Positions 1 to 63,511 of a DNA stretch of 63,511 bases are shown here, one piece after another. The DNA is taken from IMG/VR virus record IMGVR_UViG_3300025133_000099, positions 1-63,511 of that record; one strand, 5' to 3'. This DNA is from a virus. Its lineage: Duplodnaviria > Caudoviricetes. Each line of letters opens with the position of its first letter. The stretch's first letter is position 1. The translations under genes and the position numbers were made by a program. The notes under the pieces are model-generated. The model ran no database searches and was not told the origin of the DNA. It saw only the letters and a list, made by a program, of their open reading frames with translations.

Positions 1-716
1 AGGAGCATTTCGTTGGCGTACAGCGCCGATCTGGACGCTTCGTAGTGCGTGCCTATGCCCATCGCTTGCCGACGCTGTTGGCGGTCGAGTGCAAGTGTGT
101 GGCCTACGTCTCGGCATGCGTACTCGCCCTCAAGACCGACAGGTATTTCCGCGTGACCAAGCTCATCGAGGTATGCCCGTCGGGATTGTCGTCTCTCTTT
201 TGCCCGCGACTTTATCCAGTCTTCGACGGCGTCTTTCATTTCCAGTGAGTCACCGTAGGGCGACACGCCTAAAGCCATGACCACCTTCTCAAGCTGCTTA
301 GGCTGAAGCTCGTCGATCAAATACGCCTGAATCATCGTGTCGTGTAGCTGCGTCCAGCGTGGGACTTCCCAGCCGCCTGCGCGTGCCATGTTGATGTCAA
401 ACTTCAGGTTGTGCCCGACAAGGCTGCGAGCGCCTTTGAGCGCGTCTCTGAAGGCTGCACGCGCATTGTCTGGGTCTGCTTGGATCTCTGCGGTTCTGTG
501 CTCAACAGGGACGTACCAGCAGCGCGGCCTATCGCCGTTCCAGTAGCCTATGGAGAAACCTATGGGTAGTTGCCGATCCCAGTAGCGCAAGCCGCTTGTT
601 TCAAAGTCGAATCCAACGTCGGTAGCTGATTGCAACTCGCGCACCATCGCGGATAGCTCGTCAGGCGTATGGATAATGTGGTGACCGTCGCTCAATCTCG
701 GTGGCGCAACCATCAT
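1..716 (-). CDS. polA: Family A DNA polymerase, N-terminal 3'-5' exonuclease domain (runs off the left edge; not in the ORF track)
   Basis: My translation from ATG at 716 gives MMVAPPRL...VGFDFETSGL (ExoI)...LVGHNLKFD (ExoII)...HDTMIQAYLIDE...EYACRD (ExoIII). The frame is open to the edge, and the start overlaps the upstream stop (ATGA). Confidence 0.85.
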   Translation of the reverse strand, partial: MMVAPPRLSDGHHIIHTPDELSAMVRELQSATDVGFDFETSGLRYWDRQLPIGFSIGYWNGDRPRCWYVPVEHRTAEIQADPDNARAAFRDALKGARSLVGHNLKFDINMARAGGWEVPRWTQLHDTMIQAYLIDELQPKQLEKVVMALGVSPYGDSLEMKDAVEDWIKSRAKERRQSRRAYLDELGHAEIPVGLEGEYACRDVGHTLALDRQQRRQAMGIGTHYEASRSALYANEML

Positions 717-1069
717 GCTTCACCGCCGCGTATCCAGCCCAGCAGGGTGCCTCTGTACCCGTCGTCACCCATTGAGGCTGACAGGTGGTCTGGTGTCACC
801 TCAAGAACGCCTGAGCGTCCAGTAAGGTGCCCTACCAGTGATACTTCGACACCGTTGACGATCAAACGGATTTCACCAACAGGGTGTTCCCCGTCGTCGG
901 CTGCGAAAAGTGACAATGAGAACGTCCCAGCGGCAAGCAGTTTGTCCTCGCGTGGTGGAGCAGAACTCGACGACAATCCGCGCATGTCGAGAGATAGCGC
1001 CTGCTTGTCGCGAATGTCTTGACGGTCGATCTTCAAGTCGCCGTATTTCGTGCTGAGTATGTCTTTCAT
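713..1069 (-). CDS. Hypothetical protein (~118 aa, likely start MKDILSTK)
   Basis: AGGAG RBS at 1076-1080; ATGA coupling at both ends. Confidence 0.6.
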   Translation of the reverse strand: MKDILSTKYGDLKIDRQDIRDKQALSLDMRGLSSSSAPPREDKLLAAGTFSLSLFAADDGEHPVGEIRLIVNGVEVSLVGHLTGRSGVLEVTPDHLSASMGDDGYRGTLLGWIRGGEA

Positions 1070-1392
1070 CTTCGTCTCCTGCGTAGCTTGAAAAACCTGT
1101 TTCCTGATAGGCTCGCGTTTCCTGTTATTTTTCGTGCTACCGCTGACAATGTCTTGTATCTTTCGCCTTCGTAGATGTACCGCCACCAGCCCTTGTGCAT
1201 CTGCTGCGAGCCTGTGGGTTCGACGACGCTGACTGTGTACTCCTGACCATTCCAAGTCGTGCGTAGAACTGCCCCAGGAGCCAAGTCGATAGACGAATAG
1301 TCGACAGGTTGACCCGCCAGCATGTCGGTCACATCGACAGGTTCAGGAACGATTTTCGTTATGAAGAACTCAGGGCGAATGTCATGCTTCAT
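1066..1392 (-). CDS. DUF2924-like protein (likely start MKHDIRPE)
   Basis: PGAVLRTTWNGQEYTVSV...YEGERYKTLSAVARKITG...SGNRFFKL matches the DUF2924 pattern as I recall it; ATGA overlap with the upstream gene. Confidence 0.75.
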   Translation of the reverse strand: MKHDIRPEFFITKIVPEPVDVTDMLAGQPVDYSSIDLAPGAVLRTTWNGQEYTVSVVEPTGSQQMHKGWWRYIYEGERYKTLSAVARKITGNASLSGNRFFKLRRRRR

Positions 1393-1874
1393 GTTTTCGG
1401 CGGCCTTGCCCGCTTTCTCTTCTTCTCTTTGACAGGCTCCAAGGCTTCCAGCAGCGTGTCGACCACAATGCGCGGCGCTCCAAGCGGGTACAGCGTCTCC
1501 CCAGCCTTCAAGCGTGCGAGATACCCGTCGTCGATCTGCCAGCAGCGAGGCGCGAAAACACACCCACCACACAGCATTGTCGTCGGGTCGTACTCACCTC
1601 CAAAGCAGCGAGGCGCGTGTTCCACGGTTTCCGCACTGATACTGTTCGATTCAAGCAGTGTCTGGGCTTCTACTTCGGTGATCGGCTGCTGGTCTTGAAA
1701 CGCAGAAAGCCCCGCAGCTTCCAACTCTTGACGGGATTCGTCAGTCGCTGGTATAGCTGCGAGGCTTGGCAGTCGAGGATCGACTTGCTTTTTGGACATC
1801 AAACGGGAAAAATCCCGCTTGCCTTCACGGGACAACCCTTTGGCGATCCCACTTTTTGGAGCGTTGTCGGACAT
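1389..1874 (-). CDS. Hypothetical protein with Cys cluster (CFG...CGGC...RC), possible metal binding
   Basis: ORF packed into the operon; four-Cys motif. Confidence 0.6.
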   Translation of the reverse strand: MSDNAPKSGIAKGLSREGKRDFSRLMSKKQVDPRLPSLAAIPATDESRQELEAAGLSAFQDQQPITEVEAQTLLESNSISAETVEHAPRCFGGEYDPTTMLCGGCVFAPRCWQIDDGYLARLKAGETLYPLGAPRIVVDTLLEALEPVKEKKRKRARPPKT

Positions 1875-2487
1875 TATGCAAGACCTCTGGTGTGAGCATT
1901 TCTGCGTCTTGCATTTTCTCTATGCCGCACCGAGCCAAAAACTCCCTTGCTTTTTTCCGTGTGATGGAGATGTCGTTGTGAATACGCTTTGCTGTGATGC
2001 CCATGTCGACTGCGAGATCGACAAGCTTGTGACCTTCTGCCTTTGCCTTCATGACTGCATAGCTCTTTGGTGAAACAACGACTTCCACCGCTTTCGCCAC
2101 CTTGAAAAGTGCAACCTGTCGATTCTGGTCTTCAACGGGATTGTCGTCTACCATTAGCTGTGGAACTTCTCCGACATCGTCGATGTAGTCAGGCAATCGA
2201 CCGACTCGGTCTTGGGCCGTTTTACAGCTACGCCAAATCTTCAACTGGGCGCACCTCAGAGCGTGATTTATGAACCGTGAAGGCGGCTTGTCACTGTGCC
2301 CCTCAGCCCATGTCCTGCACGCCTTCACCACCTCAATCTGAAGCGTCTGGACTACGTCCTCAGTCGTCAAACCAGCATTTGCCAGCCCAAAAGTACGGCG
2401 TGCCATCGCTTCGCATTTACTCCGCGTCTCTGCCACCACAACGGCCTCCCAGCCTGACGGCTGAGAGGCTGATCTATATTCAGTCAT
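1825..2487 (-). CDS. RNA polymerase sigma-70 family (ECF-like) factor
   Basis: Region 2-like TTEDVVQTLQIEVVKACRTW...RFINHALR; region 4-like HTH EGHKLVDLAVDMGITAKRIHNDISITRKKAREFL. Confidence 0.75.
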   Translation of the reverse strand: MTEYRSASQPSGWEAVVVAETRSKCEAMARRTFGLANAGLTTEDVVQTLQIEVVKACRTWAEGHSDKPPSRFINHALRCAQLKIWRSCKTAQDRVGRLPDYIDDVGEVPQLMVDDNPVEDQNRQVALFKVAKAVEVVVSPKSYAVMKAKAEGHKLVDLAVDMGITAKRIHNDISITRKKAREFLARCGIEKMQDAEMLTPEVLHNVRQRSKKWDRQRVVP

Positions 2488-4634
2488 CTTCCTGCTCCCA
2501 CTGCTTTTCGACTATACCCATTTGAGCGAATCAGCAACCCTGTAAGTTGCTTCAATACCGCGTCAGATAGACCGTCTGCATTGGACAACAGGACGTTTCC
2601 GCTTGCTGCTCGGTTGCGCGTGGGTGCTACGTCTGGGTAGTAGGTCGCGAATGTTTCTGCATCGCGAATCTTGACCCCGATCCCGTAGACCTCAATCCCA
2701 GCGCGACAGACGCGATCAACAGTCTTTCGGAGGTACACGCCCTCAAGCTTGTGATCATCGGCCCCTGCTGGCAATCCGTCTGCAACAACCATGATTACAA
2801 TGCGATCAGCGTCACCTGCTTGCGCCGTGGCGTACTTCGCAGCTTCAAGAAGGCTCTCACCGTCAAGATTTGCACCAATCCCAGTAATCCGTGAGATAGC
2901 AGAACCATCGTCAGACAATCCAGGGGCTGAGACGAACTCCAACGTACAAAGCGCACTTGTCACTCGACTCCATTTCGGGATGTCGGTGTCTTTGTACGTC
3001 TCGTGCCTATCAGCGCGTACTTGGTGGTACTCAGCGTTAGTCAGTTTGTCACTGTCGATGCCCACAGACGTATATCCAAGGACAGCATGCGGCACCTGAC
3101 ACATCCTCAGCGCGTCATGCAGAACAGTTGCAGTCATCGCCGCGTAGCTCGCTTTGCTTCCAAGTGTCGGAACCAGCGTTTTACCACACAGTTCTTCGAG
3201 GTATCGGCTTTTCTTCTTACCGCACTTTGTCGCAGTCTTAGCAGATGACTGGCCATGAACTGGGCAGGATTTCGTCGAGATCCTGTTGGTTCCCATTGAT
3301 CCTGAGCAGTCAACAAGCACGCACACGAACGTGGATTCGTCCAAACGCTTGAACTTTCTACGGAAAATACGATTGTCGTCGGAACCAATGGCAAGCATCG
3401 GAAGCGAATCAGGGTCGATGTCGTCACCTTCATCAAGGCCACCTACCCACATCGTCTCTTTCATCGACTTCACCGCACAACGCATCTGGTTCGCCAGCTT
3501 CACGACCGCTGGGCCTGCTGCATCGCGCAACGTGCGCGTGTGCTTCTTGGCCTGCTTCCGTTCTTCAGGCGAGAACTTGCGCCACTCATCCGATTTGCGC
3601 GTAGCTGGGTGAATCGTGTACGGACGGTTGTTGACATCTTGGCAGAACTTACTGCTGACGACATCTGCTGCCGAATCGGGTTCGCCCCATTCATCGTCCT
3701 CGTCGATGATGCTTTTCACCATGCTCCTGCCAGCTTTCGTCAGCAAGTCCTCATCCTCATCCTCATCCTCATCCTCATCCTCGTCCTCGTCCTCATCCTC
3801 ATCCTCGTCCTCATCCTCGTCCTCATCGTCAGCAGATGGATTGTCGTCTGCATCGTCTTCTTCGTCGTCATCAGGCGGAGTCTCGTACTCGGTAGAAGCA
3901 CTACCCTTTTCACCCTTTTTAGTCTTAGAACGACGGCCTTCCTCAGCTTTTTCTTCTTCTGCCAACTCAGTGAGCCGTGCCCAAACAGCTTCCGCAGCTT
4001 CAGTAGCTTCGGCAGTGGTTTCTGCGTCCCAGCCCTGCTCGATTTGTAGACGACAATCCTCCATCAATGCACGAATGTCTGGGTCAATGTCAGCCATCGA
4101 CACAAAGCCGCTGTAAACACGCAATATCGCCTGTGTGAACGCGCCAAAGGCACCAATAGGGCTTCCGCCCTTTCCACAGAACTGAGGGTGGCACGGCGCT
4201 GCTCCGCCTGTGTCTCGGATGACCACCTCATTCATTGTCGCCAAGTGCTTTGCTGCCCCTGGATTCCGCGCACCGTAAGCACGCTCGATCCAAGCATCTT
4301 CAAAGACATTTGTAAGCCTCATCAGCTTGCCACTGTCGCACTGGCCGTGGCGAGACTTCCATTCTGCCAGCTTGTCGTCGATTAGCCCGCAATCGCTGAA
4401 CTGGACATGAGCGCACTCGTGGTCGAGTAGCCCCCGCCAAGAGTCCAGTTGCTCTTTGGACACATCAGCACCGTCGACACTGTAAGCAGGGACATGGAGC
4501 GTCTTCGACTTCCAGTTGTAGTAGGCTCCAGTCCCGCTGGCGACGACGTTGATGTCGCTGCGTCTCAGGATTCCTTTTGCTGTTCTCTCGGCAGCGTTTT
4601 CCAAACCCGCCATTCTGTTGTTTGCTTTAGACAT
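2484..4634 (-). CDS. CobT-like protein: N-terminal HExxH domain, acidic linker, C-terminal vWA domain
   Basis: LDHECAHVQFSD and NVFEDAWIE at the N-terminus; MIDAS VLVDCSGSM and VVADGLP; GGAGG RBS before MSKANN. Confidence 0.85.
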   Translation of the reverse strand: MSKANNRMAGLENAAERTAKGILRRSDINVVASGTGAYYNWKSKTLHVPAYSVDGADVSKEQLDSWRGLLDHECAHVQFSDCGLIDDKLAEWKSRHGQCDSGKLMRLTNVFEDAWIERAYGARNPGAAKHLATMNEVVIRDTGGAAPCHPQFCGKGGSPIGAFGAFTQAILRVYSGFVSMADIDPDIRALMEDCRLQIEQGWDAETTAEATEAAEAVWARLTELAEEEKAEEGRRSKTKKGEKGSASTEYETPPDDDEEDDADDNPSADDEDEDEDEDEDEDEDEDEDEDEDEDEDLLTKAGRSMVKSIIDEDDEWGEPDSAADVVSSKFCQDVNNRPYTIHPATRKSDEWRKFSPEERKQAKKHTRTLRDAAGPAVVKLANQMRCAVKSMKETMWVGGLDEGDDIDPDSLPMLAIGSDDNRIFRRKFKRLDESTFVCVLVDCSGSMGTNRISTKSCPVHGQSSAKTATKCGKKKSRYLEELCGKTLVPTLGSKASYAAMTATVLHDALRMCQVPHAVLGYTSVGIDSDKLTNAEYHQVRADRHETYKDTDIPKWSRVTSALCTLEFVSAPGLSDDGSAISRITGIGANLDGESLLEAAKYATAQAGDADRIVIMVVADGLPAGADDHKLEGVYLRKTVDRVCRAGIEVYGIGVKIRDAETFATYYPDVAPTRNRAASGNVLLSNADGLSDAVLKQLTGLLIRSNGYSRKAVGAGR
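3748..3826. repeat. Hexamer tandem repeat (TCCTCA/TCCTCG)n encoding a poly-(DE) tract
   Basis: Seen directly; translates as DEDEDE... in the CobT-like linker. Confidence 0.9.
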
Positions 4635-5523
4635 TTGAGCCTCCATGCTCTTGATTGTTGATTGCTTCGGACGTTCCGATGTAGATAGGCGGCCCGCTTG
4701 GAGCGCCGTGCTCGTCGTCTCCGAAATACCAAATAAGGGATTTACTCAGGATTTCGGAGTCTTGTGGGACATTCGCAACGATTGTCGCGTACATGTTGTT
4801 GTTGTTTAGTATTCGCCCTGTGGCCAACACTGGCTCTGTGCCATCTCCGTAGATTTCACCCAAAGCGAACACTTCCACGAGTGCAACGGCACTCGCGGCC
4901 TTGGCCTCTTTAGCGTGAGACGACGAATGGAAAGCTCGCAGCTTCGTCTTCCCGTCGTCGGCAAGAACCTCGTTTTCGACCTTCTCTTGCATTTTCTGCT
5001 TCCGCCGCCGCCTCTTTGCCCTGCGACGGGCTGCAAAGTCGTCGGTCGACCCTCCAAACGGATTGTCGTCTGCCAACTCAGCAGTTGCTTCGGCTACGGG
5101 TTCACCAAAAGGCGAGACTGTCTCCCGCCCTTCGAGGTTCTCGATACATAGGACACCGTTGTAAACAGTCTCCCAACCATCGACACCACCTACTTCTTCC
5201 TGTACCAGACGCTTCAGCATCTTCCGCGCAGCGGCCTCGACCACGAAGGACTGGGGGTGCTCTTTACAGCGCAAAAGCGTCTCAGAATAGATGACCTCCC
5301 CGTTCTTGTCTGCGTCTGCAAGCCGTGGCAGCAGCCGATTTATTTCATCGGCTGACCTTGTCGTATAGGTTTTGAATAGGCGCGTGCCGTGTCCCACGGC
5401 TGTTTGAACAACGAACGCGCCAAATGCCTTTGTGTCTCGATGAAAAAAGCATTCGGCAACCTTGACAACGCCGCCGACACCCTCTGGTTTTAGTTTATCT
5501 ATGGTACGTTTTCGTGGTGCCAT
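4627..5523 (-). CDS. Hypothetical protein (~298 aa, likely start MAPRKRT) with Arg/Lys patch
   Basis: Start lies immediately after the AAA gene stop; contains RRRAKRRRRKQK. Confidence 0.65.
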   Translation of the reverse strand: MAPRKRTIDKLKPEGVGGVVKVAECFFHRDTKAFGAFVVQTAVGHGTRLFKTYTTRSADEINRLLPRLADADKNGEVIYSETLLRCKEHPQSFVVEAAARKMLKRLVQEEVGGVDGWETVYNGVLCIENLEGRETVSPFGEPVAEATAELADDNPFGGSTDDFAARRRAKRRRRKQKMQEKVENEVLADDGKTKLRAFHSSSHAKEAKAASAVALVEVFALGEIYGDGTEPVLATGRILNNNNMYATIVANVPQDSEILSKSLIWYFGDDEHGAPSGPPIYIGTSEAINNQEHGGSNV

Positions 5524-5524
5524 T

Positions 5525-6583
5525 TTAGTCTTCCTCGATTGCAAAGACGCGACGGATAACTTCCGAGATCGCATCGCGTTCAACACTTGATTTCTGCTTG
5601 TTTAGAAACGCAGCGGATGCCGCGTTCAGGATGTGCAAGTCGTCAGCCATCTCGTCTGCGTGTACGATGTCGCCATTCGCGTGCTGGAGTCCAGCAGCGA
5701 CCCGTCGTGCCCAGTCAATGACCATGCGTGTCGAGAAGCCTGATCCGACCTCTGACGACTCACGAATGCCGTTTGCTACGCGCACCATGCCTTCAAGATC
5801 GCCGCTGTCGATGCCTTTGACCTTGCTGGCAACGGCGCAATGCTCATCTTTTTCGGCCATATAGCCGACTTCGATCAGACTACCGAAACGGTCAAGCAAG
5901 GCGCTGTTCACATCAGGATTCGTCCCGCTATACTCAAAACGTGCTTCCTCCATTGCCGCGCCGATGGTGTTGTCCGTGGCAAAGATTCTAAAATCTTTAT
6001 GGCGGCGAACGTACCTTGGAGGCTGTGCATCTTCGAGCAGGACAGCGCCTGTCGGTTCCAAGATCGGAAACAGTGACAGCGCCACTGGTGGTGTTGCACC
6101 GCTGACTTCGTCCAACAGCAGCCAGCCGCCAGCTTCCATCGCCATCGTCGCGATTCCAGGGACGTAGATTGTCTTCCCGTTCTGCGCTCCAACGCGACCT
6201 TTCAGGTGGCGTACCGTCGTGCCGACATTCAGGTTCGTGCGGAACACTGGCACATTGCAGCGAGCAGCGATCTGAATGACCAACGATGTCTTGCCAGAAC
6301 CTTTCGGGCCTGTCAGCAGACAAGGTGTCCAGTCGCCTTGATCGTGCGGCCATACGGCCCATGCGAACTCGCGAACCATCTCTGCACGAAAGACGTAAGA
6401 GGGGTCGATCTCTGGGACGGCTGCGCGTTCAAGCTCATCGCCTGCGGCATTGAAATAGCTCGCTCGGAACAAACGAACGTCGATGCCGTCAATCTGGAAG
6501 GGCGTCCACTTTGTTTCGACGATCTTATTGTCGTCTGGTGTTGTAGGGGTTTTTGCTTTCGGGGGTGATTTACGAGTTGCCAT
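5525..6583 (-). CDS. MoxR-clade AAA+ ATPase (CobS/CbbQ/NirQ-like)
   Basis: Walker A GPKGSGKT, Walker B LLLDE, FATDNT, ALLDRF, GFSTR; N-terminal VPEIDPSYVF is typical of CobS-like proteins. Confidence 0.9.
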   Translation of the reverse strand: MATRKSPPKAKTPTTPDDNKIVETKWTPFQIDGIDVRLFRASYFNAAGDELERAAVPEIDPSYVFRAEMVREFAWAVWPHDQGDWTPCLLTGPKGSGKTSLVIQIAARCNVPVFRTNLNVGTTVRHLKGRVGAQNGKTIYVPGIATMAMEAGGWLLLDEVSGATPPVALSLFPILEPTGAVLLEDAQPPRYVRRHKDFRIFATDNTIGAAMEEARFEYSGTNPDVNSALLDRFGSLIEVGYMAEKDEHCAVASKVKGIDSGDLEGMVRVANGIRESSEVGSGFSTRMVIDWARRVAAGLQHANGDIVHADEMADDLHILNAASAAFLNKQKSSVERDAISEVIRRVFAIEED

Positions 6584-6725
6584 TTTGTTGTGCCTCCATG
6601 CACTGAGTTGTTGGTCGCATCGAGGATTCGATAGCGACGATGTTGCTGGTGAAGGGAAAGGGACTTCCCTTCACCAACTATACGAAAACGACAATCAGCT
6701 TTAGTGCCATTGTCGTCTAAGATTT

Positions 6726-7784
6726 TTACCAATCGAGATCGGTACAAGCATCGGCCTTTTTCGGGCCAGCCGAAAGACGCCTTTCAACGTCCCTAACCAT
6801 CGTTTTGTTGTAGCCGTACACCGAGTCATAGCCGATATTACGGTCTTTGAAATAGGCAACCCGATTGCGTTCTCCAATCTCCAAAACCGCTGCGTGTTTT
6901 ACCAGCCAGTCGTCCCAGAACTTCTGAATGAGCCTCGTCGGATCATTCGCGAGTGCCTTTTCGTACTCGACCCGCATGCTGCGGATCTCCCGTAAAAGTC
7001 GACCGTCAGCCGTCCAGCGTAGGTGCTCGCCATCGGAATCCTTCACGGAGTTCCACACCTCGTAGCTTCGCTGCGCGGTCAAGCACCCATTCTTGTCGTA
7101 ATACTTCACGACTGCGCGACACTGCTTTCCGACCGACCGCTGGAGATCCCGCCAACCGTAGTATCCCCCCGCCACATGCTGAGACAGGTTCCAGCTTAGG
7201 TGGGCTTTGCAGAGACGCGCACCTTCGCGGATTTCGTCAATGACGGCTTCGTGGTCAGGGTGCAGCTTCAGCCAAGCTGCGCTTGACTGCTTGCGCTTCG
7301 ATCCTGTCATGACCTTTCGGAGAAGGGTCAAAGCCTTCTCCGCTGTGGCCTCGCCATCGACGACAATCCCGTATTTCTGGATGCAGGTTGAGCCTGTCCA
7401 GATGGTGTTGCCATTTGAGTTTTCCAGGGGGAACTCAAATCGGTTGTGCTTATGCCCGCACAGACGACAATCGACTGAGTGGACGCCACTCATGTGCCAA
7501 TCTCGGAAATCGGCGCGTGAGTAGGGATACGCCCAATCGCGCATTTTGCTGGTGTCGACTTCCCACTCAGCCAGAGCCTTTTGGCACAAGTCGTCGTCGA
7601 CATGGCCGTAGATTTGCTGAAGCTCAGGGTCTGTCAGGCGCGATTGCTTCCAATCGACGGCGATTAGCTTTTCGATTGCCATTCGCAAATCTGGTGGCGT
7701 GGCAGTCGATTTGTGCAGGATGTTGAGAGTTACGCGGAAAGAATGATTATCCGCTGGGACGTTGTTGATTGTTGCAATAGCCAT
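6726..7784 (-). CDS. Hypothetical protein with putative Zn-binding motif
   Basis: CRLCGHKH...TGSTCI; GGAGG RBS before MAIATIN. Confidence 0.65.
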   Translation of the reverse strand: MAIATINNVPADNHSFRVTLNILHKSTATPPDLRMAIEKLIAVDWKQSRLTDPELQQIYGHVDDDLCQKALAEWEVDTSKMRDWAYPYSRADFRDWHMSGVHSVDCRLCGHKHNRFEFPLENSNGNTIWTGSTCIQKYGIVVDGEATAEKALTLLRKVMTGSKRKQSSAAWLKLHPDHEAVIDEIREGARLCKAHLSWNLSQHVAGGYYGWRDLQRSVGKQCRAVVKYYDKNGCLTAQRSYEVWNSVKDSDGEHLRWTADGRLLREIRSMRVEYEKALANDPTRLIQKFWDDWLVKHAAVLEIGERNRVAYFKDRNIGYDSVYGYNKTMVRDVERRLSAGPKKADACTDLDW

Positions 7785-7801
7785 GTGAGCCTCCATGCTC
7801 T

Positions 7802-7835
7802 AAAAGAAAGCCCTACCCCCATGGCGGAGGGTAGG
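7802..7835 (-). terminator. Putative intrinsic terminator
   Basis: Minus strand reads CCTACCCTC-CGCCAT-GGGGGTAGG followed by GCTTTCTTTT. Confidence 0.55.
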
Positions 7836-7860
7836 ACGGGATACCACCGTCGCGGTATTA

Positions 7861-8610
7861 TTAGGAAAGGCGAAAGAATCGCTTGATCGTCATCTTGTGG
7901 TGTTTGGTGTCCATCGGCAGCGCCAACAGGTTCTTGAACATGATGCTTGCTGTTTGCCAGTGGTCATCTGTCTTTACGTCTTTCCGCATTCCTGCGAAAT
8001 ACTCCAAGGTGTAGCTTCCATCGTCGTTGCAGCGAACGCGGTATTCACAGCGCCCCCAACAAGTGCCGTCAGCCTGCGTTTTGTGGTTTTTCACGACCAC
8101 CAGCAGCCTCCCAGCCTCCCAGCCGCTGACTTCGTCGGGCTGCTTACAGCCTGCGCCTTCACGCAGCTTGGCTGCACGCTTCCGCTTGCGCTTCCGCGTA
8201 CCTGTCGCTGACGTTGTGGGATTGTCGTCTGCTTCGACAACTTCCGACGTACCCGTGAGATCACCAACGATCTCGGAGCCAAGCTCAGAACCAAGCTCAG
8301 AACCAAGCTCAACGTCGTCAGCTTCCTCAGCTTCCTCAGCTTCCTCAGCTTCCTCAGCTTCGACTTGCTGCACCCCTGCGATACTGCAAAAATACGCAAA
8401 CCAGTCTGCATCTTCAGGGTCGTCGAACTCTACGGTACTGCTGACCGTGAAGCCTTTGAAATCTTGCCGAATGTCAGATTCTGGCCAAACGCCATCGTCA
8501 TCAACGTGGTACTGCGTAGATGTGCCTCCTTTGAAGCCGATACGCATTGATTCGACATTGACTTCGTCGTCTGCTATTCCGCAACCAAATGTTGTTATCA
8601 TTTTAGTCAT
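7861..8610 (-). CDS. Hypothetical protein with low-complexity EAE/ELGS repeats, a basic patch and a C-terminal domain ending RFFRL
   Basis: GGAGG RBS before MTKMIT; 9-nt and 12-nt tandem repeats at about 8279-8360. Confidence 0.65.
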   Translation of the reverse strand: MTKMITTFGCGIADDEVNVESMRIGFKGGTSTQYHVDDDGVWPESDIRQDFKGFTVSSTVEFDDPEDADWFAYFCSIAGVQQVEAEEAEEAEEAEEADDVELGSELGSELGSEIVGDLTGTSEVVEADDNPTTSATGTRKRKRKRAAKLREGAGCKQPDEVSGWEAGRLLVVVKNHKTQADGTCWGRCEYRVRCNDDGSYTLEYFAGMRKDVKTDDHWQTASIMFKNLLALPMDTKHHKMTIKRFFRLS

Positions 8611-8611
8611 T

Positions 8612-8854
8612 TTAGCCTCCTGCTTGTTCAAGATTTGACCATGTCAAATCGGTTGAAGGAACCCAGCCGTGGGTTCCTTTCGATTGTTCGTCCCAGACTA
8701 CAAGCCAACGGACTCGGCCTGACGCGGCTTGATCCGATTGCACGCAGCTACCACTACCGTGTACGGCGTGAAAGCAGCGCATAGCGTTCGCTGGAACTGC
8801 TGGGACTTCAGGTGTCGGTTGTACGACAACTGAAGATCGTTTTTGAGCATCCAT
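8612..8854 (-). CDS. Small hypothetical protein, possibly SH3-like (HGSGSCV...LVVWD...GWVPSTDL)
   Basis: AGGAG RBS at 8861-8865. Confidence 0.55.
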   Translation of the reverse strand: MDAQKRSSVVVQPTPEVPAVPANAMRCFHAVHGSGSCVQSDQAASGRVRWLVVWDEQSKGTHGWVPSTDLTWSNLEQAGG

Positions 8855-8886
8855 GCTGTCCTCCTGTGCAAAGGGGATTATCCCCC

Positions 8887-10008
8887 TCACTTCTTATACG
8901 AAAACGATTGTCGCCTTTCATGCCAAATACTTTCAACTTTATTTTCTTCGCGGCGTAAACCCTCGTAATAACTAATCTTTTTGGAATGCCCCAAGGGAGC
9001 TATGGAGTGTCCATTTCCGTCTTTAGCTTCGACGACAATCCGTAGCGCCGCTGCCCTGCCCAAGTCTGCTGGGTCGGTGCCAGCGGGACAGTTTGCGATT
9101 GTCGTCGGAATGAATGACGACAGTAGCGCATGCGCTTTTGCCGCGCCTTTCATTCCTGCCTCGTCTGGGTCGAACAGGATCGTTGCTTCAGTGACGCCTG
9201 CACTGGCAAGGAGAAATGCCTGTGCGATGGACAGACTCGAACCCATCGTCGCGACGAATCCAGGGCCGCACACAACAGCGTCCATTGGGCCTTCGACGAT
9301 GACCACTGGTGACCCAGCGGCAACAAGATGCAGCCCAACCAGTACGTCGCTTCGTTTCGCGCAGTCTGCAACGTGAGGCAACCCCCAGTCTATATGCTTC
9401 GAGGCGTCTGGAAGATTCAGTGTCTTGATACCGTCAGGCATAGTTGCACGCGCTACCCAGTAGACGAACTGCTTTCGCTGATTCCAAACAGGGATCAGCA
9501 GGCGTCCAGAAAGAAGGCGATCAGCTTTCGAGCCTGAGCCATCGCCGTTTATAGACGACAATCCAAACCACTCAGCGTGATCCTCCGAGATCCCCCGACT
9601 GTGCGCGTAACGCTTGGTGTGCCCTGAGAGCTTCCATGTAGTTCCCGGAGGCGCAGGTGCAATGGGTAGTGATTTTCGGGTAAGCTCCACGCTCTTGGGT
9701 TTCAGTGCCTTCACATTAGACGACAATCCCAGAACCCCTGAACCAGCGATCTGAGCCTCGGCTTCGAGAGGGTGGCAGTCCATCACAGCCGCCATCATAA
9801 TCGTCGGTCGCCAGCCGCTGAATCCGCAAATCCAGCACTGCCAAGCTTTGCGTCGGACGTTGACCGCTAACTTTTCGCGACCACAGCGCGGGCAAACGCA
9901 GACATATTCATCGCCAGACGAACTCTCAACGGTGAGGTTTTCGTCGACCCACTTCCTAAAGTCAAGACGCCTTTCAGCAGGCGACAACGGCACAGAGGGT
10001 TTTTTCAT
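8887..10008 (-). CDS. DNA primase (Zn finger + TOPRIM)
   Basis: CPRC...CWIC; VIVEGPMDAV; LFDPDEAG; DPADLG. Confidence 0.9.
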   Translation of the reverse strand: MKKPSVPLSPAERRLDFRKWVDENLTVESSSGDEYVCVCPRCGREKLAVNVRRKAWQCWICGFSGWRPTIMMAAVMDCHPLEAEAQIAGSGVLGLSSNVKALKPKSVELTRKSLPIAPAPPGTTWKLSGHTKRYAHSRGISEDHAEWFGLSSINGDGSGSKADRLLSGRLLIPVWNQRKQFVYWVARATMPDGIKTLNLPDASKHIDWGLPHVADCAKRSDVLVGLHLVAAGSPVVIVEGPMDAVVCGPGFVATMGSSLSIAQAFLLASAGVTEATILFDPDEAGMKGAAKAHALLSSFIPTTIANCPAGTDPADLGRAAALRIVVEAKDGNGHSIAPLGHSKKISYYEGLRREENKVESIWHERRQSFSYKK

Positions 10009-11357
10009 GACCCTGCTGGTGGTGGGGGTGGTGGTTCTCCTTTCACGGATAGATCGCTGAATGCGCCGTGGGTGTAGTCCGTGCGAACGCGCACCAAGCA
10101 GCCGTCCTCAGCATCGCGGTATTTACCCAAATAGACGCGGGCAAGGCTGTTCTCTTTCTCCTGCTCCGTCCTGTTCAAACTGATTATTACGTCGCTGACC
10201 CTGACCTTCTCGTAGCAGTCGGCTACGTCTCGCGGCCTGAGCACATGCTCGCGCTGGTCTGCACCCTTGTCGGGTCTGACAGCCTGTGTAGGTGAGCAAA
10301 CGGCGTACCCTCGGTGTCCTCGAAAGTCGATTCTCTCTGACAAAGCTTTCAACTGCCGAAAGGCTACCTTCTGTTTGGCGTACTCGGATTCTCCCGGAGC
10401 ATGCAAAAGATCACCATAGTCGACGACAATCAAGTCAGGAACCCAGCCTGAGCCTGTTCGTAGCTCTTTTAGCTCTGAGAGTAGATCCTCGTAGGTGGCT
10501 CGCCAGCTATCCATGTCGCCGAAACCTCTGATGACCAAGTTGTCTTTGAGCATGCGGTATTCGCGCTGCATCGCTGCCATGATGCTGCTGTCGATGTCGC
10601 CAACCTTCACGCGGCTGTAAAGCGTGTCAGCGAATCGCGCTTCATAGCGATCTTCGGTTTTCGACCTACCGCCTTCCAGCACAAAATGGATTGCCCGCTT
10701 GCGGCGTTTGGCGCAGGTGAACCCGCGCTGCACACACCAGAAAGTCTTGCCGATGCCTGAGTAGGCCATCACCACTTCGATTTCACCAGCCGATAGCCCA
10801 CCGTCCATCGCTCTGTCGATCTTGTCAATGCCGATAGGCAACGCAGCTTGATCACGCTCGTCGACCTGACGGCGGAACTGACGGTCACTGAACTCTTGAA
10901 AGAACCACGAGCGATCAGCAGACCCTAAGCGCATCGCGCTCATTTCCTCGATGCGTGACATCATCTTGTGCATCGCAGCGTCTGTATCACCATTGTTCCA
11001 AGCGTTTCTGGCTTCCTCGAACCCCATTAGGAAAGTCTGCTGCCTTGCCCACTCCACGATTTCCGTGCGAACGTACTCAGAATCCCGCAAATCTAAAGTA
11101 GCAGCCATGATGTCGACAGCGCCTGCGCGGGCTGGGTCTTCGTTGTCCAAGCGGCGCATTTCCGTAGACAACTTCAACAACGACGGATTGTCGTCTGCTT
11201 GCACGACCTTCCACCCCCACAAGCTCGCTGGGTCTGTCCACCCAAGCTGTCCAGCGTCGATGAAACGCTTGACCAGCGCCTTCAATCCAGGGTCGTCCAT
11301 CATTGTCCTTATCAACTGTCGCTGGAACATCGGGCCAAACTCGTCACCGCCGCGCAT
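10005..11357 (-). CDS. DnaB-like replicative helicase
   Basis: IDRAMDGGLSAGE, Walker A AYSGIGKT, LIVVDYGDLL, GKYRD; adjacent to primase. Confidence 0.9.
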   Translation of the reverse strand: MRGGDEFGPMFQRQLIRTMMDDPGLKALVKRFIDAGQLGWTDPASLWGWKVVQADDNPSLLKLSTEMRRLDNEDPARAGAVDIMAATLDLRDSEYVRTEIVEWARQQTFLMGFEEARNAWNNGDTDAAMHKMMSRIEEMSAMRLGSADRSWFFQEFSDRQFRRQVDERDQAALPIGIDKIDRAMDGGLSAGEIEVVMAYSGIGKTFWCVQRGFTCAKRRKRAIHFVLEGGRSKTEDRYEARFADTLYSRVKVGDIDSSIMAAMQREYRMLKDNLVIRGFGDMDSWRATYEDLLSELKELRTGSGWVPDLIVVDYGDLLHAPGESEYAKQKVAFRQLKALSERIDFRGHRGYAVCSPTQAVRPDKGADQREHVLRPRDVADCYEKVRVSDVIISLNRTEQEKENSLARVYLGKYRDAEDGCLVRVRTDYTHGAFSDLSVKGEPPPPPPAGS

Positions 11358-11877
11358 CTGCTCTCCTATTGGCTAAATAGCCTAATGATTTCCTACACTT
11401 ATCTTCTAAACGACAGACGTTGCACCACGCGCTTTCTGGGTGCCAACCGCCTGTGATCGGTGATGCCTCCAGCGACGTACCCATACAGACTTCGGGTGTA
11501 GACGACAATGACGCCTTAGACGTTTCGCCTAATATCGTCATTCCCAGAATACGGTCGGTGTCTTCCTCGACACGGGCGCTGTCTACACGGTCACGCCTGT
11601 CTGCTGCAACTTGGCGTATTCGCCACTCAAACCGCTCGATAAAATCGTCTTTCACCAAGCTCAGTTCTCGGATCGGCAGCCTGCGACACCAGCGGATTGC
11701 ATCGTGGCGAACAAGTATAAAGTCGAGGGGATCAACACGCTTTTCCCCGCACCAAGACAGAAACTTCTCAGCTTCCATCAGCATTTTCCTGCTGTGCGGA
11801 ATCGGGAAAACGCCACGCATACCACAAAGGTGCTGCGTGACGCGATTGTACTGGGTGATGACTTCCTGTGGCTTCAC
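11344..11877 (-). CDS. Hypothetical replication-module protein with C-terminal Cys cluster
   Basis: GTG start; coupled to the helicase; WCNVCRLEDKC. Confidence 0.6.
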   Translation of the reverse strand: MKPQEVITQYNRVTQHLCGMRGVFPIPHSRKMLMEAEKFLSWCGEKRVDPLDFILVRHDAIRWCRRLPIRELSLVKDDFIERFEWRIRQVAADRRDRVDSARVEEDTDRILGMTILGETSKASLSSTPEVCMGTSLEASPITGGWHPESAWCNVCRLEDKCRKSLGYLANRRADARR

Positions 11878-11884
11878 GGATCAG

Positions 11885-12376
11885 CTACTCTGCTGAAAGC
11901 TTGTTGAACAACTCAGCAGCGTCTACTGCGCTGTTCTCGCCTCCGACAAATACCGCCCAGTCTGCCCAGTCTGGCATTGGTGTCTTACCATCTGCTTTGC
12001 ACTGTTCCTCATAGGCTGCAAGCATCTCCTGAAGGCGTGCTGCAAGCGGGCCTGCCATGCTGCGGCAAAGTTGATCTGCACGGAGCAGCACCCACTTGTG
12101 CCCACGACCACGCCAGAACTCGGCAAGCCCCTCGCTGGTTAGAACAGGTGTCCCGTCGCCGTCGTCGGCTGGCCAGATCACTTGCGTACCACGAGGGTTC
12201 ACCGTCGGTGTTGCTTCAGGGCCACGCCATCCAAGCTCGTAAAGCTTCGTCATGACATCTGCTACGACGCCGTCGATGCCTTCTTCGGTTGATTCGACAC
12301 CTTTGACTGGAATGTCTTTGGTCAAAAATGCAAAGTTCGCAGCGCCGATACGCCGCTTCCAAGATTCAGATTTCAT
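11885..12376 (-). CDS. Hypothetical protein
   Basis: GGAGG RBS, preceded by a repeated promoter-like motif. Confidence 0.65.
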   Translation of the reverse strand: MKSESWKRRIGAANFAFLTKDIPVKGVESTEEGIDGVVADVMTKLYELGWRGPEATPTVNPRGTQVIWPADDGDGTPVLTSEGLAEFWRGRGHKWVLLRADQLCRSMAGPLAARLQEMLAAYEEQCKADGKTPMPDWADWAVFVGGENSAVDAAELFNKLSAE

Positions 12377-12381
12377 TATTA

Positions 12382-12418
12382 CCTCCGCAGATAGCTATGC
12401 CCGACCATTCAAAAACCT
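12382..12418 (-). promoter_or_regulatory. Repeated promoter/leader motif AGGTT-N12-GGCATAGCTATCTGCGGAGG (copy 1)
   Basis: Near-identical copy with the same spacing at 14354-14390. Confidence 0.6.
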
Positions 12419-12433
12419 ATCGGAAAACTTCAG

Positions 12434-13999
12434 TCAGATTCGAGAAAGCCAACCGCTCAAGTCTTCCACTTCGATGACCTCCGACGCAAAAGAAGGCTCC
12501 GATCTATAAAGCTGGAGCCTTGCTGCTGAGTGTTCGGCGAGTTTCCCAGAATGCGTGTCGGCAGTATCAACGACAATCCCCGTTGTCTTGCCCTCGCAGG
12601 CTGTCAGCACGCGGAAATAGTCCTGCGTGACCTTGACCTTCGACTTACCGCCAGCAGCGTACACAAGAGCATCTGCAACAGGAACGTCGCGGCCCTCACC
12701 GATAACCGATGTCCCGACGACGCACCGCACCGTGCCGCTGGCCATCGCTTGAAGCTGCACATCGACATTGTCGTTGTCTTTCCCGTCGACAGCGACAGCA
12801 TTTGGGATCGCTGCGGCCAAAGCCTTTGCGTGCTCGACTTCTTTCGTCAGTACGAGCACGCGCCTGCCAGTGTGAAGCAGAAGCTTTGCAGCGTACACAA
12901 GCGCCTCGTTTCGAGCGTTATGGACGACAATCCCGTCTTTGTACATGTCGTAGCCTGTGGTGTTCACTGCGGGGCCATGGATTCGCAGCATGGCGATTTT
13001 CGCAGGGACAAGCCTCCCGACCTCCACCATGCCAGCGACGGTTTGGCGATACACTGCCCGCCCAAGAACGCCTGCCATCTCAAGGTCTTTACCATCTGCT
13101 CGAAAATGAGTGCCAGTAAGACCCATACGCCAGTAAGCTCCGACAGCGGCTTGACCTACTGCTTGCCAAGTCTTGGCGGCAGAATGGTGAAACTCGTCTA
13201 TTATCAACAACTTACGCGAATGCAGGTTCGGGATTTTGACAGCGGTTTGAGGCGTGCTGATTATCACATCGGCGGTCAGAATCTGTCTGTGTTTCTTAGC
13301 AGACATAGACGACAATCCGCCTGTAAGTGCGATTGTCGTCTTACCGCGAGACTTCAGCCACCCATCCACGACTTTGAGCGTTTGCTTGGCGATCCCGACG
13401 GTCGGCACGACATAGATCGTCGGCACGTTCAGCTTGCAGATCGTCGCCAGTGCTATCCGCGTCTTGCCACTCCGTGGCGGTAAGTCAATGACGCCTCTCC
13501 CAGCCGCAAGAAAGCTGTCTACTGCTTCCTGCTGGAAGGTGAACAGGCTCGGAGCCTCGATAGGCGTGCCTGCTGCCTCGTCAGCGCGTTTGTCGTCGAT
13601 AGTAGGCTCGATACCCAGCCTGAGCGTCAGAGCGCGGTGTACATGTCCCAGAAGCCCCGTAGGGAAGCTCCCGTTCAGTTCGACGACTCTAACCCACCCA
13701 TCCCACGTTCCGCGCTGGCGTAGCGTTGATTCGAGCATCTGCACAGTTAGATTGCTGGAGTCGCAGCCAGCGTCGGCAAGCTGTCCTCGAATGTCGCTAT
13801 CAGCCCAGAGCCTCGCGAGATCGGTGCTTCCCCCCATGCGGTAGTTCTGCCGAAAGTAAGCTTTGATGATCAGTTGTGCCGACGGGTGAGGCAGTCGCTG
13901 TGCGCGGTAAGCGACATGCCGTCTGACTACTCGCAAATCTTCTTTGCTGATACCACTCAGCACACTGACTGCGTTGTTTACCTCGATCTTAGCCGTCAT
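12434..13999 (-). CDS. Superfamily 2 (UvsW/XPB-like) DNA helicase
   Basis: PPRSGKT, IIDEFHH, GLTGTHFRADG, GEGRDVP, QDYFRVL; likely start MTAKIEV. Confidence 0.88.
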   Translation of the reverse strand: MTAKIEVNNAVSVLSGISKEDLRVVRRHVAYRAQRLPHPSAQLIIKAYFRQNYRMGGSTDLARLWADSDIRGQLADAGCDSSNLTVQMLESTLRQRGTWDGWVRVVELNGSFPTGLLGHVHRALTLRLGIEPTIDDKRADEAAGTPIEAPSLFTFQQEAVDSFLAAGRGVIDLPPRSGKTRIALATICKLNVPTIYVVPTVGIAKQTLKVVDGWLKSRGKTTIALTGGLSSMSAKKHRQILTADVIISTPQTAVKIPNLHSRKLLIIDEFHHSAAKTWQAVGQAAVGAYWRMGLTGTHFRADGKDLEMAGVLGRAVYRQTVAGMVEVGRLVPAKIAMLRIHGPAVNTTGYDMYKDGIVVHNARNEALVYAAKLLLHTGRRVLVLTKEVEHAKALAAAIPNAVAVDGKDNDNVDVQLQAMASGTVRCVVGTSVIGEGRDVPVADALVYAAGGKSKVKVTQDYFRVLTACEGKTTGIVVDTADTHSGKLAEHSAARLQLYRSEPSFASEVIEVEDLSGWLSRI

Positions 14000-14348
14000 G
14001 AGGCGTGAGCAGTGTGTAGAGATTGACCCGTCGGGTCTTGGTAAACTCCTTCTTCCCGATCTCGATGAATCCGCGATCTTGGAGAACGCGCAGACCACGA
14101 TACACGGTTCGCTCGCTGAACGCCGTTAGCTTCATCAGTGTCGTAACTTTGGGCCACGCCTTTGCACTGTTCTGGCCAGCGAACAACAGCAGCGCGTAGT
14201 AAACGCACCGATCCGCACATGTCAAGCTTCGGAATGCGTCAGTATCGACATGATCTTTGTAGATCACACCAAACCTGACACCTCGTGCGTCTTTCACGCC
14301 AAAATAGCTATTCTCACCAGTCTCAGCAGGGTACGGTTCAGCGGGCAT
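13989..14348 (-). CDS. Winged HTH protein (HTH_36 / replication-initiator N-terminal type)
   Basis: CVYYALLLFA...AWPKVTTLMKLTAFSERTVYRGLRVLQDRGFIE...NLYTL. Confidence 0.8.
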   Translation of the reverse strand: MPAEPYPAETGENSYFGVKDARGVRFGVIYKDHVDTDAFRSLTCADRCVYYALLLFAGQNSAKAWPKVTTLMKLTAFSERTVYRGLRVLQDRGFIEIGKKEFTKTRRVNLYTLLTPHDG

Positions 14349-14353
14349 CAGTT

Positions 14354-14390
14354 CCTCCGCAAATAGCTATGCCTACGGAGGCTGGAACCT
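14354..14390 (-). promoter_or_regulatory. Repeated promoter/leader motif AGGTT-N12-GGCATAGCTATTTGCGGAGG (copy 2)
   Basis: Lies immediately downstream of the structural-operon terminator. Confidence 0.6.
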
Positions 14391-14406
14391 CACAAACTTT
14401 GTGTGC

Positions 14407-14443
14407 AAAAATGCAGACCCCACAAGGCAGTCCTTGCGGGGTC
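14407..14443 (-). terminator. Intrinsic terminator ending the structural operon
   Basis: Minus strand GACCCCGCAAGG-ACTG-CCTTGTGGGGTC followed by TGCATTTTT. Confidence 0.75.
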
Positions 14444-14468
14444 AGAGATGTTCAGCACAGATGGTCAG

Positions 14469-14708
14469 CTATTCAGCGTTTTCCACAGGCTCCGCGTCTT
14501 GTTCACCTTCAGCGTTTTCGCCGTCGTCTTCCGCTTCAGCAGGGGCTTCAGCAGCTTCAGCAGGGGCGATTTCAGGGGTGAGTTCAGCCGCATCTTGATC
14601 CTTAGACATCGTCATCATTGAAACAACGACGACAATCACAATGATTCCAACTGCTGCGAGGATTTTTCGCAGCTTAGGGGTCATCTCTGGCATTTTTGGA
14701 AGCTTCAT
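14469..14708 (-). CDS. Small single-pass membrane protein with acidic tail
   Basis: Hydrophobic stretch ILAAVGIIVIVVVVSMM. Confidence 0.65.
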   Translation of the reverse strand: MKLPKMPEMTPKLRKILAAVGIIVIVVVVSMMTMSKDQDAAELTPEIAPAEAAEAPAEAEDDGENAEGEQDAEPVENAE

Positions 14709-14723
14709 ATTCTCTCCAGCCTG

Positions 14724-14972
14724 CTAACCAGCAGGTTCAGGTTCCGCCGCTTCCTCGGCCACTACTGGCGTCGGTTCGGCAGCTTCGTCGCGAGGATAGC
14801 CGCGACCAAGCGGCCTAACAGTATCCAAACCTGCCAAAGCAAGCAAGAGTCCCTCCATCATGTAGAGGGTGTCAGCGGGAAGCTCGACGCCGTAGGCACC
14901 TGCAATCTCACTGATAAAGGCTATCAGTAGGCCGATTAGTACCAGCCTGAAGCGTGTTGATTCGAGTCTCAT
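14724..14972 (-). CDS. Small two-TM protein, candidate holin
   Basis: Two hydrophobic segments; located at the end of the late operon. Confidence 0.5.
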   Translation of the reverse strand: MRLESTRFRLVLIGLLIAFISEIAGAYGVELPADTLYMMEGLLLALAGLDTVRPLGRGYPRDEAAEPTPVVAEEAAEPEPAG

Positions 14973-14986
14973 ATTGTCTCCTGTAT

Positions 14987-17188
14987 TTAGGGGTGAATGG
15001 CTTTTACGTCGCAGACGATGTTGATGTGGTAGATGGCGAGTGCGGATGAGCCGAGCAGTCCAGGCCCTATCAGGCCGTTAGGCCACGCATGAATCCGTAG
15101 ATCAAAGCTTCTCCCGTGGAAAATCTGTCGCTCCGTGTACGCCAAGCCTTCGAGATCCCATGTAAGCTTCATCGGTGTCGTGCTAAAGTCGTCGTGAACA
15201 TGCGAAACAGAAACATCACTGTCGAGCCACACATTATCAATATAGTCTTCTTGGAGTCCTGATGCCGTACCAGAGCCGTAGTCAGTGATGTCATCTGTAC
15301 GGTAAATGCGTGCTGCCAACAAGTTTTTGGCAGTCCTGTCACCCAGCGCAATCGAGTCTTGCCGAGCGCAAACGATCTCGATGCGTTTTAGAACGCAATA
15401 GCAGTGGAGAGAGGACGCTTGCAGAAAAAGGCTGTTGATAGGAATGTGCAGCGGAATGTATTGAAGAGAGACTACTGCACGGCGTGCGCCAGCGGAAGCG
15501 AAGGCCGTTGTGGACAACTCACCATCTTGAATGGGAGAGTTTGAATGGACTGCATTACTCATAAGCTGCCAGCTAAGGACATTGTCGTCGTCGGGATCGT
15601 CGTCGGCGAAATCATTTGGCACCGCATTCGGATGAAGGTTGCACTTGAGAAGATCGTAAGCGCCGAGCATCCGCTTCACCTCACGCCAGTGCGTGTCGGG
15701 TTCCTCTGATGACGAATAGTGGATAAGCTGCCCAGGGTAACCTCCAAGTCCAAAAAGCGGATCGCCTGATGGGAGAAACAGCTTTGTGTATCCTGAAGCG
15801 TCTGTTGTTTCGGCGCTCTTTGCTCCGATTAGAACTTTCGGAGAGCGGATAACGCCACCAACCGTTTCGGCTTCAGGATTACCGATCTTGATTGTCGTCC
15901 CTTTCAGATTGCTGTCGTCGTCCGTCAGATATTTCGATCCGATCTGGTAAGCGCCGCTCCAGTCGAGGATACCTCCACGATTACCACTGGATGTGGCTGC
16001 CGTACAGGTGATCGAGCCTGCGGCGTCAGCCTCGGCATGATCAGTTGTATTCGTAGAGTTGTCCGACGACCCGATGCGTAGCTTATGTTGGTGCTGTGTA
16101 GCGCCGTGCGGATTTTCAGCAGAGTCTAAGTGATCCCTGCTCGTCGCGAGGCTTACCTTTTCACCGACGACAATCTTCGGCGATACGATACCAGTCGCAG
16201 GGTCTGCTACCCCGCCTGTGTCATCAGCGCGGGAAACTGTCGGCAACCCAGCTTTCCACCATCGAGTCGCTGGGTCAGCGTCAATGATGTCTGCAAGCTG
16301 TCGACGAATAATGGCGGCAAACTTTCTAAAGGTTCCAGTGCTTCTGAACAGCCCAAGGGATTGATCGTTATCATTTACGTCGATCCGATCTTGTGGCTGA
16401 TCGCCCCATTCCGCATGGCGCAGGTGTTTAGATGTCGAGACAGTCGAGGCTGGGTCGTAGACGCCGTCAAACAAGTCACTAAGTGCCAAGCTTGTGTTGG
16501 AGATTGTCGATGTCCCATCCCAATCGAGTTGAAAAATCAACTGGTAGCCGTCATTCGGCGGGCCAACGGACAAAACCCCGACGATCATCTCCCAACCAGC
16601 GAGTTTTCGTGTATCAGTTGCCACCAAATCCTCGTTGGCGGCCCCGTTATTCCAAAAAACACGAGTAGCAGGGCTTCCCGACTCGTAGACGGCGGTGAGC
16701 CAGACCCCGTAAGTTTGTGCAGCCTTTCCTGTCATGTCGAGTTCTTGCTTGTCGTCACCGTCTGAACCAGCGAAAACACCTGTTTGTGAAGTGCTGTCGT
16801 CGAGCGTTACTCCACCTACAAACCCGCTGTTCCAAAGTCGAGGCGTTGACCAAGCAGTATAGGGCGTCGGGTCGGCTGTCAGTTCGACGATTACAGATGT
16901 TCCAGTAGTCGTAACTCTGGGCAACGCGAGCATCGCGTTTTTATCCCAGTTCGTAATACCTTCGACGTAGGCAGTAGACGGCACAACTGGGTAGGCAAGG
17001 TCAGCGCCTGTATCTGCTGAACTGCCTTGGATTGTTGGTCGAGCGTTGCCAAACAAAAACTGCGCCAGTGCGCCACGGGTTTCGCCACGGCTATTGTCCT
17101 GAACTGCCGACATGTCGGGAAGGTCAACACGTTCGTTCACCTCAAATCTTACAAGGTCACGGCTTCCTGCTGGTTTCTTTGAACTCAT
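14987..17188 (-). CDS. Probable tail fibre / baseplate-attached protein
   Basis: Follows the baseplate wedge gene; DHLDSAENPHG fibre-type motif. Confidence 0.55.
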   Translation of the reverse strand: MSSKKPAGSRDLVRFEVNERVDLPDMSAVQDNSRGETRGALAQFLFGNARPTIQGSSADTGADLAYPVVPSTAYVEGITNWDKNAMLALPRVTTTGTSVIVELTADPTPYTAWSTPRLWNSGFVGGVTLDDSTSQTGVFAGSDGDDKQELDMTGKAAQTYGVWLTAVYESGSPATRVFWNNGAANEDLVATDTRKLAGWEMIVGVLSVGPPNDGYQLIFQLDWDGTSTISNTSLALSDLFDGVYDPASTVSTSKHLRHAEWGDQPQDRIDVNDNDQSLGLFRSTGTFRKFAAIIRRQLADIIDADPATRWWKAGLPTVSRADDTGGVADPATGIVSPKIVVGEKVSLATSRDHLDSAENPHGATQHQHKLRIGSSDNSTNTTDHAEADAAGSITCTAATSSGNRGGILDWSGAYQIGSKYLTDDDSNLKGTTIKIGNPEAETVGGVIRSPKVLIGAKSAETTDASGYTKLFLPSGDPLFGLGGYPGQLIHYSSSEEPDTHWREVKRMLGAYDLLKCNLHPNAVPNDFADDDPDDDNVLSWQLMSNAVHSNSPIQDGELSTTAFASAGARRAVVSLQYIPLHIPINSLFLQASSLHCYCVLKRIEIVCARQDSIALGDRTAKNLLAARIYRTDDITDYGSGTASGLQEDYIDNVWLDSDVSVSHVHDDFSTTPMKLTWDLEGLAYTERQIFHGRSFDLRIHAWPNGLIGPGLLGSSALAIYHINIVCDVKAIHP

Positions 17189-18612
17189 GTCACTACCTCT
17201 CTCACAATGGGTTCAACGCCAGCGGCAGTGATGACATCGAGAATGTCCTCAACGTACCAAATGTCGTCAAACAGATAAAATGGATATTGCTCAACGCCGT
17301 CGTCAGTGTAATCGAGGCACATCTGCGCTGAGGGGATTGTCGTATAACTTATGTTGTACTGCACGAATGGCAAGAAATCAGGATTCGGGATCGTGATGGT
17401 ATTGCCGACGACAGTGTGCCGTGCGATGCGGAAGCCGACGCTTGGATCTGTGCTGAACGACGGCATGACTCGATAGCTCATAGCCGTATCTGTCGACAGA
17501 GCCGCTGTTGTTGCTGGGTCAAGCTGGACTTGGCGAGGACTCACAACTTCGAGGATTGTTGCTATCTGGACATTCGCAGGGTTGGTTGAGGCGACAATCT
17601 GCAAAGAGTGGCCTTTCATCCATTTTGTGAAATACGGCTGATCGATGGTGACGACAAAAGGATCACCGCTGCTTGCGTTTGCGTCACTACGAACGTCGTT
17701 TCCAAGCTGCACGGCAATCGGCGAAAGGTACGCAATGATCTTCCAGTGCGTATTGTCGTCTAAGATCACACCTTTCCCCTCATCCGCTGCTACAAAATAG
17801 CTGAATGCCGTGTTGAGTAGTGTTGGAGTTGCTGCATCCGTCAACCCTGTCTGCGCGTCCTCGATGTAGTTCTTGCCAAGACGGTAAGGGTCGGTGGCTT
17901 CGTAGATCCCGTATACGACGTTCGGTGTGTGTGTAGTCTCGATGGTCAAGGCGGTAGTGCGTGCGTGCGACTCCTGCCCAGGAGTCATAAAAGTCTTGCC
18001 TTTGTACGAATCGGAGGCGGGCTTGTCGATGTCGATGAACACCTTGTGGTGATCGGCGTACTCGTTTGCAAGCAACTGCTCGTAAACCTCGTAGTTGCCC
18101 GCGCCAACGACGACGTTCATTATCTTCTCGATTGAGTTGATTGTCGTCGCGTCCAAGTACATCACGACCATCAAAAGCTCGCGGTACAGCGTGTCTGACA
18201 ACCCGCGTGGTCGATGCCAGCCGACGTTCCTCCCAAACAAATCAAGGTCGGAGCCTTCAGCGTATTGGACAAAAAATGACTGCCTGATCAAGTCAAGGTC
18301 TGTTTGATCCCGCCCGTAGTAGGTGACGACCTTGCCTTGCCTCAAATCAGACGACAATCCCAATAGCGAGGGATTCGCATGCAGCGTCAACCCTTCAAGG
18401 GTTGTCTCTGTCTTTGAAGTGTAGTCGTAACTGTCCTGCCCAACGTAAATGCGCCCGCTGTCAGGCCACCGATGGGTGCCTTCAACCTCAAGCACTGTGT
18501 CGCCTTTGCTGTGCGCCTGAGTTGTACGAACAAGCATGTAGCCTGCCACCTCATACAGCGTGTCTGCGATAGTTGAAGCAATCGCTCGCCATGGCCCTAC
18601 GCGGTCACCCAT
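17185..18612 (-). CDS. Baseplate wedge protein (P2 gpI-like) with extra domains
   Basis: AEGSDLDLFGRNVGWHRPRGLSDTLYRELL; likely start MGDRVG. Confidence 0.65.
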   Translation of the reverse strand: MGDRVGPWRAIASTIADTLYEVAGYMLVRTTQAHSKGDTVLEVEGTHRWPDSGRIYVGQDSYDYTSKTETTLEGLTLHANPSLLGLSSDLRQGKVVTYYGRDQTDLDLIRQSFFVQYAEGSDLDLFGRNVGWHRPRGLSDTLYRELLMVVMYLDATTINSIEKIMNVVVGAGNYEVYEQLLANEYADHHKVFIDIDKPASDSYKGKTFMTPGQESHARTTALTIETTHTPNVVYGIYEATDPYRLGKNYIEDAQTGLTDAATPTLLNTAFSYFVAADEGKGVILDDNTHWKIIAYLSPIAVQLGNDVRSDANASSGDPFVVTIDQPYFTKWMKGHSLQIVASTNPANVQIATILEVVSPRQVQLDPATTAALSTDTAMSYRVMPSFSTDPSVGFRIARHTVVGNTITIPNPDFLPFVQYNISYTTIPSAQMCLDYTDDGVEQYPFYLFDDIWYVEDILDVITAAGVEPIVREVVT

Positions 18613-19105
18613 CGTAAGCCTCACCGTCAATGTCGTAGGGGCCAACATCGCGTGGTGGTGGCCAAGACGCCCTAAGCTGGTATTTTCGCGTCGTGTGCGT
18701 CCTGTGGACTACGCTGAACATATCGACTGCTGTGTAGGTCAATACGCCGTCTGTCGTCTCCATGTAAACATCGTAGGGGCCGCCCTCTGGCAACGGCGGG
18801 ACGACGAACTTGATCGTTGTACCAGTTGCAGACCAGCAGACATCGCCCTGCTCCTGAACGCCTGAATAAACAGGCTCATCGGTCATCGTGTCGTAAGCTC
18901 CGCGAGGTACGCGCACCCAAAGCTTTATCCCGATTGTCGTCGGAAATGCACCGACACCTGTTAGCTCCCAACCACCGTCGTCTCCCGGTTCCCCTGTGAC
19001 TGCTACCATCGCAAGCCCAGTGCCTGAATATAGGATTCCATCTGTCGAGAGTCCGAGACTCGACGGTATTCCTGTTGTGGTGATTGATCCGCTGCTTCCG
19101 TACAT
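18605..19105 (-). CDS. Virion protein, Ig/IPT-like
   Basis: TTIKFVVPPLPEGGPYDV. Confidence 0.5.
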   Translation of the reverse strand: MYGSSGSITTTGIPSSLGLSTDGILYSGTGLAMVAVTGEPGDDGGWELTGVGAFPTTIGIKLWVRVPRGAYDTMTDEPVYSGVQEQGDVCWSATGTTIKFVVPPLPEGGPYDVYMETTDGVLTYTAVDMFSVVHRTHTTRKYQLRASWPPPRDVGPYDIDGEAYDG

Positions 19106-19115
19106 TCATCAATCC

Positions 19116-20312
19116 TCAAGTAATCTTGGTCGACGAGTACATCGTCGGTTGAAGCGTCCCGCTGAATGAGGCTGACCAAGCATAGCTTCCCGTAGATCCG
19201 ACGCCTGTGCCAGCGACATCTGCATCTGCATCTGCCTTGGAGTCGTAGATGTAAACGGTTCCAGCGGTCGGCACGTTGGCCGCATTCCACGCTGTGTAAA
19301 CTACGCGCATGTTGCTTTGTCGCAGGCCAAGGATTCGACGGATGCCATCGCCAAAGGTGCCACCTGTGGTGTGGGCAGACATCGCCTCGTCCCACATGGC
19401 AGCAGCAGACGCTGTTGGCTGGGCCATTTGGACAAACGCAAAGTCGTTTGTCGAGATTGCGATTGTCGTCGAACCTGTGTCGACTGTGACGAGTTGCAAG
19501 AAGTCGCCGCTTCCGTCGTTTTGCACCGAAGCTACCTTGTAGAATGCACCGCCTGTCGCTGTTCGCAAAGCGCATGTCAAGCCTACAAGAGCATTAGCGT
19601 CGGCTGTCGCAGGAGTTGGTACGTTGGCCGCGTACACCTTTCCGACACCGTTGGTGATTGTCGACGTAAACCGCCCGTCAGGAGTAGCACCTGTCTGCAT
19701 CACCTGAGAGAGAATCAAGTCGTGTACGTCTTTGCCCGCCTGCCCTGCAACAGAGAATCCACCGATATTCGCTTCCCAAACCGCTGTTGCGATCTCGGCA
19801 GCCGCGTCTGCGGCAAGCTCAAGCGAACCAAAGGCGTCTGTTGCAATCGAGCCTGCGTCGATTGAGTCTGTGTTGCAGTGGTGGACGAGTACCCCCTCAC
19901 CGAATGTCCCAACGCCTGTGTAGTCTGCGCGGTTATCTGCCCAAGCTGGCAGGTTTGTGACATGAACGCGCATGTGTTCGAGGATGCCGTTCGACGGATC
20001 GGTCATGATCACAAAATAGCCATCTTGCGCTTCATCGGCGGGTCGCGTGCATTTTCCCGCTGGAATCTGGTAGTGGTGGACACCTTGAACGACTGTAGCG
20101 CCGTAAGTCACTTGAGGCATCGCAAAGTCAATGCGTGTCCCGCTTGCGAAAGCTGTGCCGTTCCACCACTGCTGATCGAAGATGCGGCAAATCGCGAACT
20201 CAGGCGTGCCTGTAACTGGGACGCCTCCCATGACAAGCTCAAGCATAAAATCGAGGTTGTACCAGTGTCGTGTGCATTGTCTCATGTGTCTTTCCTCTAA
20301 TACTTGCGGCAA
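19116..20312 (-). CDS. Probable virion/fibre-associated protein with repeated A(V/M)W(D/E)...G(T/Q)(F/A)G motifs
   Basis: AWADNRADYTGVGTFGE, AVWEANIGGFSVAGQAG, AMWDEAMSAHTTGGTFGD; start uncertain. Confidence 0.55.
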   Translation of the reverse strand: MPQVLEERHMRQCTRHWYNLDFMLELVMGGVPVTGTPEFAICRIFDQQWWNGTAFASGTRIDFAMPQVTYGATVVQGVHHYQIPAGKCTRPADEAQDGYFVIMTDPSNGILEHMRVHVTNLPAWADNRADYTGVGTFGEGVLVHHCNTDSIDAGSIATDAFGSLELAADAAAEIATAVWEANIGGFSVAGQAGKDVHDLILSQVMQTGATPDGRFTSTITNGVGKVYAANVPTPATADANALVGLTCALRTATGGAFYKVASVQNDGSGDFLQLVTVDTGSTTIAISTNDFAFVQMAQPTASAAAMWDEAMSAHTTGGTFGDGIRRILGLRQSNMRVVYTAWNAANVPTAGTVYIYDSKADADADVAGTGVGSTGSYAWSASFSGTLQPTMYSSTKIT

Positions 20313-20551
20313 TGCTGGCGGTCACGGTGACCTGCATTCCATAGGGTTGATCCTCCGCTCCAACGATGCGTTGCACCTGTTGCGCGATGACCGTGTGAAG
20401 CTGTACTGATCCCCGCCCATTCTGGGACGGCTGCTGCTGGAACGACCTCGCTCAAGACCTCGACGATAGCTCCTGACGAGGTAGTAATCCACGCGGAAAC
20501 CACCATGCTCAGAACCTCGACAATAGCAGCAGATGATGTTGTATCAGCCAT
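20297..20551 (-). CDS. Small hypothetical protein with internal repeat TTSS(A/G)AIVEVLS
   Basis: Coupled to neighbouring genes. Confidence 0.5.
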   Translation of the reverse strand: MADTTSSAAIVEVLSMVVSAWITTSSGAIVEVLSEVVPAAAVPEWAGISTASHGHRATGATHRWSGGSTLWNAGHRDRQHCRKY

Positions 20552-21813
20552 TATGCCTTCTTCAAGCCGATGACGAGGTTGTCTAAATCAGCCCCTGTCC
20601 AGTCGCTTGTCGTTTGGGGGTTCTGAATCCAGAACTCAGAGATTAGGTGTTGAGCAGCTATGCCGCTTCCTGTCGATTTGAGATCCTTGGCTGCGCTGTC
20701 TGTGAACCCTGTTCCACCATTCCCTGAAATCTTGACATGGCCGATCAATCCGTTTTCAGCGGAGTAGCATGCGTTGATCACAGAAACTGCTGGGATTGTC
20801 GTCGGCGACCAAGCAGCGTTGACAACGCTCCGATCCTGCATGTTCACGCTGTAAGAGTCAGTAGCTGGAGACGACGCGATACTTGCCTCTAAATACTTAG
20901 CCGCGTCATATTCCTCTGGATTGTTTGACGCATGGCCGTTTACGTCTGTCCACGCCGCGCCTACTGGTGATCCTACGCTTGTCCCAGCCCGTGCAAAGCC
21001 ACCAAGACTATCGTTGTCGTTGGGCATGAGTCCTTGAATAAACTTGGCGTTTAGGCCAGAACTCAAGTCAGCTAAAGTATCGTAGACGACAATATGGTCG
21101 AACTTGGCATTTGACGTTTCTTGTTGAAATCCAATCTTGTCCGTCGCGTGGGCAGGCGAGGTTAGGAAGTTGTCGAGCTTACCAAGATGCTCGATCTCTT
21201 TCACGCCGTCAACGTACATGACGAAACGTCCAGAGACATTGTGCTGCTTCACCTCAATGACTACATGGTGCCAATCATTGACATCAAAGCACCGTGTCGT
21301 GCTGTTGATGGTCGTATAGGTGGGTACGCCACCAGCTTCACCTGTTGATAGCTTCACAGCTACTTTACAGTCTGTGATACCGCCTCCGCCGCCAGTTTGT
21401 TGAGTAAACTCAAACAAGCGGAAAGTGTTGCCTGAAACCGAGTTATCTTGGGCAAAGGCGAGCATCCTGTTTCCACCGACCTGAGCGAGACTCATGAGGC
21501 GGTATGAAAACGAAATAACGTAAGACGTCAATCCGTCGTTTGCTGGATTACCGTCCAAAGCATCGGCGGGGGTTTGTAGCTCGACCCAGTGGTTCAGTGC
21601 GTCTGGCGTAAGAAAAAGACACTTACCACCACCACCGTAGCCAGCAGCAGGCTGGTGCGAGTCGCTGTGGTCGGTGAGGCATGACCCTGCAAAAAGGGCT
21701 GGTGAGTGAAGGCCCAAGTAGGTAGACGACGCTACACCTGTCCAAAAGCTATCGAGATAGCCGTTAGATGGTACATCGACCTCAAAACCCCACATGAACG
21801 CCAGCGCCATCAC
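20551..21813 (-). CDS. LamG/concanavalin A-like domain virion protein
   Basis: DWHHVVIEV...FVMYVDG...FDHIVVYD. Confidence 0.65.
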   Translation of the reverse strand: MMALAFMWGFEVDVPSNGYLDSFWTGVASSTYLGLHSPALFAGSCLTDHSDSHQPAAGYGGGGKCLFLTPDALNHWVELQTPADALDGNPANDGLTSYVISFSYRLMSLAQVGGNRMLAFAQDNSVSGNTFRLFEFTQQTGGGGGITDCKVAVKLSTGEAGGVPTYTTINSTTRCFDVNDWHHVVIEVKQHNVSGRFVMYVDGVKEIEHLGKLDNFLTSPAHATDKIGFQQETSNAKFDHIVVYDTLADLSSGLNAKFIQGLMPNDNDSLGGFARAGTSVGSPVGAAWTDVNGHASNNPEEYDAAKYLEASIASSPATDSYSVNMQDRSVVNAAWSPTTIPAVSVINACYSAENGLIGHVKISGNGGTGFTDSAAKDLKSTGSGIAAQHLISEFWIQNPQTTSDWTGADLDNLVIGLKKA

Positions 21814-22274
21814 GACCTCCTAAACGCTGAAACGACGCAAACGTCGTTGGAAGTAGGAGCAGCTACGCCATCGCCGTAGACGACAATCCGCATGAACCGC
21901 CCGTGTGCAGGAGTTGTGAACGTCCACCCTTCACCGTTGTAGGCGGGTGCCACCTTTGCTGGGGATGCCGCTTTGTACACAGTCTGCTCGAATCGCGCAG
22001 CGGCAGTGTCCCATGTCTCTACATTGACCTCACGAACATCTTCGTCGGCTGCTGGGTAGCCTGCTGGCGGTGTTGTGCTGCCCGAATACTGCTCAAACTG
22101 GGCGACGATTGCTGTGAGGTTTACCGCAGCATCTAAAGTGACTGTCCAGTCGACCCACGACCAGCCTCTGGTATCAATCCACAGGGAAGCAATCGGAGTT
22201 GCGGCTATGCCGATATTTGTTGCAACCATGACCGACGTTTTTTCTGTGTCAGTTGCGTTCATTGTCCTGTTCAT
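21810..22274 (-). CDS. Small beta-rich virion protein
   Basis: Position in the tail module; GRFMRIVVY resembles GHYMRFRP of 39155-39682. Confidence 0.55.
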   Translation of the reverse strand: MNRTMNATDTEKTSVMVATNIGIAATPIASLWIDTRGWSWVDWTVTLDAAVNLTAIVAQFEQYSGSTTPPAGYPAADEDVREVNVETWDTAAARFEQTVYKAASPAKVAPAYNGEGWTFTTPAHGRFMRIVVYGDGVAAPTSNDVCVVSAFRRS

Positions 22275-22276
22275 GA

Positions 22277-23890
22277 TTAGGCTCCTGTAACCGTGATTCG
22301 ATCTGACGAGGTTCTGGCGATGTCGCCTTCCCCCAAAATGTTGTTTGTAAGGACGATAGCCGTGCCTGCGCTGTCCGTGAATGTCACATCGAACACACCC
22401 TCGACCGTCTGGCAGGCGTAGATCAGTTCGCTGGCGATCACATCAGCATTGATCCCAAGACCATTGACGTAACCCTCGATTGCTGAGGCGACCGACGCGG
22501 TAACGGTGCTTGCTGTGTAGCCAGACTCGACGACAATCGTGACGTAGTACGTCTGCCAGAAAACCGTAGGAGGGTAAACCTTGACGTAGGTTCCCGCCGC
22601 TCGGTATCCAGGGTAGCTCTCACGGTCGTCAGGATCACCGTCGATGATCTTCTGCGCTTCGAGCAGCAACCCTTCGTAGTGTGTATAAACGGCAGCTACG
22701 GAGTCTCCAGCTTGTAGCCCTCCGACACCAGATGCTGCTGTCGCTGCGTCTGGGATCGTGCTGGGGCCGCCTGTGTACAGCGTCACAACGCCTGTCGCGT
22801 AGTTCAGGATGAAGTCGTAAGTTCCTGCTGCGCTGGAGGGGTCGCCCTCTGTCAGTTGAACGACGACCTCACCGCCGCCAAGCGTCGTCGCACCTGTGGC
22901 GTAAGTTCCGCCGCTGTCGTACCACCACACTTGCGCCGAGCCATCGTCTATCAAGGCACCTTTGTCGAGGCGCACGCGAATCTCGCCGCCCGATGCAGGG
23001 CCGATAACGCTGTCTGCTGGCGTGAGGGTCGACGCTGGAGTCGTGCCGAGTAAGGCTGCTTCGATACTGTCCGTGACGCCGTCGCCGTCGCTATCAGTAG
23101 TGTCTACAATCGAAACTGTGCGCTCGATTGTGCCGTTGCCGTCACCGCAATAGACCTTGACATGACCCAAATAAGGCTCTGGTTCTTCCCACACCTGAAC
23201 GACGTTGATCCGTCCGTAATCGTCGAGCGTCGTTCCGAGAACGGCGAACCGTATAGCGTCAGGTGTTCCCCGCGCCAGTGATCTCAAGTAAGACTTGATA
23301 CGCTCACGCAGTTGGGCATCAGTTTCTTGGTCTTGGCCTCCACGCATTGCAGTTGTATTTGTGACGCTGTCAGCGCCTGCAATCGGTATGGTTAGCTCAA
23401 CGACTGAGGCGATGTCAGCATTCGCAGCTACCCCTACTGAGACGGCTACTGCCGAAACGGGCGTACTTGTCTCGTCACCCATCGCAAAGTTAGAAGCTGT
23501 CGCTGTCAGGTAGGCTGGTTCGCCGCCTGCGACAGATACTTTGGTGTTGTACGGGATTGTCACTACCCCTGTTGCGGCAGCCGCTGCTTCCGCACTACGA
23601 ATAAAGTGGACGATGCCCGTGGCGTATGTCGCTGCTTTTCTGACGATCTCATCTGGATTGCAGTCGGCTGCCCGCGCATCAAGGTCTTCACCTGATGCTG
23701 TGTCAATGTCCCAAAGATCCTGCAAGGCGACAATCTGGTAGGAGATGTCGTCAAGTTCGCGAGCGACGGCACCAAGGATTGTCGTCATGACTCCCCCTGA
23801 TTCCAAGTCTGTTAGCTCACTACGACCAACGGTTCGGTGGAGCATCCGCTCAAAGAAGTCTTTGAATGATCTTGGCTGAAACTGAGGCAT
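22277..23890 (-). CDS. Baseplate J-like wedge protein
   Basis: ASGEDLDARAAD...RKAATYATG, GGQDQETDAQLRERI, LARGTPDAI, YVNGLGIN. Confidence 0.9.
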   Translation of the reverse strand: MPQFQPRSFKDFFERMLHRTVGRSELTDLESGGVMTTILGAVARELDDISYQIVALQDLWDIDTASGEDLDARAADCNPDEIVRKAATYATGIVHFIRSAEAAAAATGVVTIPYNTKVSVAGGEPAYLTATASNFAMGDETSTPVSAVAVSVGVAANADIASVVELTIPIAGADSVTNTTAMRGGQDQETDAQLRERIKSYLRSLARGTPDAIRFAVLGTTLDDYGRINVVQVWEEPEPYLGHVKVYCGDGNGTIERTVSIVDTTDSDGDGVTDSIEAALLGTTPASTLTPADSVIGPASGGEIRVRLDKGALIDDGSAQVWWYDSGGTYATGATTLGGGEVVVQLTEGDPSSAAGTYDFILNYATGVVTLYTGGPSTIPDAATAASGVGGLQAGDSVAAVYTHYEGLLLEAQKIIDGDPDDRESYPGYRAAGTYVKVYPPTVFWQTYYVTIVVESGYTASTVTASVASAIEGYVNGLGINADVIASELIYACQTVEGVFDVTFTDSAGTAIVLTNNILGEGDIARTSSDRITVTGA

Positions 23891-23891
23891 A

Positions 23892-25679
23892 TTACACCAA
23901 CGCCATTGAAACAGTGAGTTCGTCCACTGCTCCGACTGGGAGCAGGTTTACGTCGAAATCGACAGCGTCGTCGGTGACCTCTGACTGCATTTGCAAAACT
24001 CGCTGGATTCGTGAATCACGCTTGAGCGTTCGACGCAGTCCTGCGCGTAGCTTTGATTCAGTCGTTCCAACAGCATTTTTGCCGATTACGTCAGGCATCC
24101 CATACCCTTGATCCAGAAGAAAAGTTCCGTGTGGTGTCCATACTCTAAGCTGTACAGCTTGCACCAGATTATCAACTCCACCGATTGTCGCCAAGTCTTT
24201 ACCTGACTTGGGTTCTATTTTTAGGTCAACTTGCGGCCTTCCGGGGCGGCTTCCAGTCGTTTCGAGAAGCATGATGTCACGCCCGTACAGCGCCTCTGCT
24301 GTCCTTTTAGACGACAATGAGGACGTTGAAGATTCCTGCCCCATCGTCGGCAACAATATCTTGTCTCCGACACCCATCGTTCCGGGAAGCCCACTGGAGC
24401 TAATGTACGGCGCGGTCAGATTGTTCAAAATCGCGATGTGGTGCCACTTTGCCGTCGAAAGCAGTTGAGTTGCTGCAATGCTCTGGAGCGTGTCGCCGTG
24501 AACGATAGTGTACGGTCGTGTTGCCGTGTAAGAAAGCACATCACGGGCTGTGGCGTGCATCGTCGGCGCAGGCAAGCCGTCTGGTGGCGAACCAGAACTC
24601 GCATTAGCCGCTTGACGCGCTGTGCGGGTTCCAACTTTTTCTTCAGATTCTTCACCGACGGCGGCCATCGCGTCCATTGCATCCATCGCGCTGCCGAGAG
24701 CGACTTTTGCTGAATCTGGGATTGTCGTCGATGATCGAGATTCTCCAAACGCCTTTTCAGCCATCTCCGCTGCTTTCTTTGCAGTCTCACGCCCCATCTC
24801 AGCAGTTCGCTTTCCATTTTTTTCAAAGTCTTTCCATGCGTCTACGCAGCGATTGACCTCTTCCAGAACGCTGTCATAGATCGCGATAATATGTCTGAGT
24901 TCCCCTGCCATTTTTGACAAAGTCAAAGCAGCGTCTGTGCCGAGAGCTACTGCCTTTCGCGCTACACGACCAGCCTTCTTAGCCAGCCCCATGATGTCGG
25001 CAAGATCGGGGATTCCTGGTTTCAGGGGAACTGCATCAGCATCGCCGATTGCGCGTAGAGTCAGTTTGGCTGGGTAGGCCATGGGGTTGCTGGTGGCGCG
25101 GTTGACATCGACTTTCATTGGAACGACAGTCAGATGCGTGCCTGTCTTGAAGTCGTGCCACACCATCCGCGTACCGTGCGAATAGCTGCTGTCTGCCTTT
25201 AGCTCGTGGTAGCGGTCAAAGACATGCGCCAGCATGCGTGCTGTCCACTTTGGCCCTGACAGCCCCGTAAACCACGGTAGAACCCGCCTATGATCGTCGG
25301 CTAAGTCCCGCGATGACGTAGTGTCGTAGCCCTTTTTCGGTGCGATGCCAAAGTTGACATCAACGGTCATATCAATGTACGCCAACCCGCGTTCTTCGGC
25401 GACAATCCCACCGAGCGTCAACGCCGTGCTTTGGCGGTAAACCCTCTGCATCGTTAGGTTTTGCAAGCCGTTAGGGAACAGAAACGTCATTGTGCCGTCG
25501 TCCAGACCGTCCGAGTGAATCGAAATACCGTAGTGATCCTCCTTCGTGTACCAGCTATCGTCATTTGAAATACGACGGGCAGCTTCGAGCAAGCGGGCTA
25601 TCTGCCCGACAGCCATCCCGTTCAGCGGTCGCCACGGCTGCGTGTGCGGTGGGTAGCCTATGAAATCACCAAGTGCCAT
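23892..25679 (-). CDS. Baseplate protein: N-terminal domain + LysM + C-terminal gp25/gpW-like domain
   Basis: YTIVHGDTLQSIAATQL...IAILNNL (LysM); GVDNLVQAVQLRVWTPHGT...YG...LKRDSRIQRV (gp25-like). Confidence 0.75.
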   Translation of the reverse strand: MALGDFIGYPPHTQPWRPLNGMAVGQIARLLEAARRISNDDSWYTKEDHYGISIHSDGLDDGTMTFLFPNGLQNLTMQRVYRQSTALTLGGIVAEERGLAYIDMTVDVNFGIAPKKGYDTTSSRDLADDHRRVLPWFTGLSGPKWTARMLAHVFDRYHELKADSSYSHGTRMVWHDFKTGTHLTVVPMKVDVNRATSNPMAYPAKLTLRAIGDADAVPLKPGIPDLADIMGLAKKAGRVARKAVALGTDAALTLSKMAGELRHIIAIYDSVLEEVNRCVDAWKDFEKNGKRTAEMGRETAKKAAEMAEKAFGESRSSTTIPDSAKVALGSAMDAMDAMAAVGEESEEKVGTRTARQAANASSGSPPDGLPAPTMHATARDVLSYTATRPYTIVHGDTLQSIAATQLLSTAKWHHIAILNNLTAPYISSSGLPGTMGVGDKILLPTMGQESSTSSLSSKRTAEALYGRDIMLLETTGSRPGRPQVDLKIEPKSGKDLATIGGVDNLVQAVQLRVWTPHGTFLLDQGYGMPDVIGKNAVGTTESKLRAGLRRTLKRDSRIQRVLQMQSEVTDDAVDFDVNLLPVGAVDELTVSMALV

Positions 25680-25688
25680 TGCTTCCTC

Positions 25689-25973
25689 CTACTCGACAGT
25701 TGTACTGATTACGGAGCCACTTGCCGAGTAGAGGACATTGTCGACGTTGATCGAAATCGCCTCATAAATAGCACCTGAATCCTCGTTCCCTGTGAACCCC
25801 ACACTTAGATTGTCTTTCAAGTGAGCGACAATCGCGGTAGCTACGGAACCCCACACAGCCTCTTTGGACTCTGTCGCCAGATTTTCGTTGTCTGCGCTTT
25901 TGTCGATGCTCCCCATTGCAGTGTCAATAGCACTAATGATGTCATCTCTCAATGTAGTTGCGTTCATTGCCAT
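25689..25973 (-). CDS. Small baseplate-region protein
   Basis: Coupled to the spike gene; VATAIVAHLK. Confidence 0.6.
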   Translation of the reverse strand: MAMNATTLRDDIISAIDTAMGSIDKSADNENLATESKEAVWGSVATAIVAHLKDNLSVGFTGNEDSGAIYEAISINVDNVLYSASGSVISTTVE

Positions 25974-27061
25974 CAGTCTGTCTCCAAGGTCGATGCTGCG
26001 TAGTTCTTGCCAGTCGTGCCAGTAGTCACCGCGCCTGAAACGCCGCCTGCCAAACCCACGACAGTTGACGGTGAGTCGATAAACGAGATTCCAGGAATAG
26101 CCGTGCCAAACAAGGCACCTGCGACGGCGATTGTCGGCATGTACTCAGCAAGAACCTTGGCAATGTCGATACGCGCTGTATCGAGCAGTACAGGCTGAAC
26201 GCCTGTGACGGTGCCAGCAGTGTTCCCTGTCACTGATACCTTTCCAGCGGCTCCTGTCGTGATGTTGACGTTCCCGTCAGCACCGACTGTGATTACTGAG
26301 TCGCCAGCTACGATTGTCGTCGCAGTATCGTCTACTCGCACAGTAGATGCGTTCGACTTGATCTCGAACGTCGGGTTCCCTGAAGCTGTGTATTGGCCGT
26401 CAGATTCATTGTAGCGGTAGCCACGGGTCTGGCCGCGAATGTCGATGACGACCTTGCCTTGGTCTTCAACTTGAAACTCATTGCCGCGAACCAAAGCACG
26501 CATTTTGTAGTGGGTGCCATCAGCGATTGTCGCGTGATGCGGAGTGCGTGGATGGGGCAACGACCCGATGATTACAGGCTTTTTCATGTCGTTGTCGAGG
26601 AAGGCGACAACGACGCAATCAGCTTCAGTGTCGTGCGGCAGCGTCTGCTCATTCAGATCACCGCCTGCGATGTTGTGTTCGACGGCGCGGGGAACCCACT
26701 GGAACCGTTCGGCAATCCCCCACGCAGTGGTCAGGATCGGAACCGCTTGAAGCAAGCCCAGCGTCTGAGGACTTTCCGTGATCATAACGTCACAGAGAAT
26801 ACCGCTGACAACGTCGCCTAAATGCGCGACGGGTGAGTCGTTCGGTGAGTATTCCTCCGTTGTACTTGTCTTCGTCGTGGGGTAGTAGATTTGCTTGACG
26901 TAACCCCGCACCATCAGCCCAGCATTGTAGCTTGCGCCCTTGATGGTTTTTTGGCTTGTAGAGCCGACTGTCGGTGTAGGCGAGCCTGCGCGTTTTGCTG
27001 CGTTGGCGAGTCGGTGGCCTTGCCCAAGTAGCTTCATAAAATCTTGTAGTTTTTCGCTCAT
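25973..27061 (-). CDS. Baseplate central spike (gpV/gp5 OB-fold-like)
   Basis: VVVAFLDNDMKKPVIIGSLP followed by beta-helix-like strands. Confidence 0.75.
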   Translation of the reverse strand: MSEKLQDFMKLLGQGHRLANAAKRAGSPTPTVGSTSQKTIKGASYNAGLMVRGYVKQIYYPTTKTSTTEEYSPNDSPVAHLGDVVSGILCDVMITESPQTLGLLQAVPILTTAWGIAERFQWVPRAVEHNIAGGDLNEQTLPHDTEADCVVVAFLDNDMKKPVIIGSLPHPRTPHHATIADGTHYKMRALVRGNEFQVEDQGKVVIDIRGQTRGYRYNESDGQYTASGNPTFEIKSNASTVRVDDTATTIVAGDSVITVGADGNVNITTGAAGKVSVTGNTAGTVTGVQPVLLDTARIDIAKVLAEYMPTIAVAGALFGTAIPGISFIDSPSTVVGLAGGVSGAVTTGTTGKNYAASTLETD

Positions 27062-29142
27062 GCCAATCCGTCCTCTGGTGGTTCGTCTGTTGGGACGGTA
27101 TTGATGCCGCCATCACCAGCCCATTCGACGGCATCGCCTGTCTGGGACTCCCCTGCTGTTCCCCAAGTTCTGGTGTTCTCCACGCTCGTCCAAAGCTCAC
27201 TTTGGGTGCGAATGTCAGGCAATCGATTCTTTTCGATGTAGCCGCGTGAGTAGCTGAGTTTTGTTGATACTGACGGGTTGATCCCACTCGACCAAGACCA
27301 CGCGACAGCGTGAACATACGCTGTAAATAACTCACCACTGTCGGCATCCTCGACGGTGGCAGTATGTGTCTCGATTTGCGGAGCGAAAGGCGCGTTGTCT
27401 GCGAACGCTACACGCTCCCAATCTGGGACGACAATCTTGGTTCCTGGGCGAAACTGAGCCATCACGCCAGCAAGGTCAATGTCTCCTTCCCAGTAGTAAG
27501 GCGCTAAGAACTGCCATTGGGCGTACTTGTCTCGGTATTCACCCAGAGTCTCGATTCCTGTACCAACAGTGCCACTTACGGCGTCTGTGAACAGAGGCGT
27601 GTCAACAACCTTTCGCTTCATGCCGTAGCGTTCAACAGATGCTGGGCAGTAGATAGGCGGGAACATCATGGCAGCAGCATGGTTGAGCGTCGGTGGTAGC
27701 TGCATCGTGACATGGATATGGTTGACACGATTTCCACCTCTATGCGCCGAAATAGACCTGATATACGGCGTCCAAACAGGCCATGCCGCCAGCCTGAACC
27801 AAGGTGATTCTTCAGCTTCGTGGAGATTCACAAAGGGCTTCTCTCTAAAATGCAAAAAGAGCCTGCGGTCATGGGAGACAGTTTCGTCAACATCCGCATC
27901 CTCACCCAACCCCCTGCCAGTATATGGAAGCGGGCTGGGTGGTTTGGTGTCAATCCACATTTCGTTGTATTCGGGATTCTGATAGCGTTGAGCAAGCTGC
28001 CAGAGGGGAGTATATTCGCCTACCTGCGTCAAATCCCACGCATGGATATACCCGAAAGTTTTATAGACATGTGTTGAGTCGAGTCCATACCAGAACGGGA
28101 AAACATCGTGACGAAAACCTGAGTCAAGTAGGTCGTCAGCACTCTCAGGAGAAAACAGTAAATATGGGCCTTCGATAACTCCATGATTAGGGAGCAAAGG
28201 CGGATACCCAAGCATAGCTTTTGAGTCACCACTGAGCGACAATACGAGGGATATGACCTCTCCCGGAGTTCCTCCGATGGTTCCAGCGGCTTGCAGGACT
28301 TGAGCCATGATCCGCCCGTTAGCGTTATTTGTCGCTGGATCATAGGGGTTGAAGTAAAGCGGCGTGTCTTGGAACACCCCTTGCGCGTCCCGTCCAGATA
28401 TTGAAAGGTCGTATGCGGGTTCGCCGCCGCTGCCTGACGCGACAGCCACATCGACAGAATCAATCCGCCCGATCATTAGCGTTTTCCAACCGTGTCCGAC
28501 ACGGGTGCTAAACGGTAGCCAGCTTTTGACGGTGATGTCCTCACCATCTTCCAACTGATCTGCGCCGTTCCAAACGCTTATGACGACAAAATCACCCTCA
28601 TCGACAAGGCTGTAAGCAGGTGGCGTGTGGTGTGCGTATTCGCTGGAAAACAAATCGGAAAGCCTCTCACCGCCAACGCCACCAGTGGGGCCGCCTTCAT
28701 AGCCGCCGATGGTCATGGTGCTTACAGTGCTCATGGCTGACGGTGCGCCATGTGCCTTCATCTTGACAGAAAACGTGCCCGCTGCTGCGTTCATATTTTT
28801 CGCTGCTTGGACATTCTCGACAGTCCCGACGATGCGGTCGATCATGTCTCCTGAGAACGCTGTTTTGAAATAGTCAACCCCCCTGAGCAGGCTGCGAATG
28901 TCGCCTGTTCCACCCTTCGACGCAAGCGTCGTATTCGCGAACGTCACGCATGCCGTGGCTTTTGCAAACGTCTTTCTCGTCGACGAAATGTTCCGCGTCT
29001 CAGGGAGTGTTTGCAGAAAATCGCCAAACTTGAATATCTCCACGCAGACTGCGTGCTGGTCTGAAATAACAGACGAGGTAGCGCCCGTCTGCCCAGTACC
29101 GTGCGCTGCCCACGTTGTATCTTCTCTAAAAATGTCAGCCAT
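27058..29142 (-). CDS. Baseplate hub (gp27/gpD-like)
   Basis: AGTFSVKM, LMIGRIDSV, ISGRD, PEYNEMWID, SVERYGMK; sits between the tape measure and spike genes. Confidence 0.7.
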   Translation of the reverse strand: MADIFREDTTWAAHGTGQTGATSSVISDQHAVCVEIFKFGDFLQTLPETRNISSTRKTFAKATACVTFANTTLASKGGTGDIRSLLRGVDYFKTAFSGDMIDRIVGTVENVQAAKNMNAAAGTFSVKMKAHGAPSAMSTVSTMTIGGYEGGPTGGVGGERLSDLFSSEYAHHTPPAYSLVDEGDFVVISVWNGADQLEDGEDITVKSWLPFSTRVGHGWKTLMIGRIDSVDVAVASGSGGEPAYDLSISGRDAQGVFQDTPLYFNPYDPATNNANGRIMAQVLQAAGTIGGTPGEVISLVLSLSGDSKAMLGYPPLLPNHGVIEGPYLLFSPESADDLLDSGFRHDVFPFWYGLDSTHVYKTFGYIHAWDLTQVGEYTPLWQLAQRYQNPEYNEMWIDTKPPSPLPYTGRGLGEDADVDETVSHDRRLFLHFREKPFVNLHEAEESPWFRLAAWPVWTPYIRSISAHRGGNRVNHIHVTMQLPPTLNHAAAMMFPPIYCPASVERYGMKRKVVDTPLFTDAVSGTVGTGIETLGEYRDKYAQWQFLAPYYWEGDIDLAGVMAQFRPGTKIVVPDWERVAFADNAPFAPQIETHTATVEDADSGELFTAYVHAVAWSWSSGINPSVSTKLSYSRGYIEKNRLPDIRTQSELWTSVENTRTWGTAGESQTGDAVEWAGDGGINTVPTDEPPEDGLA

Positions 29143-29145
29143 GAT

Positions 29146-30753
29146 CTAAAACATCCATGAAAAGAACTGAAGGATTTTCTTGAGTCCATACGCTATCTTC
29201 TCGACGCCTCCGTACAATCCTATTGACTGGAATGCCCGAATCAGACCGTTAGTCACCTCACTGAGTTCTTGGAATGTCGAAATGACCTCAGAACCAACTT
29301 GGATGAGTTCGTTCTGAATAGCTGCGTCCCGTTGTAGGACGCCCATTCCACCTTGCATTTGATGAGCCATATGACTTGAAAAATCGGCGCTGGTGTCAAC
29401 GAGTCCCGCCGCGCCAGGGGAGTTGCCCAGAGCACCAAGAGCATCGCGGTGAACGCGAACGCCAACTGCTCCCATCGCTTGCTGCCTGATCAGATCCTGC
29501 ATCGCGCCGCCGCCGCCGATGTCAAACTGCCCAAGGTAGTTGCCCATGATTTCAGCATTTTGGGACGGGTCTTGCAGCTTGAACATTGCTTCAGCAAAAT
29601 CGTCGGGACTGCCTCCTTGGAAGCCAGCAGCGCGAGCAAGCATAAACGTCGTCGGATCACCGCCTGCTGAGTAGCCTTTGTTCGCTACGCCCTCTTGCCA
29701 GTTTTTAGTGATCGACGTTCCAGCAACCATCGCACCTTCAGATCCGCCGAGCGCCAAGCCCAGATTTTGTCCTGCGGCAATCATTCTGCTGACATCGAGG
29801 TTCCTCGCGCCGATTGTCGTCTGAGTCTCAACCTGTGAGGATACAGACTGGAGATACTGGGTAGCGCGGGATTTGTCGAATCCCATTCTGATCGATGTCG
29901 TCAGGAGCCGTAAGCCCTGCTGCCGCTCATTCGGGTTCTGGCCGCGCAATGCGCGTTCTGCTGTACCAATGGTGCCAACGTCAACCCCTGTTGTCCATTG
30001 CCCTGCAATGGCCTGTGCTGCGTCTTCTGGCCGTTCGCCGCCTTTTCGAGCAGAAGCTTGACCATAACCAGCCGCTGCTGACGTAAACTCAGTCGACGAC
30101 ATGCCCACTGAAAGACCTGCTCTTCGAACATCACCGTGGCCGCTTTTTCCGCCTATGAGGGCGTGACCGCTGCTTCGCCTTGTTTGGAGATTCTCTTTGT
30201 ACGCTTGTGAGGCGTGAGCGCCCATTGCCAAAGCGCCAAGAACGGTGGGGCCAATCCACTTTGCTCCCCCTGTCAATAAACCAAGACCTGTGTGCCCTTC
30301 TTCAGCGTCTTGACGGTCACCACCACCGCTGACGCCGTCTCCGCCGCTGCCGCTGCCGCTGCCGCCTCCGCCTCCGCCTCTGCCGCCGCCGCCTCCGCCT
30401 CCGCCTGAGCCGCCGCCGCTTGGGGCACCGCCGCCTGCGCCGCGTGCTTTAGCAATCTCACTGTTCAGACGCTGAACCTCTGCTGTTGCTTCGCGTGCTG
30501 TCTTGCCGATCTCTGAAAGTTCACCGCGCACACGCTTGAGGTTCCCGACATGTGAAGCTGCCTCGTCGAGAGATTCTTCAAACTTCTTGACGTTTTCGGA
30601 GGCTTGCTCGAAAGCCTGTCCTGTTGCCTCCGTAGCTTTGGTGAACTCCTGAGTACGCTTGGGATCGAGGGTCTTGTCGAGCACCTTGCCCAAGTCGTTC
30701 ACTTGGCGGGCATTGACCTTCATGGTCAAGGTAGTGTTGATGTTATTCGACAT
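29146..30753 (-). CDS. Tape measure protein (short, with Gly-rich tract)
   Basis: Follows the chaperones; N-terminal coiled coil; A/G-rich helical body. Confidence 0.65.
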   Translation of the reverse strand: MSNNINTTLTMKVNARQVNDLGKVLDKTLDPKRTQEFTKATEATGQAFEQASENVKKFEESLDEAASHVGNLKRVRGELSEIGKTAREATAEVQRLNSEIAKARGAGGGAPSGGGSGGGGGGGGRGGGGGGSGSGSGGDGVSGGGDRQDAEEGHTGLGLLTGGAKWIGPTVLGALAMGAHASQAYKENLQTRRSSGHALIGGKSGHGDVRRAGLSVGMSSTEFTSAAAGYGQASARKGGERPEDAAQAIAGQWTTGVDVGTIGTAERALRGQNPNERQQGLRLLTTSIRMGFDKSRATQYLQSVSSQVETQTTIGARNLDVSRMIAAGQNLGLALGGSEGAMVAGTSITKNWQEGVANKGYSAGGDPTTFMLARAAGFQGGSPDDFAEAMFKLQDPSQNAEIMGNYLGQFDIGGGGAMQDLIRQQAMGAVGVRVHRDALGALGNSPGAAGLVDTSADFSSHMAHQMQGGMGVLQRDAAIQNELIQVGSEVISTFQELSEVTNGLIRAFQSIGLYGGVEKIAYGLKKILQFFSWMF

Positions 30754-30755
30754 GA

Positions 30756-31232
30756 CTACTCGATCCCTCCAAAGTCTGGCTCGCGGCCTTCAGCAATAGC
30801 AGTTTCCCATGCGTCTACCACTGAATCACCTGTCAAAACCGCCTCATCCCATGATGTAGGTGTTTTCAGGTTCCGTGGCGGCCCCCAACGCTTAGACGAC
30901 AATCCTTGTCCTGCGTTAGCAGCGGCTGCATTTCGCAGAATCTCGCGCAGCTTCTCTTTCTTTGCCTTGTCGCCGCTTGCGCCTGCGATTGTCGCCTCAT
31001 TCTGGCTGGTGATCGCCGCTTCAATATCACGGAGATCACCCATTGAAAGACTCTCAATGTCGTTTCCGACACCTGCTTCCATAGCCAAAGCTGTGCGGTC
31101 TTCGACCACCTTGTCCATGTGGTGAAGCAGCGCAATCATGTGCTTCTCGGTGAAATCTTCGTAGTCGATAGGCGGTTTTCCGCATTTCTTGTACCAGATC
31201 CATTTGGTGAGCCACTTGTCATCATCAAGCAT
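30756..31232 (-). CDS. Tail assembly chaperone, downstream ORF (possible frameshift extension)
   Basis: Lies between chaperone and tape measure; frame stays open upstream to 31445; TGDSVVDAWE motif. Confidence 0.6.
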   Translation of the reverse strand: MLDDDKWLTKWIWYKKCGKPPIDYEDFTEKHMIALLHHMDKVVEDRTALAMEAGVGNDIESLSMGDLRDIEAAITSQNEATIAGASGDKAKKEKLREILRNAAAANAGQGLSSKRWGPPRNLKTPTSWDEAVLTGDSVVDAWETAIAEGREPDFGGIE

Positions 31233-31782
31233 CTGCCTCGCTACTTCCAGATGACTCAACGCCCCAAAATCGGGCTTCGTGTGAAGCCACCTCCGCGTAG
31301 ATAGCAACGAGAACACCGACATCGCGCAAATGTGGCAACTCCTGTGCCCAATCTGGCGCTTCTTGAAGCGAAATAGCAAGATGCGCCTGCATCTCGAAAA
31401 TGTTGAGCGTTTGTTGGTCGAGCGTGCTGGCTTGCATTCCGCCAAGCATCTTTGCTCGCGTCATCCCGACGGCAGCGCGTTCGCGGATCGTCAACACATG
31501 CGTGGTGAAAGACCCCTGCCAGTGGTAGCCGCGCTGATCTTCGTAGTCGAGTTCAAACGTATAGGTGTCTGTAACGTCCCCAACGCCCTTGTCGTCGTTC
31601 AGATGACCCATAACGGCGTCAACTACTGCGACAGTCTCAGGAGGCAGTGTAGCCGCCTCTACGCCGACAGCGTTGCCACCCTTTTTCTTGGGCGGAGTCT
31701 TGCGGGCCTTGCGACCTGCCGCTCCGATGTTGCTCTTACTCGATCCGCCCTTGTTGCCTGTGCTCGCTTCCGTGCGTGCCAT
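31225..31782 (-). CDS. Tail assembly chaperone
   Basis: Follows the tail tube gene; APDW...DVGVLVAIYAEV...RF. Confidence 0.7.
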   Translation of the reverse strand: MARTEASTGNKGGSSKSNIGAAGRKARKTPPKKKGGNAVGVEAATLPPETVAVVDAVMGHLNDDKGVGDVTDTYTFELDYEDQRGYHWQGSFTTHVLTIRERAAVGMTRAKMLGGMQASTLDQQTLNIFEMQAHLAISLQEAPDWAQELPHLRDVGVLVAIYAEVASHEARFWGVESSGSSEADA

Positions 31783-31816
31783 GATAGTAGCCTCCTTGCA
31801 TTGTTATTGTCGTCTA

Positions 31817-32269
31817 TTACAGATCAGATTCATCTCTGGCTCTGATAGCGACCATGGTTACATTGGTTCCGACGACACCGCGTGCCGTCACGTTTACGTT
31901 TCGCTCACTGATCCGCACGCCTTCAACGTGCATGATCACAGTTGGCGATCCGATATTTGCGTCAGCTTCGATTGTCGCTGTAAGCTCTCCACTCGTGAGA
32001 ATGTTGCTCAAGTGATCCTCTGGCCCTGTTCCCTGCTTGGGAAACCAGCCCGACGACTTGATGGTGGTGCCGATAATCCGCACCAACTCAGCGGTCATGC
32101 TGACCTCGTAGTCCGTCGGAGCGTGCTCTGTCACCTGGATATTATCCAGGACTTTGATCGGGTCGTAGGTGATATTTTCACGGATAGTGACGCCTGTGGC
32201 GTAACCCACCTGCGTCCCGTCCAGAGAGAATCGCGCTCTTGCGCCAGTAAGTACATTTCCAGTTGCCAT
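31817..32269 (-). CDS. Tail tube protein
   Basis: 150 aa directly after the sheath; LTGARARFSLDGTQVGYATG. Confidence 0.8.
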   Translation of the reverse strand: MATGNVLTGARARFSLDGTQVGYATGVTIRENITYDPIKVLDNIQVTEHAPTDYEVSMTAELVRIIGTTIKSSGWFPKQGTGPEDHLSNILTSGELTATIEADANIGSPTVIMHVEGVRISERNVNVTARGVVGTNVTMVAIRARDESDL

Positions 32270-32286
32270 TTTAGTAGCCTCCCTGC

Positions 32287-35073
32287 TTATTCAGACGCGA
32301 ATGATGCGCTGACCAGATGGATTGTCGTCTTGACAAAGTTGACTGGAATGACAGGAGCAAGCTCCACATCAATCGTCATCACATCTGCCGAGATTTCGAT
32401 AGTGAGATTTTGGTAGGACGTAATCGTTCGCGCTGCGATCAACTGACCGAGAATCGACACCGCGATACTCTGTGCCGATGTCACTGTGCCTGCAAATCCC
32501 TTCTTACCGATGAGTGCTTCCATCGACTGCCTAAAGTTGTAAACAGAGTAGTTCACAGCTTCGTTGACAGATGCTTCGATGTACGCGAGATTGTCGTCAA
32601 TAAGGTGAGTAGTCACGTTACGCAGCCAGCGGAACCCGACGTTCGGCACCTTCTCGATCATACAAAGACCTGATTGAATCATGTCATCTGCGTCATCTTG
32701 GATGGTGTAAGAAGCGTCGTGGCCGCTGAACCCAAGTACATTCAGATACTTGAATGTCAAGCTTGTTCCGACCTCACAGCCTGCTTGCATTCCTGCGACG
32801 ATGCAAGCGGTGAATGGTGGAGCAAACGTCTCTTTCGAGCCTGCCAAGTTGTACCTGTCGACGCTTTGTACGCAAAGGCGTGCGTGCCGCGTGTTCATAG
32901 CCATCGCCAGTGTCTTAGAGTCAGAAAGTGACGTACCGTCTGCTGCTCCAAGGACGCAATCCCGCTCAGACCTTCCCGCGCCTGCCATGTAAGTACAGTG
33001 TGAGATCGCAGCAGCGTGAACCGCTGCGTCTGTCGTCATGACGACAATCGTATTCACACGGTGGTCGCGTAGCATGTCAAGTGCTGCCTGCCAGTGTGAG
33101 AACGTGGTGGCACCTTCGACCCCACCAGTCAGGAACTGACTGCTCGATGTGTTGCTGGGTGCGCCTGTCGCGCTTGCGGCTTCAGCAGCAGTCAAAAACG
33201 TCGAGCCAGCATTGACGGCGGAAACCATCGACGCGAGTACCGCGAGTACGCGGTAGCTCGAACCGACCGCAACACCAGCGAACAAGTCGAGGGTTGCGAC
33301 AAGAACCGTTGATGACGCCGCGCCAGTCAGCTTCGATACAGACCAGTTTGTCTTTGCGTCAAAATAGTCCTCCAAGTCATCGAGCGCGGAGTACGTCGAT
33401 GTCGAAAGACTGAACGGAACCCAAGACATCGCGAAAGCAGCGGCATTAGGCAAGTGAGCAGCAGCGATTCCAGTGATTGTCGCGAAAACAGTAGTGGTTG
33501 TACCACTGCTTGCACCAGTGATTGCCACCTTCTCCATCACCGCAGATCCTGCGGCATTTGTTCCGATGACAACGACATCAGTAGTCCCAGCAGTTGCTCC
33601 CGCTGACCAACCGACGACGCTTCCCGGCGCTGCTGCGGTGGAGAACAACGACAATCCGATTGTCGTCGCAGATGCGGCAACGGTCATGATCGTCGTTGAT
33701 TGGTTCGCAGATGAAACCGTGATATTTCCTATCGCGGCTGCATCAAGCGACAATCCGAGAACCTTCGACCACGAGCCTGTCGATGTGACAAGTGTTGTGG
33801 AATCAGACGAATCCAACGCAACCGTTTCGGATTGTACGTTGGACGACATGTCCAGTCCGTAGATCGTTACTGAGCGTCCAACATCGCCTACGTCGCTGGA
33901 TGCGACACGGACAGTTCCTTGGTCGAGGATCAACCCGCTCACGTTCACTGTGTTTGCCGCTGCAACACCGCCTAAACCGATGTACTGGATAGATGTCCAG
34001 TCGGCAATAGTCGATGCCACAGCAGTTGTGCCTGACAAGGTGACAAGCTCGGCTTGCGCTCCCAACCCTGCACTTACGCCAATGACGCATAGTGGTTCAG
34101 TAGAGGCTCCGCCTGCCGCGAGACTCAGTGCAGCACTCGACACTTCCAGCGGGTTTGCTGACATGTCGAGAAGCCCTGCGGTCAATACAGCAGGTGCGAC
34201 TGTGGCGATTGTCGCTGGGACACCGTCAATCATGGTAAGCGTACCAGCGCAGGCTGCGGATAGGACAACACCGAAAACAGTGTCAAAGAACTTTGCACCA
34301 ACTACTGGTGTAACGCCGTTCAATGTAAGCGTTTCGCTGACCATCGAGCCTGATTGAGCGCCGTAGATCGTTACTGTCTGCGTAGTATCAGCGGCACTAC
34401 TGCTCGACACTGTCATAAGTGACGAAACTGCTGGTTGGGCCGCGATCTCAGAGTCAAGACCAAGCGTCGAAAACCTGCCGACGTAGTCGTTCTGGCGTCC
34501 AGCAAGAGACGCTGCCGCAGTAGACGACAATAGCGAATCTGTGAGGGTAGCCGTCGCTGTTGCTGGGCCTGCGTATTTGAGATCAAAGATGCCTTCGAGT
34601 CCGATGTCGTCGAAAACCTCAACATCAGCCCCAGATGTGACAGTTACAGATTTACCCCCTGCCGAGCCATCTGCGATGTCGACACTCAGTTTCTCCGTGA
34701 AAGCTCCGTAGTCTTTCGAGGTAAAGACGATGGAGTCACCGTCAGCATTCGCGAGCGTCAAGGCGCTCTGCGTAGCTGGGTTGACCTTCACAAACTTCAC
34801 CGCTTGAGCACCAGCAGGAACGTCGGGGTCTTTGCTTGGGTCAAAGAGCATCTGGCCAGCTTCTGGCAGATCCCCTGACTTGAAAGTTCGTCCGATCTTT
34901 CCAGGGTTAGTAATGTTGTGAATCACAGCGGGCTGACCGCCCTCGGCTTCTCCGATACAAGCGATGATCCCGCTTGCACCAAGACCGACGCCTGAAAGTC
35001 CAGAAGCGTCGACTTGTGAATAAGAGCCGGGAATGCTTGTCACACGCCCATTGAAGTAGATTGTCGTTGCCAT
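32287..35073 (-). CDS. Contractile tail sheath protein with a large internal insertion
   Basis: IPGSYSQVD, IIACIGEAEGG, SKDYGA, FLTGG, SLTFKYL, C-terminal APVIPVNFV. Confidence 0.9.
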   Translation of the reverse strand: MATTIYFNGRVTSIPGSYSQVDASGLSGVGLGASGIIACIGEAEGGQPAVIHNITNPGKIGRTFKSGDLPEAGQMLFDPSKDPDVPAGAQAVKFVKVNPATQSALTLANADGDSIVFTSKDYGAFTEKLSVDIADGSAGGKSVTVTSGADVEVFDDIGLEGIFDLKYAGPATATATLTDSLLSSTAAASLAGRQNDYVGRFSTLGLDSEIAAQPAVSSLMTVSSSSAADTTQTVTIYGAQSGSMVSETLTLNGVTPVVGAKFFDTVFGVVLSAACAGTLTMIDGVPATIATVAPAVLTAGLLDMSANPLEVSSAALSLAAGGASTEPLCVIGVSAGLGAQAELVTLSGTTAVASTIADWTSIQYIGLGGVAAANTVNVSGLILDQGTVRVASSDVGDVGRSVTIYGLDMSSNVQSETVALDSSDSTTLVTSTGSWSKVLGLSLDAAAIGNITVSSANQSTTIMTVAASATTIGLSLFSTAAAPGSVVGWSAGATAGTTDVVVIGTNAAGSAVMEKVAITGASSGTTTTVFATITGIAAAHLPNAAAFAMSWVPFSLSTSTYSALDDLEDYFDAKTNWSVSKLTGAASSTVLVATLDLFAGVAVGSSYRVLAVLASMVSAVNAGSTFLTAAEAASATGAPSNTSSSQFLTGGVEGATTFSHWQAALDMLRDHRVNTIVVMTTDAAVHAAAISHCTYMAGAGRSERDCVLGAADGTSLSDSKTLAMAMNTRHARLCVQSVDRYNLAGSKETFAPPFTACIVAGMQAGCEVGTSLTFKYLNVLGFSGHDASYTIQDDADDMIQSGLCMIEKVPNVGFRWLRNVTTHLIDDNLAYIEASVNEAVNYSVYNFRQSMEALIGKKGFAGTVTSAQSIAVSILGQLIAARTITSYQNLTIEISADVMTIDVELAPVIPVNFVKTTIHLVSASFASE

Positions 35074-35083
35074 GTCGTTTCTC

Positions 35084-35446
35084 CTACTTCAAGGCTGAGG
35101 GGTTTGGTCGATGGTTGCCACCATCAGGGCCGCGTCTAAGGCCATGAATCGGCCTGTCTGCGAACTCTTGAAGCAAGCCTTCCCATTCTTCTGCGGAACG
35201 CTTCTCACGGGCGGTAATGCCGCGAGCCTTGCACCACACGCGGAAAGCGCGTCCACCTTTCGGGAAAAGTGGCGATTCTGAACCAGCAGCTTCGGGGCGC
35301 ATCACACGCTTTCGAGGCTGATCGGGCTGCTGCTCGACGCCGACGGGCGTATGCTTGGCACGCTGGCGTTCAGGAATGAAAACAGACGCAACTGTGGTGG
35401 GCTGATTTGTTTGTTCGGATTGTGTCTTACGCTTTTTAGGTGGCAT
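35084..35446 (-). CDS. Hypothetical protein
   Basis: RBS present; position before the sheath gene; EEWEGLLQEFADRP. Confidence 0.6.
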   Translation of the reverse strand: MPPKKRKTQSEQTNQPTTVASVFIPERQRAKHTPVGVEQQPDQPRKRVMRPEAAGSESPLFPKGGRAFRVWCKARGITAREKRSAEEWEGLLQEFADRPIHGLRRGPDGGNHRPNPSALK

Positions 35447-35455
35447 TTTTACCTC

Positions 35456-36121
35456 TTATGTTGTGATTGGATGGACGCCGCCACCTACATCTTCATGTAG
35501 GATGTCAAGCGTGCCATTACCAGTCAAAAACTCTTCTACATTCATCAAAGCCGCTGCCAATGCGTCAGTATCTGTCCATTCTTCCTCGTACTCGATTGTG
35601 ATCGACAATCGGCGCACAAATAGGTTGTCAGGGGTATAACGCGCATCGGGTGCCATTTCCTGTCCAGATATGACAGGTTCGTTCAAACCGCCTTCCAGCA
35701 ACCGCCACATGCCGACATTGATAATCTTTCTGACTACGCGGTAGTAGAATGCACAAATGTCGGGATGCTCTGCGTATATGTGAACGCCGTAGGTTCCAGT
35801 CACACGGCGCTTGAACCTTGAGCCAGCCTTGTTGTCAGGGTCGCTGCCTAAAAAGTAAGCTTCCTCACCTACTCCCACATAATCTTGCGCGATTTCCTCG
35901 GACAAGAGCGTAATCGCAAAGCACGGGAATGGGCCTTCTGATCTGGCGTAACCAGAGACGACAATCGGAGGATGGTCGTCCCAGTAAGACTTGACGCTGG
36001 TTAGGTCTTTGGCGCTGAGATCGGCAAGGATCGTATCCAGCAGATCAGTGTCGCCTGTGATAGCCGAAACCCCTTGCTTCAACACCAGCGAAATACGCTG
36101 TTCTGGTACTGAAGCACTCAT
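35456..36121 (-). CDS. Probable tail terminator/completion protein
   Basis: Synteny; FPCFAITLLSE, LFVRRLSITIEY. Confidence 0.55.
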   Translation of the reverse strand: MSASVPEQRISLVLKQGVSAITGDTDLLDTILADLSAKDLTSVKSYWDDHPPIVVSGYARSEGPFPCFAITLLSEEIAQDYVGVGEEAYFLGSDPDNKAGSRFKRRVTGTYGVHIYAEHPDICAFYYRVVRKIINVGMWRLLEGGLNEPVISGQEMAPDARYTPDNLFVRRLSITIEYEEEWTDTDALAAALMNVEEFLTGNGTLDILHEDVGGGVHPITT

Positions 36122-36951
36122 CCCTTTCCTCCGTGTCCGATCATTGCGCCGCGAACCATGTTGAGCGACAGTTTCCTTACATACTTTGGAATCTTCTTTA
36201 TTTCCTTATCAAAGAAGTGGTGGGCTGGGATTCCTGGGTGAATCCACTTGCCTTTTGAGGCTGAGGATTCGCTCACTCGACGGAAAGTAGCATACTGATT
36301 TCCGCTGCCCTTAGCGTATGTCTTGTGCTCTCGAACCATCCCAGCGTAGGGGTCAACTGTGTGATTTGCTTTGAGTTTTCGAGCACCCAACATGTAGGTG
36401 GTTGCACTGTTCAAACGCTGACCCCACGCAGATCCGCCAGAAGGTGTCGACGTTGTTGCTGACAGCTTCTGAGCGACCTTATGGATGCGTTTACCAAGAA
36501 GCTCGGCTTCGATACGCGACAACCCGCGATGCTTACGGTCTGCTTCGCCCATCGCGCCTTTCGAGCGTCCAGTCGTGTCAGCGCCAGCGTGTATGAACTT
36601 GACTGTCGCATAGCGTTTGCCGTCTTTGGAAACCCGTGATGTGCGACCTTGAGTCAGGTACGGAACCATGTTGCCGCCAGCAAATCCGTGTTCTACTTTG
36701 TTCGGCAGCCAGCCCGTCAGAACAATCTCGCCTGTTTTCACAAGACCACGCTTCAACGCTATTGTCGTGACTGGGTAGTCTTTCTTAGACAAAGCCTTGG
36801 TGTAGTCCGATGAGGACGTTCTCAACTCGCGTTGAGCGCGGCCTTGTATTCCCGCGAACACCATTGTAAGAACCTCTGGAGCGAGCTTCTTGGCGACTGC
36901 TGGGAGGGCTTTCAAGCCCGCAGGCACAGTGATGTCTACTGTGTGAATCAT
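36118..36951 (-). CDS. Neck/tail completion protein (basic)
   Basis: YATFRRVS...WIHPG motif; synteny. Confidence 0.6.
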   Translation of the reverse strand: MIHTVDITVPAGLKALPAVAKKLAPEVLTMVFAGIQGRAQRELRTSSSDYTKALSKKDYPVTTIALKRGLVKTGEIVLTGWLPNKVEHGFAGGNMVPYLTQGRTSRVSKDGKRYATVKFIHAGADTTGRSKGAMGEADRKHRGLSRIEAELLGKRIHKVAQKLSATTSTPSGGSAWGQRLNSATTYMLGARKLKANHTVDPYAGMVREHKTYAKGSGNQYATFRRVSESSASKGKWIHPGIPAHHFFDKEIKKIPKYVRKLSLNMVRGAMIGHGGKG

Positions 36952-37754
36952 TAGCTGCCCCTCGCTGCCGTCAGGAAGTCGAGGCGAACTTTGAATGTCG
37001 TCGGAAGAACTTGAGGCTCGCGAGTTCCTTTGAGTCCAGACGTTGGGCCACGCAAACCCTGAACACCGTATGTCGCATCATCGACAATCCAAACTGGACG
37101 ACAATCGTAGTGAATGGTGTACATGGTTCCTACTGCTGGGCCGCGTCCAGATAAAAACTGGAGTCTGGCTGGTTCGCTCTGGGTTGACTCCAGAATACGA
37201 TAATCTATACCATGATAGAACCGATTGTCGTCTGCATCTGCGATGAAGTTGATCTCAATGGGTTCGTAGCGCATAGCTTGTTGTTGGGCCGTGGTGCTCC
37301 TGCCTGTTTTACCGACAGCTACTGTTGAGCCTTTTCCAGACGACAATAGCAGTTCCGTCCAAGCCATTTCTTGCTCGGTGCTGATGAATCGATCACGGTA
37401 GCCAACACGCATCTCTTGCTGCATTGTCATCAATGCTTCACTGAAAGTGAACTCACCAAACGTCTCGAACAAGCTGGGGTTCATTGTCGCTTGACCAAAC
37501 GTACATGTTACCTCAACGAAATCCCGCGTATTGTGTCGATCACGGCTGGTTTCGGGCGAAATGTACCACCAGCCGTCACCACCACATTTAGCGCATGTCG
37601 GAGTAAACTGATCCGAGTTCTCCATGCGGCAGGGGCATTCGACTGCTCTTGACCACTGGAACTTGAGGCCAAGTCCTTGAATGACTTGACGAAACAGCCT
37701 CGGATCGAAAGTACCAAGCGGGCCTGTTTTGGGTTCGATAACAGGCTGACTCAT
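36951..37754 (-). CDS. Head closure/neck protein with CPC...CxxCxG motif
   Basis: WSRAVECPCR...CAKCGGDGWWY, as in SPO1/Twort-like neck proteins. Confidence 0.65.
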   Translation of the reverse strand: MSQPVIEPKTGPLGTFDPRLFRQVIQGLGLKFQWSRAVECPCRMENSDQFTPTCAKCGGDGWWYISPETSRDRHNTRDFVEVTCTFGQATMNPSLFETFGEFTFSEALMTMQQEMRVGYRDRFISTEQEMAWTELLLSSGKGSTVAVGKTGRSTTAQQQAMRYEPIEINFIADADDNRFYHGIDYRILESTQSEPARLQFLSGRGPAVGTMYTIHYDCRPVWIVDDATYGVQGLRGPTSGLKGTREPQVLPTTFKVRLDFLTAARGS

Positions 37755-39136
37755 ACGACAACCATTCTTGTCGCCTTGCCGTAGAACCTACGGAGATTCG
37801 GCAACATCTCCTTGATCTCTTTCTGGTATTCGATGACTCGCGCACCGTAGCCGCTGTTTGTCGCGGAAGCGGTTGTTGACACGTTCTGCGACAACCCTGG
37901 GAGGCTCACGCTCTTGGTCGCGATACCTGCACCAGCGATAAGGTCACCAGCGATATTCAGCACTCCGATACTTGCCCACATACCGATGACATGCTTGATG
38001 TCTGGAGGACAGTGACCCGTCTCGAAACCTGCTCGATAACTGAAATGCCAGATTCCCGGAACGCGGCCCGTTCGACCACTCCAGAGAGGCATCAAAGCCC
38101 CAGGAATCAGGAGGACATCTGCGATTCCACCCTGCCCCGGAACAATCTGAATCACACCATGTGCGCCTTTTTCGGTGTTCACAACCCATTTCGGATTGAT
38201 GATCACCTCTGACTGCATCGAGGGGTATTTGAACTTGACTGTGTCAACAGCGATCACGGGGTATCGCTGAAGCTGGAAATAGCCCCAACGTGCGTAATCA
38301 CGCGCAAAGTGGTCGTGTACCTCGTCGGTCACAGTCTCAGGCACGAGCGAAATATCAAGCTCTTTGGACAGCCAGTCTGCCCCAGCTTCGATGTAGTGGC
38401 GGAGCATCCTATCTGGAAACGGGGTGCCGTCATCTCGTGTTAGGTCTGCGCCAAACAGGTAAAGCTCTTTCAACTCATCGACAGTGATTAGCAGGGCTGA
38501 TTCGCCTTCTGTCTCCGCCGACGTAATCGTACTGTACTGGGAATCCCCGCTGCTATCTGTGTATTTTGCGCGGTAGATGACATCGTGCTCGCCTGCGGTT
38601 GTGTCGGTGACTTTGTAGAAGCTGACGTTCGGCAGAAGCTCGATTGTTGCGATTGTCGTCCACGGGCCGCTTGAAGCTGCTGCGCGTTCGAGCGCGATAC
38701 TTGTGAAACGCTCAATGACTGTGTTCACAGGGAAAGCTTTGACGGTGACGTAGGTGACCAAGTCGTTTTCGCCACCAATATCGGGAACGCCGTCAGCGTC
38801 TGCATCTTCACGAACCTCGCCGCGTGCGACAGTTTCAACCTCTGGAACCAAGCCAAGAAGGTCAAATCGGATTGTCGTCTCGTCTGGCGCAATGAACTCG
38901 CGGTCAAACCCAACGGAGGGAATCTCGAACCTGTACCGAAATCCGACAATGGCGTTTACGGCAAATGCGCCTGTGCCGTCCGTCAGCGTCTCGACGGGGG
39001 TGGCCAGCACACCAATCCCCGACATTGCCTCGGCAGACGACACAGACGCGGCAGCGGGCGACAGGCGCGTAACTACGTCGCTGACCCCGTTACCAGAAGC
39101 ATCCTGAATCGTGCCTGTGATGTTGACCGTTGCCAT
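37751..39136 (-). CDS. Head-tail adaptor with N-terminal Ig/FN3-like domains
   Basis: LITVDELKELYLFG, YRAGF...PPDIKHVIG, SVSLPGLSQ. Confidence 0.65.
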   Translation of the reverse strand: MATVNITGTIQDASGNGVSDVVTRLSPAAASVSSAEAMSGIGVLATPVETLTDGTGAFAVNAIVGFRYRFEIPSVGFDREFIAPDETTIRFDLLGLVPEVETVARGEVREDADADGVPDIGGENDLVTYVTVKAFPVNTVIERFTSIALERAAASSGPWTTIATIELLPNVSFYKVTDTTAGEHDVIYRAKYTDSSGDSQYSTITSAETEGESALLITVDELKELYLFGADLTRDDGTPFPDRMLRHYIEAGADWLSKELDISLVPETVTDEVHDHFARDYARWGYFQLQRYPVIAVDTVKFKYPSMQSEVIINPKWVVNTEKGAHGVIQIVPGQGGIADVLLIPGALMPLWSGRTGRVPGIWHFSYRAGFETGHCPPDIKHVIGMWASIGVLNIAGDLIAGAGIATKSVSLPGLSQNVSTTASATNSGYGARVIEYQKEIKEMLPNLRRFYGKATRMVVV

Positions 39137-39154
39137 ACGGCACCTCCAGCATGA

Positions 39155-39682
39155 TTACGAACTGGATTGATGCCTGATCGCGTGAATGGTGCAGCGGGAA
39201 CCAGTGGCAGTACCACCAGTGATCCCAGGTCTAAACCGCATGTAATGGCCGATTGTCGCTACTTCGATGACGAAACGGTGGGTCACACCGCTTGCCACAC
39301 CGCTGGTGTCCAGAGTGAGGATGTCGGTGTCAGGAATGACGGTCACATTTCCGTACTCAAGATCGAACGATGTTCGCCGATCATACCAGTAGGTATCAGC
39401 ACTGGCATCCTGTTGGAACGAAGACTGAACCTGAATAGACAGGGCAGTCGAGGAAGCGTCAGTCTGTTCGGTGTGGCTAACCAGCAGCACTACACTGTCG
39501 TAGCCTTTCACGTTCAAGCCTCCCGACCATTCCGCGCTGCCGACCGCCACCATATCAGCCGACTCATAGTCAGTTGACACCGCAACCACGCCGTCGAGCA
39601 CGTTCATCCCACGAATCTGCGAGTTACGCAGATTGCGGGAAGACTGTGCGACAACGTCGATGCTGGTAGGTATTTCAGCCAT
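39155..39682 (-). CDS. Hypothetical virion protein
   Basis: Position in the structural operon. Confidence 0.55.
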   Translation of the reverse strand: MAEIPTSIDVVAQSSRNLRNSQIRGMNVLDGVVAVSTDYESADMVAVGSAEWSGGLNVKGYDSVVLLVSHTEQTDASSTALSIQVQSSFQQDASADTYWYDRRTSFDLEYGNVTVIPDTDILTLDTSGVASGVTHRFVIEVATIGHYMRFRPGITGGTATGSRCTIHAIRHQSSS

Positions 39683-39687
39683 TCAGA

Positions 39688-40041
39688 TCACCGACCATCG
39701 ACGATATAGAAAACAGTGCGGTCGTCTGTCGTGTTGTTCGACAACGTGATCGTCAGATTGTCCGAGCCATCCCAGACGGCACGCATGACATGGTTCGCAG
39801 CCACACCATCGGTTTCAGCCAGCATTGCCACAACTGGCTTGCCGTCCATTCCGCTGAGAGCGACGACAACAGCAGCGTCACCAAGGGCGACAGTGGCCGA
39901 TCCAGACTGGACGTTGTTGAGATCGGAAATGATGTTTGCCAGCACCGTGTACAGATCCATTCCTGGGGTACGGTCAGAAAGTGCAGGGATATAGTCGCGC
40001 AGATTGCGCTTCTGGGCATCGGTGAGGGATGAAACAGCCAT
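39688..40041 (-). CDS. Hypothetical virion (possible decoration) protein
   Basis: Downstream of the major capsid gene; beta-rich C-terminus. Confidence 0.55.
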   Translation of the reverse strand: MAVSSLTDAQKRNLRDYIPALSDRTPGMDLYTVLANIISDLNNVQSGSATVALGDAAVVVALSGMDGKPVVAMLAETDGVAANHVMRAVWDGSDNLTITLSNNTTDDRTVFYIVDGR

Positions 40042-40053
40042 TTTTAGAATCTC

Positions 40054-40551
40054 CTAAAGGATTTGAGCCATGCGTTCTTGGATTGCGGCAACTGCGGTTT
40101 TTCGCGTCTTGCCTGCCTCTTCTGCTGCAAGCAGTTCGGCGAGTGAATCGTCGTGATCACCAGACGACAATGCTGCCGTCAGGCTACTCACGCTGCCGTC
40201 GAGTACCGATAGATCGGCATCTTGGGCGGGGGCCGCCGCCTCGTCCTCGTCATTGTCGTCATCTGTCTCAGGGGTGGGCTGAGAAATAGTGGGTTCAGAA
40301 TCAGGCTCAGAGGTTGAGGCAGCGGCTGGTTCGGCAGAAGCAGGAGCGGCTGCACGGGGTTTCGAGTATTCGGTAAAACACAGGAACTCCGCAGCATCAT
40401 CATCTTCACACCCTGCTTCGTCGGCAACAGAGCCGTCGATCATTCGGTGAAGAAGCATCGTATCAGGATCAACCCGATACAAGTTGCCGTCAACTCCAGC
40501 GACCATTTGGCCTCTGGAGTGCGGAAGGCGAGATTTTATGATGATTGCCAC
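40054..40551 (-). CDS. Hypothetical protein with acidic linker and C-terminal helical module
   Basis: LLAAEEAGKTRKTAVAAI; GTG start with GGAGG RBS. Confidence 0.6.
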   Translation of the reverse strand: MAIIIKSRLPHSRGQMVAGVDGNLYRVDPDTMLLHRMIDGSVADEAGCEDDDAAEFLCFTEYSKPRAAAPASAEPAAASTSEPDSEPTISQPTPETDDDNDEDEAAAPAQDADLSVLDGSVSSLTAALSSGDHDDSLAELLAAEEAGKTRKTAVAAIQERMAQIL

Positions 40552-40597
40552 GGTAGCCTCCTGCTATTCCGTTGTTAGTTCAGGCAAGTGCCTACGC

Positions 40598-42088
40598 CTA
40601 AGCGTAAGCACCTGTCTCCAACTTACCGACATTGATGAACATTCCGTTCTTCTTAGGCGCTTGAACTTGCAGTGCAAGGTAAAGTACCTGCATCCAGCGA
40701 ACACTTGTGTCGATGGTTGCGAGTGGAATCTTCGAGAATGGAGCAAGTTGCTTGATCTTCAGAACTTCGCTTGTCTGGGTCAGCATGTAACCCTTCGAGC
40801 AGTTTGGAAGGAAGCGGTTTAGGTCTACGATTGTCTGAGAAGCACCAGACTTAGCTACCTTGAACAAGAAGCGTGCTGTTGAGGCAGCGCCGCCTGCGGC
40901 AGTTCTGTACACTTCGTACCAAGCAGTGTCGCCGCCGCCATCGGTAACCGTCATGCTTACCTGATCGGAAGCCGACACAGCGATAGACGCTGATGTGGTT
41001 GGGGCACTCTTACCATAACGGTTGCAAGCGACAATCTTGTAGACGTAGGTTCCAGCATCGCTGGAAGACCAGTAAGTGGTATTGCTACCGCTATACGCAG
41101 GCGATGTCGGGGTTGCCACAGTCGGTGCAGAAGGACGCAAGGCGCTCTTTCCGACTGCGCTGTCAGACGCCAATGTGGAATCTGGGATGAAGATGTCTGG
41201 GTTCAACTTGATGTTGCCAAACGGAGTGGCGATACCAGAAATCGCGATACCAGCCATGCCGTTGTTAGGCGCAGGCAAGTCGTAACGCTCCTTCGGGTAC
41301 ATGATCTTCGAGAGATCCTTCACAGGGCCAGTCGGGAGCCACAAGTCAGTAGGCGCACCGTAGTTAGGCTCTGCGATCAGTCGCTCAGTCATATCAGCGA
41401 TGTGGTCTTCAGTGAGAGGCTTTCCACGGAGATCGATGACATTGTCGTCCTCGTACCCAGAGCGAATACCGTCGTCCAGAGCGGTGTCGCCCCAAGCCTT
41501 GGTAAGAAGCTTCTCAAGACCGTCGATTTGAACAGGGTTCAAGTCGTCGTCACCGTCGAACAAAGAACGCTCAAGCTGGCGGAGCAGAAAGAGAGTACCG
41601 TTGACAGTCTCGCGAGCGACAGCGTCACCGTGAGCAGCACGCATCAGGCTCATGACATGAGTTACGCGGCGCGAAACTCCCATGAACTTGATCTTGGTGT
41701 AGTTACGGGTATATGTAGAATCGTCCTCAGTGGGAAGATCGCCTTCAGCCATCCACACAGCGTTGCCTTCACCATACGAGTTCAGTTGGTTGAACTCTTC
41801 AATGGTGTTGTACGCCGCGTCCTTGTACAGACTGCGATAGAAGGCACAGTCCTTTGCGCGATAGGAGACGTTGAACAGGGTACTGTCCAAACTTTCCACC
41901 CGGAGGGGGAAACCCTCGCCTGCCGTAGCTCCAGGGTTGTTGATGTCGGCACCAGCGGTCAGTGCTTTGTTCAGTGCAGACACATCGTCAGCACTTGAAA
42001 GACCACCGATTACACCACCGTCAGGAAGCCCTGCGGATGCACCAGCAAGACCCTCATAATCTCTCCAGCTTACAAACTCTCCAGCCAT
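40598..42088 (-). CDS. Major capsid protein (SPO1/Twort-like)
   Basis: LRVESLDSTL, EGDLP...DSTYTR, LERSLFDGD, IDLRG, YGAPTDLWL, IPLATID. Confidence 0.88.
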   Translation of the reverse strand: MAGEFVSWRDYEGLAGASAGLPDGGVIGGLSSADDVSALNKALTAGADINNPGATAGEGFPLRVESLDSTLFNVSYRAKDCAFYRSLYKDAAYNTIEEFNQLNSYGEGNAVWMAEGDLPTEDDSTYTRNYTKIKFMGVSRRVTHVMSLMRAAHGDAVARETVNGTLFLLRQLERSLFDGDDDLNPVQIDGLEKLLTKAWGDTALDDGIRSGYEDDNVIDLRGKPLTEDHIADMTERLIAEPNYGAPTDLWLPTGPVKDLSKIMYPKERYDLPAPNNGMAGIAISGIATPFGNIKLNPDIFIPDSTLASDSAVGKSALRPSAPTVATPTSPAYSGSNTTYWSSSDAGTYVYKIVACNRYGKSAPTTSASIAVSASDQVSMTVTDGGGDTAWYEVYRTAAGGAASTARFLFKVAKSGASQTIVDLNRFLPNCSKGYMLTQTSEVLKIKQLAPFSKIPLATIDTSVRWMQVLYLALQVQAPKKNGMFINVGKLETGAYA

Positions 42089-42142
42089 TTTTCTATCCTC
42101 CAAAGGATTGTTATGCAGTCAGTCACCTGACTATTTGTTTTG

Positions 42143-43159
42143 TCAGACAACCTGCCGTATGGCGGCTGCGATGTTGTTGGGAAGGGAACCAGTCTGCTCA
42201 TAAAGCGCCGTGGCGTGGGTCATGCGATCCATTGCTGCTGTGTCGCTGTTGTCAGCGGCATGCACCATCAGAGTACGCAGGCCATTGGTGATTTGGCTCT
42301 TTGAGAGATTGTCGTGGGCAACGCCCCCGACAGTGCTCTTAGCCAGTTCGCGACTGCGAACGTCTGAACGCTCAGTCACGACGCTGCGTCGTCCGACAGG
42401 TGCAGACTCGACAGTAGATACGCGGTTAGTCAGAGACTTGATGATGCTGTCCTGCTCGGCGATGACAGTTGCCATGCTCTTGAGGATGCCGCCCTGCGCC
42501 TTCATAAGCTCACGGGTTGCACGACCGTCGCGGGAGACTTCGCCAAGAACTTGATCCATTCGGAAATCAACACCCTGTACCAAAGACTTGAGAAAATCAC
42601 TGGCGTCCACAAGGTGCCCAGCGTCCTCGTCCTCGGAAATGTGCGAGGCGAGACTCTTTTGCATTGGAACAGCCTCTGGCTCTTCTTCGATTCCTGCCCA
42701 AATCTTTCCGAGTTCGGATCGTTCAGACTTGGAGATCGTGCCCGAATCGAGGCGTGCAGTCAGGTAGGATTCGCGAGACTCACCAGTGGTAGCCATCGCA
42801 TCTTCGATTGCTCCATAGCTCTCGATGCTTTTCATTAGATCACTTGCGGTTACGTCAGCCATGCTTTTCTCAGCCTCCTCGACTTCATCAGTCGCTTCGT
42901 CTTCATCTTCTTCTACTTCAGAGTCAGACATTTCGGGTTGTTCGGAGTCGGGTTCTTCCTCCGACTTCATAAATACGGAAAAGCTGTCAGACTTGACAAC
43001 CTCCATTGCGTTGAACTCATTTTCAGGAGTAGCTTCAAGCCCACAGCCCTTACAGAGATCCGAGTAGCCCTTGTAGTCCATCCCTTCGGGGCGAGTGTTG
43101 GTCTTGGCCATGTGCGCCAATCCACCATTGGGGTCTTTTTGGAAAAAGCTGGAAGCCAT
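42143..43159 (-). CDS. Probable capsid scaffolding protein
   Basis: Between protease and major capsid gene; acidic and helical; about a dozen x-x-K-S/A motifs. Confidence 0.7.
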   Translation of the reverse strand: MASSFFQKDPNGGLAHMAKTNTRPEGMDYKGYSDLCKGCGLEATPENEFNAMEVVKSDSFSVFMKSEEEPDSEQPEMSDSEVEEDEDEATDEVEEAEKSMADVTASDLMKSIESYGAIEDAMATTGESRESYLTARLDSGTISKSERSELGKIWAGIEEEPEAVPMQKSLASHISEDEDAGHLVDASDFLKSLVQGVDFRMDQVLGEVSRDGRATRELMKAQGGILKSMATVIAEQDSIIKSLTNRVSTVESAPVGRRSVVTERSDVRSRELAKSTVGGVAHDNLSKSQITNGLRTLMVHAADNSDTAAMDRMTHATALYEQTGSLPNNIAAAIRQVV

Positions 43160-44160
43160 TATTTGTTCTCCGTTGCAGCAGAAGCCACGATTGCTGAAAC
43201 CTTGTCAGCAGACAAATGAGGAAATCTTTGAGCGACAATAACGAACGCTTCAGACTTTGTCATCTTTGTTGTTACAGGAGCACGCGCAAAATCCTGCGCT
43301 GCGCCTGCCCAATACTCCACATGTTCAAGAACTGACCAATCATCCAGCGGCCCATCAGCAGAGGATTCACCCTTGGCCAAATGCGGGCTTGTACCTGCAA
43401 AACCACCGTTGTTGGGTTCGCCACCATCGCCGTCATTGCCACTGTGCATTTGGACGACAATCGGATTGTCGTCGGAATCCTTCTTGGACTTCTTAGTTTT
43501 TGGCCGACCGTTCTGATCGTACTCCGCGCCGTCCATACTTTCGGTGCGGAGGGCGAACCCTTCACCTGCGGATGAACCTTCTGCACTTACAGCCGAGCCT
43601 GCTGTGAGTGCCTTGGCGAGAGCGTGTAAGTGCGTGTCAGTGTTCACAGGGCAGTGCGTGACTGCGACGTTGCGAACCTCGGCAGCGAGGATTGTCGTAT
43701 GATCCTGCTTATCGCGCTTGATCACTTTTCCCTCGATTGAAAAACCGATTCGGCGATTAGCTGTCTTTTGGAGCGAACGTGCAAGTGAGTAGACCTTGCG
43801 TCCTTCATCTGTGTCGAGAAGGTATCCTTCTGCCCACCAGCCGCTTGTGTCGCTGACTTGACCATTCGGAAGCTTCTCGCCTTTTCGGATGCGCTTCACG
43901 CCTGTCGGATAGCCTAAAACGTCAGTGGTCTTTTGACCGTGATTGTCGTTGAACCAGCCGTGATTCACGAATGGCGAAAAGTCCAAACCTTCTTGAACAA
44001 CCTTTTCGCCTTGGCGATCAAGCGTATCTGTGCTGACGATTCCGCCAATCCGCAGCGGATTAGCCTCGTCAGCCTTTTCCCAAGCCACAAGGGGCATGTA
44101 AACTTTGAAAGTATCGTTCATGATCGCCAAAGGGGGTTCTCGCTGCCCCTTTGTCGTCAA
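43159..44160 (-). CDS. Prohead protease (HK97/U35-type); start may be MNDTF at 44121
   Basis: GIVSTDTLDRQGE, FNDNH, GFSIEG, VAVTHCPVN. Confidence 0.88.
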   Translation of the reverse strand: MTTKGQREPPLAIMNDTFKVYMPLVAWEKADEANPLRIGGIVSTDTLDRQGEKVVQEGLDFSPFVNHGWFNDNHGQKTTDVLGYPTGVKRIRKGEKLPNGQVSDTSGWWAEGYLLDTDEGRKVYSLARSLQKTANRRIGFSIEGKVIKRDKQDHTTILAAEVRNVAVTHCPVNTDTHLHALAKALTAGSAVSAEGSSAGEGFALRTESMDGAEYDQNGRPKTKKSKKDSDDNPIVVQMHSGNDGDGGEPNNGGFAGTSPHLAKGESSADGPLDDWSVLEHVEYWAGAAQDFARAPVTTKMTKSEAFVIVAQRFPHLSADKVSAIVASAATENK

Positions 44161-44189
44161 TGTCGACGGGCCTATCGCGTTCGATATAA

Positions 44190-44219
44190 AATCTATATGA
44201 GTTTTGTCGTCTTTGTCAA
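44190..44219 (-). promoter_or_regulatory. Sigma-70-type promoter candidate TTGACA-N18-TAGATT
   Basis: Perfect -35 box in an AT-rich intergenic gap upstream of the protease. Confidence 0.55.
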
Positions 44220-44446
44220 GTGGTTCTAATCCGCAAAGCTGGGATCAAAAGGTTTGATTCCAGCGACTTAGACAACTTTGATTCGTCGCAGACGACAATA
44301 TCCGCTTTGCAAAAAGGGCAGGGGCCGTGGATGGCTCCCGACGCGGGATCGACGAGTGTGATTCCCAGACGAACGCGCAGACCGCCTTCAGTTGCGGAGC
44401 CGCCTACGCTTTTACGACAATGAGGGCAGTGGATTGTCGTCGACAT
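44216..44446 (-). CDS. Small Zn-ribbon protein
   Basis: CPHC...CPFC. Confidence 0.7.
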   Translation of the reverse strand: MSTTIHCPHCRKSVGGSATEGGLRVRLGITLVDPASGAIHGPCPFCKADIVVCDESKLSKSLESNLLIPALRIRTT

Positions 44447-44772
44447 CAGATTACCCTCAGACCCATCGCAGACGCCATCGCGCCGACTCGCGGCCCCATG
44501 TGAATCGAATGAGTGTCACAAGCTTTTGCGAGTCCTCGGAGGACACGGCGCAAACCGTCGGAATGGTGGTGACGCAAGATGTAGGCACAGGTAGTTTGGG
44601 GCGCAATCCATTTCACGAGCCAACGGATCTGCTGTTTGTCGCCTTCTTCCGAAAGGCGGTCGAAACCTGCGATATTCGGCAGAGGTACGTCTTCGTTAGC
44701 GGTTCCTGGCCACACGCAAAGAATGTCCTCCAAAGACATGCTCTCGTGAAGGGTATTGTCGTTTAGTTCCAT
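44446..44772 (-). CDS. Hypothetical protein
   Basis: Coupled at both ends. Confidence 0.55.
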   Translation of the reverse strand: MELNDNTLHESMSLEDILCVWPGTANEDVPLPNIAGFDRLSEEGDKQQIRWLVKWIAPQTTCAYILRHHHSDGLRRVLRGLAKACDTHSIHMGPRVGAMASAMGLRVI

Positions 44773-47700
44773 GCCATACTCCTAAGTTTCTGGACATCGA
44801 AAACAAGTTTGAGGGCTTTTGCAAGTTCTTCGGGCAATGTTGAAGCCGCCGCAAACTGCATCGAACTTACTTGCTCGAAAGCACCTTCTGCGCGGAAATC
44901 TACACCGTTTTGCACATCTGACAAAATGCGCTCGTAGCCGATGTTGCGGGCGCGGGACATGGCACGCTTCTTCTGCTCTGTCGAAATAGGATGCTCGCGC
45001 TCGTAGCCTGTGAACACTCGCTCGCGCACCTTTGTCTTTTTCGTAGCAATCGTCCCGTCAGGTAGCTCCCCACCAGCAGCAACCCAAATGTCGTGCATGT
45101 GAATCTGACCAACCTCGGCAGACGATGCAGTCTTACGGACGTTGACAAGGTACTTTTTGGTTTTCAGAATCGCACGATCTTTAGGCGACAATCTGTCAAT
45201 GACGCGGTTCATAACATCTGTGTCAGTGACTACTGTACCGCCGACAGACTGCCGCATCTCAGCACCTACTTCCTCCAAGTTGTCCTCAACCCATGTCAGA
45301 ATCTCTTGTGCTCGAATAGCCATATAGATTGAAGCAGCATCATGTGAGTTTGCCTGCGGGCCTTCAGTCTGGATAAACCCAGAGTTGAGGATCGCTTGTC
45401 GGTCTGCCTCTGGCAGCTTGTCGATGGCTTCACGAACCCGTTTCTCGGCTTGGTTGACAACCACTGAATCGTAAGTACCGCCCTCGGCATCGACGACCTC
45501 CAACCCAGTTTCGGGGAAACTGATGAGGTTTTCGGTGCCTCCAGGAACCTTTATTTTCTTGAGATCAAGAAGCATCTGGCGTGCTGCTATGGGGCCGAGA
45601 TTCCCTGCGACAGCGCATTTATTGCTGATTGCCTCCCACTCGTCGCGAACTTGACGCTCGGCCTTAGTAAGCATGCGGTCGCACAACCCGTAGCTGTCTG
45701 CGTTTGTAGAGGCGTGGTGAGCGATTGTCGTCAAAGCCGCCTTGAAACTCTGCGCTTCCGCTGGCTCAGAGTCAGCACCTCCGAGAACCTCACCGTCAAT
45801 GACAAGACCTTCGACGACGCCCGACGGAAGCTCGCGGCTTTCAGGGTCGAAAAGCTCTTTTTCCATTTCGCGGATTGCTGTGAACGGGCCTGAACCGTCG
45901 TAGACTGGACGGCCTTTGTCGTCAACCTTCTGAGTCATCACCGTTTCAAGCTTACCAGTGTCGGGATTGCGTTGCTTTTTCTCGATCTTCTTGGCGATCT
46001 TAGGGCCGTCAGGATCGTCAGGATTCGTGAGCATCACCAAGTTGCCATCGTCGTCCCGTTGGTAAGTCATCTTTGGAACCATCACAGGTTCGCCAAGGAG
46101 TGCGGCAGACACAGCAGGTGGAAGCATACGGGCGCAGCGAGTAATCCGCTGGGCTTCCGCCATAGGTGAAGCGAGGGAATCGTACATGTACATTTCAGAA
46201 GCGTTGCCAAGGTTCATCCCAACCTGTGCGGCATCGCTGCAAATCATGACTTCGCAGTTGTTGAATACATGTTGTTGCTTCGCGCTGATAGGCTCGTCAG
46301 TCGTAGCGTTGGCTGCTGCGATTTTGGCGTACTCAGCCTTGAGCGTTGCAATCTGCTTTATTGCCTTAGCCGCATCCTCGGATGCCATCTTCGCGGGGTT
46401 ACCCAGAAGCGCGATTGAGCGTAAAATGGCGGCAGATCGCTTTGTACCGTAAAAGTAAGCCTTCGTCTCAGTCCCGTTCCCATTGTCGAGATTCACATAA
46501 GACTCAGGTGCTTTTATCTTGAACTGATGGTCGATACAGTCTCGCTGGTCAGGCGTCCACTGCGACATCTGGATAGACGACAATCCTGTGGGCAAGTGGT
46601 CGTCTGAAAAATCTCCAGGGTAAACTGCCCACGGAATCTTTAGCTTCTTGCTCGACTCAGTGCCGTCTTCGTTTTTGACGCGGTCAACGATGAACGATTG
46701 GGGCGGGCGTCCCTCCAGCACTTTGTGAACGAACAAAGACTGCTTGCTATCGCGGCCAAGCTTATCCTTGACCTTCTGGAAAATCGAGACGTTTAGTTCA
46801 CGCGAACCCGTGTACGTCGAGCCGATGTAGGTGACAAAATACTTCTGGTTTGGCCCAATACCGTCCTTAGTCGTCGGATCAGACGGGTCAAAGTGTGGAG
46901 AACCTTCGATGACTTCGTTCACATCGCGGAATCCCATAAGACGCATCTTTGCTTCCATCGTTCGACAAGACTCTAAAATACCATTTCCGAAAAGAACCAT
47001 CTGGCGTTCACCGTCAGGGCCAGCCTTTCCACCATCAGCATGGAATCGCTCGATGTGTAGCTGCAACTGGTCTGCTGCGGCGTTTCCTGTCGTCATCGAC
47101 AGATCCCACTTCACGCGGTCAATCCGCATTCCTGGATCCATCAAAGACTTCACTTGTGGCTTGATTGTCGTCTTATCTACATAGACAACACGGCTGTTGT
47201 CGCCGCGAATAAGCCCGACCTTTCCGTCTTTTTCCTCGATGCTTGCGTCGTAACGGAGGGGTGGCGGTGCCCAGTCCTCCATCGCTTTTTTCCACTCGTG
47301 ACGCTGGTCTTTCGACATGCCACGAGGCATTTTCGGCTTAGTGACACCTGCTGCCTTCAGCCCTGCTGTTGACACGCTGACGATTTCGCCGTTTTTGACA
47401 TCAGCGAAAGTCCCATTTTTAGCCAGTGGTGCATTATCGGGAACGCTCCAGTCCTCCGGGCGGTAAGGCAAATGCAGAGATCCTGCCTTGTCTGAAACCC
47501 ACCAGTCGCCTTTTTCGTAATCACCGTCGACATTCGTTTTCAGCGACACTTCCCCGTAACCGCCTGTGTCAGATGTGGTGAAGGTCGGTGAAGAAACGTA
47601 TGGTGCAGGATTTACGTTCAAAAGATCCTTGGCTTCCTGCAACCCAATGCCAAACTCAGAAGCGACATTGTGTAGTGCATTTTCTGAAGAAGCTTCTTGC

Positions 47701-50700
47701 CAATGCTGGACTGTCTGGCCGCCTGATGGTGGGTTGTGCTTGATTTCCTTTCTGAAAGCCCGCTGGACAGCGAGTGCTACTTCAATCCGTTCAGATGTCT
47801 TTTGGCGCTCAAGCTCAAGGATCGCGGCAGTTGCGTGATCACCACGCGATTTTGCTGCCTCAATCTTGTCTGAAAGGTCAACATTCCAAGGCTTCGACGT
47901 ACCTTGGAAACGAACACCAAGCGGCCCCGCGTCAGGATTGCGGATCTTAGCGCCGCCGTCCCAGCCTGCATCGGACATACGCTTCAGCGCGGCTTCTCGC
48001 TGCTTCTTAGAGACGGGAAGCTTGTAAGGATCTTTGACACCCTTGACCGCGATTCCGTAGCCAATCGGCTTACCAGCGAGTTCAGCATAAGGCATACCAA
48101 GGACTTCACGACAATACAGATCGTAGATGTTCGCGCCTTCAAAGCCAACCTCTTGAACAGAAGGCCACTTGTTCACGTTGACCTTACCGCGAGCCTTCTC
48201 GCTTGTGAGCCACGCGGGGTCGAACGTGCGGAAATCAACTGACTTCTCGCTTTCTTTCCCTTCCTTGGTGTAGCTGATCTGCGTGTGCCGAATGTAATCT
48301 TCGGTGCTCCCTGGTTTGTAGCCGATGTTCTGAGCGATGGCCTTAGCTGCTGCTGAAGCGCGTCTGGCTTCAGGGTCAGCGAGTCGTGAGGCTTCTTCGG
48401 GTGTCAGGCCAGCAGCACCTTTCATCCCTGCCGTAGCCATAAAGAGATTGTACCGCTGGGCATGAAGCCCAGTCATGTGGGCGCTCTTGTTTTCTTCGAC
48501 ACGAACTCCGGGAAGGATCTTGCCGCGTACATCAGCGCCGCGTGCAATGTGCATGTAGCGCGACAGAATCGCAGCAAGCTCACCGCGCTTGTGCGCCTTC
48601 ACTTGAAGCTTCGGCCCAGCTTTGCCCGATAGTCCAAGCTCTTTGGGGATGGGGCTTGGCTCTAAGTATTCGGCAGTGAACTTCTCAGATGTCATGTCTG
48701 CCCATTCCTTGCCGTTAGAAAGCAATCGAATGTACTCCACGAAATCCGTAGGCGACGTAGTCATTGGAGTTCCAGTGAGCAACATCATCATCTTCATGTC
48801 GCTGTTCCACTCTTTGACCTTTCTGTTCCTCTCGGCATTTTGGTTCTTGACACCTTGGTGGACTTCGTCAATGACAATCCCGTCGAAACCGCAGGTACGC
48901 AGCTTGTCTGCGTGGATTGTCCAATACTCAGGCCCGATAACGACCATATCAGGGCGATACAGTCCTGATTTGATTCCTGCCACAAAGTCGTCGATGGGAA
49001 TGTCGTTTGAGCCTGAGCCGACGACGAGTGCCCCATCATCAAAATCGTCAGCCGCTACCCGCCACTGCTCGACAGTGTTGAGTGGTGCGACAATACAGAT
49101 TCGTTTGGGATTGTCGGGGTGTTTGCGCGTGAGATCCCACGGGTGTTCTTCCATCCAAGCTTCCAGATCGACGCCTTTGAGATCAGGAGGCGGGGTGTCA
49201 CGGTACGGACGAGCCAACATCATTTTGGCGGCGACAATCGCACTGACGGTCTTACCTGTGCCCATGTAGTGGGCAGCAAGTACACGCCCGTCATTATCAA
49301 TAAACTTTTGCAGCAACTCTTTTTGGTGGTGGGCAAGCTCGAAAATCTGACCAGTCGGAAGCTGCTTCTGCAAGCCTGCTCCCCACTCGTCGGCAAGACG
49401 CGCAGGGTCGATCTGTTCAAGCTCAATGCTATGCGTTGAATCCTGCGTAGCCTTCTCTGCTGCGACCAGCATGTCTGCTCGATCTTTCAAAAGGCGATCC
49501 GCACCGTCGGTGAGCGACAATCCGCCAACTGCTTTCCGCAGTTTGTGGAAAGTATCCAAGTCGCATCGAATATAGTCGACGACTCCTGTCAGCTTGTTTG
49601 GAACAGCGGACACACCGTCGACCGTCGAAAGAACGCCCTCGGTGATTCGCCCGTCGCGGGGCAGCTTCAGGCGCATCTCACGGCTGACAGTGGCACCACT
49701 ACGCGGATCAACTTCTTCGTGTAGATAACCAAGCAAGTCTTTTTCCAAAGCGTCGGGAGAAGCTGAAGAAATAGGTTGACGGGTAGACGACAATACGGCT
49801 TTGTCGCCTGATCGACGGAATGACCGCCCAGGAGCGCCGCCGCCCACCTCGCCAATAAACTCGTAAACAGTCTCGTAAGCTTTCGACTTTTCAGCCTCGA
49901 AAGTAGTTTTCCACTTGGCTTTCGCTGGCTTGTAGTGGTCGTGATACCACTTCTTTTGAGGTTTCGAGCCGTTGTACCAAGGAGGTAAGACCCCTGATGC
50001 AATAAGCTTGCGCTCATGTGGCGAAACCTTACCTGCTGGGGCAGCAGGGATGTCCTGTACAAGAGGGTCAAAGCCTTCAGGCATTCGATCCCACCCTGGT
50101 TCCGCTGGAGGTTCGCCAGCCTTCTTACCCATAATCACGCGAGAAAGGCGAGCGACAACGTCCTTGCGCTTTGCAGACGCAGCTACCTGTTCCTCTGGCT
50201 CAACTGTGATGATTACGCGCTCAAGGTGCCTTGGTAGCTGACCAGCTTTACGCTTGGGTGGCGGGCGCATTCGCACCTGCTCGGCAGGAATAATAGACCT
50301 GTCGACATTCCTGATGTCTTTGAACATCGTGTCTTTTTCAAGCATGTGGTCGACACGCGGAGTCTCTTGACCCAGTCGGCGCTTCCACTCTTTTCCAAGA
50401 ATCTTCGGCTGTCCAGAGCCGTCAAACTGAACTTCCATGTGGTAATGGTGCCCAGTGTCGCCAGCCTTATCAACCTTCCAGCGGCCTTTACTGTCCTTGT
50501 AGCGGCGACGATCTGTCTTGACAGACATCCAAGTCGTGCGCTTTGCGCGTGCCGCAACACGGGAGTATTCCTCAAGGTGCGCTGCGCTGGTTACTTCTTC
50601 GCCATTCGGCGTGAGCAGGCGTGACCACATCGGATTGTCGATGCGGAAGCTTCCGCTGCCATCCCGCTTGGTCTTGATAACGGTACTCGTACCGTCGGGA

Positions 50701-52964
50701 TTCTCGTTGGTGTACTTCACAGCATCGAGGATCGGTATGCCATCGCCATCGACGACGACTACGCCGCGTCTGAATCGACCGCCTACATTCACCATCTTGC
50801 CTGTCGTCGGATCTTTGATCTGGGAGCCTTTCGGCCAGCGACGGTTTTCAAGCCTGACGCCTGACTGCTTGGCGCGGAAATCTTCGATGAGTGCTGCGTG
50901 CTGCGCCGAGCCAACCTTGGCGTTCTTGATCTTGTCAAGAATGTCCTGCCCTACCATCTCAAAGCGGTCGTAAGCGAACGTCCCGCTGTGTAGTCGGTGG
51001 TGCCTGCCTGTGACTTCGTGAGGCATCATAGTCGCGGGTAGAGGCATTCCGCCCTTACCTGATGTGATTGTCGTCGCCCAGTCAGTGTGATCCAACAGCT
51101 TTTCAAGGCGATCAATAACCTTCTGAAGCTTCTCGCGGTCTTTACCAGTAGCGGTCGCGAGGGCCGTGTAAGAATCGCGGAGTTTCCGCATGTCTGCGTC
51201 GAGCTTCGGTCGCCCAAACGAACGCAGGATCATGCGAAACTCGCGCTTGTTGACTACGCCTGAGATCAGTGGGTCGCTCGTATCGAATCCGTGCTCGTGC
51301 AGGTATCCCGCCGTGACCTCAACCTCTGCACCCTTATGCTTCACAATCCCGATGACCTGATCGTCCGAAATGACATCTTGAATCAGGTGAAAATACGCGA
51401 ACCTCGGATCAATCTTGTTGCCCTTTTCGTCGAAAACTTCCTTGATCTCATCAGCGGTCGGCTGACGCTGCTTGCCGCCCTCGCGTGCTGGTTCCCACCC
51501 AGAGTAATCTTCGTTTGGTGCCTTTGGCCCCATGCGAAAATGAACGCTGCGTGAACGGTAGTTCATCTCGAAAAAGCGGTCATGGTTCCCGTCGCCAACT
51601 GCTCCGATGGAGTCCCAGTCTGGAGGATCTTTGCTGTAAACTTCCCCTGCTGCATCCAGATGAGGTTGCGTCTGCATCAAACGCTGAATCTTCGATGGGG
51701 CTGAGTCCAACCACCACTGGAGTCTCGGATCATTCTCAGGGTCTGCGATGTCCATAATCCCTGTTGACATGTCCAGTTTGCGACGGAGCATTTCGCGCTC
51801 GCCTGTCGAGGCTGCGGATTCCAGCTTTTCCTGAAGCTCTGCAATCAGTGCTGGGTCGCTTTCACGCGGCATCATTACGTCATCGCCGAAAAAGTTACGG
51901 AACCAGTCGTATGTCTTTGGTGATGTCGCTGCGAGCGTCCAAGGATACATCAAGGCGGCTGTGAAGCTCTCAGCCCAACGCTCTTTGGTATTTTCTTCTG
52001 CGTAAGTCGTAACGCCCTGCTCCCCACCCTTCTTACCGATCTTGTCTTTTTTATTCTTGCTCAGGTGTTCACGCGAAAAAGACTCCCAATCTGCCCAGTT
52101 AGGGCCGTCGTAATCGCGGAGTCGCATCGGCCCAACAGCACCCATCTGGTTGTGAACAGCATGGGCGATCTCGTGAATCGCAACGTGGACGGGGCCGAGT
52201 GCGCCGTCGCAAAGAACTTTCTTAGTCTTTGCGTCCCAGTTCGATAGACCCTTATCTTTCCCACTGCCTGAAAAGCCAAAGTTAGTATTGATAACGATTT
52301 CACTGGTGCCGTCTGGGAGGGCACGACAATAGCCGCCTGCACCTGAACTTCGCAAATACGAGTCCTCGTCAGCGGATGCAACGGTGATTCCCTTGATCGA
52401 GCCACTCCAGTGCTGCCTGATGACGGCGGGGAGACGCTTCATAGCCATCTCTAAGGCACGCAACGGGGTGATCTGTTGGCCGTGTAAATCGTCTGGTTCT
52501 TCTGTCGAGGCGTAGTATTCGCGAATACCGTCCTCGAATACTTCCCGCGCTGTGGGCGAAAGCGTGATGTCTGGCGGCTTGTCCCAGCCAAGCAAAGTCG
52601 CGACGTAGTCCTCAGACAGATCACGCAAGTCCTCGCGTTGAACCTTTAGCTCTTTGAACGCCGATTTGAACTCTGACTTGTTCTTGTGGCGCTTCTCAAG
52701 ATTCTTGATCTTCGCCTTCTTGTTCTTGATTCTCCTTGCCTGATCCTCAAGATAGTTCTGACGGTCTTTTGGAGTGTTGTAGTAGTAGTCCCACCCCAGC
52801 TTGCCATTGTGGATGGTACGGATTCGTCGCCAGTATTTGTGGCCAGCTTTAGGCCCACGGCTAAAGCCTTGCCCTGCCTTCTCAATCGTGTCTGAGAGTT
52901 CTTCTGAGTCGGCGGAAACGTGGGCGAGAAAACCCTTTGAAAGTCCAAGGCGAAACTTACTCAT
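44763..52964 (-). CDS. Giant multidomain protein: zincin metallopeptidase + SNF2-family helicase (polyvalent/DarB-like)
   Basis: HEIAH...TYAEENTKERWAESF; HYMGTGKT, IVAPLN, IVIDEVH, LLTGTP, SDAAQVGMNL, EAQRITRCAR. Confidence 0.85.
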   Translation of the reverse strand: MSKFRLGLSKGFLAHVSADSEELSDTIEKAGQGFSRGPKAGHKYWRRIRTIHNGKLGWDYYYNTPKDRQNYLEDQARRIKNKKAKIKNLEKRHKNKSEFKSAFKELKVQREDLRDLSEDYVATLLGWDKPPDITLSPTAREVFEDGIREYYASTEEPDDLHGQQITPLRALEMAMKRLPAVIRQHWSGSIKGITVASADEDSYLRSSGAGGYCRALPDGTSEIVINTNFGFSGSGKDKGLSNWDAKTKKVLCDGALGPVHVAIHEIAHAVHNQMGAVGPMRLRDYDGPNWADWESFSREHLSKNKKDKIGKKGGEQGVTTYAEENTKERWAESFTAALMYPWTLAATSPKTYDWFRNFFGDDVMMPRESDPALIAELQEKLESAASTGEREMLRRKLDMSTGIMDIADPENDPRLQWWLDSAPSKIQRLMQTQPHLDAAGEVYSKDPPDWDSIGAVGDGNHDRFFEMNYRSRSVHFRMGPKAPNEDYSGWEPAREGGKQRQPTADEIKEVFDEKGNKIDPRFAYFHLIQDVISDDQVIGIVKHKGAEVEVTAGYLHEHGFDTSDPLISGVVNKREFRMILRSFGRPKLDADMRKLRDSYTALATATGKDREKLQKVIDRLEKLLDHTDWATTITSGKGGMPLPATMMPHEVTGRHHRLHSGTFAYDRFEMVGQDILDKIKNAKVGSAQHAALIEDFRAKQSGVRLENRRWPKGSQIKDPTTGKMVNVGGRFRRGVVVVDGDGIPILDAVKYTNENPDGTSTVIKTKRDGSGSFRIDNPMWSRLLTPNGEEVTSAAHLEEYSRVAARAKRTTWMSVKTDRRRYKDSKGRWKVDKAGDTGHHYHMEVQFDGSGQPKILGKEWKRRLGQETPRVDHMLEKDTMFKDIRNVDRSIIPAEQVRMRPPPKRKAGQLPRHLERVIITVEPEEQVAASAKRKDVVARLSRVIMGKKAGEPPAEPGWDRMPEGFDPLVQDIPAAPAGKVSPHERKLIASGVLPPWYNGSKPQKKWYHDHYKPAKAKWKTTFEAEKSKAYETVYEFIGEVGGGAPGRSFRRSGDKAVLSSTRQPISSASPDALEKDLLGYLHEEVDPRSGATVSREMRLKLPRDGRITEGVLSTVDGVSAVPNKLTGVVDYIRCDLDTFHKLRKAVGGLSLTDGADRLLKDRADMLVAAEKATQDSTHSIELEQIDPARLADEWGAGLQKQLPTGQIFELAHHQKELLQKFIDNDGRVLAAHYMGTGKTVSAIVAAKMMLARPYRDTPPPDLKGVDLEAWMEEHPWDLTRKHPDNPKRICIVAPLNTVEQWRVAADDFDDGALVVGSGSNDIPIDDFVAGIKSGLYRPDMVVIGPEYWTIHADKLRTCGFDGIVIDEVHQGVKNQNAERNRKVKEWNSDMKMMMLLTGTPMTTSPTDFVEYIRLLSNGKEWADMTSEKFTAEYLEPSPIPKELGLSGKAGPKLQVKAHKRGELAAILSRYMHIARGADVRGKILPGVRVEENKSAHMTGLHAQRYNLFMATAGMKGAAGLTPEEASRLADPEARRASAAAKAIAQNIGYKPGSTEDYIRHTQISYTKEGKESEKSVDFRTFDPAWLTSEKARGKVNVNKWPSVQEVGFEGANIYDLYCREVLGMPYAELAGKPIGYGIAVKGVKDPYKLPVSKKQREAALKRMSDAGWDGGAKIRNPDAGPLGVRFQGTSKPWNVDLSDKIEAAKSRGDHATAAILELERQKTSERIEVALAVQRAFRKEIKHNPPSGGQTVQHWQEASSENALHNVASEFGIGLQEAKDLLNVNPAPYVSSPTFTTSDTGGYGEVSLKTNVDGDYEKGDWWVSDKAGSLHLPYRPEDWSVPDNAPLAKNGTFADVKNGEIVSVSTAGLKAAGVTKPKMPRGMSKDQRHEWKKAMEDWAPPPLRYDASIEEKDGKVGLIRGDNSRVVYVDKTTIKPQVKSLMDPGMRIDRVKWDLSMTTGNAAADQLQLHIERFHADGGKAGPDGERQMVLFGNGILESCRTMEAKMRLMGFRDVNEVIEGSPHFDPSDPTTKDGIGPNQKYFVTYIGSTYTGSRELNVSIFQKVKDKLGRDSKQSLFVHKVLEGRPPQSFIVDRVKNEDGTESSKKLKIPWAVYPGDFSDDHLPTGLSSIQMSQWTPDQRDCIDHQFKIKAPESYVNLDNGNGTETKAYFYGTKRSAAILRSIALLGNPAKMASEDAAKAIKQIATLKAEYAKIAAANATTDEPISAKQQHVFNNCEVMICSDAAQVGMNLGNASEMYMYDSLASPMAEAQRITRCARMLPPAVSAALLGEPVMVPKMTYQRDDDGNLVMLTNPDDPDGPKIAKKIEKKQRNPDTGKLETVMTQKVDDKGRPVYDGSGPFTAIREMEKELFDPESRELPSGVVEGLVIDGEVLGGADSEPAEAQSFKAALTTIAHHASTNADSYGLCDRMLTKAERQVRDEWEAISNKCAVAGNLGPIAARQMLLDLKKIKVPGGTENLISFPETGLEVVDAEGGTYDSVVVNQAEKRVREAIDKLPEADRQAILNSGFIQTEGPQANSHDAASIYMAIRAQEILTWVEDNLEEVGAEMRQSVGGTVVTDTDVMNRVIDRLSPKDRAILKTKKYLVNVRKTASSAEVGQIHMHDIWVAAGGELPDGTIATKKTKVRERVFTGYEREHPISTEQKKRAMSRARNIGYERILSDVQNGVDFRAEGAFEQVSSMQFAAASTLPEELAKALKLVFDVQKLRSMAWN

Positions 52965-53293
52965 GATCGTCTCTCCCCCATCAAATCTGTGTTGGGAATA
53001 GTGCGAACAGCATGCTCAAAGTGTTGGGCGTCTTTGGGGTTCGCGATCCCGATTGTCGTCATGTCGATTGTTTGCCCATCGACAACTTCCTCAAGGCCAC
53101 TCATCACAGTCGTTGGCTCCTGCATGTGGTCATGCACCATCGCGAGGAATGCTGAGTCGGCTACCTGCGGGTCGTAGTCTACAACGTCGAACCCAGACCC
53201 TGCGTGGGTGTCGGCCACCAGCGTGCAGGCGAAACGCCTGAACGGTCGCGTCATAAACCGTCGCCAAATGTGCCATTGTCGTTCGTCACTCAT
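52961..53293 (-). CDS. Hypothetical protein (likely start MSDERQW)
   Basis: AAGGAG RBS; coupled to neighbours. Confidence 0.6.
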   Translation of the reverse strand: MSDERQWHIWRRFMTRPFRRFACTLVADTHAGSGFDVVDYDPQVADSAFLAMVHDHMQEPTTVMSGLEEVVDGQTIDMTTIGIANPKDAQHFEHAVRTIPNTDLMGERRS

Positions 53294-55949
53294 TGCTATC
53301 TCCTTGCGTCTCTGCCGCTTTTCGTCGACCTTCACGCCCCATAAATCTCAAGAATCGTTCTTCACTCATTACCCTGCTGGTTCCTTTTTCGCGACCAACC
53401 TTAGATCGGTTTTTAGGGTGCAGCATGTTCTGAAGATGGTTTGTCAGGATTTCTTCTGCGTACAACCAAGAACTTGCTGGATCTGTGCCGCGCTGCGGCC
53501 CCGTATCGTGAACAAGTGAGGGATCGACGGTGTGCGTCTTGGAATGGGCTTCAAACTGACGCTGGCGTTCCTCGCGCCTGCGAGTGTAAAACCACTCTCG
53601 GAGCGTCTCAGACTGCTTTTTACTCAGCTTGCCAGCTTTCTCTTTGTCCAGAAGCTTGCCGACTCGCTCCTGCTCGCCTGCTCGCTGCCCTGCCATGAAC
53701 ATCTGTACGCGGTCGTCGGAGCCAAAGCGTTCTTTCAGATCATTGTAGGAAAATCCACCGACCGACTTGACCTTGGGCACATGCGATCTGGCTGCTGTCC
53801 AACGCTTCACGCGGTTTGCACTTTCAGCGCCAAGCTGATTCGCGATTTCCTTGTATGTCGCGGTCGCTGCTGATCTGGCGCGTTCGCCCTTTCGTTGAAC
53901 TGTGCGGTCACTATCTTTAGGCAGCGCAAGACCAAGCTCGACAGCCAAGTCATAATCACTCATCAAACCAGTGCGCGATTTGGATTGTCGTCTGCTTTCA
54001 GCCTGCGGCGTGTCGCCTGCAAGACCCTCCCGTTCAAGGCCAAAAAGCACAGTGAGTGTTTCTGCTTGCGAGGATGGCATCTTCGCGAGGATCGTTTCAA
54101 GCTCAGCACGCAGGTGGTGCTGAGTTCCTTGGGGCAGGGTTGAGTCTCCGCCAACAGGAAGCAAACTGCCCTCATTTTGATTCATCCATTCTGAGTCTGC
54201 TACGCGGTCGCCAGCGGTGATCCTCTCCATCTCTCCGATAAGTTGTAGCTTTCCAGGGTAGACCTTCCCGTGCTCTGTTCCGTCTGGCCCTTTGACTTGC
54301 CAAGGTTCATTCGGAACCTGCTCGTGTGCTTGGTCGATGACTTTGTCGCCGTCTGAGTACACGCCCAAACCTGAGTTTGCGCCAGTGAACGTCAGTCGTT
54401 TTGGAAGATACCAAGATCGGGCGATTGCCTCCTGTGTGGGGCTGTCAGTTTTCTGACTTGCGCGGCTTCTCGCTGCAATGAATCCATGCACCAACTGCAT
54501 CTGTCGGTGAGGAATGGCAGCACTACCGCCAGTCAGAGTTTCACGAGCAGCCTTCGTCGCATAGACGCGGCAGTAGTCATTGGCTTTCAGCGCGAAAGGT
54601 TGCCCTCCTGCGAAAGCTCTGAGCGACAATACAAATCCGAGAATCGCGCCAGACTTTACTTCCTCGAACTCCGCTGTTTCCCCGCCGTCGTTGAACATAG
54701 CGATTCGGTGGCTCTTAGCAACGTCACGAGCGGCTGCATGAATCATCGCGCCGAACTCTTGCAGCATGCCTGCTTGGTCGGCTTGAGGGACGAATACAGC
54801 CCATTCTCGGCGGTTCTGCGCCTGATGGTTGTCCTTGTAGACGGCGAGCATGTATTCGCCGTTTTCAAGCTTGTGGAGAAACGTGCCTTCAGCAGCTTGG
54901 CTGTCAGCGTAAACGGCTGCGCGTCGGGCTTCAGCACCGATTGGGACGCCTTCTAAATCCTTGGGAACTGGAGGCTGATCTTTAGCGGGAGTTCCGACGA
55001 CAATCGGAGGTTTAGCCCGAACTGGTGGCTTTGCGCGTGGTTGCGTTCGCTTGCGCGGGCGGGCGATTGCCTTCTTTTTCTTGCGCTTTTTCTCAGCTTT
55101 TCGCTCGGCAAGATCGAAAGAGCGCATTGGTTGAATACTCTGCTTGGCGACACGCTCTGGTGTTCCGCCTGCACGCTTGTGGGCAGCGTCGTAAGGTGTC
55201 ACCCAAGTATGCTTTTCATCGGTTTCCGCATGGTCTGGCGTCCAAACGAACAGTCCCTTGCGACCGCCGACATGGATGAACGCGCCCGCTTCGATGCTGT
55301 CAACACCCAGACCTTTCTTCGGGTCGGGTTCCCAGTCGAGGGTGTGATGAGCCTTATCTTCAGTCGGATACCAGTAGAGCCAACCGCCGCTTGATTTGCG
55401 CTTTCGGTAGCCGCCTTTCTTGCTTCCAAACGCCATGAACCCAGCAGGAGGCTTATTTGATTTTGCCATCCAGATAGATTTAGTCACAGTGTCGTTCATC
55501 CATGGTATCCCGTCTTCATCTCCGTTCGACGTTCGTTCGCGAATAGCGTCAACCGTCGTTTCGATGCAGCCGACAATCGCACGATTGTCGCCTTGATAAT
55601 AAGCAGTCCAAGCTTTTATTGCTTCTTTTTCTGTCGGAAATCCCAGAGCAACCTTATCTTCGCCGTACTGCTTAGGCTCTTTCGGGCTGTCGGAATCGCT
55701 ACCGTGAGCATCTTGCAGAACAAAGACTTTGTCGGACTGCCAGTCTGATCCGAGAATGACATCAATCGGATCGCCGTCGACGCCTTTTCGTTTTGGAATG
55801 TCGCCATACGAGAATCCGACAAGCTTCTGTCCAGACGACGGATTCTTGTCACCGTCGACAACCTCCAGCCCAACAAGAATGCCCCTAAAGTTGACTACGC
55901 CTTTGTAGTCGCCCTGTGGTGGCCCCATGATTTCCCTGACAGATTTCAT
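53286..55949 (-). CDS. Fusion of inorganic-pyrophosphatase-like (InPase) domain and sigma-70-like domain
   Basis: YGDIPKRKGVDGDPIDVILG...YGEDKVALGF; sigma region 2-like EVKSGAILGFVLSLRAF...FALKANDYCR; region 4-like ILAKMPSSQAETLTVLFGL...DLAVELGL...RTVQR. Confidence 0.72.
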   Translation of the reverse strand: MKSVREIMGPPQGDYKGVVNFRGILVGLEVVDGDKNPSSGQKLVGFSYGDIPKRKGVDGDPIDVILGSDWQSDKVFVLQDAHGSDSDSPKEPKQYGEDKVALGFPTEKEAIKAWTAYYQGDNRAIVGCIETTVDAIRERTSNGDEDGIPWMNDTVTKSIWMAKSNKPPAGFMAFGSKKGGYRKRKSSGGWLYWYPTEDKAHHTLDWEPDPKKGLGVDSIEAGAFIHVGGRKGLFVWTPDHAETDEKHTWVTPYDAAHKRAGGTPERVAKQSIQPMRSFDLAERKAEKKRKKKKAIARPRKRTQPRAKPPVRAKPPIVVGTPAKDQPPVPKDLEGVPIGAEARRAAVYADSQAAEGTFLHKLENGEYMLAVYKDNHQAQNRREWAVFVPQADQAGMLQEFGAMIHAAARDVAKSHRIAMFNDGGETAEFEEVKSGAILGFVLSLRAFAGGQPFALKANDYCRVYATKAARETLTGGSAAIPHRQMQLVHGFIAARSRASQKTDSPTQEAIARSWYLPKRLTFTGANSGLGVYSDGDKVIDQAHEQVPNEPWQVKGPDGTEHGKVYPGKLQLIGEMERITAGDRVADSEWMNQNEGSLLPVGGDSTLPQGTQHHLRAELETILAKMPSSQAETLTVLFGLEREGLAGDTPQAESRRQSKSRTGLMSDYDLAVELGLALPKDSDRTVQRKGERARSAATATYKEIANQLGAESANRVKRWTAARSHVPKVKSVGGFSYNDLKERFGSDDRVQMFMAGQRAGEQERVGKLLDKEKAGKLSKKQSETLREWFYTRRREERQRQFEAHSKTHTVDPSLVHDTGPQRGTDPASSWLYAEEILTNHLQNMLHPKNRSKVGREKGTSRVMSEERFLRFMGREGRRKAAETQGDSNE

Positions 55950-56968
55950 GCCGCACCCTCATCTTCGTCAGGGAACAGTTCGCCGCCTGCTCCGACAATG
56001 CTGGGTGCGGCCTTTCCGCTGCTCCAGCCGTCAGGCATGACGAGGTAGTTTGGCAGGCGAATCAACGCGCAAGCGCAATACGGGTGCAGTGGGCCGATGA
56101 CTGGCTGCCAGTCGGCACGCTTTCGACCGACGTTCGTACCGTTGCCCGATAGCTCGTCAAGGACGAAAATGCGTGGAGCGCCACCCTCAAGGTGCTGCTC
56201 AACACAATGCTTGCAGGCGTCAGGCTTAGGCAGCTTGTACGCAAGGATCTGGAAAGCTGGCCGCTTTTCGGCTTGAGCCGCCTCCGCTTCTACTTCTTCC
56301 CACCCTGCACGCAGACCCTCATTCCAAGCCTCCTGTGATTCGGTCTGGACGATTCGCGTCCAGTCGCGTGCCCAGTCCTTCGTCGCGTGGCCCAGATCGC
56401 TCCGAACCCGACCAAGCGTCGAACGAAACTCGTTATCGAAAAAATCGTCACCCAAGCCGAGATCGACGCCACGGGCTTTCATCCGTTTAGCTGCGTCGTC
56501 ATCGCCGAACTTTGCCGCCACAGCGTCTTTGATCGTCAAGCGCATCTTATCCTCAAGAGCGCGATCCGCGTTGACGAGAATGCGGCCCGTCGCTGCTTCA
56601 ACACGGTTTCCAAGGCCACGAACGAATGTCGCTGCGCGGGCGTTAGCTGCATCAGCGGCTTTGCGCTCAGTGCGCGTCATTGGCGTTGTGTGGCGTTTGA
56701 TTTCGTCCACCCACTCAGCAGCGGTCGTTCCGTAGCGGCTGTACTGCTGCGCGTGGTCAAGGTGCGCGAGAAAGCTCCCGAACATCGAGAGGTTCGCAGC
56801 TATTGCTTCTTTTGAAGCTTTCGGGTCGACAAACCCCAGAGCAACTGCCAGATCCCATTCTTCTTTGCTTACAGCGTCTTTACCATAGACGGTAGCTGCA
56901 ACAGCGCCATGATAGCGTTTGAGAATGTCTTGAACCTCTCGAATCGTGCTGGGGGTGAGAATGAACAT
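55946..56968 (-). CDS. MuF/SPP1 gp7-like minor head protein
   Basis: RIVQTESQEAWNEG, ACKHC, GPLHPYCAC. Confidence 0.8.
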   Translation of the reverse strand: MFILTPSTIREVQDILKRYHGAVAATVYGKDAVSKEEWDLAVALGFVDPKASKEAIAANLSMFGSFLAHLDHAQQYSRYGTTAAEWVDEIKRHTTPMTRTERKAADAANARAATFVRGLGNRVEAATGRILVNADRALEDKMRLTIKDAVAAKFGDDDAAKRMKARGVDLGLGDDFFDNEFRSTLGRVRSDLGHATKDWARDWTRIVQTESQEAWNEGLRAGWEEVEAEAAQAEKRPAFQILAYKLPKPDACKHCVEQHLEGGAPRIFVLDELSGNGTNVGRKRADWQPVIGPLHPYCACALIRLPNYLVMPDGWSSGKAAPSIVGAGGELFPDEDEGAA

Positions 56969-56975
56969 TCCGTGT

Positions 56976-57290
56976 TCACTTTCGGTTTTTAGGCAGTGGT
57001 GAATCCCCGATAGTATTCCGATCTAAGGCGACAATCACAGCGAGCGTTTCGCGCACCCACTGCATGTCGGTCTGAAGCCCCTGAACATACAGTCTGATCT
57101 CAGAGACGGTCGCAGCTTCCTGAGTGCTTCTTTCCTCCAGAACAGCCATCTTTCGTGACAAACTCTGGAGTTCCTCGTGGTCTTTGGCACGGTCTGAGAC
57201 AAGCTGCTTTACAAAGAACCCGACAATGGCAAGCAAAAGGCCAAATACGATGTCGAAAGCCCATGCGATTATGGGTAGATCACTTTCCAT
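56976..57290 (-). CDS. Membrane-anchored coiled-coil protein (likely start MESDL)
   Basis: N-terminal TM segment followed by heptad repeats. Confidence 0.6.
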   Translation of the reverse strand: MESDLPIIAWAFDIVFGLLLAIVGFFVKQLVSDRAKDHEELQSLSRKMAVLEERSTQEAATVSEIRLYVQGLQTDMQWVRETLAVIVALDRNTIGDSPLPKNRK

Positions 57291-57609
57291 TTGTTCGCCC
57301 CCGTAGTTCATCGCGGTCGACGCTCTCATAGGCGGCTTGGAGGACGGTTCTGATCTCCGACAGAGCAAGACTCATAGCTGTGTCGTAGACTTCGTTCGCC
57401 TCGTCAATAGCTTCTTGGATGACACGATACTTTGGCTTCTGGCGAACTGGGACGCTTACGCGCTTTGCCCCAGCCGCCTTAGCCAGATTGTCCAACCACA
57501 CAGCACGATCCTCGCCTTCAGCCTCCGCGATTGTCGCCAAAGCATCGACGACAATCTCTGGATCTTCAGCGAGAAGTCCATGCGGAAGTGTGAAGGATAG
57601 GTGTGCCAC
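57280..57609 (-). CDS. Hypothetical helical protein
   Basis: Operon position; contains LAKA. Confidence 0.55.
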   Translation of the reverse strand: MAHLSFTLPHGLLAEDPEIVVDALATIAEAEGEDRAVWLDNLAKAAGAKRVSVPVRQKPKYRVIQEAIDEANEVYDTAMSLALSEIRTVLQAAYESVDRDELRGRTNGK

Positions 57610-57632
57610 TCGGCCCCCTGTAAAGAGAGCGA

Positions 57633-58181
57633 TTAGCCGTTGAACGAACCTTCAGTCGTGTGAAGTCCACCGTTGAATCCAACGGAAATGTCACCAAATC
57701 CACTGCGTTCTTCGTTGTCCACAGTCAGTGTTTCAGCGGCTGCGCCAGTTTGCTCAACCTTGATGTCACCGATCCGAACAAACTCAGCGGTTCCGAGAGA
57801 AGATTCGATCTCAGCAGTGGTCATCTTGTCAGATGCTCCTGCCCAGACGACTGTGATCACAGCAGATCCGCTGGAGCAGTCGAACACGATGTGGGCATAG
57901 TTGGTAGCCGCTTCTTCGTCGCCGTTATCCCAAGTACCACCAGCAGCGGGAGCGCCCGTGAGAGTAGCAGCAGCTTCGTAGACCGTACCGCTGGGGCAGA
58001 TCATGATACTGGCGGGTGTGGCAATCGACAGGGTCGTTTCCCAACTGGATGTACCCGTGGGTGTGCTGCCATCGGCAAGAAGACCGTAGCCCTCGCATCG
58101 TCGGTAGTTGAGTTTGGCTGAGTTGTTGACGGCGTCAAGAACCTTGCCGCTTTGGGCTGCGAGAAGTGAGGGAGTACCCAT
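57633..58181 (-). CDS. Hypothetical, probably virion protein
   Basis: AGGAG RBS; T/G/A-rich beta composition. Confidence 0.6.
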   Translation of the reverse strand: MGTPSLLAAQSGKVLDAVNNSAKLNYRRCEGYGLLADGSTPTGTSSWETTLSIATPASIMICPSGTVYEAAATLTGAPAAGGTWDNGDEEAATNYAHIVFDCSSGSAVITVVWAGASDKMTTAEIESSLGTAEFVRIGDIKVEQTGAAAETLTVDNEERSGFGDISVGFNGGLHTTEGSFNG

Positions 58182-58213
58182 TTGAAATCTCCTGAAAGAA
58201 AAGGGGGGGTGAT

Positions 58214-59974
58214 TTATAGATCGATTTCGTATCGAACGATGCGGGAAGTAGGTGGTCGACTATCCGCTGACAACTCTAAACCGATTTGGTCGGACTTTGC
58301 AACCATTGATCCCTGATTGTCGTCTGCTTCGGCTGCTGGTTCGCCCCCAACATCTTGATTGTCCTCGTCAGCAAGGCTGAGATCATGCGCTTCATCATCA
58401 AACTGATCGTCAGGATCTTCGTATTCCTCGTCGCCATAGCCGTCGTCTTCCCCACCTTCAGCGTCCTCGTCGGCCATAGCTTCTTGCGACTGGATGTATT
58501 GTAGCCATGTCGGATCAAGGATGACATCACCCTTACCGTCTCCCATAGGCTCAAGCCCAACGAAATGTCGTGCTTCGTCGACAGTCATGTAGATTTTGGT
58601 CTGCTTCTGAAGCAAGTCCGTTTCCGCGTCAGGGCCGCGCTGATCAAGACCGATGGGAACAGCCTCGAACGCGGGGTCGATAACTTGCAAAAAATGCTTG
58701 TTGATGCAGTCGAAAAACCAGTAGACGAGTGGGCGCAGACCGAGATCACGAGAAGCCTTCAGCTTTTCTTCGATAGGAGCCTGCCCCATCGCCTGTGATT
58801 GCCCGCTGTTACCGTAGGAAAAGTTGACCTCTTCTGGAGCGATCTGGTAGCGGGCGCAGACGATCTTGATCAAAAAATCCATCCATGCGCCCATCTCCAT
58901 GTCCTTGTTGGACATTTGCATATTGATCCACTGAAGTTCCTCTGCGTTTGTGATGGGTGTGCGCCAGCTATTGTGTACCCCGGCGACCATTGCGTACCAT
59001 TGTCGTCTAAAGCTCTGAAGGTGTTTGTCGGGAATCGTGCCCTTGAAGTTCAGGATTCCTTTCGTGCTTGACCCTTGTGAGAAAAATCGGCGGTTGTACT
59101 CGATACCCCAAAGAAATCCAGTGATCTCGCGAACAAGAGTTTCAAGCTCTGACAGCCCGTACCCGTAGCTACGGATTCCGCTTCGTGGATTCCTGATGCA
59201 GAAAGCCATTTCGTCTGAAGTAAAGTCGGCGACAATACTGCCATGAACGACTTGAACGGCGAAAGGCTTTCCCTTTTCTTGAACAGCAGGATCGAGAAGG
59301 CGGATTGTCGTTGGGTCTACAATCGAAATGTACGAAGGCTTGCCCTTCTTGTCAGGGACAAGCTCGAAACAGGCTTGGTCATACGTCAGCGAATCGCGAA
59401 TGAACATTCCGCAGAACTCTCGGAGACTGACAAAGTCCTTGGTGTTCTTACCGTCAACATAGCCCGTGTGCAGTAGAACATGCTCAAGCTCGTCGCAGCG
59501 TGCTTGCGTCTTTTTATCGATCTTACGGGTGCGATCTCGCGGGCGCACCTTGAACCCAGGACTGTACCGATCTTCTGGACGCTGGCAGAATGTTTGGGTT
59601 TGCGTCATTCGCGTCCTGATGACATCGGCAAGAACTGGGACACCCTGCGCTGTGGACTCCATCGCACTGAATGACAGTTGACTTGGGCGCTCTCGCCAGC
59701 CCATGAGCGACACGAGATCAAACGGGTCAAAGCTGATCGCTTTGGGGTCGGCTGCCGCGTCGTGAGAAGCGTCGAACGTATGCGTGCCGTCCTTCCCCAT
59801 CGCCTTAGCCATTGAAGCGGCTTTGTTGATGTTGTCGTCGAAATCACGCACTTTGCGGTCATTGTCGCGTTCTTCAGCCCAGCCGCTCAGTCGATCCGCG
59901 CCTTCACGGACAGCGGTAGAAGCAGCGGAGGTTGCCGCTTCTGCTGCGGCCTTGATGTCGTCACGAATCCCCAC
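58214..59974 (-). CDS. Portal protein (SPO1/Twort-like)
   Basis: IRDSLTYDQACFE, VDPTTIR, RNPRS...YGLSELE, FFSQG...KGIL, FRRQW, DLGLRPL, TVDEAR. Confidence 0.92.
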   Translation of the reverse strand: MGIRDDIKAAAEAATSAASTAVREGADRLSGWAEERDNDRKVRDFDDNINKAASMAKAMGKDGTHTFDASHDAAADPKAISFDPFDLVSLMGWRERPSQLSFSAMESTAQGVPVLADVIRTRMTQTQTFCQRPEDRYSPGFKVRPRDRTRKIDKKTQARCDELEHVLLHTGYVDGKNTKDFVSLREFCGMFIRDSLTYDQACFELVPDKKGKPSYISIVDPTTIRLLDPAVQEKGKPFAVQVVHGSIVADFTSDEMAFCIRNPRSGIRSYGYGLSELETLVREITGFLWGIEYNRRFFSQGSSTKGILNFKGTIPDKHLQSFRRQWYAMVAGVHNSWRTPITNAEELQWINMQMSNKDMEMGAWMDFLIKIVCARYQIAPEEVNFSYGNSGQSQAMGQAPIEEKLKASRDLGLRPLVYWFFDCINKHFLQVIDPAFEAVPIGLDQRGPDAETDLLQKQTKIYMTVDEARHFVGLEPMGDGKGDVILDPTWLQYIQSQEAMADEDAEGGEDDGYGDEEYEDPDDQFDDEAHDLSLADEDNQDVGGEPAAEADDNQGSMVAKSDQIGLELSADSRPPTSRIVRYEIDL

Positions 59975-59976
59975 GG

Positions 59977-60258
59977 CTATTCCTTATTCGGGTTCAAGCC
60001 CGTCATCGGGTTCATTAGCCTACCGTTGGGAAAGCGTGGAACTGGGTCAATAGGTGGATTACCCATGTGCGGATCGGTGCCCATGTCGATGTTTCTTGGC
60101 TTCGCAGCGGGCGCTGCGCCTGTGCGACGAACCGTCGCTGGATTCTCAATGGCAACACCACTGTCGTGGTAGGTCACGCTTCCGATCTTGTAGCTGTCTA
60201 CTGGCTTCTTTTCTGATTGCTTGATCATGTCAAGAACGCTCATTTTCGTATCACTCAT
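59977..60258 (-). CDS. Hypothetical Pro-rich protein
   Basis: Coupled to neighbours. Confidence 0.55.
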   Translation of the reverse strand: MSDTKMSVLDMIKQSEKKPVDSYKIGSVTYHDSGVAIENPATVRRTGAAPAAKPRNIDMGTDPHMGNPPIDPVPRFPNGRLMNPMTGLNPNKE

Positions 60259-62726
60259 TTGTCGCCTCCTGCGTACATAGCTCGAATATGCGGTGCATAC
60301 TCCATATTCATATTTGAATGTTTTGTTTCAGATTTGAAAGTTTTAGATTTCGACATGTCCTGATCTTGGACGACAATCGACTTTTTCACAGCGCCAGCAG
60401 CGTGATCTGCCATCTGGTGGTAGTAGTCGCCCGTTTCTTTCGCTGTTGGGTGCGACATGTATTGCTTCATCGCGCTGTGGTATTCCTCGCCTTTAGGGGT
60501 GTGGTAGTTGTCACCCTGCGTGCGTAGGTGCCTTTCAAAATCAGGCTTGGTTTCTCCACTGGCGTCAAGATCCATGCGGGCGCTATGCGTACCGTCGGGA
60601 TGCGTCATGGTGATCGAGGTTTTTCGGTAGCCGCCTCCTGGGTCTGCGGCGACAATCCCAGCGAGTGCGCTGTTTAGGTCTTCGACGTTGTCAAACTCCA
60701 AGCCCTCGTGGGTGCCCATACGGGCACCACGTTCATTGAGGCGGTCACCCAGCTTGCCTTCGTGGTCGTCGATCTTGAACTTGACTTTAGACTCTTTCTT
60801 GGGAAGGTCTGACAGCCTTCCAGTAGTGGAAACAGCAGCGGCGTGGGTGGCGCGTTCCATGTTTGGCAGATTCCTGTGCAGTCTGGATGGGTCGCGACCA
60901 GACGCTTCATGTACTCGACTCAGTTGGTCATGGTAACGCCCTGCCGAGTTGTGCTTTGCAGCTTCTTCCCACTTACCTTCCCCCTGAAGCTGATCGGACA
61001 ACGCCCATTTGTGATCGGCGCGAGCGTTGTGTTCCGCTGCCGCCTCTTTATGATCGTCTTCCGACCAGCCGACAGTGTGGTCGCGAAAGTTGGATTGAGA
61101 TAGGAAAGCCATCTTCTTTCCTGACGCGGTATTTCCCACCGAATGGGTATCGCCGCGCTTGTTGGCGGGTGCCTTGGTGCTTTCAACAGCTTCCGCTGCT
61201 TCGGTGTGTGCTTGCTTGAGTTTGCGGGCATCACGCAAAGCGTGGTTTGCGTTTGACACATCATACTTCTCAGGCCCACCGTACCTGAACTTACCCAACT
61301 TCATTGCGCCGTGGGCTTCTGCCATTTTTCCATGGTATTCCGACTCGTACTTGTGGGCAAAATAAGCATTTGAATCTTTGCGAGCGTCCATCTTCTTTGC
61401 ATGGGCCTCGTACATCAGCTTCGAGTGCTTCTTAGCTAAAGCGTGGTGCTCGTCCTCAGTCGTGTCCTTGTGATCGTTGTGCCAACCCTTCTCAGTCCCG
61501 CCGTGTGCGTGCTTGCGTTGGCGGGAGGCTGTCTTGCCGTCCTTCCACGCGATGGTGTGATCACTGTCTGCCCACTTGCCTCCGCGTTTTCCGATGAATG
61601 GCCCGCCGCCTGCTTTGAGCAGATCGGGATTGTCGTCTACTGATTTCGTTAGCCCTTGCCGCTTGAAATCCCTGTATATTTCCATCGACATAACAGGGTC
61701 TGTTGCAGTGTACTCAAAGAGGTTTTCCGCATCTGGGTCATTCACCTCATCTTTGATTTCAGCGACTGAAACTCCGTAGTGGTTAGCCACATGATTCAGG
61801 ATCTTTGTCCTCTTCGCGGCTGGTAGGCTGTCGAGATACTTCGCGTTCGCGTGTTCCTTGCTCGCGGTCTTGTCCTCCCACTTTGTAGCTTGGTCATAGG
61901 GTGACGATCCTCCACTCATGATCTGCGATGCGTGGTGCTTTGCAGACTCCAGAGTGTTGTGGCCACTGACAGTCGGGTCGCTGTGCGCCCCGCCTGCGTA
62001 GTCTGAGGTTCCCTGCTTTGCTGAATCCCACGACTGCTCGATGCTGTGCCCTTGGGCTTCTCCGTTCTTGTCTACATGAGCGACGACCTTGACCTCTTGC
62101 CCTCGGCTTGATCGGTGATGGCTGATGACTTTCTTATCAAGCTTGCGAACCTTTGCTTGCTTGGCGTGGTGTTCATCCCAGTGAGCGTCGTGGTGTGCTA
62201 CGGCCTCTTTTCGATTCTTTTCTGCCAGCTTATACATCGCTGCTTGCTCGGCACCATCACCGCGTAGTGCGGCCTCTGAAGCCATCCGCATAGCGTTGTG
62301 GTGCGCCATTTCGGAAGCAAGCATGTTGTCGTGGTGGCTATTGTCGCCTTTGAAACCCTCAAGGTGCTCGTCGCGTTTATTCTGGTGATGAACCACCAGC
62401 GCGTCATGCCTCTCTGGGCCGATGTGCATACGGTCGCCTCGCGCTGTCTCGCGTCCGTCATGCGAGTGATTGTGCTCGTCATCGACCTTCCCACGCTTGT
62501 AGCTGTTCTGATCTGGATACCAGTAGTCCCAGCCGCCTTTCGCGTTTCGTTTCCGCATCCCGTGGTTGCGGGTCTTGGGCACAGGTGTCCAGCCCGACGC
62601 CTTCTGAAGATCAGGTTCGCGCCCTTCGAGACGCGCCAGCTTATTGTCGTCAAGTGCTTGGGCTTTTCTCACACCTCGATGGTGTGCTTCTGCGCCTTTG
62701 ACCAAGTCAAGTAGCTCGTTACTCAT
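60255..62726 (-). CDS. His-rich modular protein, putative internal head protein
   Basis: Roughly one residue in ten is His by eye; DLxK(A/G) linkers; GGWDYWYP module. Confidence 0.65.
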   Translation of the reverse strand: MSNELLDLVKGAEAHHRGVRKAQALDDNKLARLEGREPDLQKASGWTPVPKTRNHGMRKRNAKGGWDYWYPDQNSYKRGKVDDEHNHSHDGRETARGDRMHIGPERHDALVVHHQNKRDEHLEGFKGDNSHHDNMLASEMAHHNAMRMASEAALRGDGAEQAAMYKLAEKNRKEAVAHHDAHWDEHHAKQAKVRKLDKKVISHHRSSRGQEVKVVAHVDKNGEAQGHSIEQSWDSAKQGTSDYAGGAHSDPTVSGHNTLESAKHHASQIMSGGSSPYDQATKWEDKTASKEHANAKYLDSLPAAKRTKILNHVANHYGVSVAEIKDEVNDPDAENLFEYTATDPVMSMEIYRDFKRQGLTKSVDDNPDLLKAGGGPFIGKRGGKWADSDHTIAWKDGKTASRQRKHAHGGTEKGWHNDHKDTTEDEHHALAKKHSKLMYEAHAKKMDARKDSNAYFAHKYESEYHGKMAEAHGAMKLGKFRYGGPEKYDVSNANHALRDARKLKQAHTEAAEAVESTKAPANKRGDTHSVGNTASGKKMAFLSQSNFRDHTVGWSEDDHKEAAAEHNARADHKWALSDQLQGEGKWEEAAKHNSAGRYHDQLSRVHEASGRDPSRLHRNLPNMERATHAAAVSTTGRLSDLPKKESKVKFKIDDHEGKLGDRLNERGARMGTHEGLEFDNVEDLNSALAGIVAADPGGGYRKTSITMTHPDGTHSARMDLDASGETKPDFERHLRTQGDNYHTPKGEEYHSAMKQYMSHPTAKETGDYYHQMADHAAGAVKKSIVVQDQDMSKSKTFKSETKHSNMNMEYAPHIRAMYAGGDK

Positions 62727-62728
62727 GG

Positions 62729-63493
62729 CTATGCCTCGTATGTTGACTTGACGTATTCGCCGTAGTCAAGATTGAACTGTGGTGTTGATTTCTTGATAGT
62801 GCCACGGTCACCCGACGCAAGATACTCACCCTGACGCTTGTAGCCTGCGCCATCCCAAGTAAACGTCACTTTCTTGCCACTCGCCGCAAGTCGCGTGCCC
62901 GCTTGTGGTTTGAGTACAACCTGCTTGTTGTCCCAAGACACGGAAGCAACCTCGTAAGTAGATCCGATCTTGTGGCCGATTGTAAGATCCCCCAGCTTGT
63001 GGATCTTTGGTTTCGGAGTCTTCTCGTTTCGCTTATCCATGTGGTGCATGGCGTGTGCGTAATGCTCATCGCCTTCCTTTTCGTGAGCGCGGCGAGTGTC
63101 CCGCCCCGCTCCACCAGAAGCCCGACTGGACGTTGTGGCGTCCATGCGGTCGAAAGCAGCCTCGGAAAGTTTCTCATGTAGGTCTTCTGCGTCACCGTGG
63201 TCTTTGTGCGTAAAGTGCTTGTGACTTGGATGGTCTGGTCGAGCGTAGATCGCCTTCCCGCTTGAGGTATGTCCGATAACATGCCCACCTCTGGAACCTT
63301 CCTTGTCACCCTTCACCAGATCGGGATTGGCGTCTATTGACTTTGAATAGTGGTGTTCTGGGTAGGTGGCAGCGGCTTGTCGGTGGGAGTCTCGCGTTGC
63401 CGATTCAGACGGAACACCGTGCTTGAGCGCAGTGTGCTCTGTCCCGTGCAACCTTTCGATCTGCTTGGCTGCACGTTCGACATGCTGCTCCAC
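62729..63493 (-). CDS. His-rich protein related to 60255-62726 (may extend past the right edge)
   Basis: KSIDANPDLVKG matches KSVDDNPDLLKA. The frame is open to 63511, although AAGGAG precedes the GTG. Confidence 0.6.
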   Translation of the reverse strand: MEQHVERAAKQIERLHGTEHTALKHGVPSESATRDSHRQAAATYPEHHYSKSIDANPDLVKGDKEGSRGGHVIGHTSSGKAIYARPDHPSHKHFTHKDHGDAEDLHEKLSEAAFDRMDATTSSRASGGAGRDTRRAHEKEGDEHYAHAMHHMDKRNEKTPKPKIHKLGDLTIGHKIGSTYEVASVSWDNKQVVLKPQAGTRLAASGKKVTFTWDGAGYKRQGEYLASGDRGTIKKSTPQFNLDYGEYVKSTYEA

Positions 63494-63511
63494 CTCGTAC
63501 TCCTTACGGTT

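Follow-up and report, generated by a model that had tools for sequence, protein, structure and literature searches.

The motif reported here resembles the DNA words known as DUS and USS in its density, its occurrence in both orientations, its placement in coding DNA, its even spacing and its dialects. Known Chi and KOPS words are GT-rich, the T7 primase site is GTC and known primases read 3-5 nt, and in cyanobacteria a link between HIP1 and a methyltransferase has been proposed. The Cluster A mycobacteriophage repressor is a monomer that reads an asymmetric site. A passage of one study describes stoperator motifs as similar, not identical, between genomes (PMC6550527), and another study reports that Chi is enriched in phages that depend on host recombination (PMC3784561).

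The window analysed here is a whole metagenomic record of 63,511 nucleotides (63.5 kb, ~68% of a genome) from a marine phage distantly like SPO1. Its commonest 10-mer is GACGACAATC, with 58 exact matches (0.91 per kb), 25 on the plus strand and 33 on the minus strand, and exact matching reproduced every coordinate given in an earlier note on this DNA. The copies, all exact, and one pair of core copies read directly from the sequence are as follows.

184..193, minus strand, GACGACAATC copy
969..978, plus strand, GACGACAATC copy
2139..2148, minus strand, GACGACAATC copy
3371..3380, minus strand, GACGACAATC copy
3839..3848, minus strand, GACGACAATC copy
4049..4058, plus strand, GACGACAATC copy
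5061..5070, minus strand, GACGACAATC copy, outside the ORF set used
6689..6715, both strands, convergent pair of core copies
7359..7368, plus strand, GACGACAATC copy
7463..7472, plus strand, GACGACAATC copy
8220..8229, minus strand, GACGACAATC copy
9031..9040, plus strand, GACGACAATC copy
9097..9106, minus strand, GACGACAATC copy
9554..9563, plus strand, GACGACAATC copy
9719..9728, plus strand, GACGACAATC copy
10422..10431, plus strand, GACGACAATC copy
11186..11195, minus strand, GACGACAATC copy
12923..12932, plus strand, GACGACAATC copy
13308..13340, plus strand at 13308 and minus strand at 13331, convergent GACGACAATC pair with a 13-nt spacer in the DEAD/ResIII helicase gene
14628..14637, plus strand, GACGACAATC copy, outside the ORF set used
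15890..15899, minus strand, GACGACAATC copy
16166..16175, plus strand, GACGACAATC copy
18139..18148, minus strand, GACGACAATC copy
18350..18359, plus strand, GACGACAATC copy
18932..18941, minus strand, GACGACAATC copy
19461..19470, minus strand, GACGACAATC copy
20794..20803, minus strand, GACGACAATC copy
21879..21888, plus strand, GACGACAATC copy
22529..22538, plus strand, GACGACAATC copy
23777..23786, minus strand, GACGACAATC copy
24720..24729, minus strand, GACGACAATC copy
26312..26321, minus strand, GACGACAATC copy
27427..27436, plus strand, GACGACAATC copy
29812..29821, minus strand, GACGACAATC copy
30895..30904, plus strand, GACGACAATC copy
32320..32329, minus strand, GACGACAATC copy
32589..32598, minus strand, GACGACAATC copy
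33040..33049, plus strand, GACGACAATC copy
33658..33667, minus strand, GACGACAATC copy, convergent with a core copy at 33649 (plus strand)
35957..35966, plus strand, GACGACAATC copy
37097..37106, plus strand, GACGACAATC copy
37223..37232, minus strand, GACGACAATC copy
38651..38660, minus strand, GACGACAATC copy
38870..38879, minus strand, GACGACAATC copy
43453..43473, plus strand at 43453 and minus strand at 43464, head-to-head GACGACAATC pair with a 1-base gap, a 21-bp near-perfect palindrome
44432..44441, minus strand, GACGACAATC copy
45723..45732, minus strand, GACGACAATC copy
46576..46585, plus strand, GACGACAATC copy
47163..47172, minus strand, GACGACAATC copy
51066..51075, minus strand, GACGACAATC copy
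53051..53060, minus strand, GACGACAATC copy
53983..53992, minus strand, GACGACAATC copy
54996..55005, plus strand, GACGACAATC copy
57547..57556, plus strand, GACGACAATC copy, outside the ORF set used
58315..58324, minus strand, GACGACAATC copy in the portal gene (DDNQ)
60369..60378, plus strand, GACGACAATC copy
61628..61637, minus strand, GACGACAATC copy

The motif proper is a 7-mer that never varies, CGACAAT (ATTGTCG on the opposite strand), and its flanks are weaker. It occurs 137 times in the window (62 on the plus strand and 75 on the minus strand), which is 79 copies beyond the 58 10-mers and bears out the earlier statement that dozens more share this core; the density is ~2 per kb over both strands, or ~1 per 0.9 kb per strand. 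The enrichment is real. For GACGACAATC, the count averaged 0.26 (sd 0.48, largest 2) over 100 dinucleotide-preserving shuffles, Markov models of orders 1-4 predicted 0.22, 0.35, 0.91 and 3.76, and the reversed word, scanned as a control, was absent from the window (0/0 copies). Minus-strand ORFs, with ORFs making up 95.8% of the window, contained 55 of the 58 10-mers and 128 of the 137 cores. When synonymous codons were permuted within each gene with the proteins held fixed (300 shuffles), 2.89 ± 1.58 copies (maximum 7) were recovered against the 55 observed in ORFs, and shuffling of codon order left 0.24 ± 0.49. The enrichment thus outlasts the codon-preserving shuffle that had been named as its refutation, since the synonymous, codon-order and Markov expectations all fall far below 55. 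All six frames are used among the 55 in-ORF copies, with TTI (20), DDN (10) and RRQS (2) in the sense frames and IVV (13), GLSS (7) and DCR (3) in the antisense frames. Together with the shuffles and the portal-gene alignment described below, these counts agree with the earlier view of a DNA-level signal that is neither a peptide motif nor a by-product of codon usage.

Over the 58 copies, the flanking bases were mostly T (25) or C (17) at position -2, A (25) or C (21) at -1 and C (27) or G (20) at +1, so the extended consensus proposed earlier was roughly right. The footprint spans positions -4 to +7 (~12 bp, ~16.7 bits), and no second element was found within ±80 nt of the motif. That position 10 is never T holds as a rule, but its cause is a genome-wide ban on AATT and not the signal itself. 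The motif is asymmetric, with 33 sense and 25 antisense 10-mers and 75 and 62 cores. Core copies in the window were spaced more evenly than chance (per-strand CV 0.76 and 0.79, P about 0.01 each) and, per strand, also more regularly than when these sites were relabelled at random (0.87 ± 0.06, P = 0.04). In the related genome G054, the per-strand CV was 0.82 against 1.02 ± 0.07 after relabelling, a value reached by 0 of 3000 relabellings; this regularity was significant in two of five genomes (the window and G054) and not in G006, G059 and G057. Orientation alternated beyond chance (z = 2.45 in the window and 3.40 in G054), and the largest per-strand gap was ~3.1-3.3 kb. The even spacing and the dialects described below accord with the DUS/USS-like statistics claimed earlier. 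Across ten partly homologous contigs, 54 pairs lay less than 60 nt apart, 27 of them convergent (spacers -2 to 43 nt), 9 divergent and 18 in the same orientation. The convergent pair at 13308..13340 was also present in relatives L009, L011, L012 and L014. The core pair at 6689..6715 lies 11-37 nt beyond the stop of the minus-strand gene 6726-7796 and is followed by TTT on that strand; it looks like a putative terminator.

In relatives at 65-70% nucleotide identity the core was unchanged, with a density of 1-3 per kb. Within blastn blocks shared with nine relatives, 35 of 73 window core sites were found at the same column, compared with 2465 of 30336 (8.1%) for other 7-mers; the motif is under purifying selection, and the earlier description of the signal as selected was sound. 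Lineage-specific dialects exist, and a sister lineage uses CTGACAAT in place of CGACAAT. The base before GACAAT was C in the window (137/156), G006 (93/99), G054 (99/111), G059 (49/59) and G060 (40/45) and T in G057 (42/50) and G062 (13/16), and CGAC was not avoided in G057 (249 vs 230 expected). Both dialects share GACAAT and have a base other than T after it; G054 also carried 41 copies of a partly palindromic dialect, CGACAATTG. The complete 98-kb genome G055 had only 19 GACAAT, without preference for the preceding base, and the motif-less genomes, G055 included, formed a clade on the capsid-protein tree (support 100/99). Site formation in the portal gene combined codon choice at a conserved RRQW with the replacement of S[A/D]TI by PTTI, and the portal-gene copy at 58315..58324 was kept as GACGACAAT in relative L063. 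Across 29 genes, identity to G055 was 78/226 (34.5%) for motif-encoded residues and 5096/11795 (43.2%) for the others. The motif is built into coding DNA through codon choice and conservative amino-acid changes.

Among the proteins encoded in the window are a DEAD/ResIII helicase, a DnaB-like helicase and a Toprim primase. A relative extending past the window's left end encodes PolA, gp32-like, RecA/UvsX-like, Mre11-like and Rad50-like proteins. We found no RecBCD- or AddAB-like enzyme in ~110 kb of annotated clade sequence, and no repressor, integrase or HTH protein besides one sigma factor in the proteins scanned. Most of these replication and recombination genes have orthologues in the motif-less sister clade, so they do not by themselves require the motif. 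Of the readers suggested earlier, the giant SNF2 protein is also present in motif-less relatives, the His-rich protein of 823 aa is not conserved across motif-bearing lineages, and no DUF2924 domain was found among the proteins scanned. As a separate observation, the window lacks 46 of the 64 hexamer palindromes; the genome is under extreme nuclease (restriction) pressure, as this avoidance shows. GATC (356 copies) and GANTC (282) are not avoided.

It is almost certain that the motif is neither a by-product of biased codons or dipeptides or of a repeated peptide nor an artefact of an adapter or of faulty assembly. Some amino-acid bias exists, as the 2.9 copies left by synonymous shuffling are about ten times the 0.24 left by codon-order shuffling, but this reading was rejected by the shuffles (55 observed against 2.9 with proteins fixed), by the use of six frames and by the presence of the motif at homologous positions in many independent contigs. 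Over the first 20 kb, contigs from three other public marine runs, which belong to other studies, show 0-3 differences from the window in each listed piece; with the motif in independent contigs of relatives, they rule out the assembly artefact considered earlier. It is also quite improbable that the phage accumulated a host Chi or uptake-type self-signal to escape RecBCD/AddAB after restriction. The core is similar to Chi in length (7 nt) and information content, its GT-rich strand GATTGTCG has a composition like that of known Chi and KOPS words, and restriction pressure is extreme, but the clade encodes its own recombinase and, across 185,579 species genomes, 241 million metagenome contigs and IMG/VR, dense copies occurred only in this phage clade. 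Close inverted pairs were found in 48 stretches of the species genomes, each in another genome and never more than one per genome, against about 17 expected by chance under uniform composition, the same order of magnitude; these 48 genomes held 2-75 copies each, at most 0.02 per kb vs 0.91 in the phage. Such pair scans are blind to a sparse, strand-skewed or 7-mer-only host signal, and 212 genomes were sampled directly: 121 Alphaproteobacteria had at most 43 copies each and 91 Verrucomicrobiota at most 37. The searched cellular genomes carry one site per 50 kb or more. Only 3 of 85 metagenome stretches were dense, all identical to clade members, and two IMG/VR scans yielded no unrelated virus with a dense motif; in JGI metagenomes, too, every dense contig was one of this clade. 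The earlier suggestion of host mimicry is therefore unsupported, and the motif is a property of the phages and not of a host genome.

Lagging-strand priming is an unlikely reading, as are its particulars. The phage DnaG/T7-like Toprim primase would start primers at template 5'-ATTGTC-3', reading 3'-CTG-5' like T7 primase and making pppACAAU, with its zinc-binding domain reading the lineage flanks and sites required on both strands at Okazaki-fragment spacing. The element common to the dialects is exactly GACAAT, whose complement is 5'-ATTGTC-3', plus a non-T base, and its GAC is complementary to the T7 site; the one site per ~0.9 kb per strand, the largest gap of ~3.1-3.3 kb, the regularity in the window and G054, and the encoded primase and DnaB-like helicase also fit. 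A footprint of ~16.7 bits would, however, be unprecedented for primases, GACAAT is commoner on the sense strand (75 vs 62), the wrong way if forks follow transcription, and an orthologue of the primase, 43% identical, exists in the motif-less clade. There is little chance, too, that the sites serve a phage-encoded dsDNA-binding protein, a monomer on an asymmetric site for which the Cluster A repressor is the model, that coats, silences, compacts or shields the genome; roadblocks against translocating restriction enzymes, or loading sites for a co-injected SNF2 protein, are examples that we consider doubtful. The asymmetric 12-bp footprint and dialects that, like stoperators, differ from one relative to the next are in its favour, and the convergent close pairs and the partly palindromic word of G054 hint at two facing protomers, but convergent spacers vary from -2 to 43 nt, orientation ignores transcription, intergenic enrichment is absent (128/137 cores in ORFs covering 95.8%), the proteins scanned included no repressor, integrase or HTH protein besides the sigma factor, and per-strand regularity is unexpected for an orientation-blind binder. 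We think it very unlikely that the motif is the target of a phage DNA methyltransferase, with HIP1 as the analogue, enriched by a repair or conversion drive or with the methyl mark as self-signal. The core contains adenines, and the motif-bearing G059 encodes a 624-aa beta-class N6/N4 methyltransferase without a homologue in the complete motif-less G055; its catalytic halves (5-111 and 514-605) are split by an internally duplicated ~430-aa insert at the position of the target-recognition domain in such enzymes. Yet the gene occurs in one contig only (the next best in an IMG/VR scan was at 30% identity), within a hypervariable block of ~30 ORFs without homologues in other contigs, and we know of no mutational drive for N6-adenine methylation; because GATC and GANTC show no avoidance here, protection of those sites may be all that the enzyme does.

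The reading we favour, tentatively, is a phage-autonomous, strand-directional, Chi-like self-mark read by the phage replication-recombination machinery. We infer the biochemical role, the reader, a putative strand-directional phage-encoded protein, and the directionality, for which the per-strand regularity and the alternating orientations speak, and the proposed likeness to Chi is an orientation-dependent stop of resection. The setting would be the T4-style recombination-dependent replication for which these phages carry the genes, namely UvsX/RecA, a gp32-like SSB, an Mre11/Rad50-like nuclease and a UvsW-like helicase. DNA ends would be resected until a correctly oriented motif is met, where resection would stop and the recombinase would be loaded. 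To our knowledge, no sequence-regulated Mre11/Rad50 has been described, and the excess of convergent, hairpin-capable close pairs is not predicted by this model and counts against it, as do per-strand regularity in only two of five genomes, the lack of any RecBCD- or AddAB-like enzyme in the clade sequence annotated and the orthologous genes of the motif-less clade. Phage DNA would be preserved and recombined because a break anywhere, on either strand, has a site no more than about 1-3 kb away, whereas host DNA would not, given the sparse sites in the genomes searched. The signal may spread through its own drive, since motif-less alleles would be degraded and recopied from motif-bearing alleles, and such a drive would explain why the statistics are DUS-like. 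This 'watermark' of one uncultured marine phage clade is genuine, DNA-level and under selection; because relatives use a different word and no searched bacterial genome is dense in it, it looks like a signal by which the phages recognise their own DNA.

GACGACAATC is present in 58 copies in the window, 25 on the plus and 33 on the minus strand, and all coordinates listed in the earlier note were reproduced exactly. It tops the 10-mer ranking of the window, and its core, CGACAAT/ATTGTCG, tops the 7-mer ranking with 137 copies. Dinucleotide-preserving shuffles of the window contained 0.26 ± 0.48 copies of GACGACAATC (largest 2), and a control word, its backwards spelling, had 0 copies. For coding DNA we used a greedy set of 59 ORFs, of which 54, including all long ones, are on the minus strand; minus-strand ORFs contain 55 of the 58 copies. 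The enrichment was kept under every codon-aware and Markov model and did not vanish, as the refuting outcome named in the earlier note would have required. Permutation of synonymous codons gene by gene, which preserves each protein and its codon usage, left 2.89 ± 1.58 copies (maximum 7 in 300 shuffles) as compared to the 55 observed in ORFs, shuffling of codon order left 0.24, and Markov models of order 1–4 predicted 0.22–3.8. All six reading frames are populated (sense: TTI 20, DDN 10, RRQS 2; antisense: IVV 13, GLSS 7, DCR 3), as expected of the DNA-level signal, rather than peptide motif, that had been proposed. The first 20 kb of the window are matched by contigs from three other public marine runs belonging to other studies, with 0–3 differences per listed piece, which excludes an adapter or assembly artefact.

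Positions 3–9 of the word (CGACAAT) are essentially invariant, any one-mismatch variant having 0–2 copies in the window. Counts of single-base variants were G 58 and A 6 at position 1, A 58 and G 12 at position 2, and C 58, A 9, G 9 and T 0 at position 10. Across the 137 cores, information is restricted to −4 to +7 (T, A/C, G, A/G, CGACAAT, C; ~ 16.7 bits), and no second element was found within ±80 nt. The cores are oriented 62 on the plus and 75 on the minus strand. ORFs make up 95.8% of the window and contain 128 of the 137 cores, so intergenic DNA is not preferred.

The cores are spaced more evenly than chance, with a coefficient of variation (CV) of 0.75 compared with 0.99 ± 0.08 (a value reached by 0 of 4000 simulations) and a largest interval of 1,576 bp. 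Each strand taken singly is also regular (CV 0.76 and 0.79, P ~ 0.01 each), and the per-strand CV of the window is below that of random relabelling of the same sites (0.87 ± 0.06, P = 0.04). In the related phage record G054 the corresponding values are 0.82 and 1.02 ± 0.07, with 0 of 3000 relabellings reaching 0.82. The effect was not significant in three other relatives (G006, G059 and G057) and thus holds for two of five genomes. Orientations alternate above chance in the window (z = 2.45) and in G054 (z = 3.40). Where present, per-strand regularity and alternation suggest that each strand is read directionally. On ten contigs, which are partly homologous so that the counts are not independent, 54 pairs lie less than 60 nt apart (spacers of −2 to 43 nt); 27 of them are convergent, 9 are divergent and 18 have both copies pointing the same way, as against an expected 1:1:2. 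One convergent pair, at 6689–6715, places two facing core copies 11–37 nt past the stop of the minus-strand gene 6726–7796, with TTT next on the coding strand. Judged by this arrangement it resembles the paired DUS that can act as terminators and is a candidate terminator.

The record is linear, with a CheckV completeness of 68%. Genes were assigned by Pfam, PHROGs and PDB sequence searches, and those listed here are all on the minus strand.

Assigned genes of the window
58214–59974, minus strand: portal
53286–55949, minus strand: 887-aa protein with N-terminal InPase domain
44763–52964, minus strand: 2,733-aa protein with SNF2 helicase core and a weak zincin-peptidase match
43159–44160, minus strand: prohead protease
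40598–42103, minus strand: SU10-type major capsid protein
22277–23890, minus strand: baseplate J
12434–14098, minus strand: DEAD/ResIII helicase
10005–11357, minus strand: DnaB-like helicase
8887–10008, minus strand: Toprim primase
5525–6583, minus strand: CbbQ-type AAA ATPase
2484–4646, minus strand: CobT-type VWA protein
1825–2487, minus strand: ECF-type sigma-70-like protein, 220 aa, no Pfam match, Atlas feature score 0.98
3–716, minus strand: 3′–5′ exonuclease part of a family A polymerase, truncated by the contig end

The closest isolates are SPO1-like Bacillus phages (~ 39% portal identity), and no DNA-level match to the window was found in 50,697 phage records. Parts of it are contained in 15 public runs from 11 studies, 14 labelled as marine and 1 as hydrothermal-vent metagenomes. 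Contigs of four of these runs, aligned to the window, showed no pile-up of ends, a feature that contigs are in any case unable to reveal. No tRNA genes were found in the window, and the Atlas neighbours of the capsid protein are viral clusters only. A relative extending beyond the left end encodes the rest of PolA and gp32-like, RecA/UvsX-like, Mre11-like and Rad50-like proteins. A longer contig of the same strain as that relative adds an N6/N4 methyltransferase, ~ 30 small ORFs, the large terminase and, judged by eye, a RuvC-like protein. The sigma-like protein has homologues in three relatives (G059, G060 and G061), and none was found in G055, a relative devoid of the motif. Its nearest Atlas clusters are mostly from Verrucomicrobiota and Planctomycetota, a weak hint of a host in these groups. 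The giant InPase and SNF2 proteins of the head region, which look like "polyvalent" injected phage proteins, have homologues in motif-less relatives as well. Comparison of the 2,733-aa protein and an 823-aa protein (60255–62726, minus strand) with solved structures, Pfam and PHROGs gave the SNF2 helicase core as the sole match. At 8321–8361 there is a tandem repeat of CTTCCTCAG units on the plus strand where contigs of other runs break, with loose ends and differing lengths, so the number of units probably varies within the population.

In relatives with 65–70% nucleotide identity to the window and a G+C content of 0.55 to 0.62, the core is found at 1.1–3.2 per kb. We asked how often window cores are intact at the same column of blastn-aligned blocks from nine relatives (G009 was left out, being 99.9% identical to G006). 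This was the case for 35 of 73 cores, a tally in which one window site may count once per relative, compared with 2,465 of 30,336 (8.1%) when every other 7-mer of these blocks is scored. The remaining sites had turned over, often with several differences. Turnover, which the earlier note had suggested looking for, is therefore seen at part of the sites, while nearly half of the comparisons show a site kept in place. In the portal gene, sites come from the codons chosen for an RRQW that is conserved (AGA CGA CAA TGG vs. CGG CGC CAC TGG in distant relatives) and also from substitution (PTTI vs. S[A/D]TI in relatives). Over 29 genes, core-encoded residues are less often identical to those of the motif-less G055 (78/226, 34.5%) than the remaining residues (5,096/11,795, 43.2%). 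The signal thus costs some amino-acid freedom.

The base preceding GACAAT defines dialects. It is C in 137 of 156 instances in the window, 93 of 99 in G006, 99 of 111 in G054, 49 of 59 in G059 and 40 of 45 in G060. It is T, usually as CTGACAAT, in G057, G056, L190 and G062 (42/50 in G057, 13/16 in G062). G057 does not avoid CGAC (249 observed, 230 expected), so the CTGACAAT dialect is a changed signal and not a case of site avoidance. A third variant, CGACAATTG, has 41 copies in G054 (52.6 kb) and differs at position 10. A T after the core is never seen in the window or in G057, and AATT itself has 0 copies in the window, 1 in G057 and 154 in G054; the difference in CGACAATTG tracks this separate constraint, avoidance of AATT.

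AATT is one of several avoided palindromes. The window has 0 copies each of AATT (138 expected), CTAG (85) and TTAA (54), and 14 of CCGG (171). Wholly missing are 46 of the 64 hexamer palindromes, with a summed order-1 Markov expectation of ~ 691, while AAGCTT (37), GTCGAC (41), TCGCGA (39) and GATC (356) are at ordinary levels. The avoided sets differ between relatives: G057 avoids ACGT (0 vs. 60 expected), TTAA, AATT and CCGG, G055 avoids CTAG (2 vs. 109 expected), GAGCTC and GGATCC, and G054 does not avoid AATT. Avoidance this extreme suggests unmodified phage DNA exposed to many type II restriction systems.

In G055, G058 (32.9 kb), L195 and L197 we found no dispersed word of a comparable kind. 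In the capsid-protein tree, G055, G058 and L195 form one clade (support 100/99), and the CTGACAAT lineage sits among the motif-bearing ones, with G054 at 80/84. G055 is complete (98,094 bp with direct terminal repeats), shares most window genes at 30–63% amino-acid identity and is a natural negative control in the search for a reader of the word. No dense core was found in 31 portal relatives of at most 49% identity (0–3 copies each). Motifs of their own were also sought in all 32 portal relatives; L063 apart, the top k-mers inspected were tandem or clustered repeats and not dispersed words. This was so in L064, L083, L084, L085, L089 and L189, and the top k-mer of L088 lies in one orientation inside a repeated gene region. 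In L083, L084, L085 and L064, long in-frame tandem repeats with periods of 12–18 nt in structural-region genes dominate the k-mer tables and mimic "motifs".

We then searched cellular DNA for the pattern GACGACAATC-N(0–30)-GATTGTCGTC, where GATTGTCGTC is the reverse complement of the word. The window has two such pairs, so a genome of equal density would contain dozens. Among the genomes of 185,579 species (one each), 48 stretches matched, each from a different genome with a single pair and at most 3 copies within up to 8 kb; by our own arithmetic, assuming uniform composition, ~ 17 chance matches are expected. These 48 genomes have 2–75 copies in total, and the densest has 20 in 1.0 Mb (0.02 per kb, vs. 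0.91 per kb in the window). Direct counts gave 0–43 copies in 121 Alphaproteobacteria, a tally that includes one unpublished genome (G102, 3 copies) given no weight, and 0–37 in 91 Verrucomicrobiota. In the richest alphaproteobacterial genome, G164, the 43 copies are scattered over many contigs, with one tandem repeat in addition. None of the 260 genomes counted (48 and 212 direct) is enriched in the word.

Among 241 million metagenome records, 85 stretches matched the pattern and 5 exceeded the two seeded copies. The clade members G008, G007 and G006 account, at 100% identity, for the three stretches in which the core is dense. The same scan of 2.9 million viral contigs gave six matches, four of them clade members with at least 4 copies (L009, L011, L012 and L014) and two with the seeded pair only and no homology to the clade. 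A direct-pair scan of viral contigs gave 23, of which 22 are not dense and the one dense contig, L241, is a clade member with 79% terminase identity. Pair scans of this kind would miss a host word that is rare, heavily skewed to one strand or limited to the 7-mer. On the evidence of these collections, the signal is not borrowed from a cellular genome, and the idea that the phage mimics a host signal was not supported.

How does the phage word compare with known genome-wide words? Neisseriaceae DUS also have lineage dialects (PMC3630211). Like DUS and USS, which are asymmetric words of ~ 10–12 bp at about one per kb, the phage word is asymmetric, occurs in both orientations and mostly within genes, is spaced more evenly than chance at positions conserved between relatives, and has dialects differing by one or two bases and occasional hairpin-capable inverted pairs. 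Unlike them, it is dense only in a phage clade that has no uptake step, whereas DUS and USS are chromosomal in naturally competent bacteria and read by the uptake receptor ComP. In no genome searched was the word found at about one copy per kb, and the scan of phage proteins turned up no pilin-like gene. The proposed resemblance to DUS and USS thus stands for density, orientation, spacing and dialects but not for a chromosomal signal of a competent bacterium.

Like Chi, the word is short and asymmetric, both being of about 14–16 bits. Chi words have 5–8 nt and act in one orientation; the phage core has 7 nt, and its per-strand regularity was significant in two of five genomes. Reading of Chi is directional, and the site tags DNA as "self" and keeps exonucleases from consuming it, the principle we propose here. 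Which word serves as Chi is, however, fixed by an enzyme of the host, whose genome carries it in excess and with a strand skew, whereas no host carrying the phage word was found. E. coli Chi occurs about once per 4.5 kb, several times less densely than the phage word, and genes for recombination are encoded by the phage itself. No RecBCD/AddAB-type helicase-nuclease was found among the phage proteins scanned. Enrichment of Chi in some phages is described in PMC3784561.

Stoperators are phage-specific asymmetric sites of ~ 13 bp, found genome-wide, varying between related phages and read as a monomer by a phage-encoded protein. The phage word is likewise phage-specific and asymmetric, with variants among relatives. 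Stoperators number about 25–35 per genome, lie mainly in one orientation and serve the repressor of temperate phages, whereas the phage word has 137 cores in 63.5 kb, almost all intragenic and nearly balanced. In Cluster A mycobacteriophages most stoperators have one orientation relative to transcription (PMC6550527; see also PMC9283540). By this measure the phage word differs as the earlier note had maintained, with 33 sense and 25 antisense copies of GACGACAATC and 75 and 62 of the core. Neither a repressor nor an integrase was found in the annotated relatives or in the window, which covers about two thirds of the genome, and many of the ORFs have no family.

HIP1 of cyanobacteria is another hyper-abundant short word of coding DNA with lineage variants and a suspected methyltransferase link. 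It is palindromic and chromosomal, whereas the phage word is asymmetric and confined to phages: GACGACAATC differs from its own reverse complement, and GCGATCGC has 0 copies in the window, in agreement with the distinction drawn previously. No published description of a phage-owned genome-wide word of this sort was found in the texts searched, and among the matches listed the literature on the word itself comprised primer-like occurrences only. We count the phage word among genome-wide recognition words; that it represents a categorically new, virus-owned self-recognition system is possible, if somewhat doubtful.

No candidate reader gene from presence and absence relative to the motif-less G055 survived scrutiny. 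An 82-aa protein (14724–14972) is hydrophobic and membrane- or holin-like, and a 217-aa protein beside Rad50 in G059 looks by eye like a RuvC-type resolvase. The 823-aa protein, the His-rich head protein once suggested as a docking candidate, is rich in His, Lys and Asp and had no Pfam, PHROG or PDB match. Its module ...DNPDL.KAGGPFIGPRGGKWAD...HTIAWKEGK... recurs in 577–1,336-aa proteins on other large contigs, and homologues of the protein lie on contigs of 94,846 and 98,770 bp. The protein is not conserved in the motif-bearing G057, where a 29-aa stretch of the module, the only shared part, lies inside the homologue of the InPase protein; the suggestion was dropped. The beta-class N6/N4 DNA methyltransferase of 624 aa (L216:720–2594, minus strand, corresponding to 20720–22594 of G059) carries an insert of ~ 430 aa that parts the DPPY half from the AdoMet-binding half. 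With its two internal repeats (...GRWP.N...H... and ...VVD.WEC.EGCPVA.L.AQ.G...), the insert is possibly a tandem target-recognition domain, judging from sequence. No close relatives of this enzyme were found in IMG/VR.

The word is a selected, DNA-level, asymmetric signal of ~ 12 bp that is specific to the phage clade, has dialects and must be present on both strands at a density that is high and even. Several roles are disfavored. That 45% of copies are antisense, with no intergenic preference and no −35/−10 partner near the motif, speaks against a transcription signal and against the sigma-like protein as reader. The density is far too high for a single-site role such as pac or an origin, and a stoperator-type repressor system does not fit an orientation independent of transcription, the criterion in PMC6550527. 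That the word is a by-product of coding or an artefact is extremely improbable given the synonymous permutations and the independent marine contigs.

Given the per-strand regularity and alternation, where present, we tentatively favor a Chi-like self-mark whose reader would be the machinery with which the phage itself carries out recombination-dependent replication. Resection of DNA ends would go on up to a word in the correct orientation, and the ends would then pass to the recombinase, so that phage DNA would be preserved and host or foreign DNA lacking the word consumed. Word-less alleles would be recopied from word-bearing ones, giving a DUS-like drive. A start site of the phage primase is an unlikely alternative reading of the same sites, although GACAAT, common to the dialects, includes the complement of the T7-type GTC site. 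Equally unlikely is a monomeric dsDNA-binding protein that shields or compacts the genome. We think it more improbable that the methyltransferase has the word as its target, or that the word is the Chi of a host not yet sampled, the latter facing the lack of enrichment in the 260 genomes counted. More broadly than the self-mark, the word might be a private "identity code", in which a phage enzyme system (nuclease/recombinase, primase or translocase) is productive only on DNA with the clade's 7–12-bp word; we regard this as conceivable but rather doubtful.

Chi, DUS/USS, KOPS and stoperators are among the few short DNA words whose influence extends to the make-up of an entire genome, and to our knowledge the known dense, both-orientation, intragenic words all belong to bacterial chromosomes. 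Here a phage clade that looks lytic maintains a word of its own, about as dense as DUS and split into dialects, and its motif-less sister clade provides a natural control. This makes it a tractable system in which to ask whether such words originate by selection or molecular drive, and comparison of motif-bearing and motif-less phages narrows the search for a new sequence-specific phage enzyme. The word also serves as a sequence marker by which phages of this uncultured marine group, and their sub-lineages, can be recognised in metagenomes, and together with restriction-site avoidance it represents non-coding, DNA-level information layered over coding sequence. If the identity code is true, the replication-recombination machinery would distinguish the phage's genome from that of the host or of rival phages, inter-phage conflict would be driving apart the identity groups that the dialects CGACAAT, CGACAATTG and CTGACAAT represent, and the word would be a virus-owned counterpart of Chi or DUS.

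Follow-up and report, generated by a model that had tools for sequence, protein, structure and literature searches.

Introduction

Can a phage carry a ready-made sigma factor into its host within the virion? Known routes to immediate control of transcription by an infecting phage are the use of host sigma-70 promoters, the injection of a whole RNA polymerase (RNAP), as in N4, phiKZ-like and crAss-like phages, and the injection of RNAP-modifying enzymes such as T4 Alt. The question of a further route is raised by one gene in a 63,511-nucleotide stretch of a Caudoviricetes genome (IMG/VR record IMGVR_UViG_3300025133_000099), which is referred to here as the window. The gene, at 53286..55949 on the minus strand, as are all its parts and the head genes located below, encodes an 887-aa polyvalent protein with an InPase and a sigma-like part (P0001; ORF list and translation), and its ATG overlaps the stop codon of the upstream gene. 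We addressed the question through the domain composition, sigma homology, fold and head-cluster synteny of P0001, all of which could be established.

Results

P0001 joins a pyrophosphatase-like domain to a divergent sigma factor

P0001 is an InPase-like domain joined to a very divergent but recognisable sigma factor. From the N- to the C-terminus it comprises the InPase, two K-S sites, a basic GGW-x-YWYP module, an SH3-like barrel, a basic linker, the sigma-70-family core and a C-terminal domain. An N-terminal InPase-like domain with a DGDPIDV motif, the paired K-S sites, the GGW-x-YWYP module and the basic linker had already been named in the initial annotation of this DNA, and each of them was recovered in our analysis. 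The type I pyrophosphatase-like domain (residues 13-138; 55536..55913) matches PF18823 with an E-value of 4.2e-15 at 56.2 bits, above the Pfam gathering score of 26.8, and DGDPIDV is intact in the translation. In alignments, the InPase consensus YDEDK reads YGEDK in P0001, one consensus acidic position being replaced by glycine. According to Pfam, the domain is carried by 31 of 45 relatives.

Behind the K-S sites and the module, which are described below, the AlphaFold (AF2) model mccbe4d329a22 (pLDDT 81.8) contains a small beta domain, composed of a barrel at about residues 217-279 and a helix at 280-295 (55065..55364). We assign it to the SH3/KOW/Tudor-like fold class but to no family, as the best matches reached only Z 4.6 in a fold search and E 0.067 in Foldseek. 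It leads into a proline-rich, more precisely Lys/Arg/Pro-rich, linker at about residues 281-340 (54930..55109), read from the translation; the N-terminal model ends here with low pLDDT. At the protein's opposite end, residues 714-887 (53289..53810) form a conserved domain that is helical in the AF2 model and whose RFG.D..V, RAG and VDP motifs are kept among the aligned homologues; no PDB or Pfam match was found for it. Searching 1.84 billion cluster representatives at E<=1e-3 yielded 340 relatives of P0001. None was found in reference genomes, the cultured phages of INPHARED gave InPase-only matches and nothing further, and the family is without annotation in the sources examined.

Family profiles reveal collinear sigma-70 regions

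Taken as a single sequence, P0001 matches no Pfam Sigma70 model even at E<=10 and no NCBIfam sigma model. With a profile built from eight family members, all 14 matches to PDB sequences at E<=10 were sigma factors, and a 53-sequence profile found Bacillus subtilis SigA (7ckq_F) as the best PDB match (E 1.7e-10), in two collinear stretches corresponding to regions 2.2-3.1 and 4; 58 of 60 among the matches listed were sigma factors. Because the family profile reaches SigA at this E-value, homology to sigma is supported even though P0001 itself fails the curated models. Pfam Sigma70_r2, r3 or r4 were detected at E<=0.01 and in the correct order in 9 of the 45 relatives, of which P0028 alone exceeded the curated cut-offs (Sigma70_r4_2, 30.9 bits vs 25.7; r4, 25.0 vs 24.1). 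At the level of sequence, support for region 2-like and region 4-like segments in P0001 is well above chance.

Profile and fold together delimit a sigma domain 2-like part at residues 353-474 (54528..54893), which spans regions 2.1-2.4, contains a beta-hairpin insert and aligns with SigA 161-249. The HMM alignment runs on through the SigA stretch IPVHMVETINKL...PTPEEIA, delineating region 3.0/3.1-like helices at residues 481-520 (54390..54509), and the relative P0047 shows a weak Sigma70_r3 match (E 0.0072). A sigma domain 4-like helix-turn-helix, likewise defined by fold and profile, occupies residues 607-709 (53823..54131), aligns with SigA 298-357 and is interrupted by a loop insert, at which the relatives P0010, P0018 and P0019 carry a SAP domain. 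The region 2-like and region 4-like segments that had been proposed at 54540-54760 and 53860-54115 fall inside these two domains. Between the sigma3- and sigma4-like parts lies a family-specific beta-sheet insert (about residues 529-579; 54213..54365), seen in alignment A2 and in the AF2 model of the core, where its strands cover model residues 191-225. It is the family's most conserved stretch, DQ..E.VP..W...P.G...GK.PGK, with Q201, P207, G218, G222, G227 and K228 (alignment A2 numbering) nearly invariant, and no match to the insert was found.

The core adopts a sigma-like fold and is predicted to dock on the beta' clamp helices

The AF2 model of the sigma-like core has a pLDDT of 84.7 and a pTM of 0.75. 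In VIA-wide, a search independent of Foldseek in which helical models can attain Z-scores of 6-9 by chance, the sigma2 part matched 3ugo_A (Z 8.8, rmsd 4.7, 102 aligned), 4x8k_A (Z 8.4), 1sig_A (Z 8.2) and 8b3z_A (Z 7.2, rmsd 2.7, 77/80 aligned), and the sigma4 helix-turn-helix matched 3hug_A (Z 7.2, rmsd 3.1, 80/80 aligned), 6ono_B (Z 6.5, rmsd 2.6, 67 aligned) and 4g6d_A (Z 6.1, rmsd 2.2, 62/62 aligned). At least 20 of the best 27 VIA-wide matches of the core model were sigma chains. Foldseek returned no match at E<=0.001 with this model, and its weaker matches in the PDB and viral libraries were also mostly sigma factors. Lack of a sigma2/sigma4 fold in the C-terminal region had been named as one observation that would overturn the initial annotation; both folds are present by profile, AF2 model and VIA-wide search.

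We then modelled the sigma2-like part with residues 230-345 of Escherichia coli beta', a stand-in that may differ from the beta' of the real host. The predicted complex reached an ipSAE of 0.71 compared with 0.00-0.02 for the controls; of 80 solved complexes, 58 reached the mark applied, as did 2 of 110 mismatched pairs. Runs shared at least 81% of contacts, and the partner pLDDT was at least 82. In this prediction, the sigma2-like part engages the canonical clamp-helix interface, beta' 267-298 pairing with the region 2.1/2.2-like helices of P0001, although part of the docking score may be due to likeness to solved sigma-core complexes.

Y430, W433 and W434, which we take to be the -10-melting aromatics in sigma70 residue numbering, are mostly not kept, being K, D and Y, respectively, at the aligned positions of P0001 (HMM alignment). 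Because these aromatics are mostly replaced, promoter opening of the group-1 type by P0001 is not assured. The core of a packaged and ejected P0001 could instead act as a decoy that blocks the sigma site on host core RNAP, causing host shut-off, or as a tether that keeps RNAP or DNA at the genome as it enters, with no promoter-specific opening in either case. Besides the poorly kept aromatics, such a role would fit the predicted clamp-helix interface and the large non-sigma additions to the core, namely the beta insert and the 170-aa C-terminal domain; the work at promoters could fall to a small ECF-like sigma that the phage encodes separately, and the packaging evidence given below would serve this reading as well as ours. 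We nonetheless consider it unlikely, as sigma2 and the sigma4 helix-turn-helix, both DNA-reading, are kept across the 340 relatives and a simple decoy needs neither, and as some relatives have added the DNA-binding SAP domain inside sigma4.

The gene occupies a fixed place among head genes

The P0001 gene sits within the head-gene cluster, between the genes for the portal (58214..59974; PF04860 E 1.1e-18, phrog_12 E 1.7e-46), which is 37-39% identical to SPO1-like phage portals, and the prohead serine protease of the S78 type (43159..44160; PF04586 E 7.5e-5, phrog_1028 E 2.1e-43). The order portal, g182, g130, g340, P0001, g124, giant SNF2, g108, protease was found in all six IMG/VR loci, as far as the contigs reach. 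The initial annotation had placed the gene between MuF and a giant SNF2 gene. The SNF2 assignment stood (2733 aa, 44763..52964; SNF2-rel_dom E 1e-13), and MuF is kept at lead level: the upstream neighbour g340 (55946..56968) was placed by the language-model Atlas only, at 0.94 to Phage_Mu_F clusters, 79% of whose members carry PF04233, and gave no Pfam, PHROG or NCBIfam match. Its position is syntenic in five of the six loci, the sixth ending at the contig end.

A second, supposedly ordinary sigma factor at 1825-2487 is sigma-70/ECF-like according to the Atlas (0.97-0.98); the supporting match is weak (TIGR02937 E 1.3e-5, with 24.9 bits where the cut-off is 42.9), and Pfam gave none. The candidate promoter AGGTT-N12-GGCATAGCT occurs twice in exact form, upstream of replication genes, and cannot be assigned to P0001 rather than to this ECF-like sigma. 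The window yielded no RNAP gene; it represents a record about 68% complete, with the early region and its promoters lying outside the visible sequence.

A cleavage-like site and a linker module recur in head-cluster proteins

The two K-S sites of P0001, VTK157-S158 and MAK163-S164 (55458..55487; regular expression on the translation), are putative prohead-protease cleavage sites, and all 8 of the homologues aligned have kept K163. The corresponding motif [LIMV]-x-K-[SA] is found nine times in the scaffold against 0.82 expected, a count reached by none of 1000 shuffles, four times in the capsid protein (1.05 expected) and six times in the head-cluster protein g823 (2.0 expected); over the whole of P0001 it is not enriched (3 observed vs 1.98 expected). 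The major capsid protein and the protease moreover share AL.KALTAG, as ALNKALTAG and ALAKALTAG, respectively.

The K-S sites are followed by the basic and aromatic module, KPPxG..GxKKGGYRKRK..GGWLYWYP (residues 166-195; 55365..55454), which AF2 models as a beta-hairpin and in which GGW-x-YWYP takes up residues 188-195, with W193, Y194 and P195 invariant in alignment A3. A local HMM detected 201 copies in 128 of 174 proteins, with up to six per protein. At the N-terminal edge of the module, an L-x-K-A/S-like site is present in 169 of the 201 copies vs 660 of 4020 random windows (16%), a count that is partly circular, the module HMM having taken in the site columns. Site and GGYRKR..WxYWYP module occur together in three head-cluster proteins: in P0001; in g823 (60255..62726), which has LQK|AS and GGWDYWYP at residues 40-74 and for which no family was found in searches including Pfam, PHROG and NCBIfam; and, as a variant, in the giant SNF2 protein. 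The latter begins with a propeptide-like IEK|AG site and a module variant, GPKAGHKYWRR..GKLGWDYYYNTP, an arrangement seen in 6/6 loci with the site fitting [LI]-x-K-[AS] in five, and it has the short N-terminus MR.GL...L.K|A in common with InPase-less relatives of P0001. Further copies of the module are found in proteins with ART-PolyVal, LPD1, N6_Mtase plus SNF2 and ddrB-ParB domains.

Some of the 45 relatives add Topoisom_I (type IB), S-AdoMet lyase or SAP to the sigma-like core; LPD1, ART-PolyVal, methylase-SNF2, ddrB-ParB and TMEM65 are further domains added in relatives, and the family core adjoins DarB-like giant proteins. P0001 displays two hallmarks of polyvalent proteins, in that it combines several unrelated domains, which are shuffled among its relatives, and is encoded among virion or late genes. 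Because of its head-cluster position, the polyvalent fusions, the common site and module, and the site enrichment in the scaffold, the context of P0001 suggests capsid loading.

The same observations bear on the view that P0001 is an ordinary intracellular middle or late sigma, fused to a nucleotide-metabolism domain, that merely lies in the head operon and is never packaged. Such a mode of action would be the familiar one, since to our knowledge every phage sigma factor characterised so far (SPO1 gp28 and gp34, T4 gp55, phiEco32 gp36) works after being made in the infected cell. We judge it quite improbable here, however, considering that the gene keeps its place, with the portal/MuF-like genes on one side and the prohead protease on the other, that relatives fuse the core to InPase, S-AdoMet lyase and type IB topoisomerase beside DarB-like giants, and that two other head-cluster proteins share its propeptide-like segment and module; furthermore, a sigma expressed only with the late head genes could not start that late transcription. 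A recruitment of the sigma-like fold for binding DNA, in an internal head or 'pilot' protein serving condensation, end protection or circularisation with no role at RNAP, is very unlikely given that the region 2.2-like helix is conserved and docks confidently on the clamp helices relative to the controls, and that the collinear sigma2-sigma3-sigma4 layout is kept, even if the helix-turn-helix domains, basic linker and SAP inserts, an SH3/KOW-like barrel of a type frequent among nucleic-acid binders, and the adjoining MuF-like gene would suit it (in the main text of Iyer, 2017, PMC5512222, SPP1 gp7-type proteins bind DNA in the head).

A proposed model for a packaged and injected sigma factor

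We infer capsid loading, cleavage, ejection and promoter-specific initiation by P0001, and propose the following course of events. P0001 would be made together with the head genes and taken into the prohead as polyvalent cargo, where the S78 prohead protease would cut it at L/M-x-K|A/S between the InPase and the GGYRKR..WxYWYP module. The cut protein would enter the cell with the phage DNA, and its sigma-like core, consisting of sigma2, part of sigma3, sigma4, the beta insert and the C-terminal helical domain, would bind host core RNAP via the beta' clamp helices and direct or tether the enzyme to the entering phage genome before any phage protein synthesis. The InPase part, in turn, may remove pyrophosphate or a nucleotide signal. 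We give this mechanism as a whole, with P0001 as packaged, cleaved and ejected cargo acting on host RNAP, an even chance of being correct.

An injected sigma, if true, would constitute a fourth and more economical route to immediate transcription control, and would explain non-host-like early promoters in some phages that have no virion RNAP. In the literature searched, we came across no account of the P0001 family and no report of a phage sigma factor delivered by the virion. More tentatively, and with somewhat greater doubt than the mechanism itself, the P0001 family might represent the first sigma carried in a phage capsid, as specificity subunit only, and one cargo of an undescribed loading code, comprising propeptide, L-x-K|A/S site and GGYRKR..WxYWYP module with up to six repeats as separators, that would let phages pack and release arbitrary effector domains. 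The repeated site and module linker could also be useful as a tag for loading foreign proteins into capsids, and it provides a testable rule for cut positions in giant polyvalent proteins.

Comparison with known systems

As in bacterial and phage members of the sigma-70 family (groups 1-3: SigA/RpoD, RpoS, FliA; SPO1 gp28/gp34, phiEco32 gp36), sigma2, sigma3.0/3.1 and sigma4 are collinear in P0001, and in the predicted complex its region 2.2-like helix sits on the clamp helices of beta'. P0001 departs from this family in remaining under every Pfam sigma threshold with its melting aromatics mostly replaced, in its beta insert, the loop or SAP insert in sigma4 and the 170-aa C-terminal domain, in the InPase, the linker module and the SH3-like barrel that precede the core, and in being encoded in a head-assembly cluster, not among early or middle genes.

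With regard to delivery, a parallel is offered by the internal proteins and Alt of phage T4, in which a capsid-targeting sequence is cut by the prohead protease before the proteins are injected, Alt then modifying host RNAP. Several head-cluster proteins described here similarly begin with a short propeptide-like segment that closes with a putative protease motif, the scaffold is rich in this motif relative to expectation, and the intended target would again be host RNAP. In contrast, there is no sequence relationship, the motif is L-x-K|A/S instead of the L/I-x-E of T4, and the effector is a sigma-like RNAP subunit where Alt is an ADP-ribosyltransferase. Like the virion RNAPs of N4, phiKZ-like and crAss-like phages, P0001 would bring transcription capacity with the particle and so free early genes from any need for phage proteins made beforehand; unlike these phages, which carry the whole polymerase, it would supply the specificity subunit alone for the host enzyme.

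P0001 further resembles the polyvalent proteins defined by Iyer, Burroughs, Anand, de Souza and Aravind (2017; PMC5512222) in being multidomain and InPase-bearing and in its late/structural gene context. The main text of that founding paper makes a case for the packaging and injection of polyvalent proteins with an InPase, and the abstract predicts that polyvalent proteins are delivered with the DNA to 'jump-start transcription', its transcription examples being N4-like RNAP and RNAP-modifying enzymes. Phage T4 Alt is described in the same text, and the word 'sigma' does not occur in it. Whereas the main text proposes zincin-like metallopeptidases for the processing of polyvalent proteins, P0001 bears a prohead-protease-type L-x-K|A/S site and the module.

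Finally, the InPase domain connects P0001 to a portal protein of known structure, gp19 of the PB1-like Pseudomonas phage Pa193 (PDB 9b41). The InPase domain in the 53-sequence family profile matches C-terminal residues 625-759 of gp19 (9b41_L) at E 2.4e-28, and this stretch falls in the part that follows the barrel and was left unmodelled, residues 529-765 (PMC11456595, in whose main text 'pyrophosphatase' does not occur). Unlike in P0001, the InPase domain of Pa193 is fused to the portal itself, without a sigma-like part, and forms the capsid-interior C-terminus of gp19.

The core of P0001 is homologous to sigma-70 factors

The 887-residue protein P0001 (53286-55949, minus strand) had been annotated from its sequence as a probable sigma factor with segments resembling sigma regions 2 and 4. 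Searched alone, P0001 gave no Pfam sigma match at E ≤ 10, and among PDB sequences it returned one irrelevant match (E 0.55). Scanning 1.84 billion cluster representatives exhaustively with HMMER retrieved 340 relatives at E ≤ 1e-3, 87 of them at E ≤ 1e-30, none of which bears a functional name in the source databases. With a profile from seven relatives, PDB matches at E ≤ 10 were sigma factors in 14 of 14 cases (best E 0.0035), and a 53-sequence profile matched Bacillus subtilis SigA (7ckq_F) at E 1.7e-10 through two collinear alignments, one over SigA 161-249 (regions 2.2 to 3.1) and the other over 298-357 (region 4), which bears out both segments that had been pointed to. Among the matches listed for the latter profile, 58 of 60 were sigma factors, the remaining two being an InPase-bearing portal and a pyrophosphatase. 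Pfam Sigma70_r2, r3 or r4 was detected at E ≤ 0.01 in 9 of 45 relatives, one of which, P0028, exceeded the curated Pfam cut-offs.

Structure prediction with AlphaFold2 for residues 340-887, based on the 53-sequence alignment, yielded a model with a mean pLDDT of 84.7 and a pTM of 0.75. Foldseek returned nothing at E ≤ 0.001 for this model, either against the PDB, where the highest-ranking weak matches were mostly sigma chains, or against the viral BFVD, where they were mostly sigma factors; such an outcome is expected, because the protein is multidomain and its domain arrangement is unlike that of holoenzyme-bound sigma. VIA-wide, a fold search independent of Foldseek, matched residues 353-474 to sigma domain 2 (3ugo_A, Z 8.8, rmsd 4.7 over 102 aligned residues; 4x8k_A, Z 8.4; 1sig_A, Z 8.2) and residues 607-709 to sigma domain 4 (3hug_A, Z 7.2; 6ono_B, Z 6.5, rmsd 2.6; 4g6d_A, Z 6.1, rmsd 2.2, 62/62 aligned), although Z values of this size, taken alone, are attainable by chance with helical models. 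Among the top 27 rows, at least 20 were sigma chains, identified by title or by profile-match naming. The sigma2 and sigma4 folds presumed for the C-terminal region were both recovered. Since Z values, profile E-value and collinearity agree, we regard the homology of the P0001 core to the sigma-70 family as established.

P0001 departs from canonical sigma factors at four points. Sigma2 contains an inserted beta-hairpin, sigma3 and sigma4 are separated by a beta-sheet insert that is strongly conserved (about residues 529-579), sigma4 has a loop, and a conserved helical domain of 170 residues is added at the C-terminus. This last domain (residues 714-887) had no match in any sequence or fold search run. 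In some relatives (P0010, P0018 and P0019, and also P0006 and P0007), the sigma4-like loop holds a SAP DNA-binding domain.

Predicted docking to RNA polymerase

The sigma2-like part was also modelled together with a portion of RNAP, the beta' clamp helices. Residues 340-484, supplied with their alignment, were docked against E. coli beta' 230-345, which stood in for the host subunit. The predicted complex scored 0.71 as compared to 0.02 for the best control; 58 of 80 solved complexes attained the mark applied, as did 2 of 110 mismatched pairs. Docking runs agreed in at least 81% of contacts, the partner pLDDT was at least 82, and the predicted interface joined beta' 267-298 with the helices equivalent to regions 2.1 and 2.2. 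Because sigma-core complexes are plentiful among solved structures, the modelling shows that the sigma likeness extends to the interface, which falls short of showing binding.

At the positions of Y430, W433 and W434 of sigma70, the HMM alignment places K, D and Y in P0001, replacements that speak against a classical group-1 mechanism. The main rival to a true initiation factor is a packaged decoy or tether that binds RNAP, and we consider the case for P0001 acting in initiation to be about evenly balanced.

An InPase domain and a basic/aromatic module precede the core

The N-terminal half had been described as an InPase-like domain followed by two K-S sites, a GGW-x-YWYP module and a basic linker, all of which were found. 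The InPase (PF18823) spans residues 13-138 with an E-value of 4.2e-15 and scores 56.2 bits where the cut-off is 26.8, its DGDPIDV motif being intact; the K-S sites read VTK157-S158 and MAK163-S164, the module is present as GGWLYWYP (residues 188-195), and the translation continues after it with a stretch rich in Lys, Arg and Pro. Both the domain composition and the sigma homology of P0001 are confirmed. When PHROGs were searched with P0001, the match was confined to the InPase part.

In a model of residues 140-345 (pLDDT 81.8), the module, in its longer form GGYRKR..WYWYP, makes up a beta-hairpin running into a small SH3/KOW/Tudor-like barrel. Fold matches of the barrel were generic, comprising SH3/KOW/Tudor barrels and ribosomal proteins (best VIA Z 4.6, best Foldseek E 0.067), and a CarD/TRCF-type RNAP-interacting domain, which these matches do not support, was rejected.

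The InPase is carried by 31 of 45 relatives. Iyer et al., 2017 (PMC5512222) count it among the domains of polyvalent proteins and regard its packaging and injection as probable, with removal of PPi or degradation of nucleotide signals as proposed roles. The InPase of the family profile matched residues 625-759 of gp19, the portal of Pseudomonas phage Pa193 (9b41_L, E 2.4e-28). In the Pa193 structure, the C-terminal extension that follows the portal barrel is without density in the map and was left unmodelled, and the main text of that paper does not mention a pyrophosphatase (PMC11456595). Because this extension matches the family InPase, at least one phage that has been studied holds an InPase of the P0001 type within its capsid.

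The gene is embedded in a conserved head module

The linear IMG/VR record of 63,511 nt is estimated to be about 68% complete and has essentially all of its genes on the minus strand. The portal (58214-59974, minus), which shares 37-39% identity with portals of SPO1-like phages, is followed by two small ORFs and the gene for the 340-aa protein g340 (55946-56968, minus), which lies directly upstream of the P0001 gene. A 124-aa ORF (g124) separates the latter from the gene for a giant SNF2 protein of 2733 aa (44763-52964, minus); a 108-aa ORF (g108), the S78 prohead protease (43159-44160, minus), the scaffold (42143-43159) and the SU10-type major capsid protein (40598-42103, minus) come next, with the tail sheath further on. 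The P0001 gene is surrounded by a myovirus head and tail module. In the initial annotation it was placed between MuF and the giant SNF2 gene: the SNF2 neighbor holds, but the MuF label for g340 stands at the level of a lead.

Searching with a family alignment (A3) uncovered six related loci among IMG/VR viral contigs, whereas P0001 alone found no relative there. In all six, as far as each contig extends, g340 is followed by the sigma-like gene, g124 and the giant SNF2 gene, with the portal upstream and the protease downstream. The same alignment found no relative in reference bacterial genomes. Among INPHARED phages, blastn gave no DNA match, and tblastn gave two protein matches, both to the InPase part.

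A shared module and a putative cleavage motif suggest capsid cargo

A local HMM detected 201 copies of the module in 128 of 174 collected proteins, with up to six copies per protein. The proteins that carry it have the makeup usual for polyvalent proteins, combining it with ART-PolyVal, LPD1, N6-methylase plus SNF2, ddrB-ParB, type IB topoisomerase, S-AdoMet lyase or InPase. Its copies separate one cargo domain from another, as in the relative P0020, where the order is InPase, module, module, S-AdoMet lyase, module and sigma-like core. An L-x-K-A/S-like site marked its N-terminal edge in 169 of 201 copies compared to 660 of 4020 random windows, a count that is partly circular, as the module HMM was built with those columns. 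Two relatives, P0058 and P0061, are polyvalent proteins in which TMEM65 (PF10507), a membrane-protein family unexpected in this setting, accompanies the module and a portion of the sigma-like core.

At its N-terminus, the giant SNF2 protein has a short propeptide-like stretch that ends in IEK|AG, and a module variant, GPKAGHKYWRR..GKLGWDYYYNTP, comes next; both are present in 6/6 related loci, and InPase-less sigma-like relatives share the short MR.GL...L.K|A start of the giant proteins. The 823-aa protein g823 (60255-62726, minus), encoded upstream of the portal, contains an LQK|AS site with a KGGWDYWYP module (residues 40-74); it has 19 unnamed relatives, had no family match in any of the searches run, and may be a third capsid cargo.

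The motif [LIMV]-x-K-[SA] is strongly enriched in the scaffold, with nine occurrences against 0.82 expected, and none of 1000 shuffles attained that number. Enrichment is mild in the capsid protein and in g823 (six observed, 2.0 expected in the latter), and the motif is nearly absent from tail proteins. A nine-residue motif, AL.KALTAG, is common to the capsid protein, as ALNKALTAG at about residues 41-49, and the protease, as ALAKALTAG at about 178-186, and is likely a maturation cleavage site. From the scaffold enrichment and this common motif, we infer by analogy that L-x-K|A/S is the site of the prohead protease. P0001 would then be cut inside the prohead at K163|S164, perhaps also at K157|S158, in analogy to T4 capsid-targeting sequences and HK97-type maturation. 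The proposed packaging, cleavage and injection of P0001 are well motivated, and we consider packaging itself fairly probable.

P0001 relates to two known kinds of protein, sigma factors and polyvalent virion cargo. As transcription-related cargo, Iyer et al. describe N4-type RNAP and RNAP-modifying enzymes, and the word sigma is absent from the main text of their paper (PMC5512222); the region may figure in its supplementary domain alignments and architectures under an LPD-type name. In its passages on phage sigma factors, a jumbo-phage survey by the same group treats them solely as intracellular factors (PMC7824862). A full-text literature search for a packaged, injected or virion sigma factor retrieved reovirus sigma proteins only, and one combining sigma factor with phage virion, capsid or injection, MuF or ejection proteins found nothing relevant among the matches listed. 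The family is of high interest because the proposal is directly testable and the 340 relatives make it large.

A second sigma-like protein and a candidate promoter

The window encodes, bordering its replication module, a 220-aa protein (1825-2487, minus) that had been called an ordinary sigma factor. Its sigma likeness persisted, with Atlas values of 0.97-0.98 to sigma, but is weak and ECF-like (TIGR02937, E 1.3e-5, below the cut-off); the protein had no Pfam, PHROG-function or PDB match, and a six-frame search of the whole record with Sigma70_r2 (PF04542) gave no match at E ≤ 0.01. Aligning the P0001 family profile to it with hhalign gave a non-significant result (probability 0.4, E 0.15), although the part aligned was the expected one, region 2.1-2.3. 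If this protein is an ECF-like sigma, the phage would possess two sigma-family proteins.

Two exact copies of AGGTT-N12-GGCATAGCT (12393-12418 and 14365-14390, minus) lie upstream of replication genes, each followed by TAT-yTGCGGAGG and then a start codon. A third exact GGCATAGCT is located inside a gene (20656-20664). The composite element is probably a phage promoter and a candidate for a phage-specific one, assignable to neither sigma in particular. The window also encodes a MoxR/CbbQ-type AAA_5 ATPase together with a CobT-like VWA protein (2484-4646 and 5525-6583, minus), a pairing often met in phage genomes.
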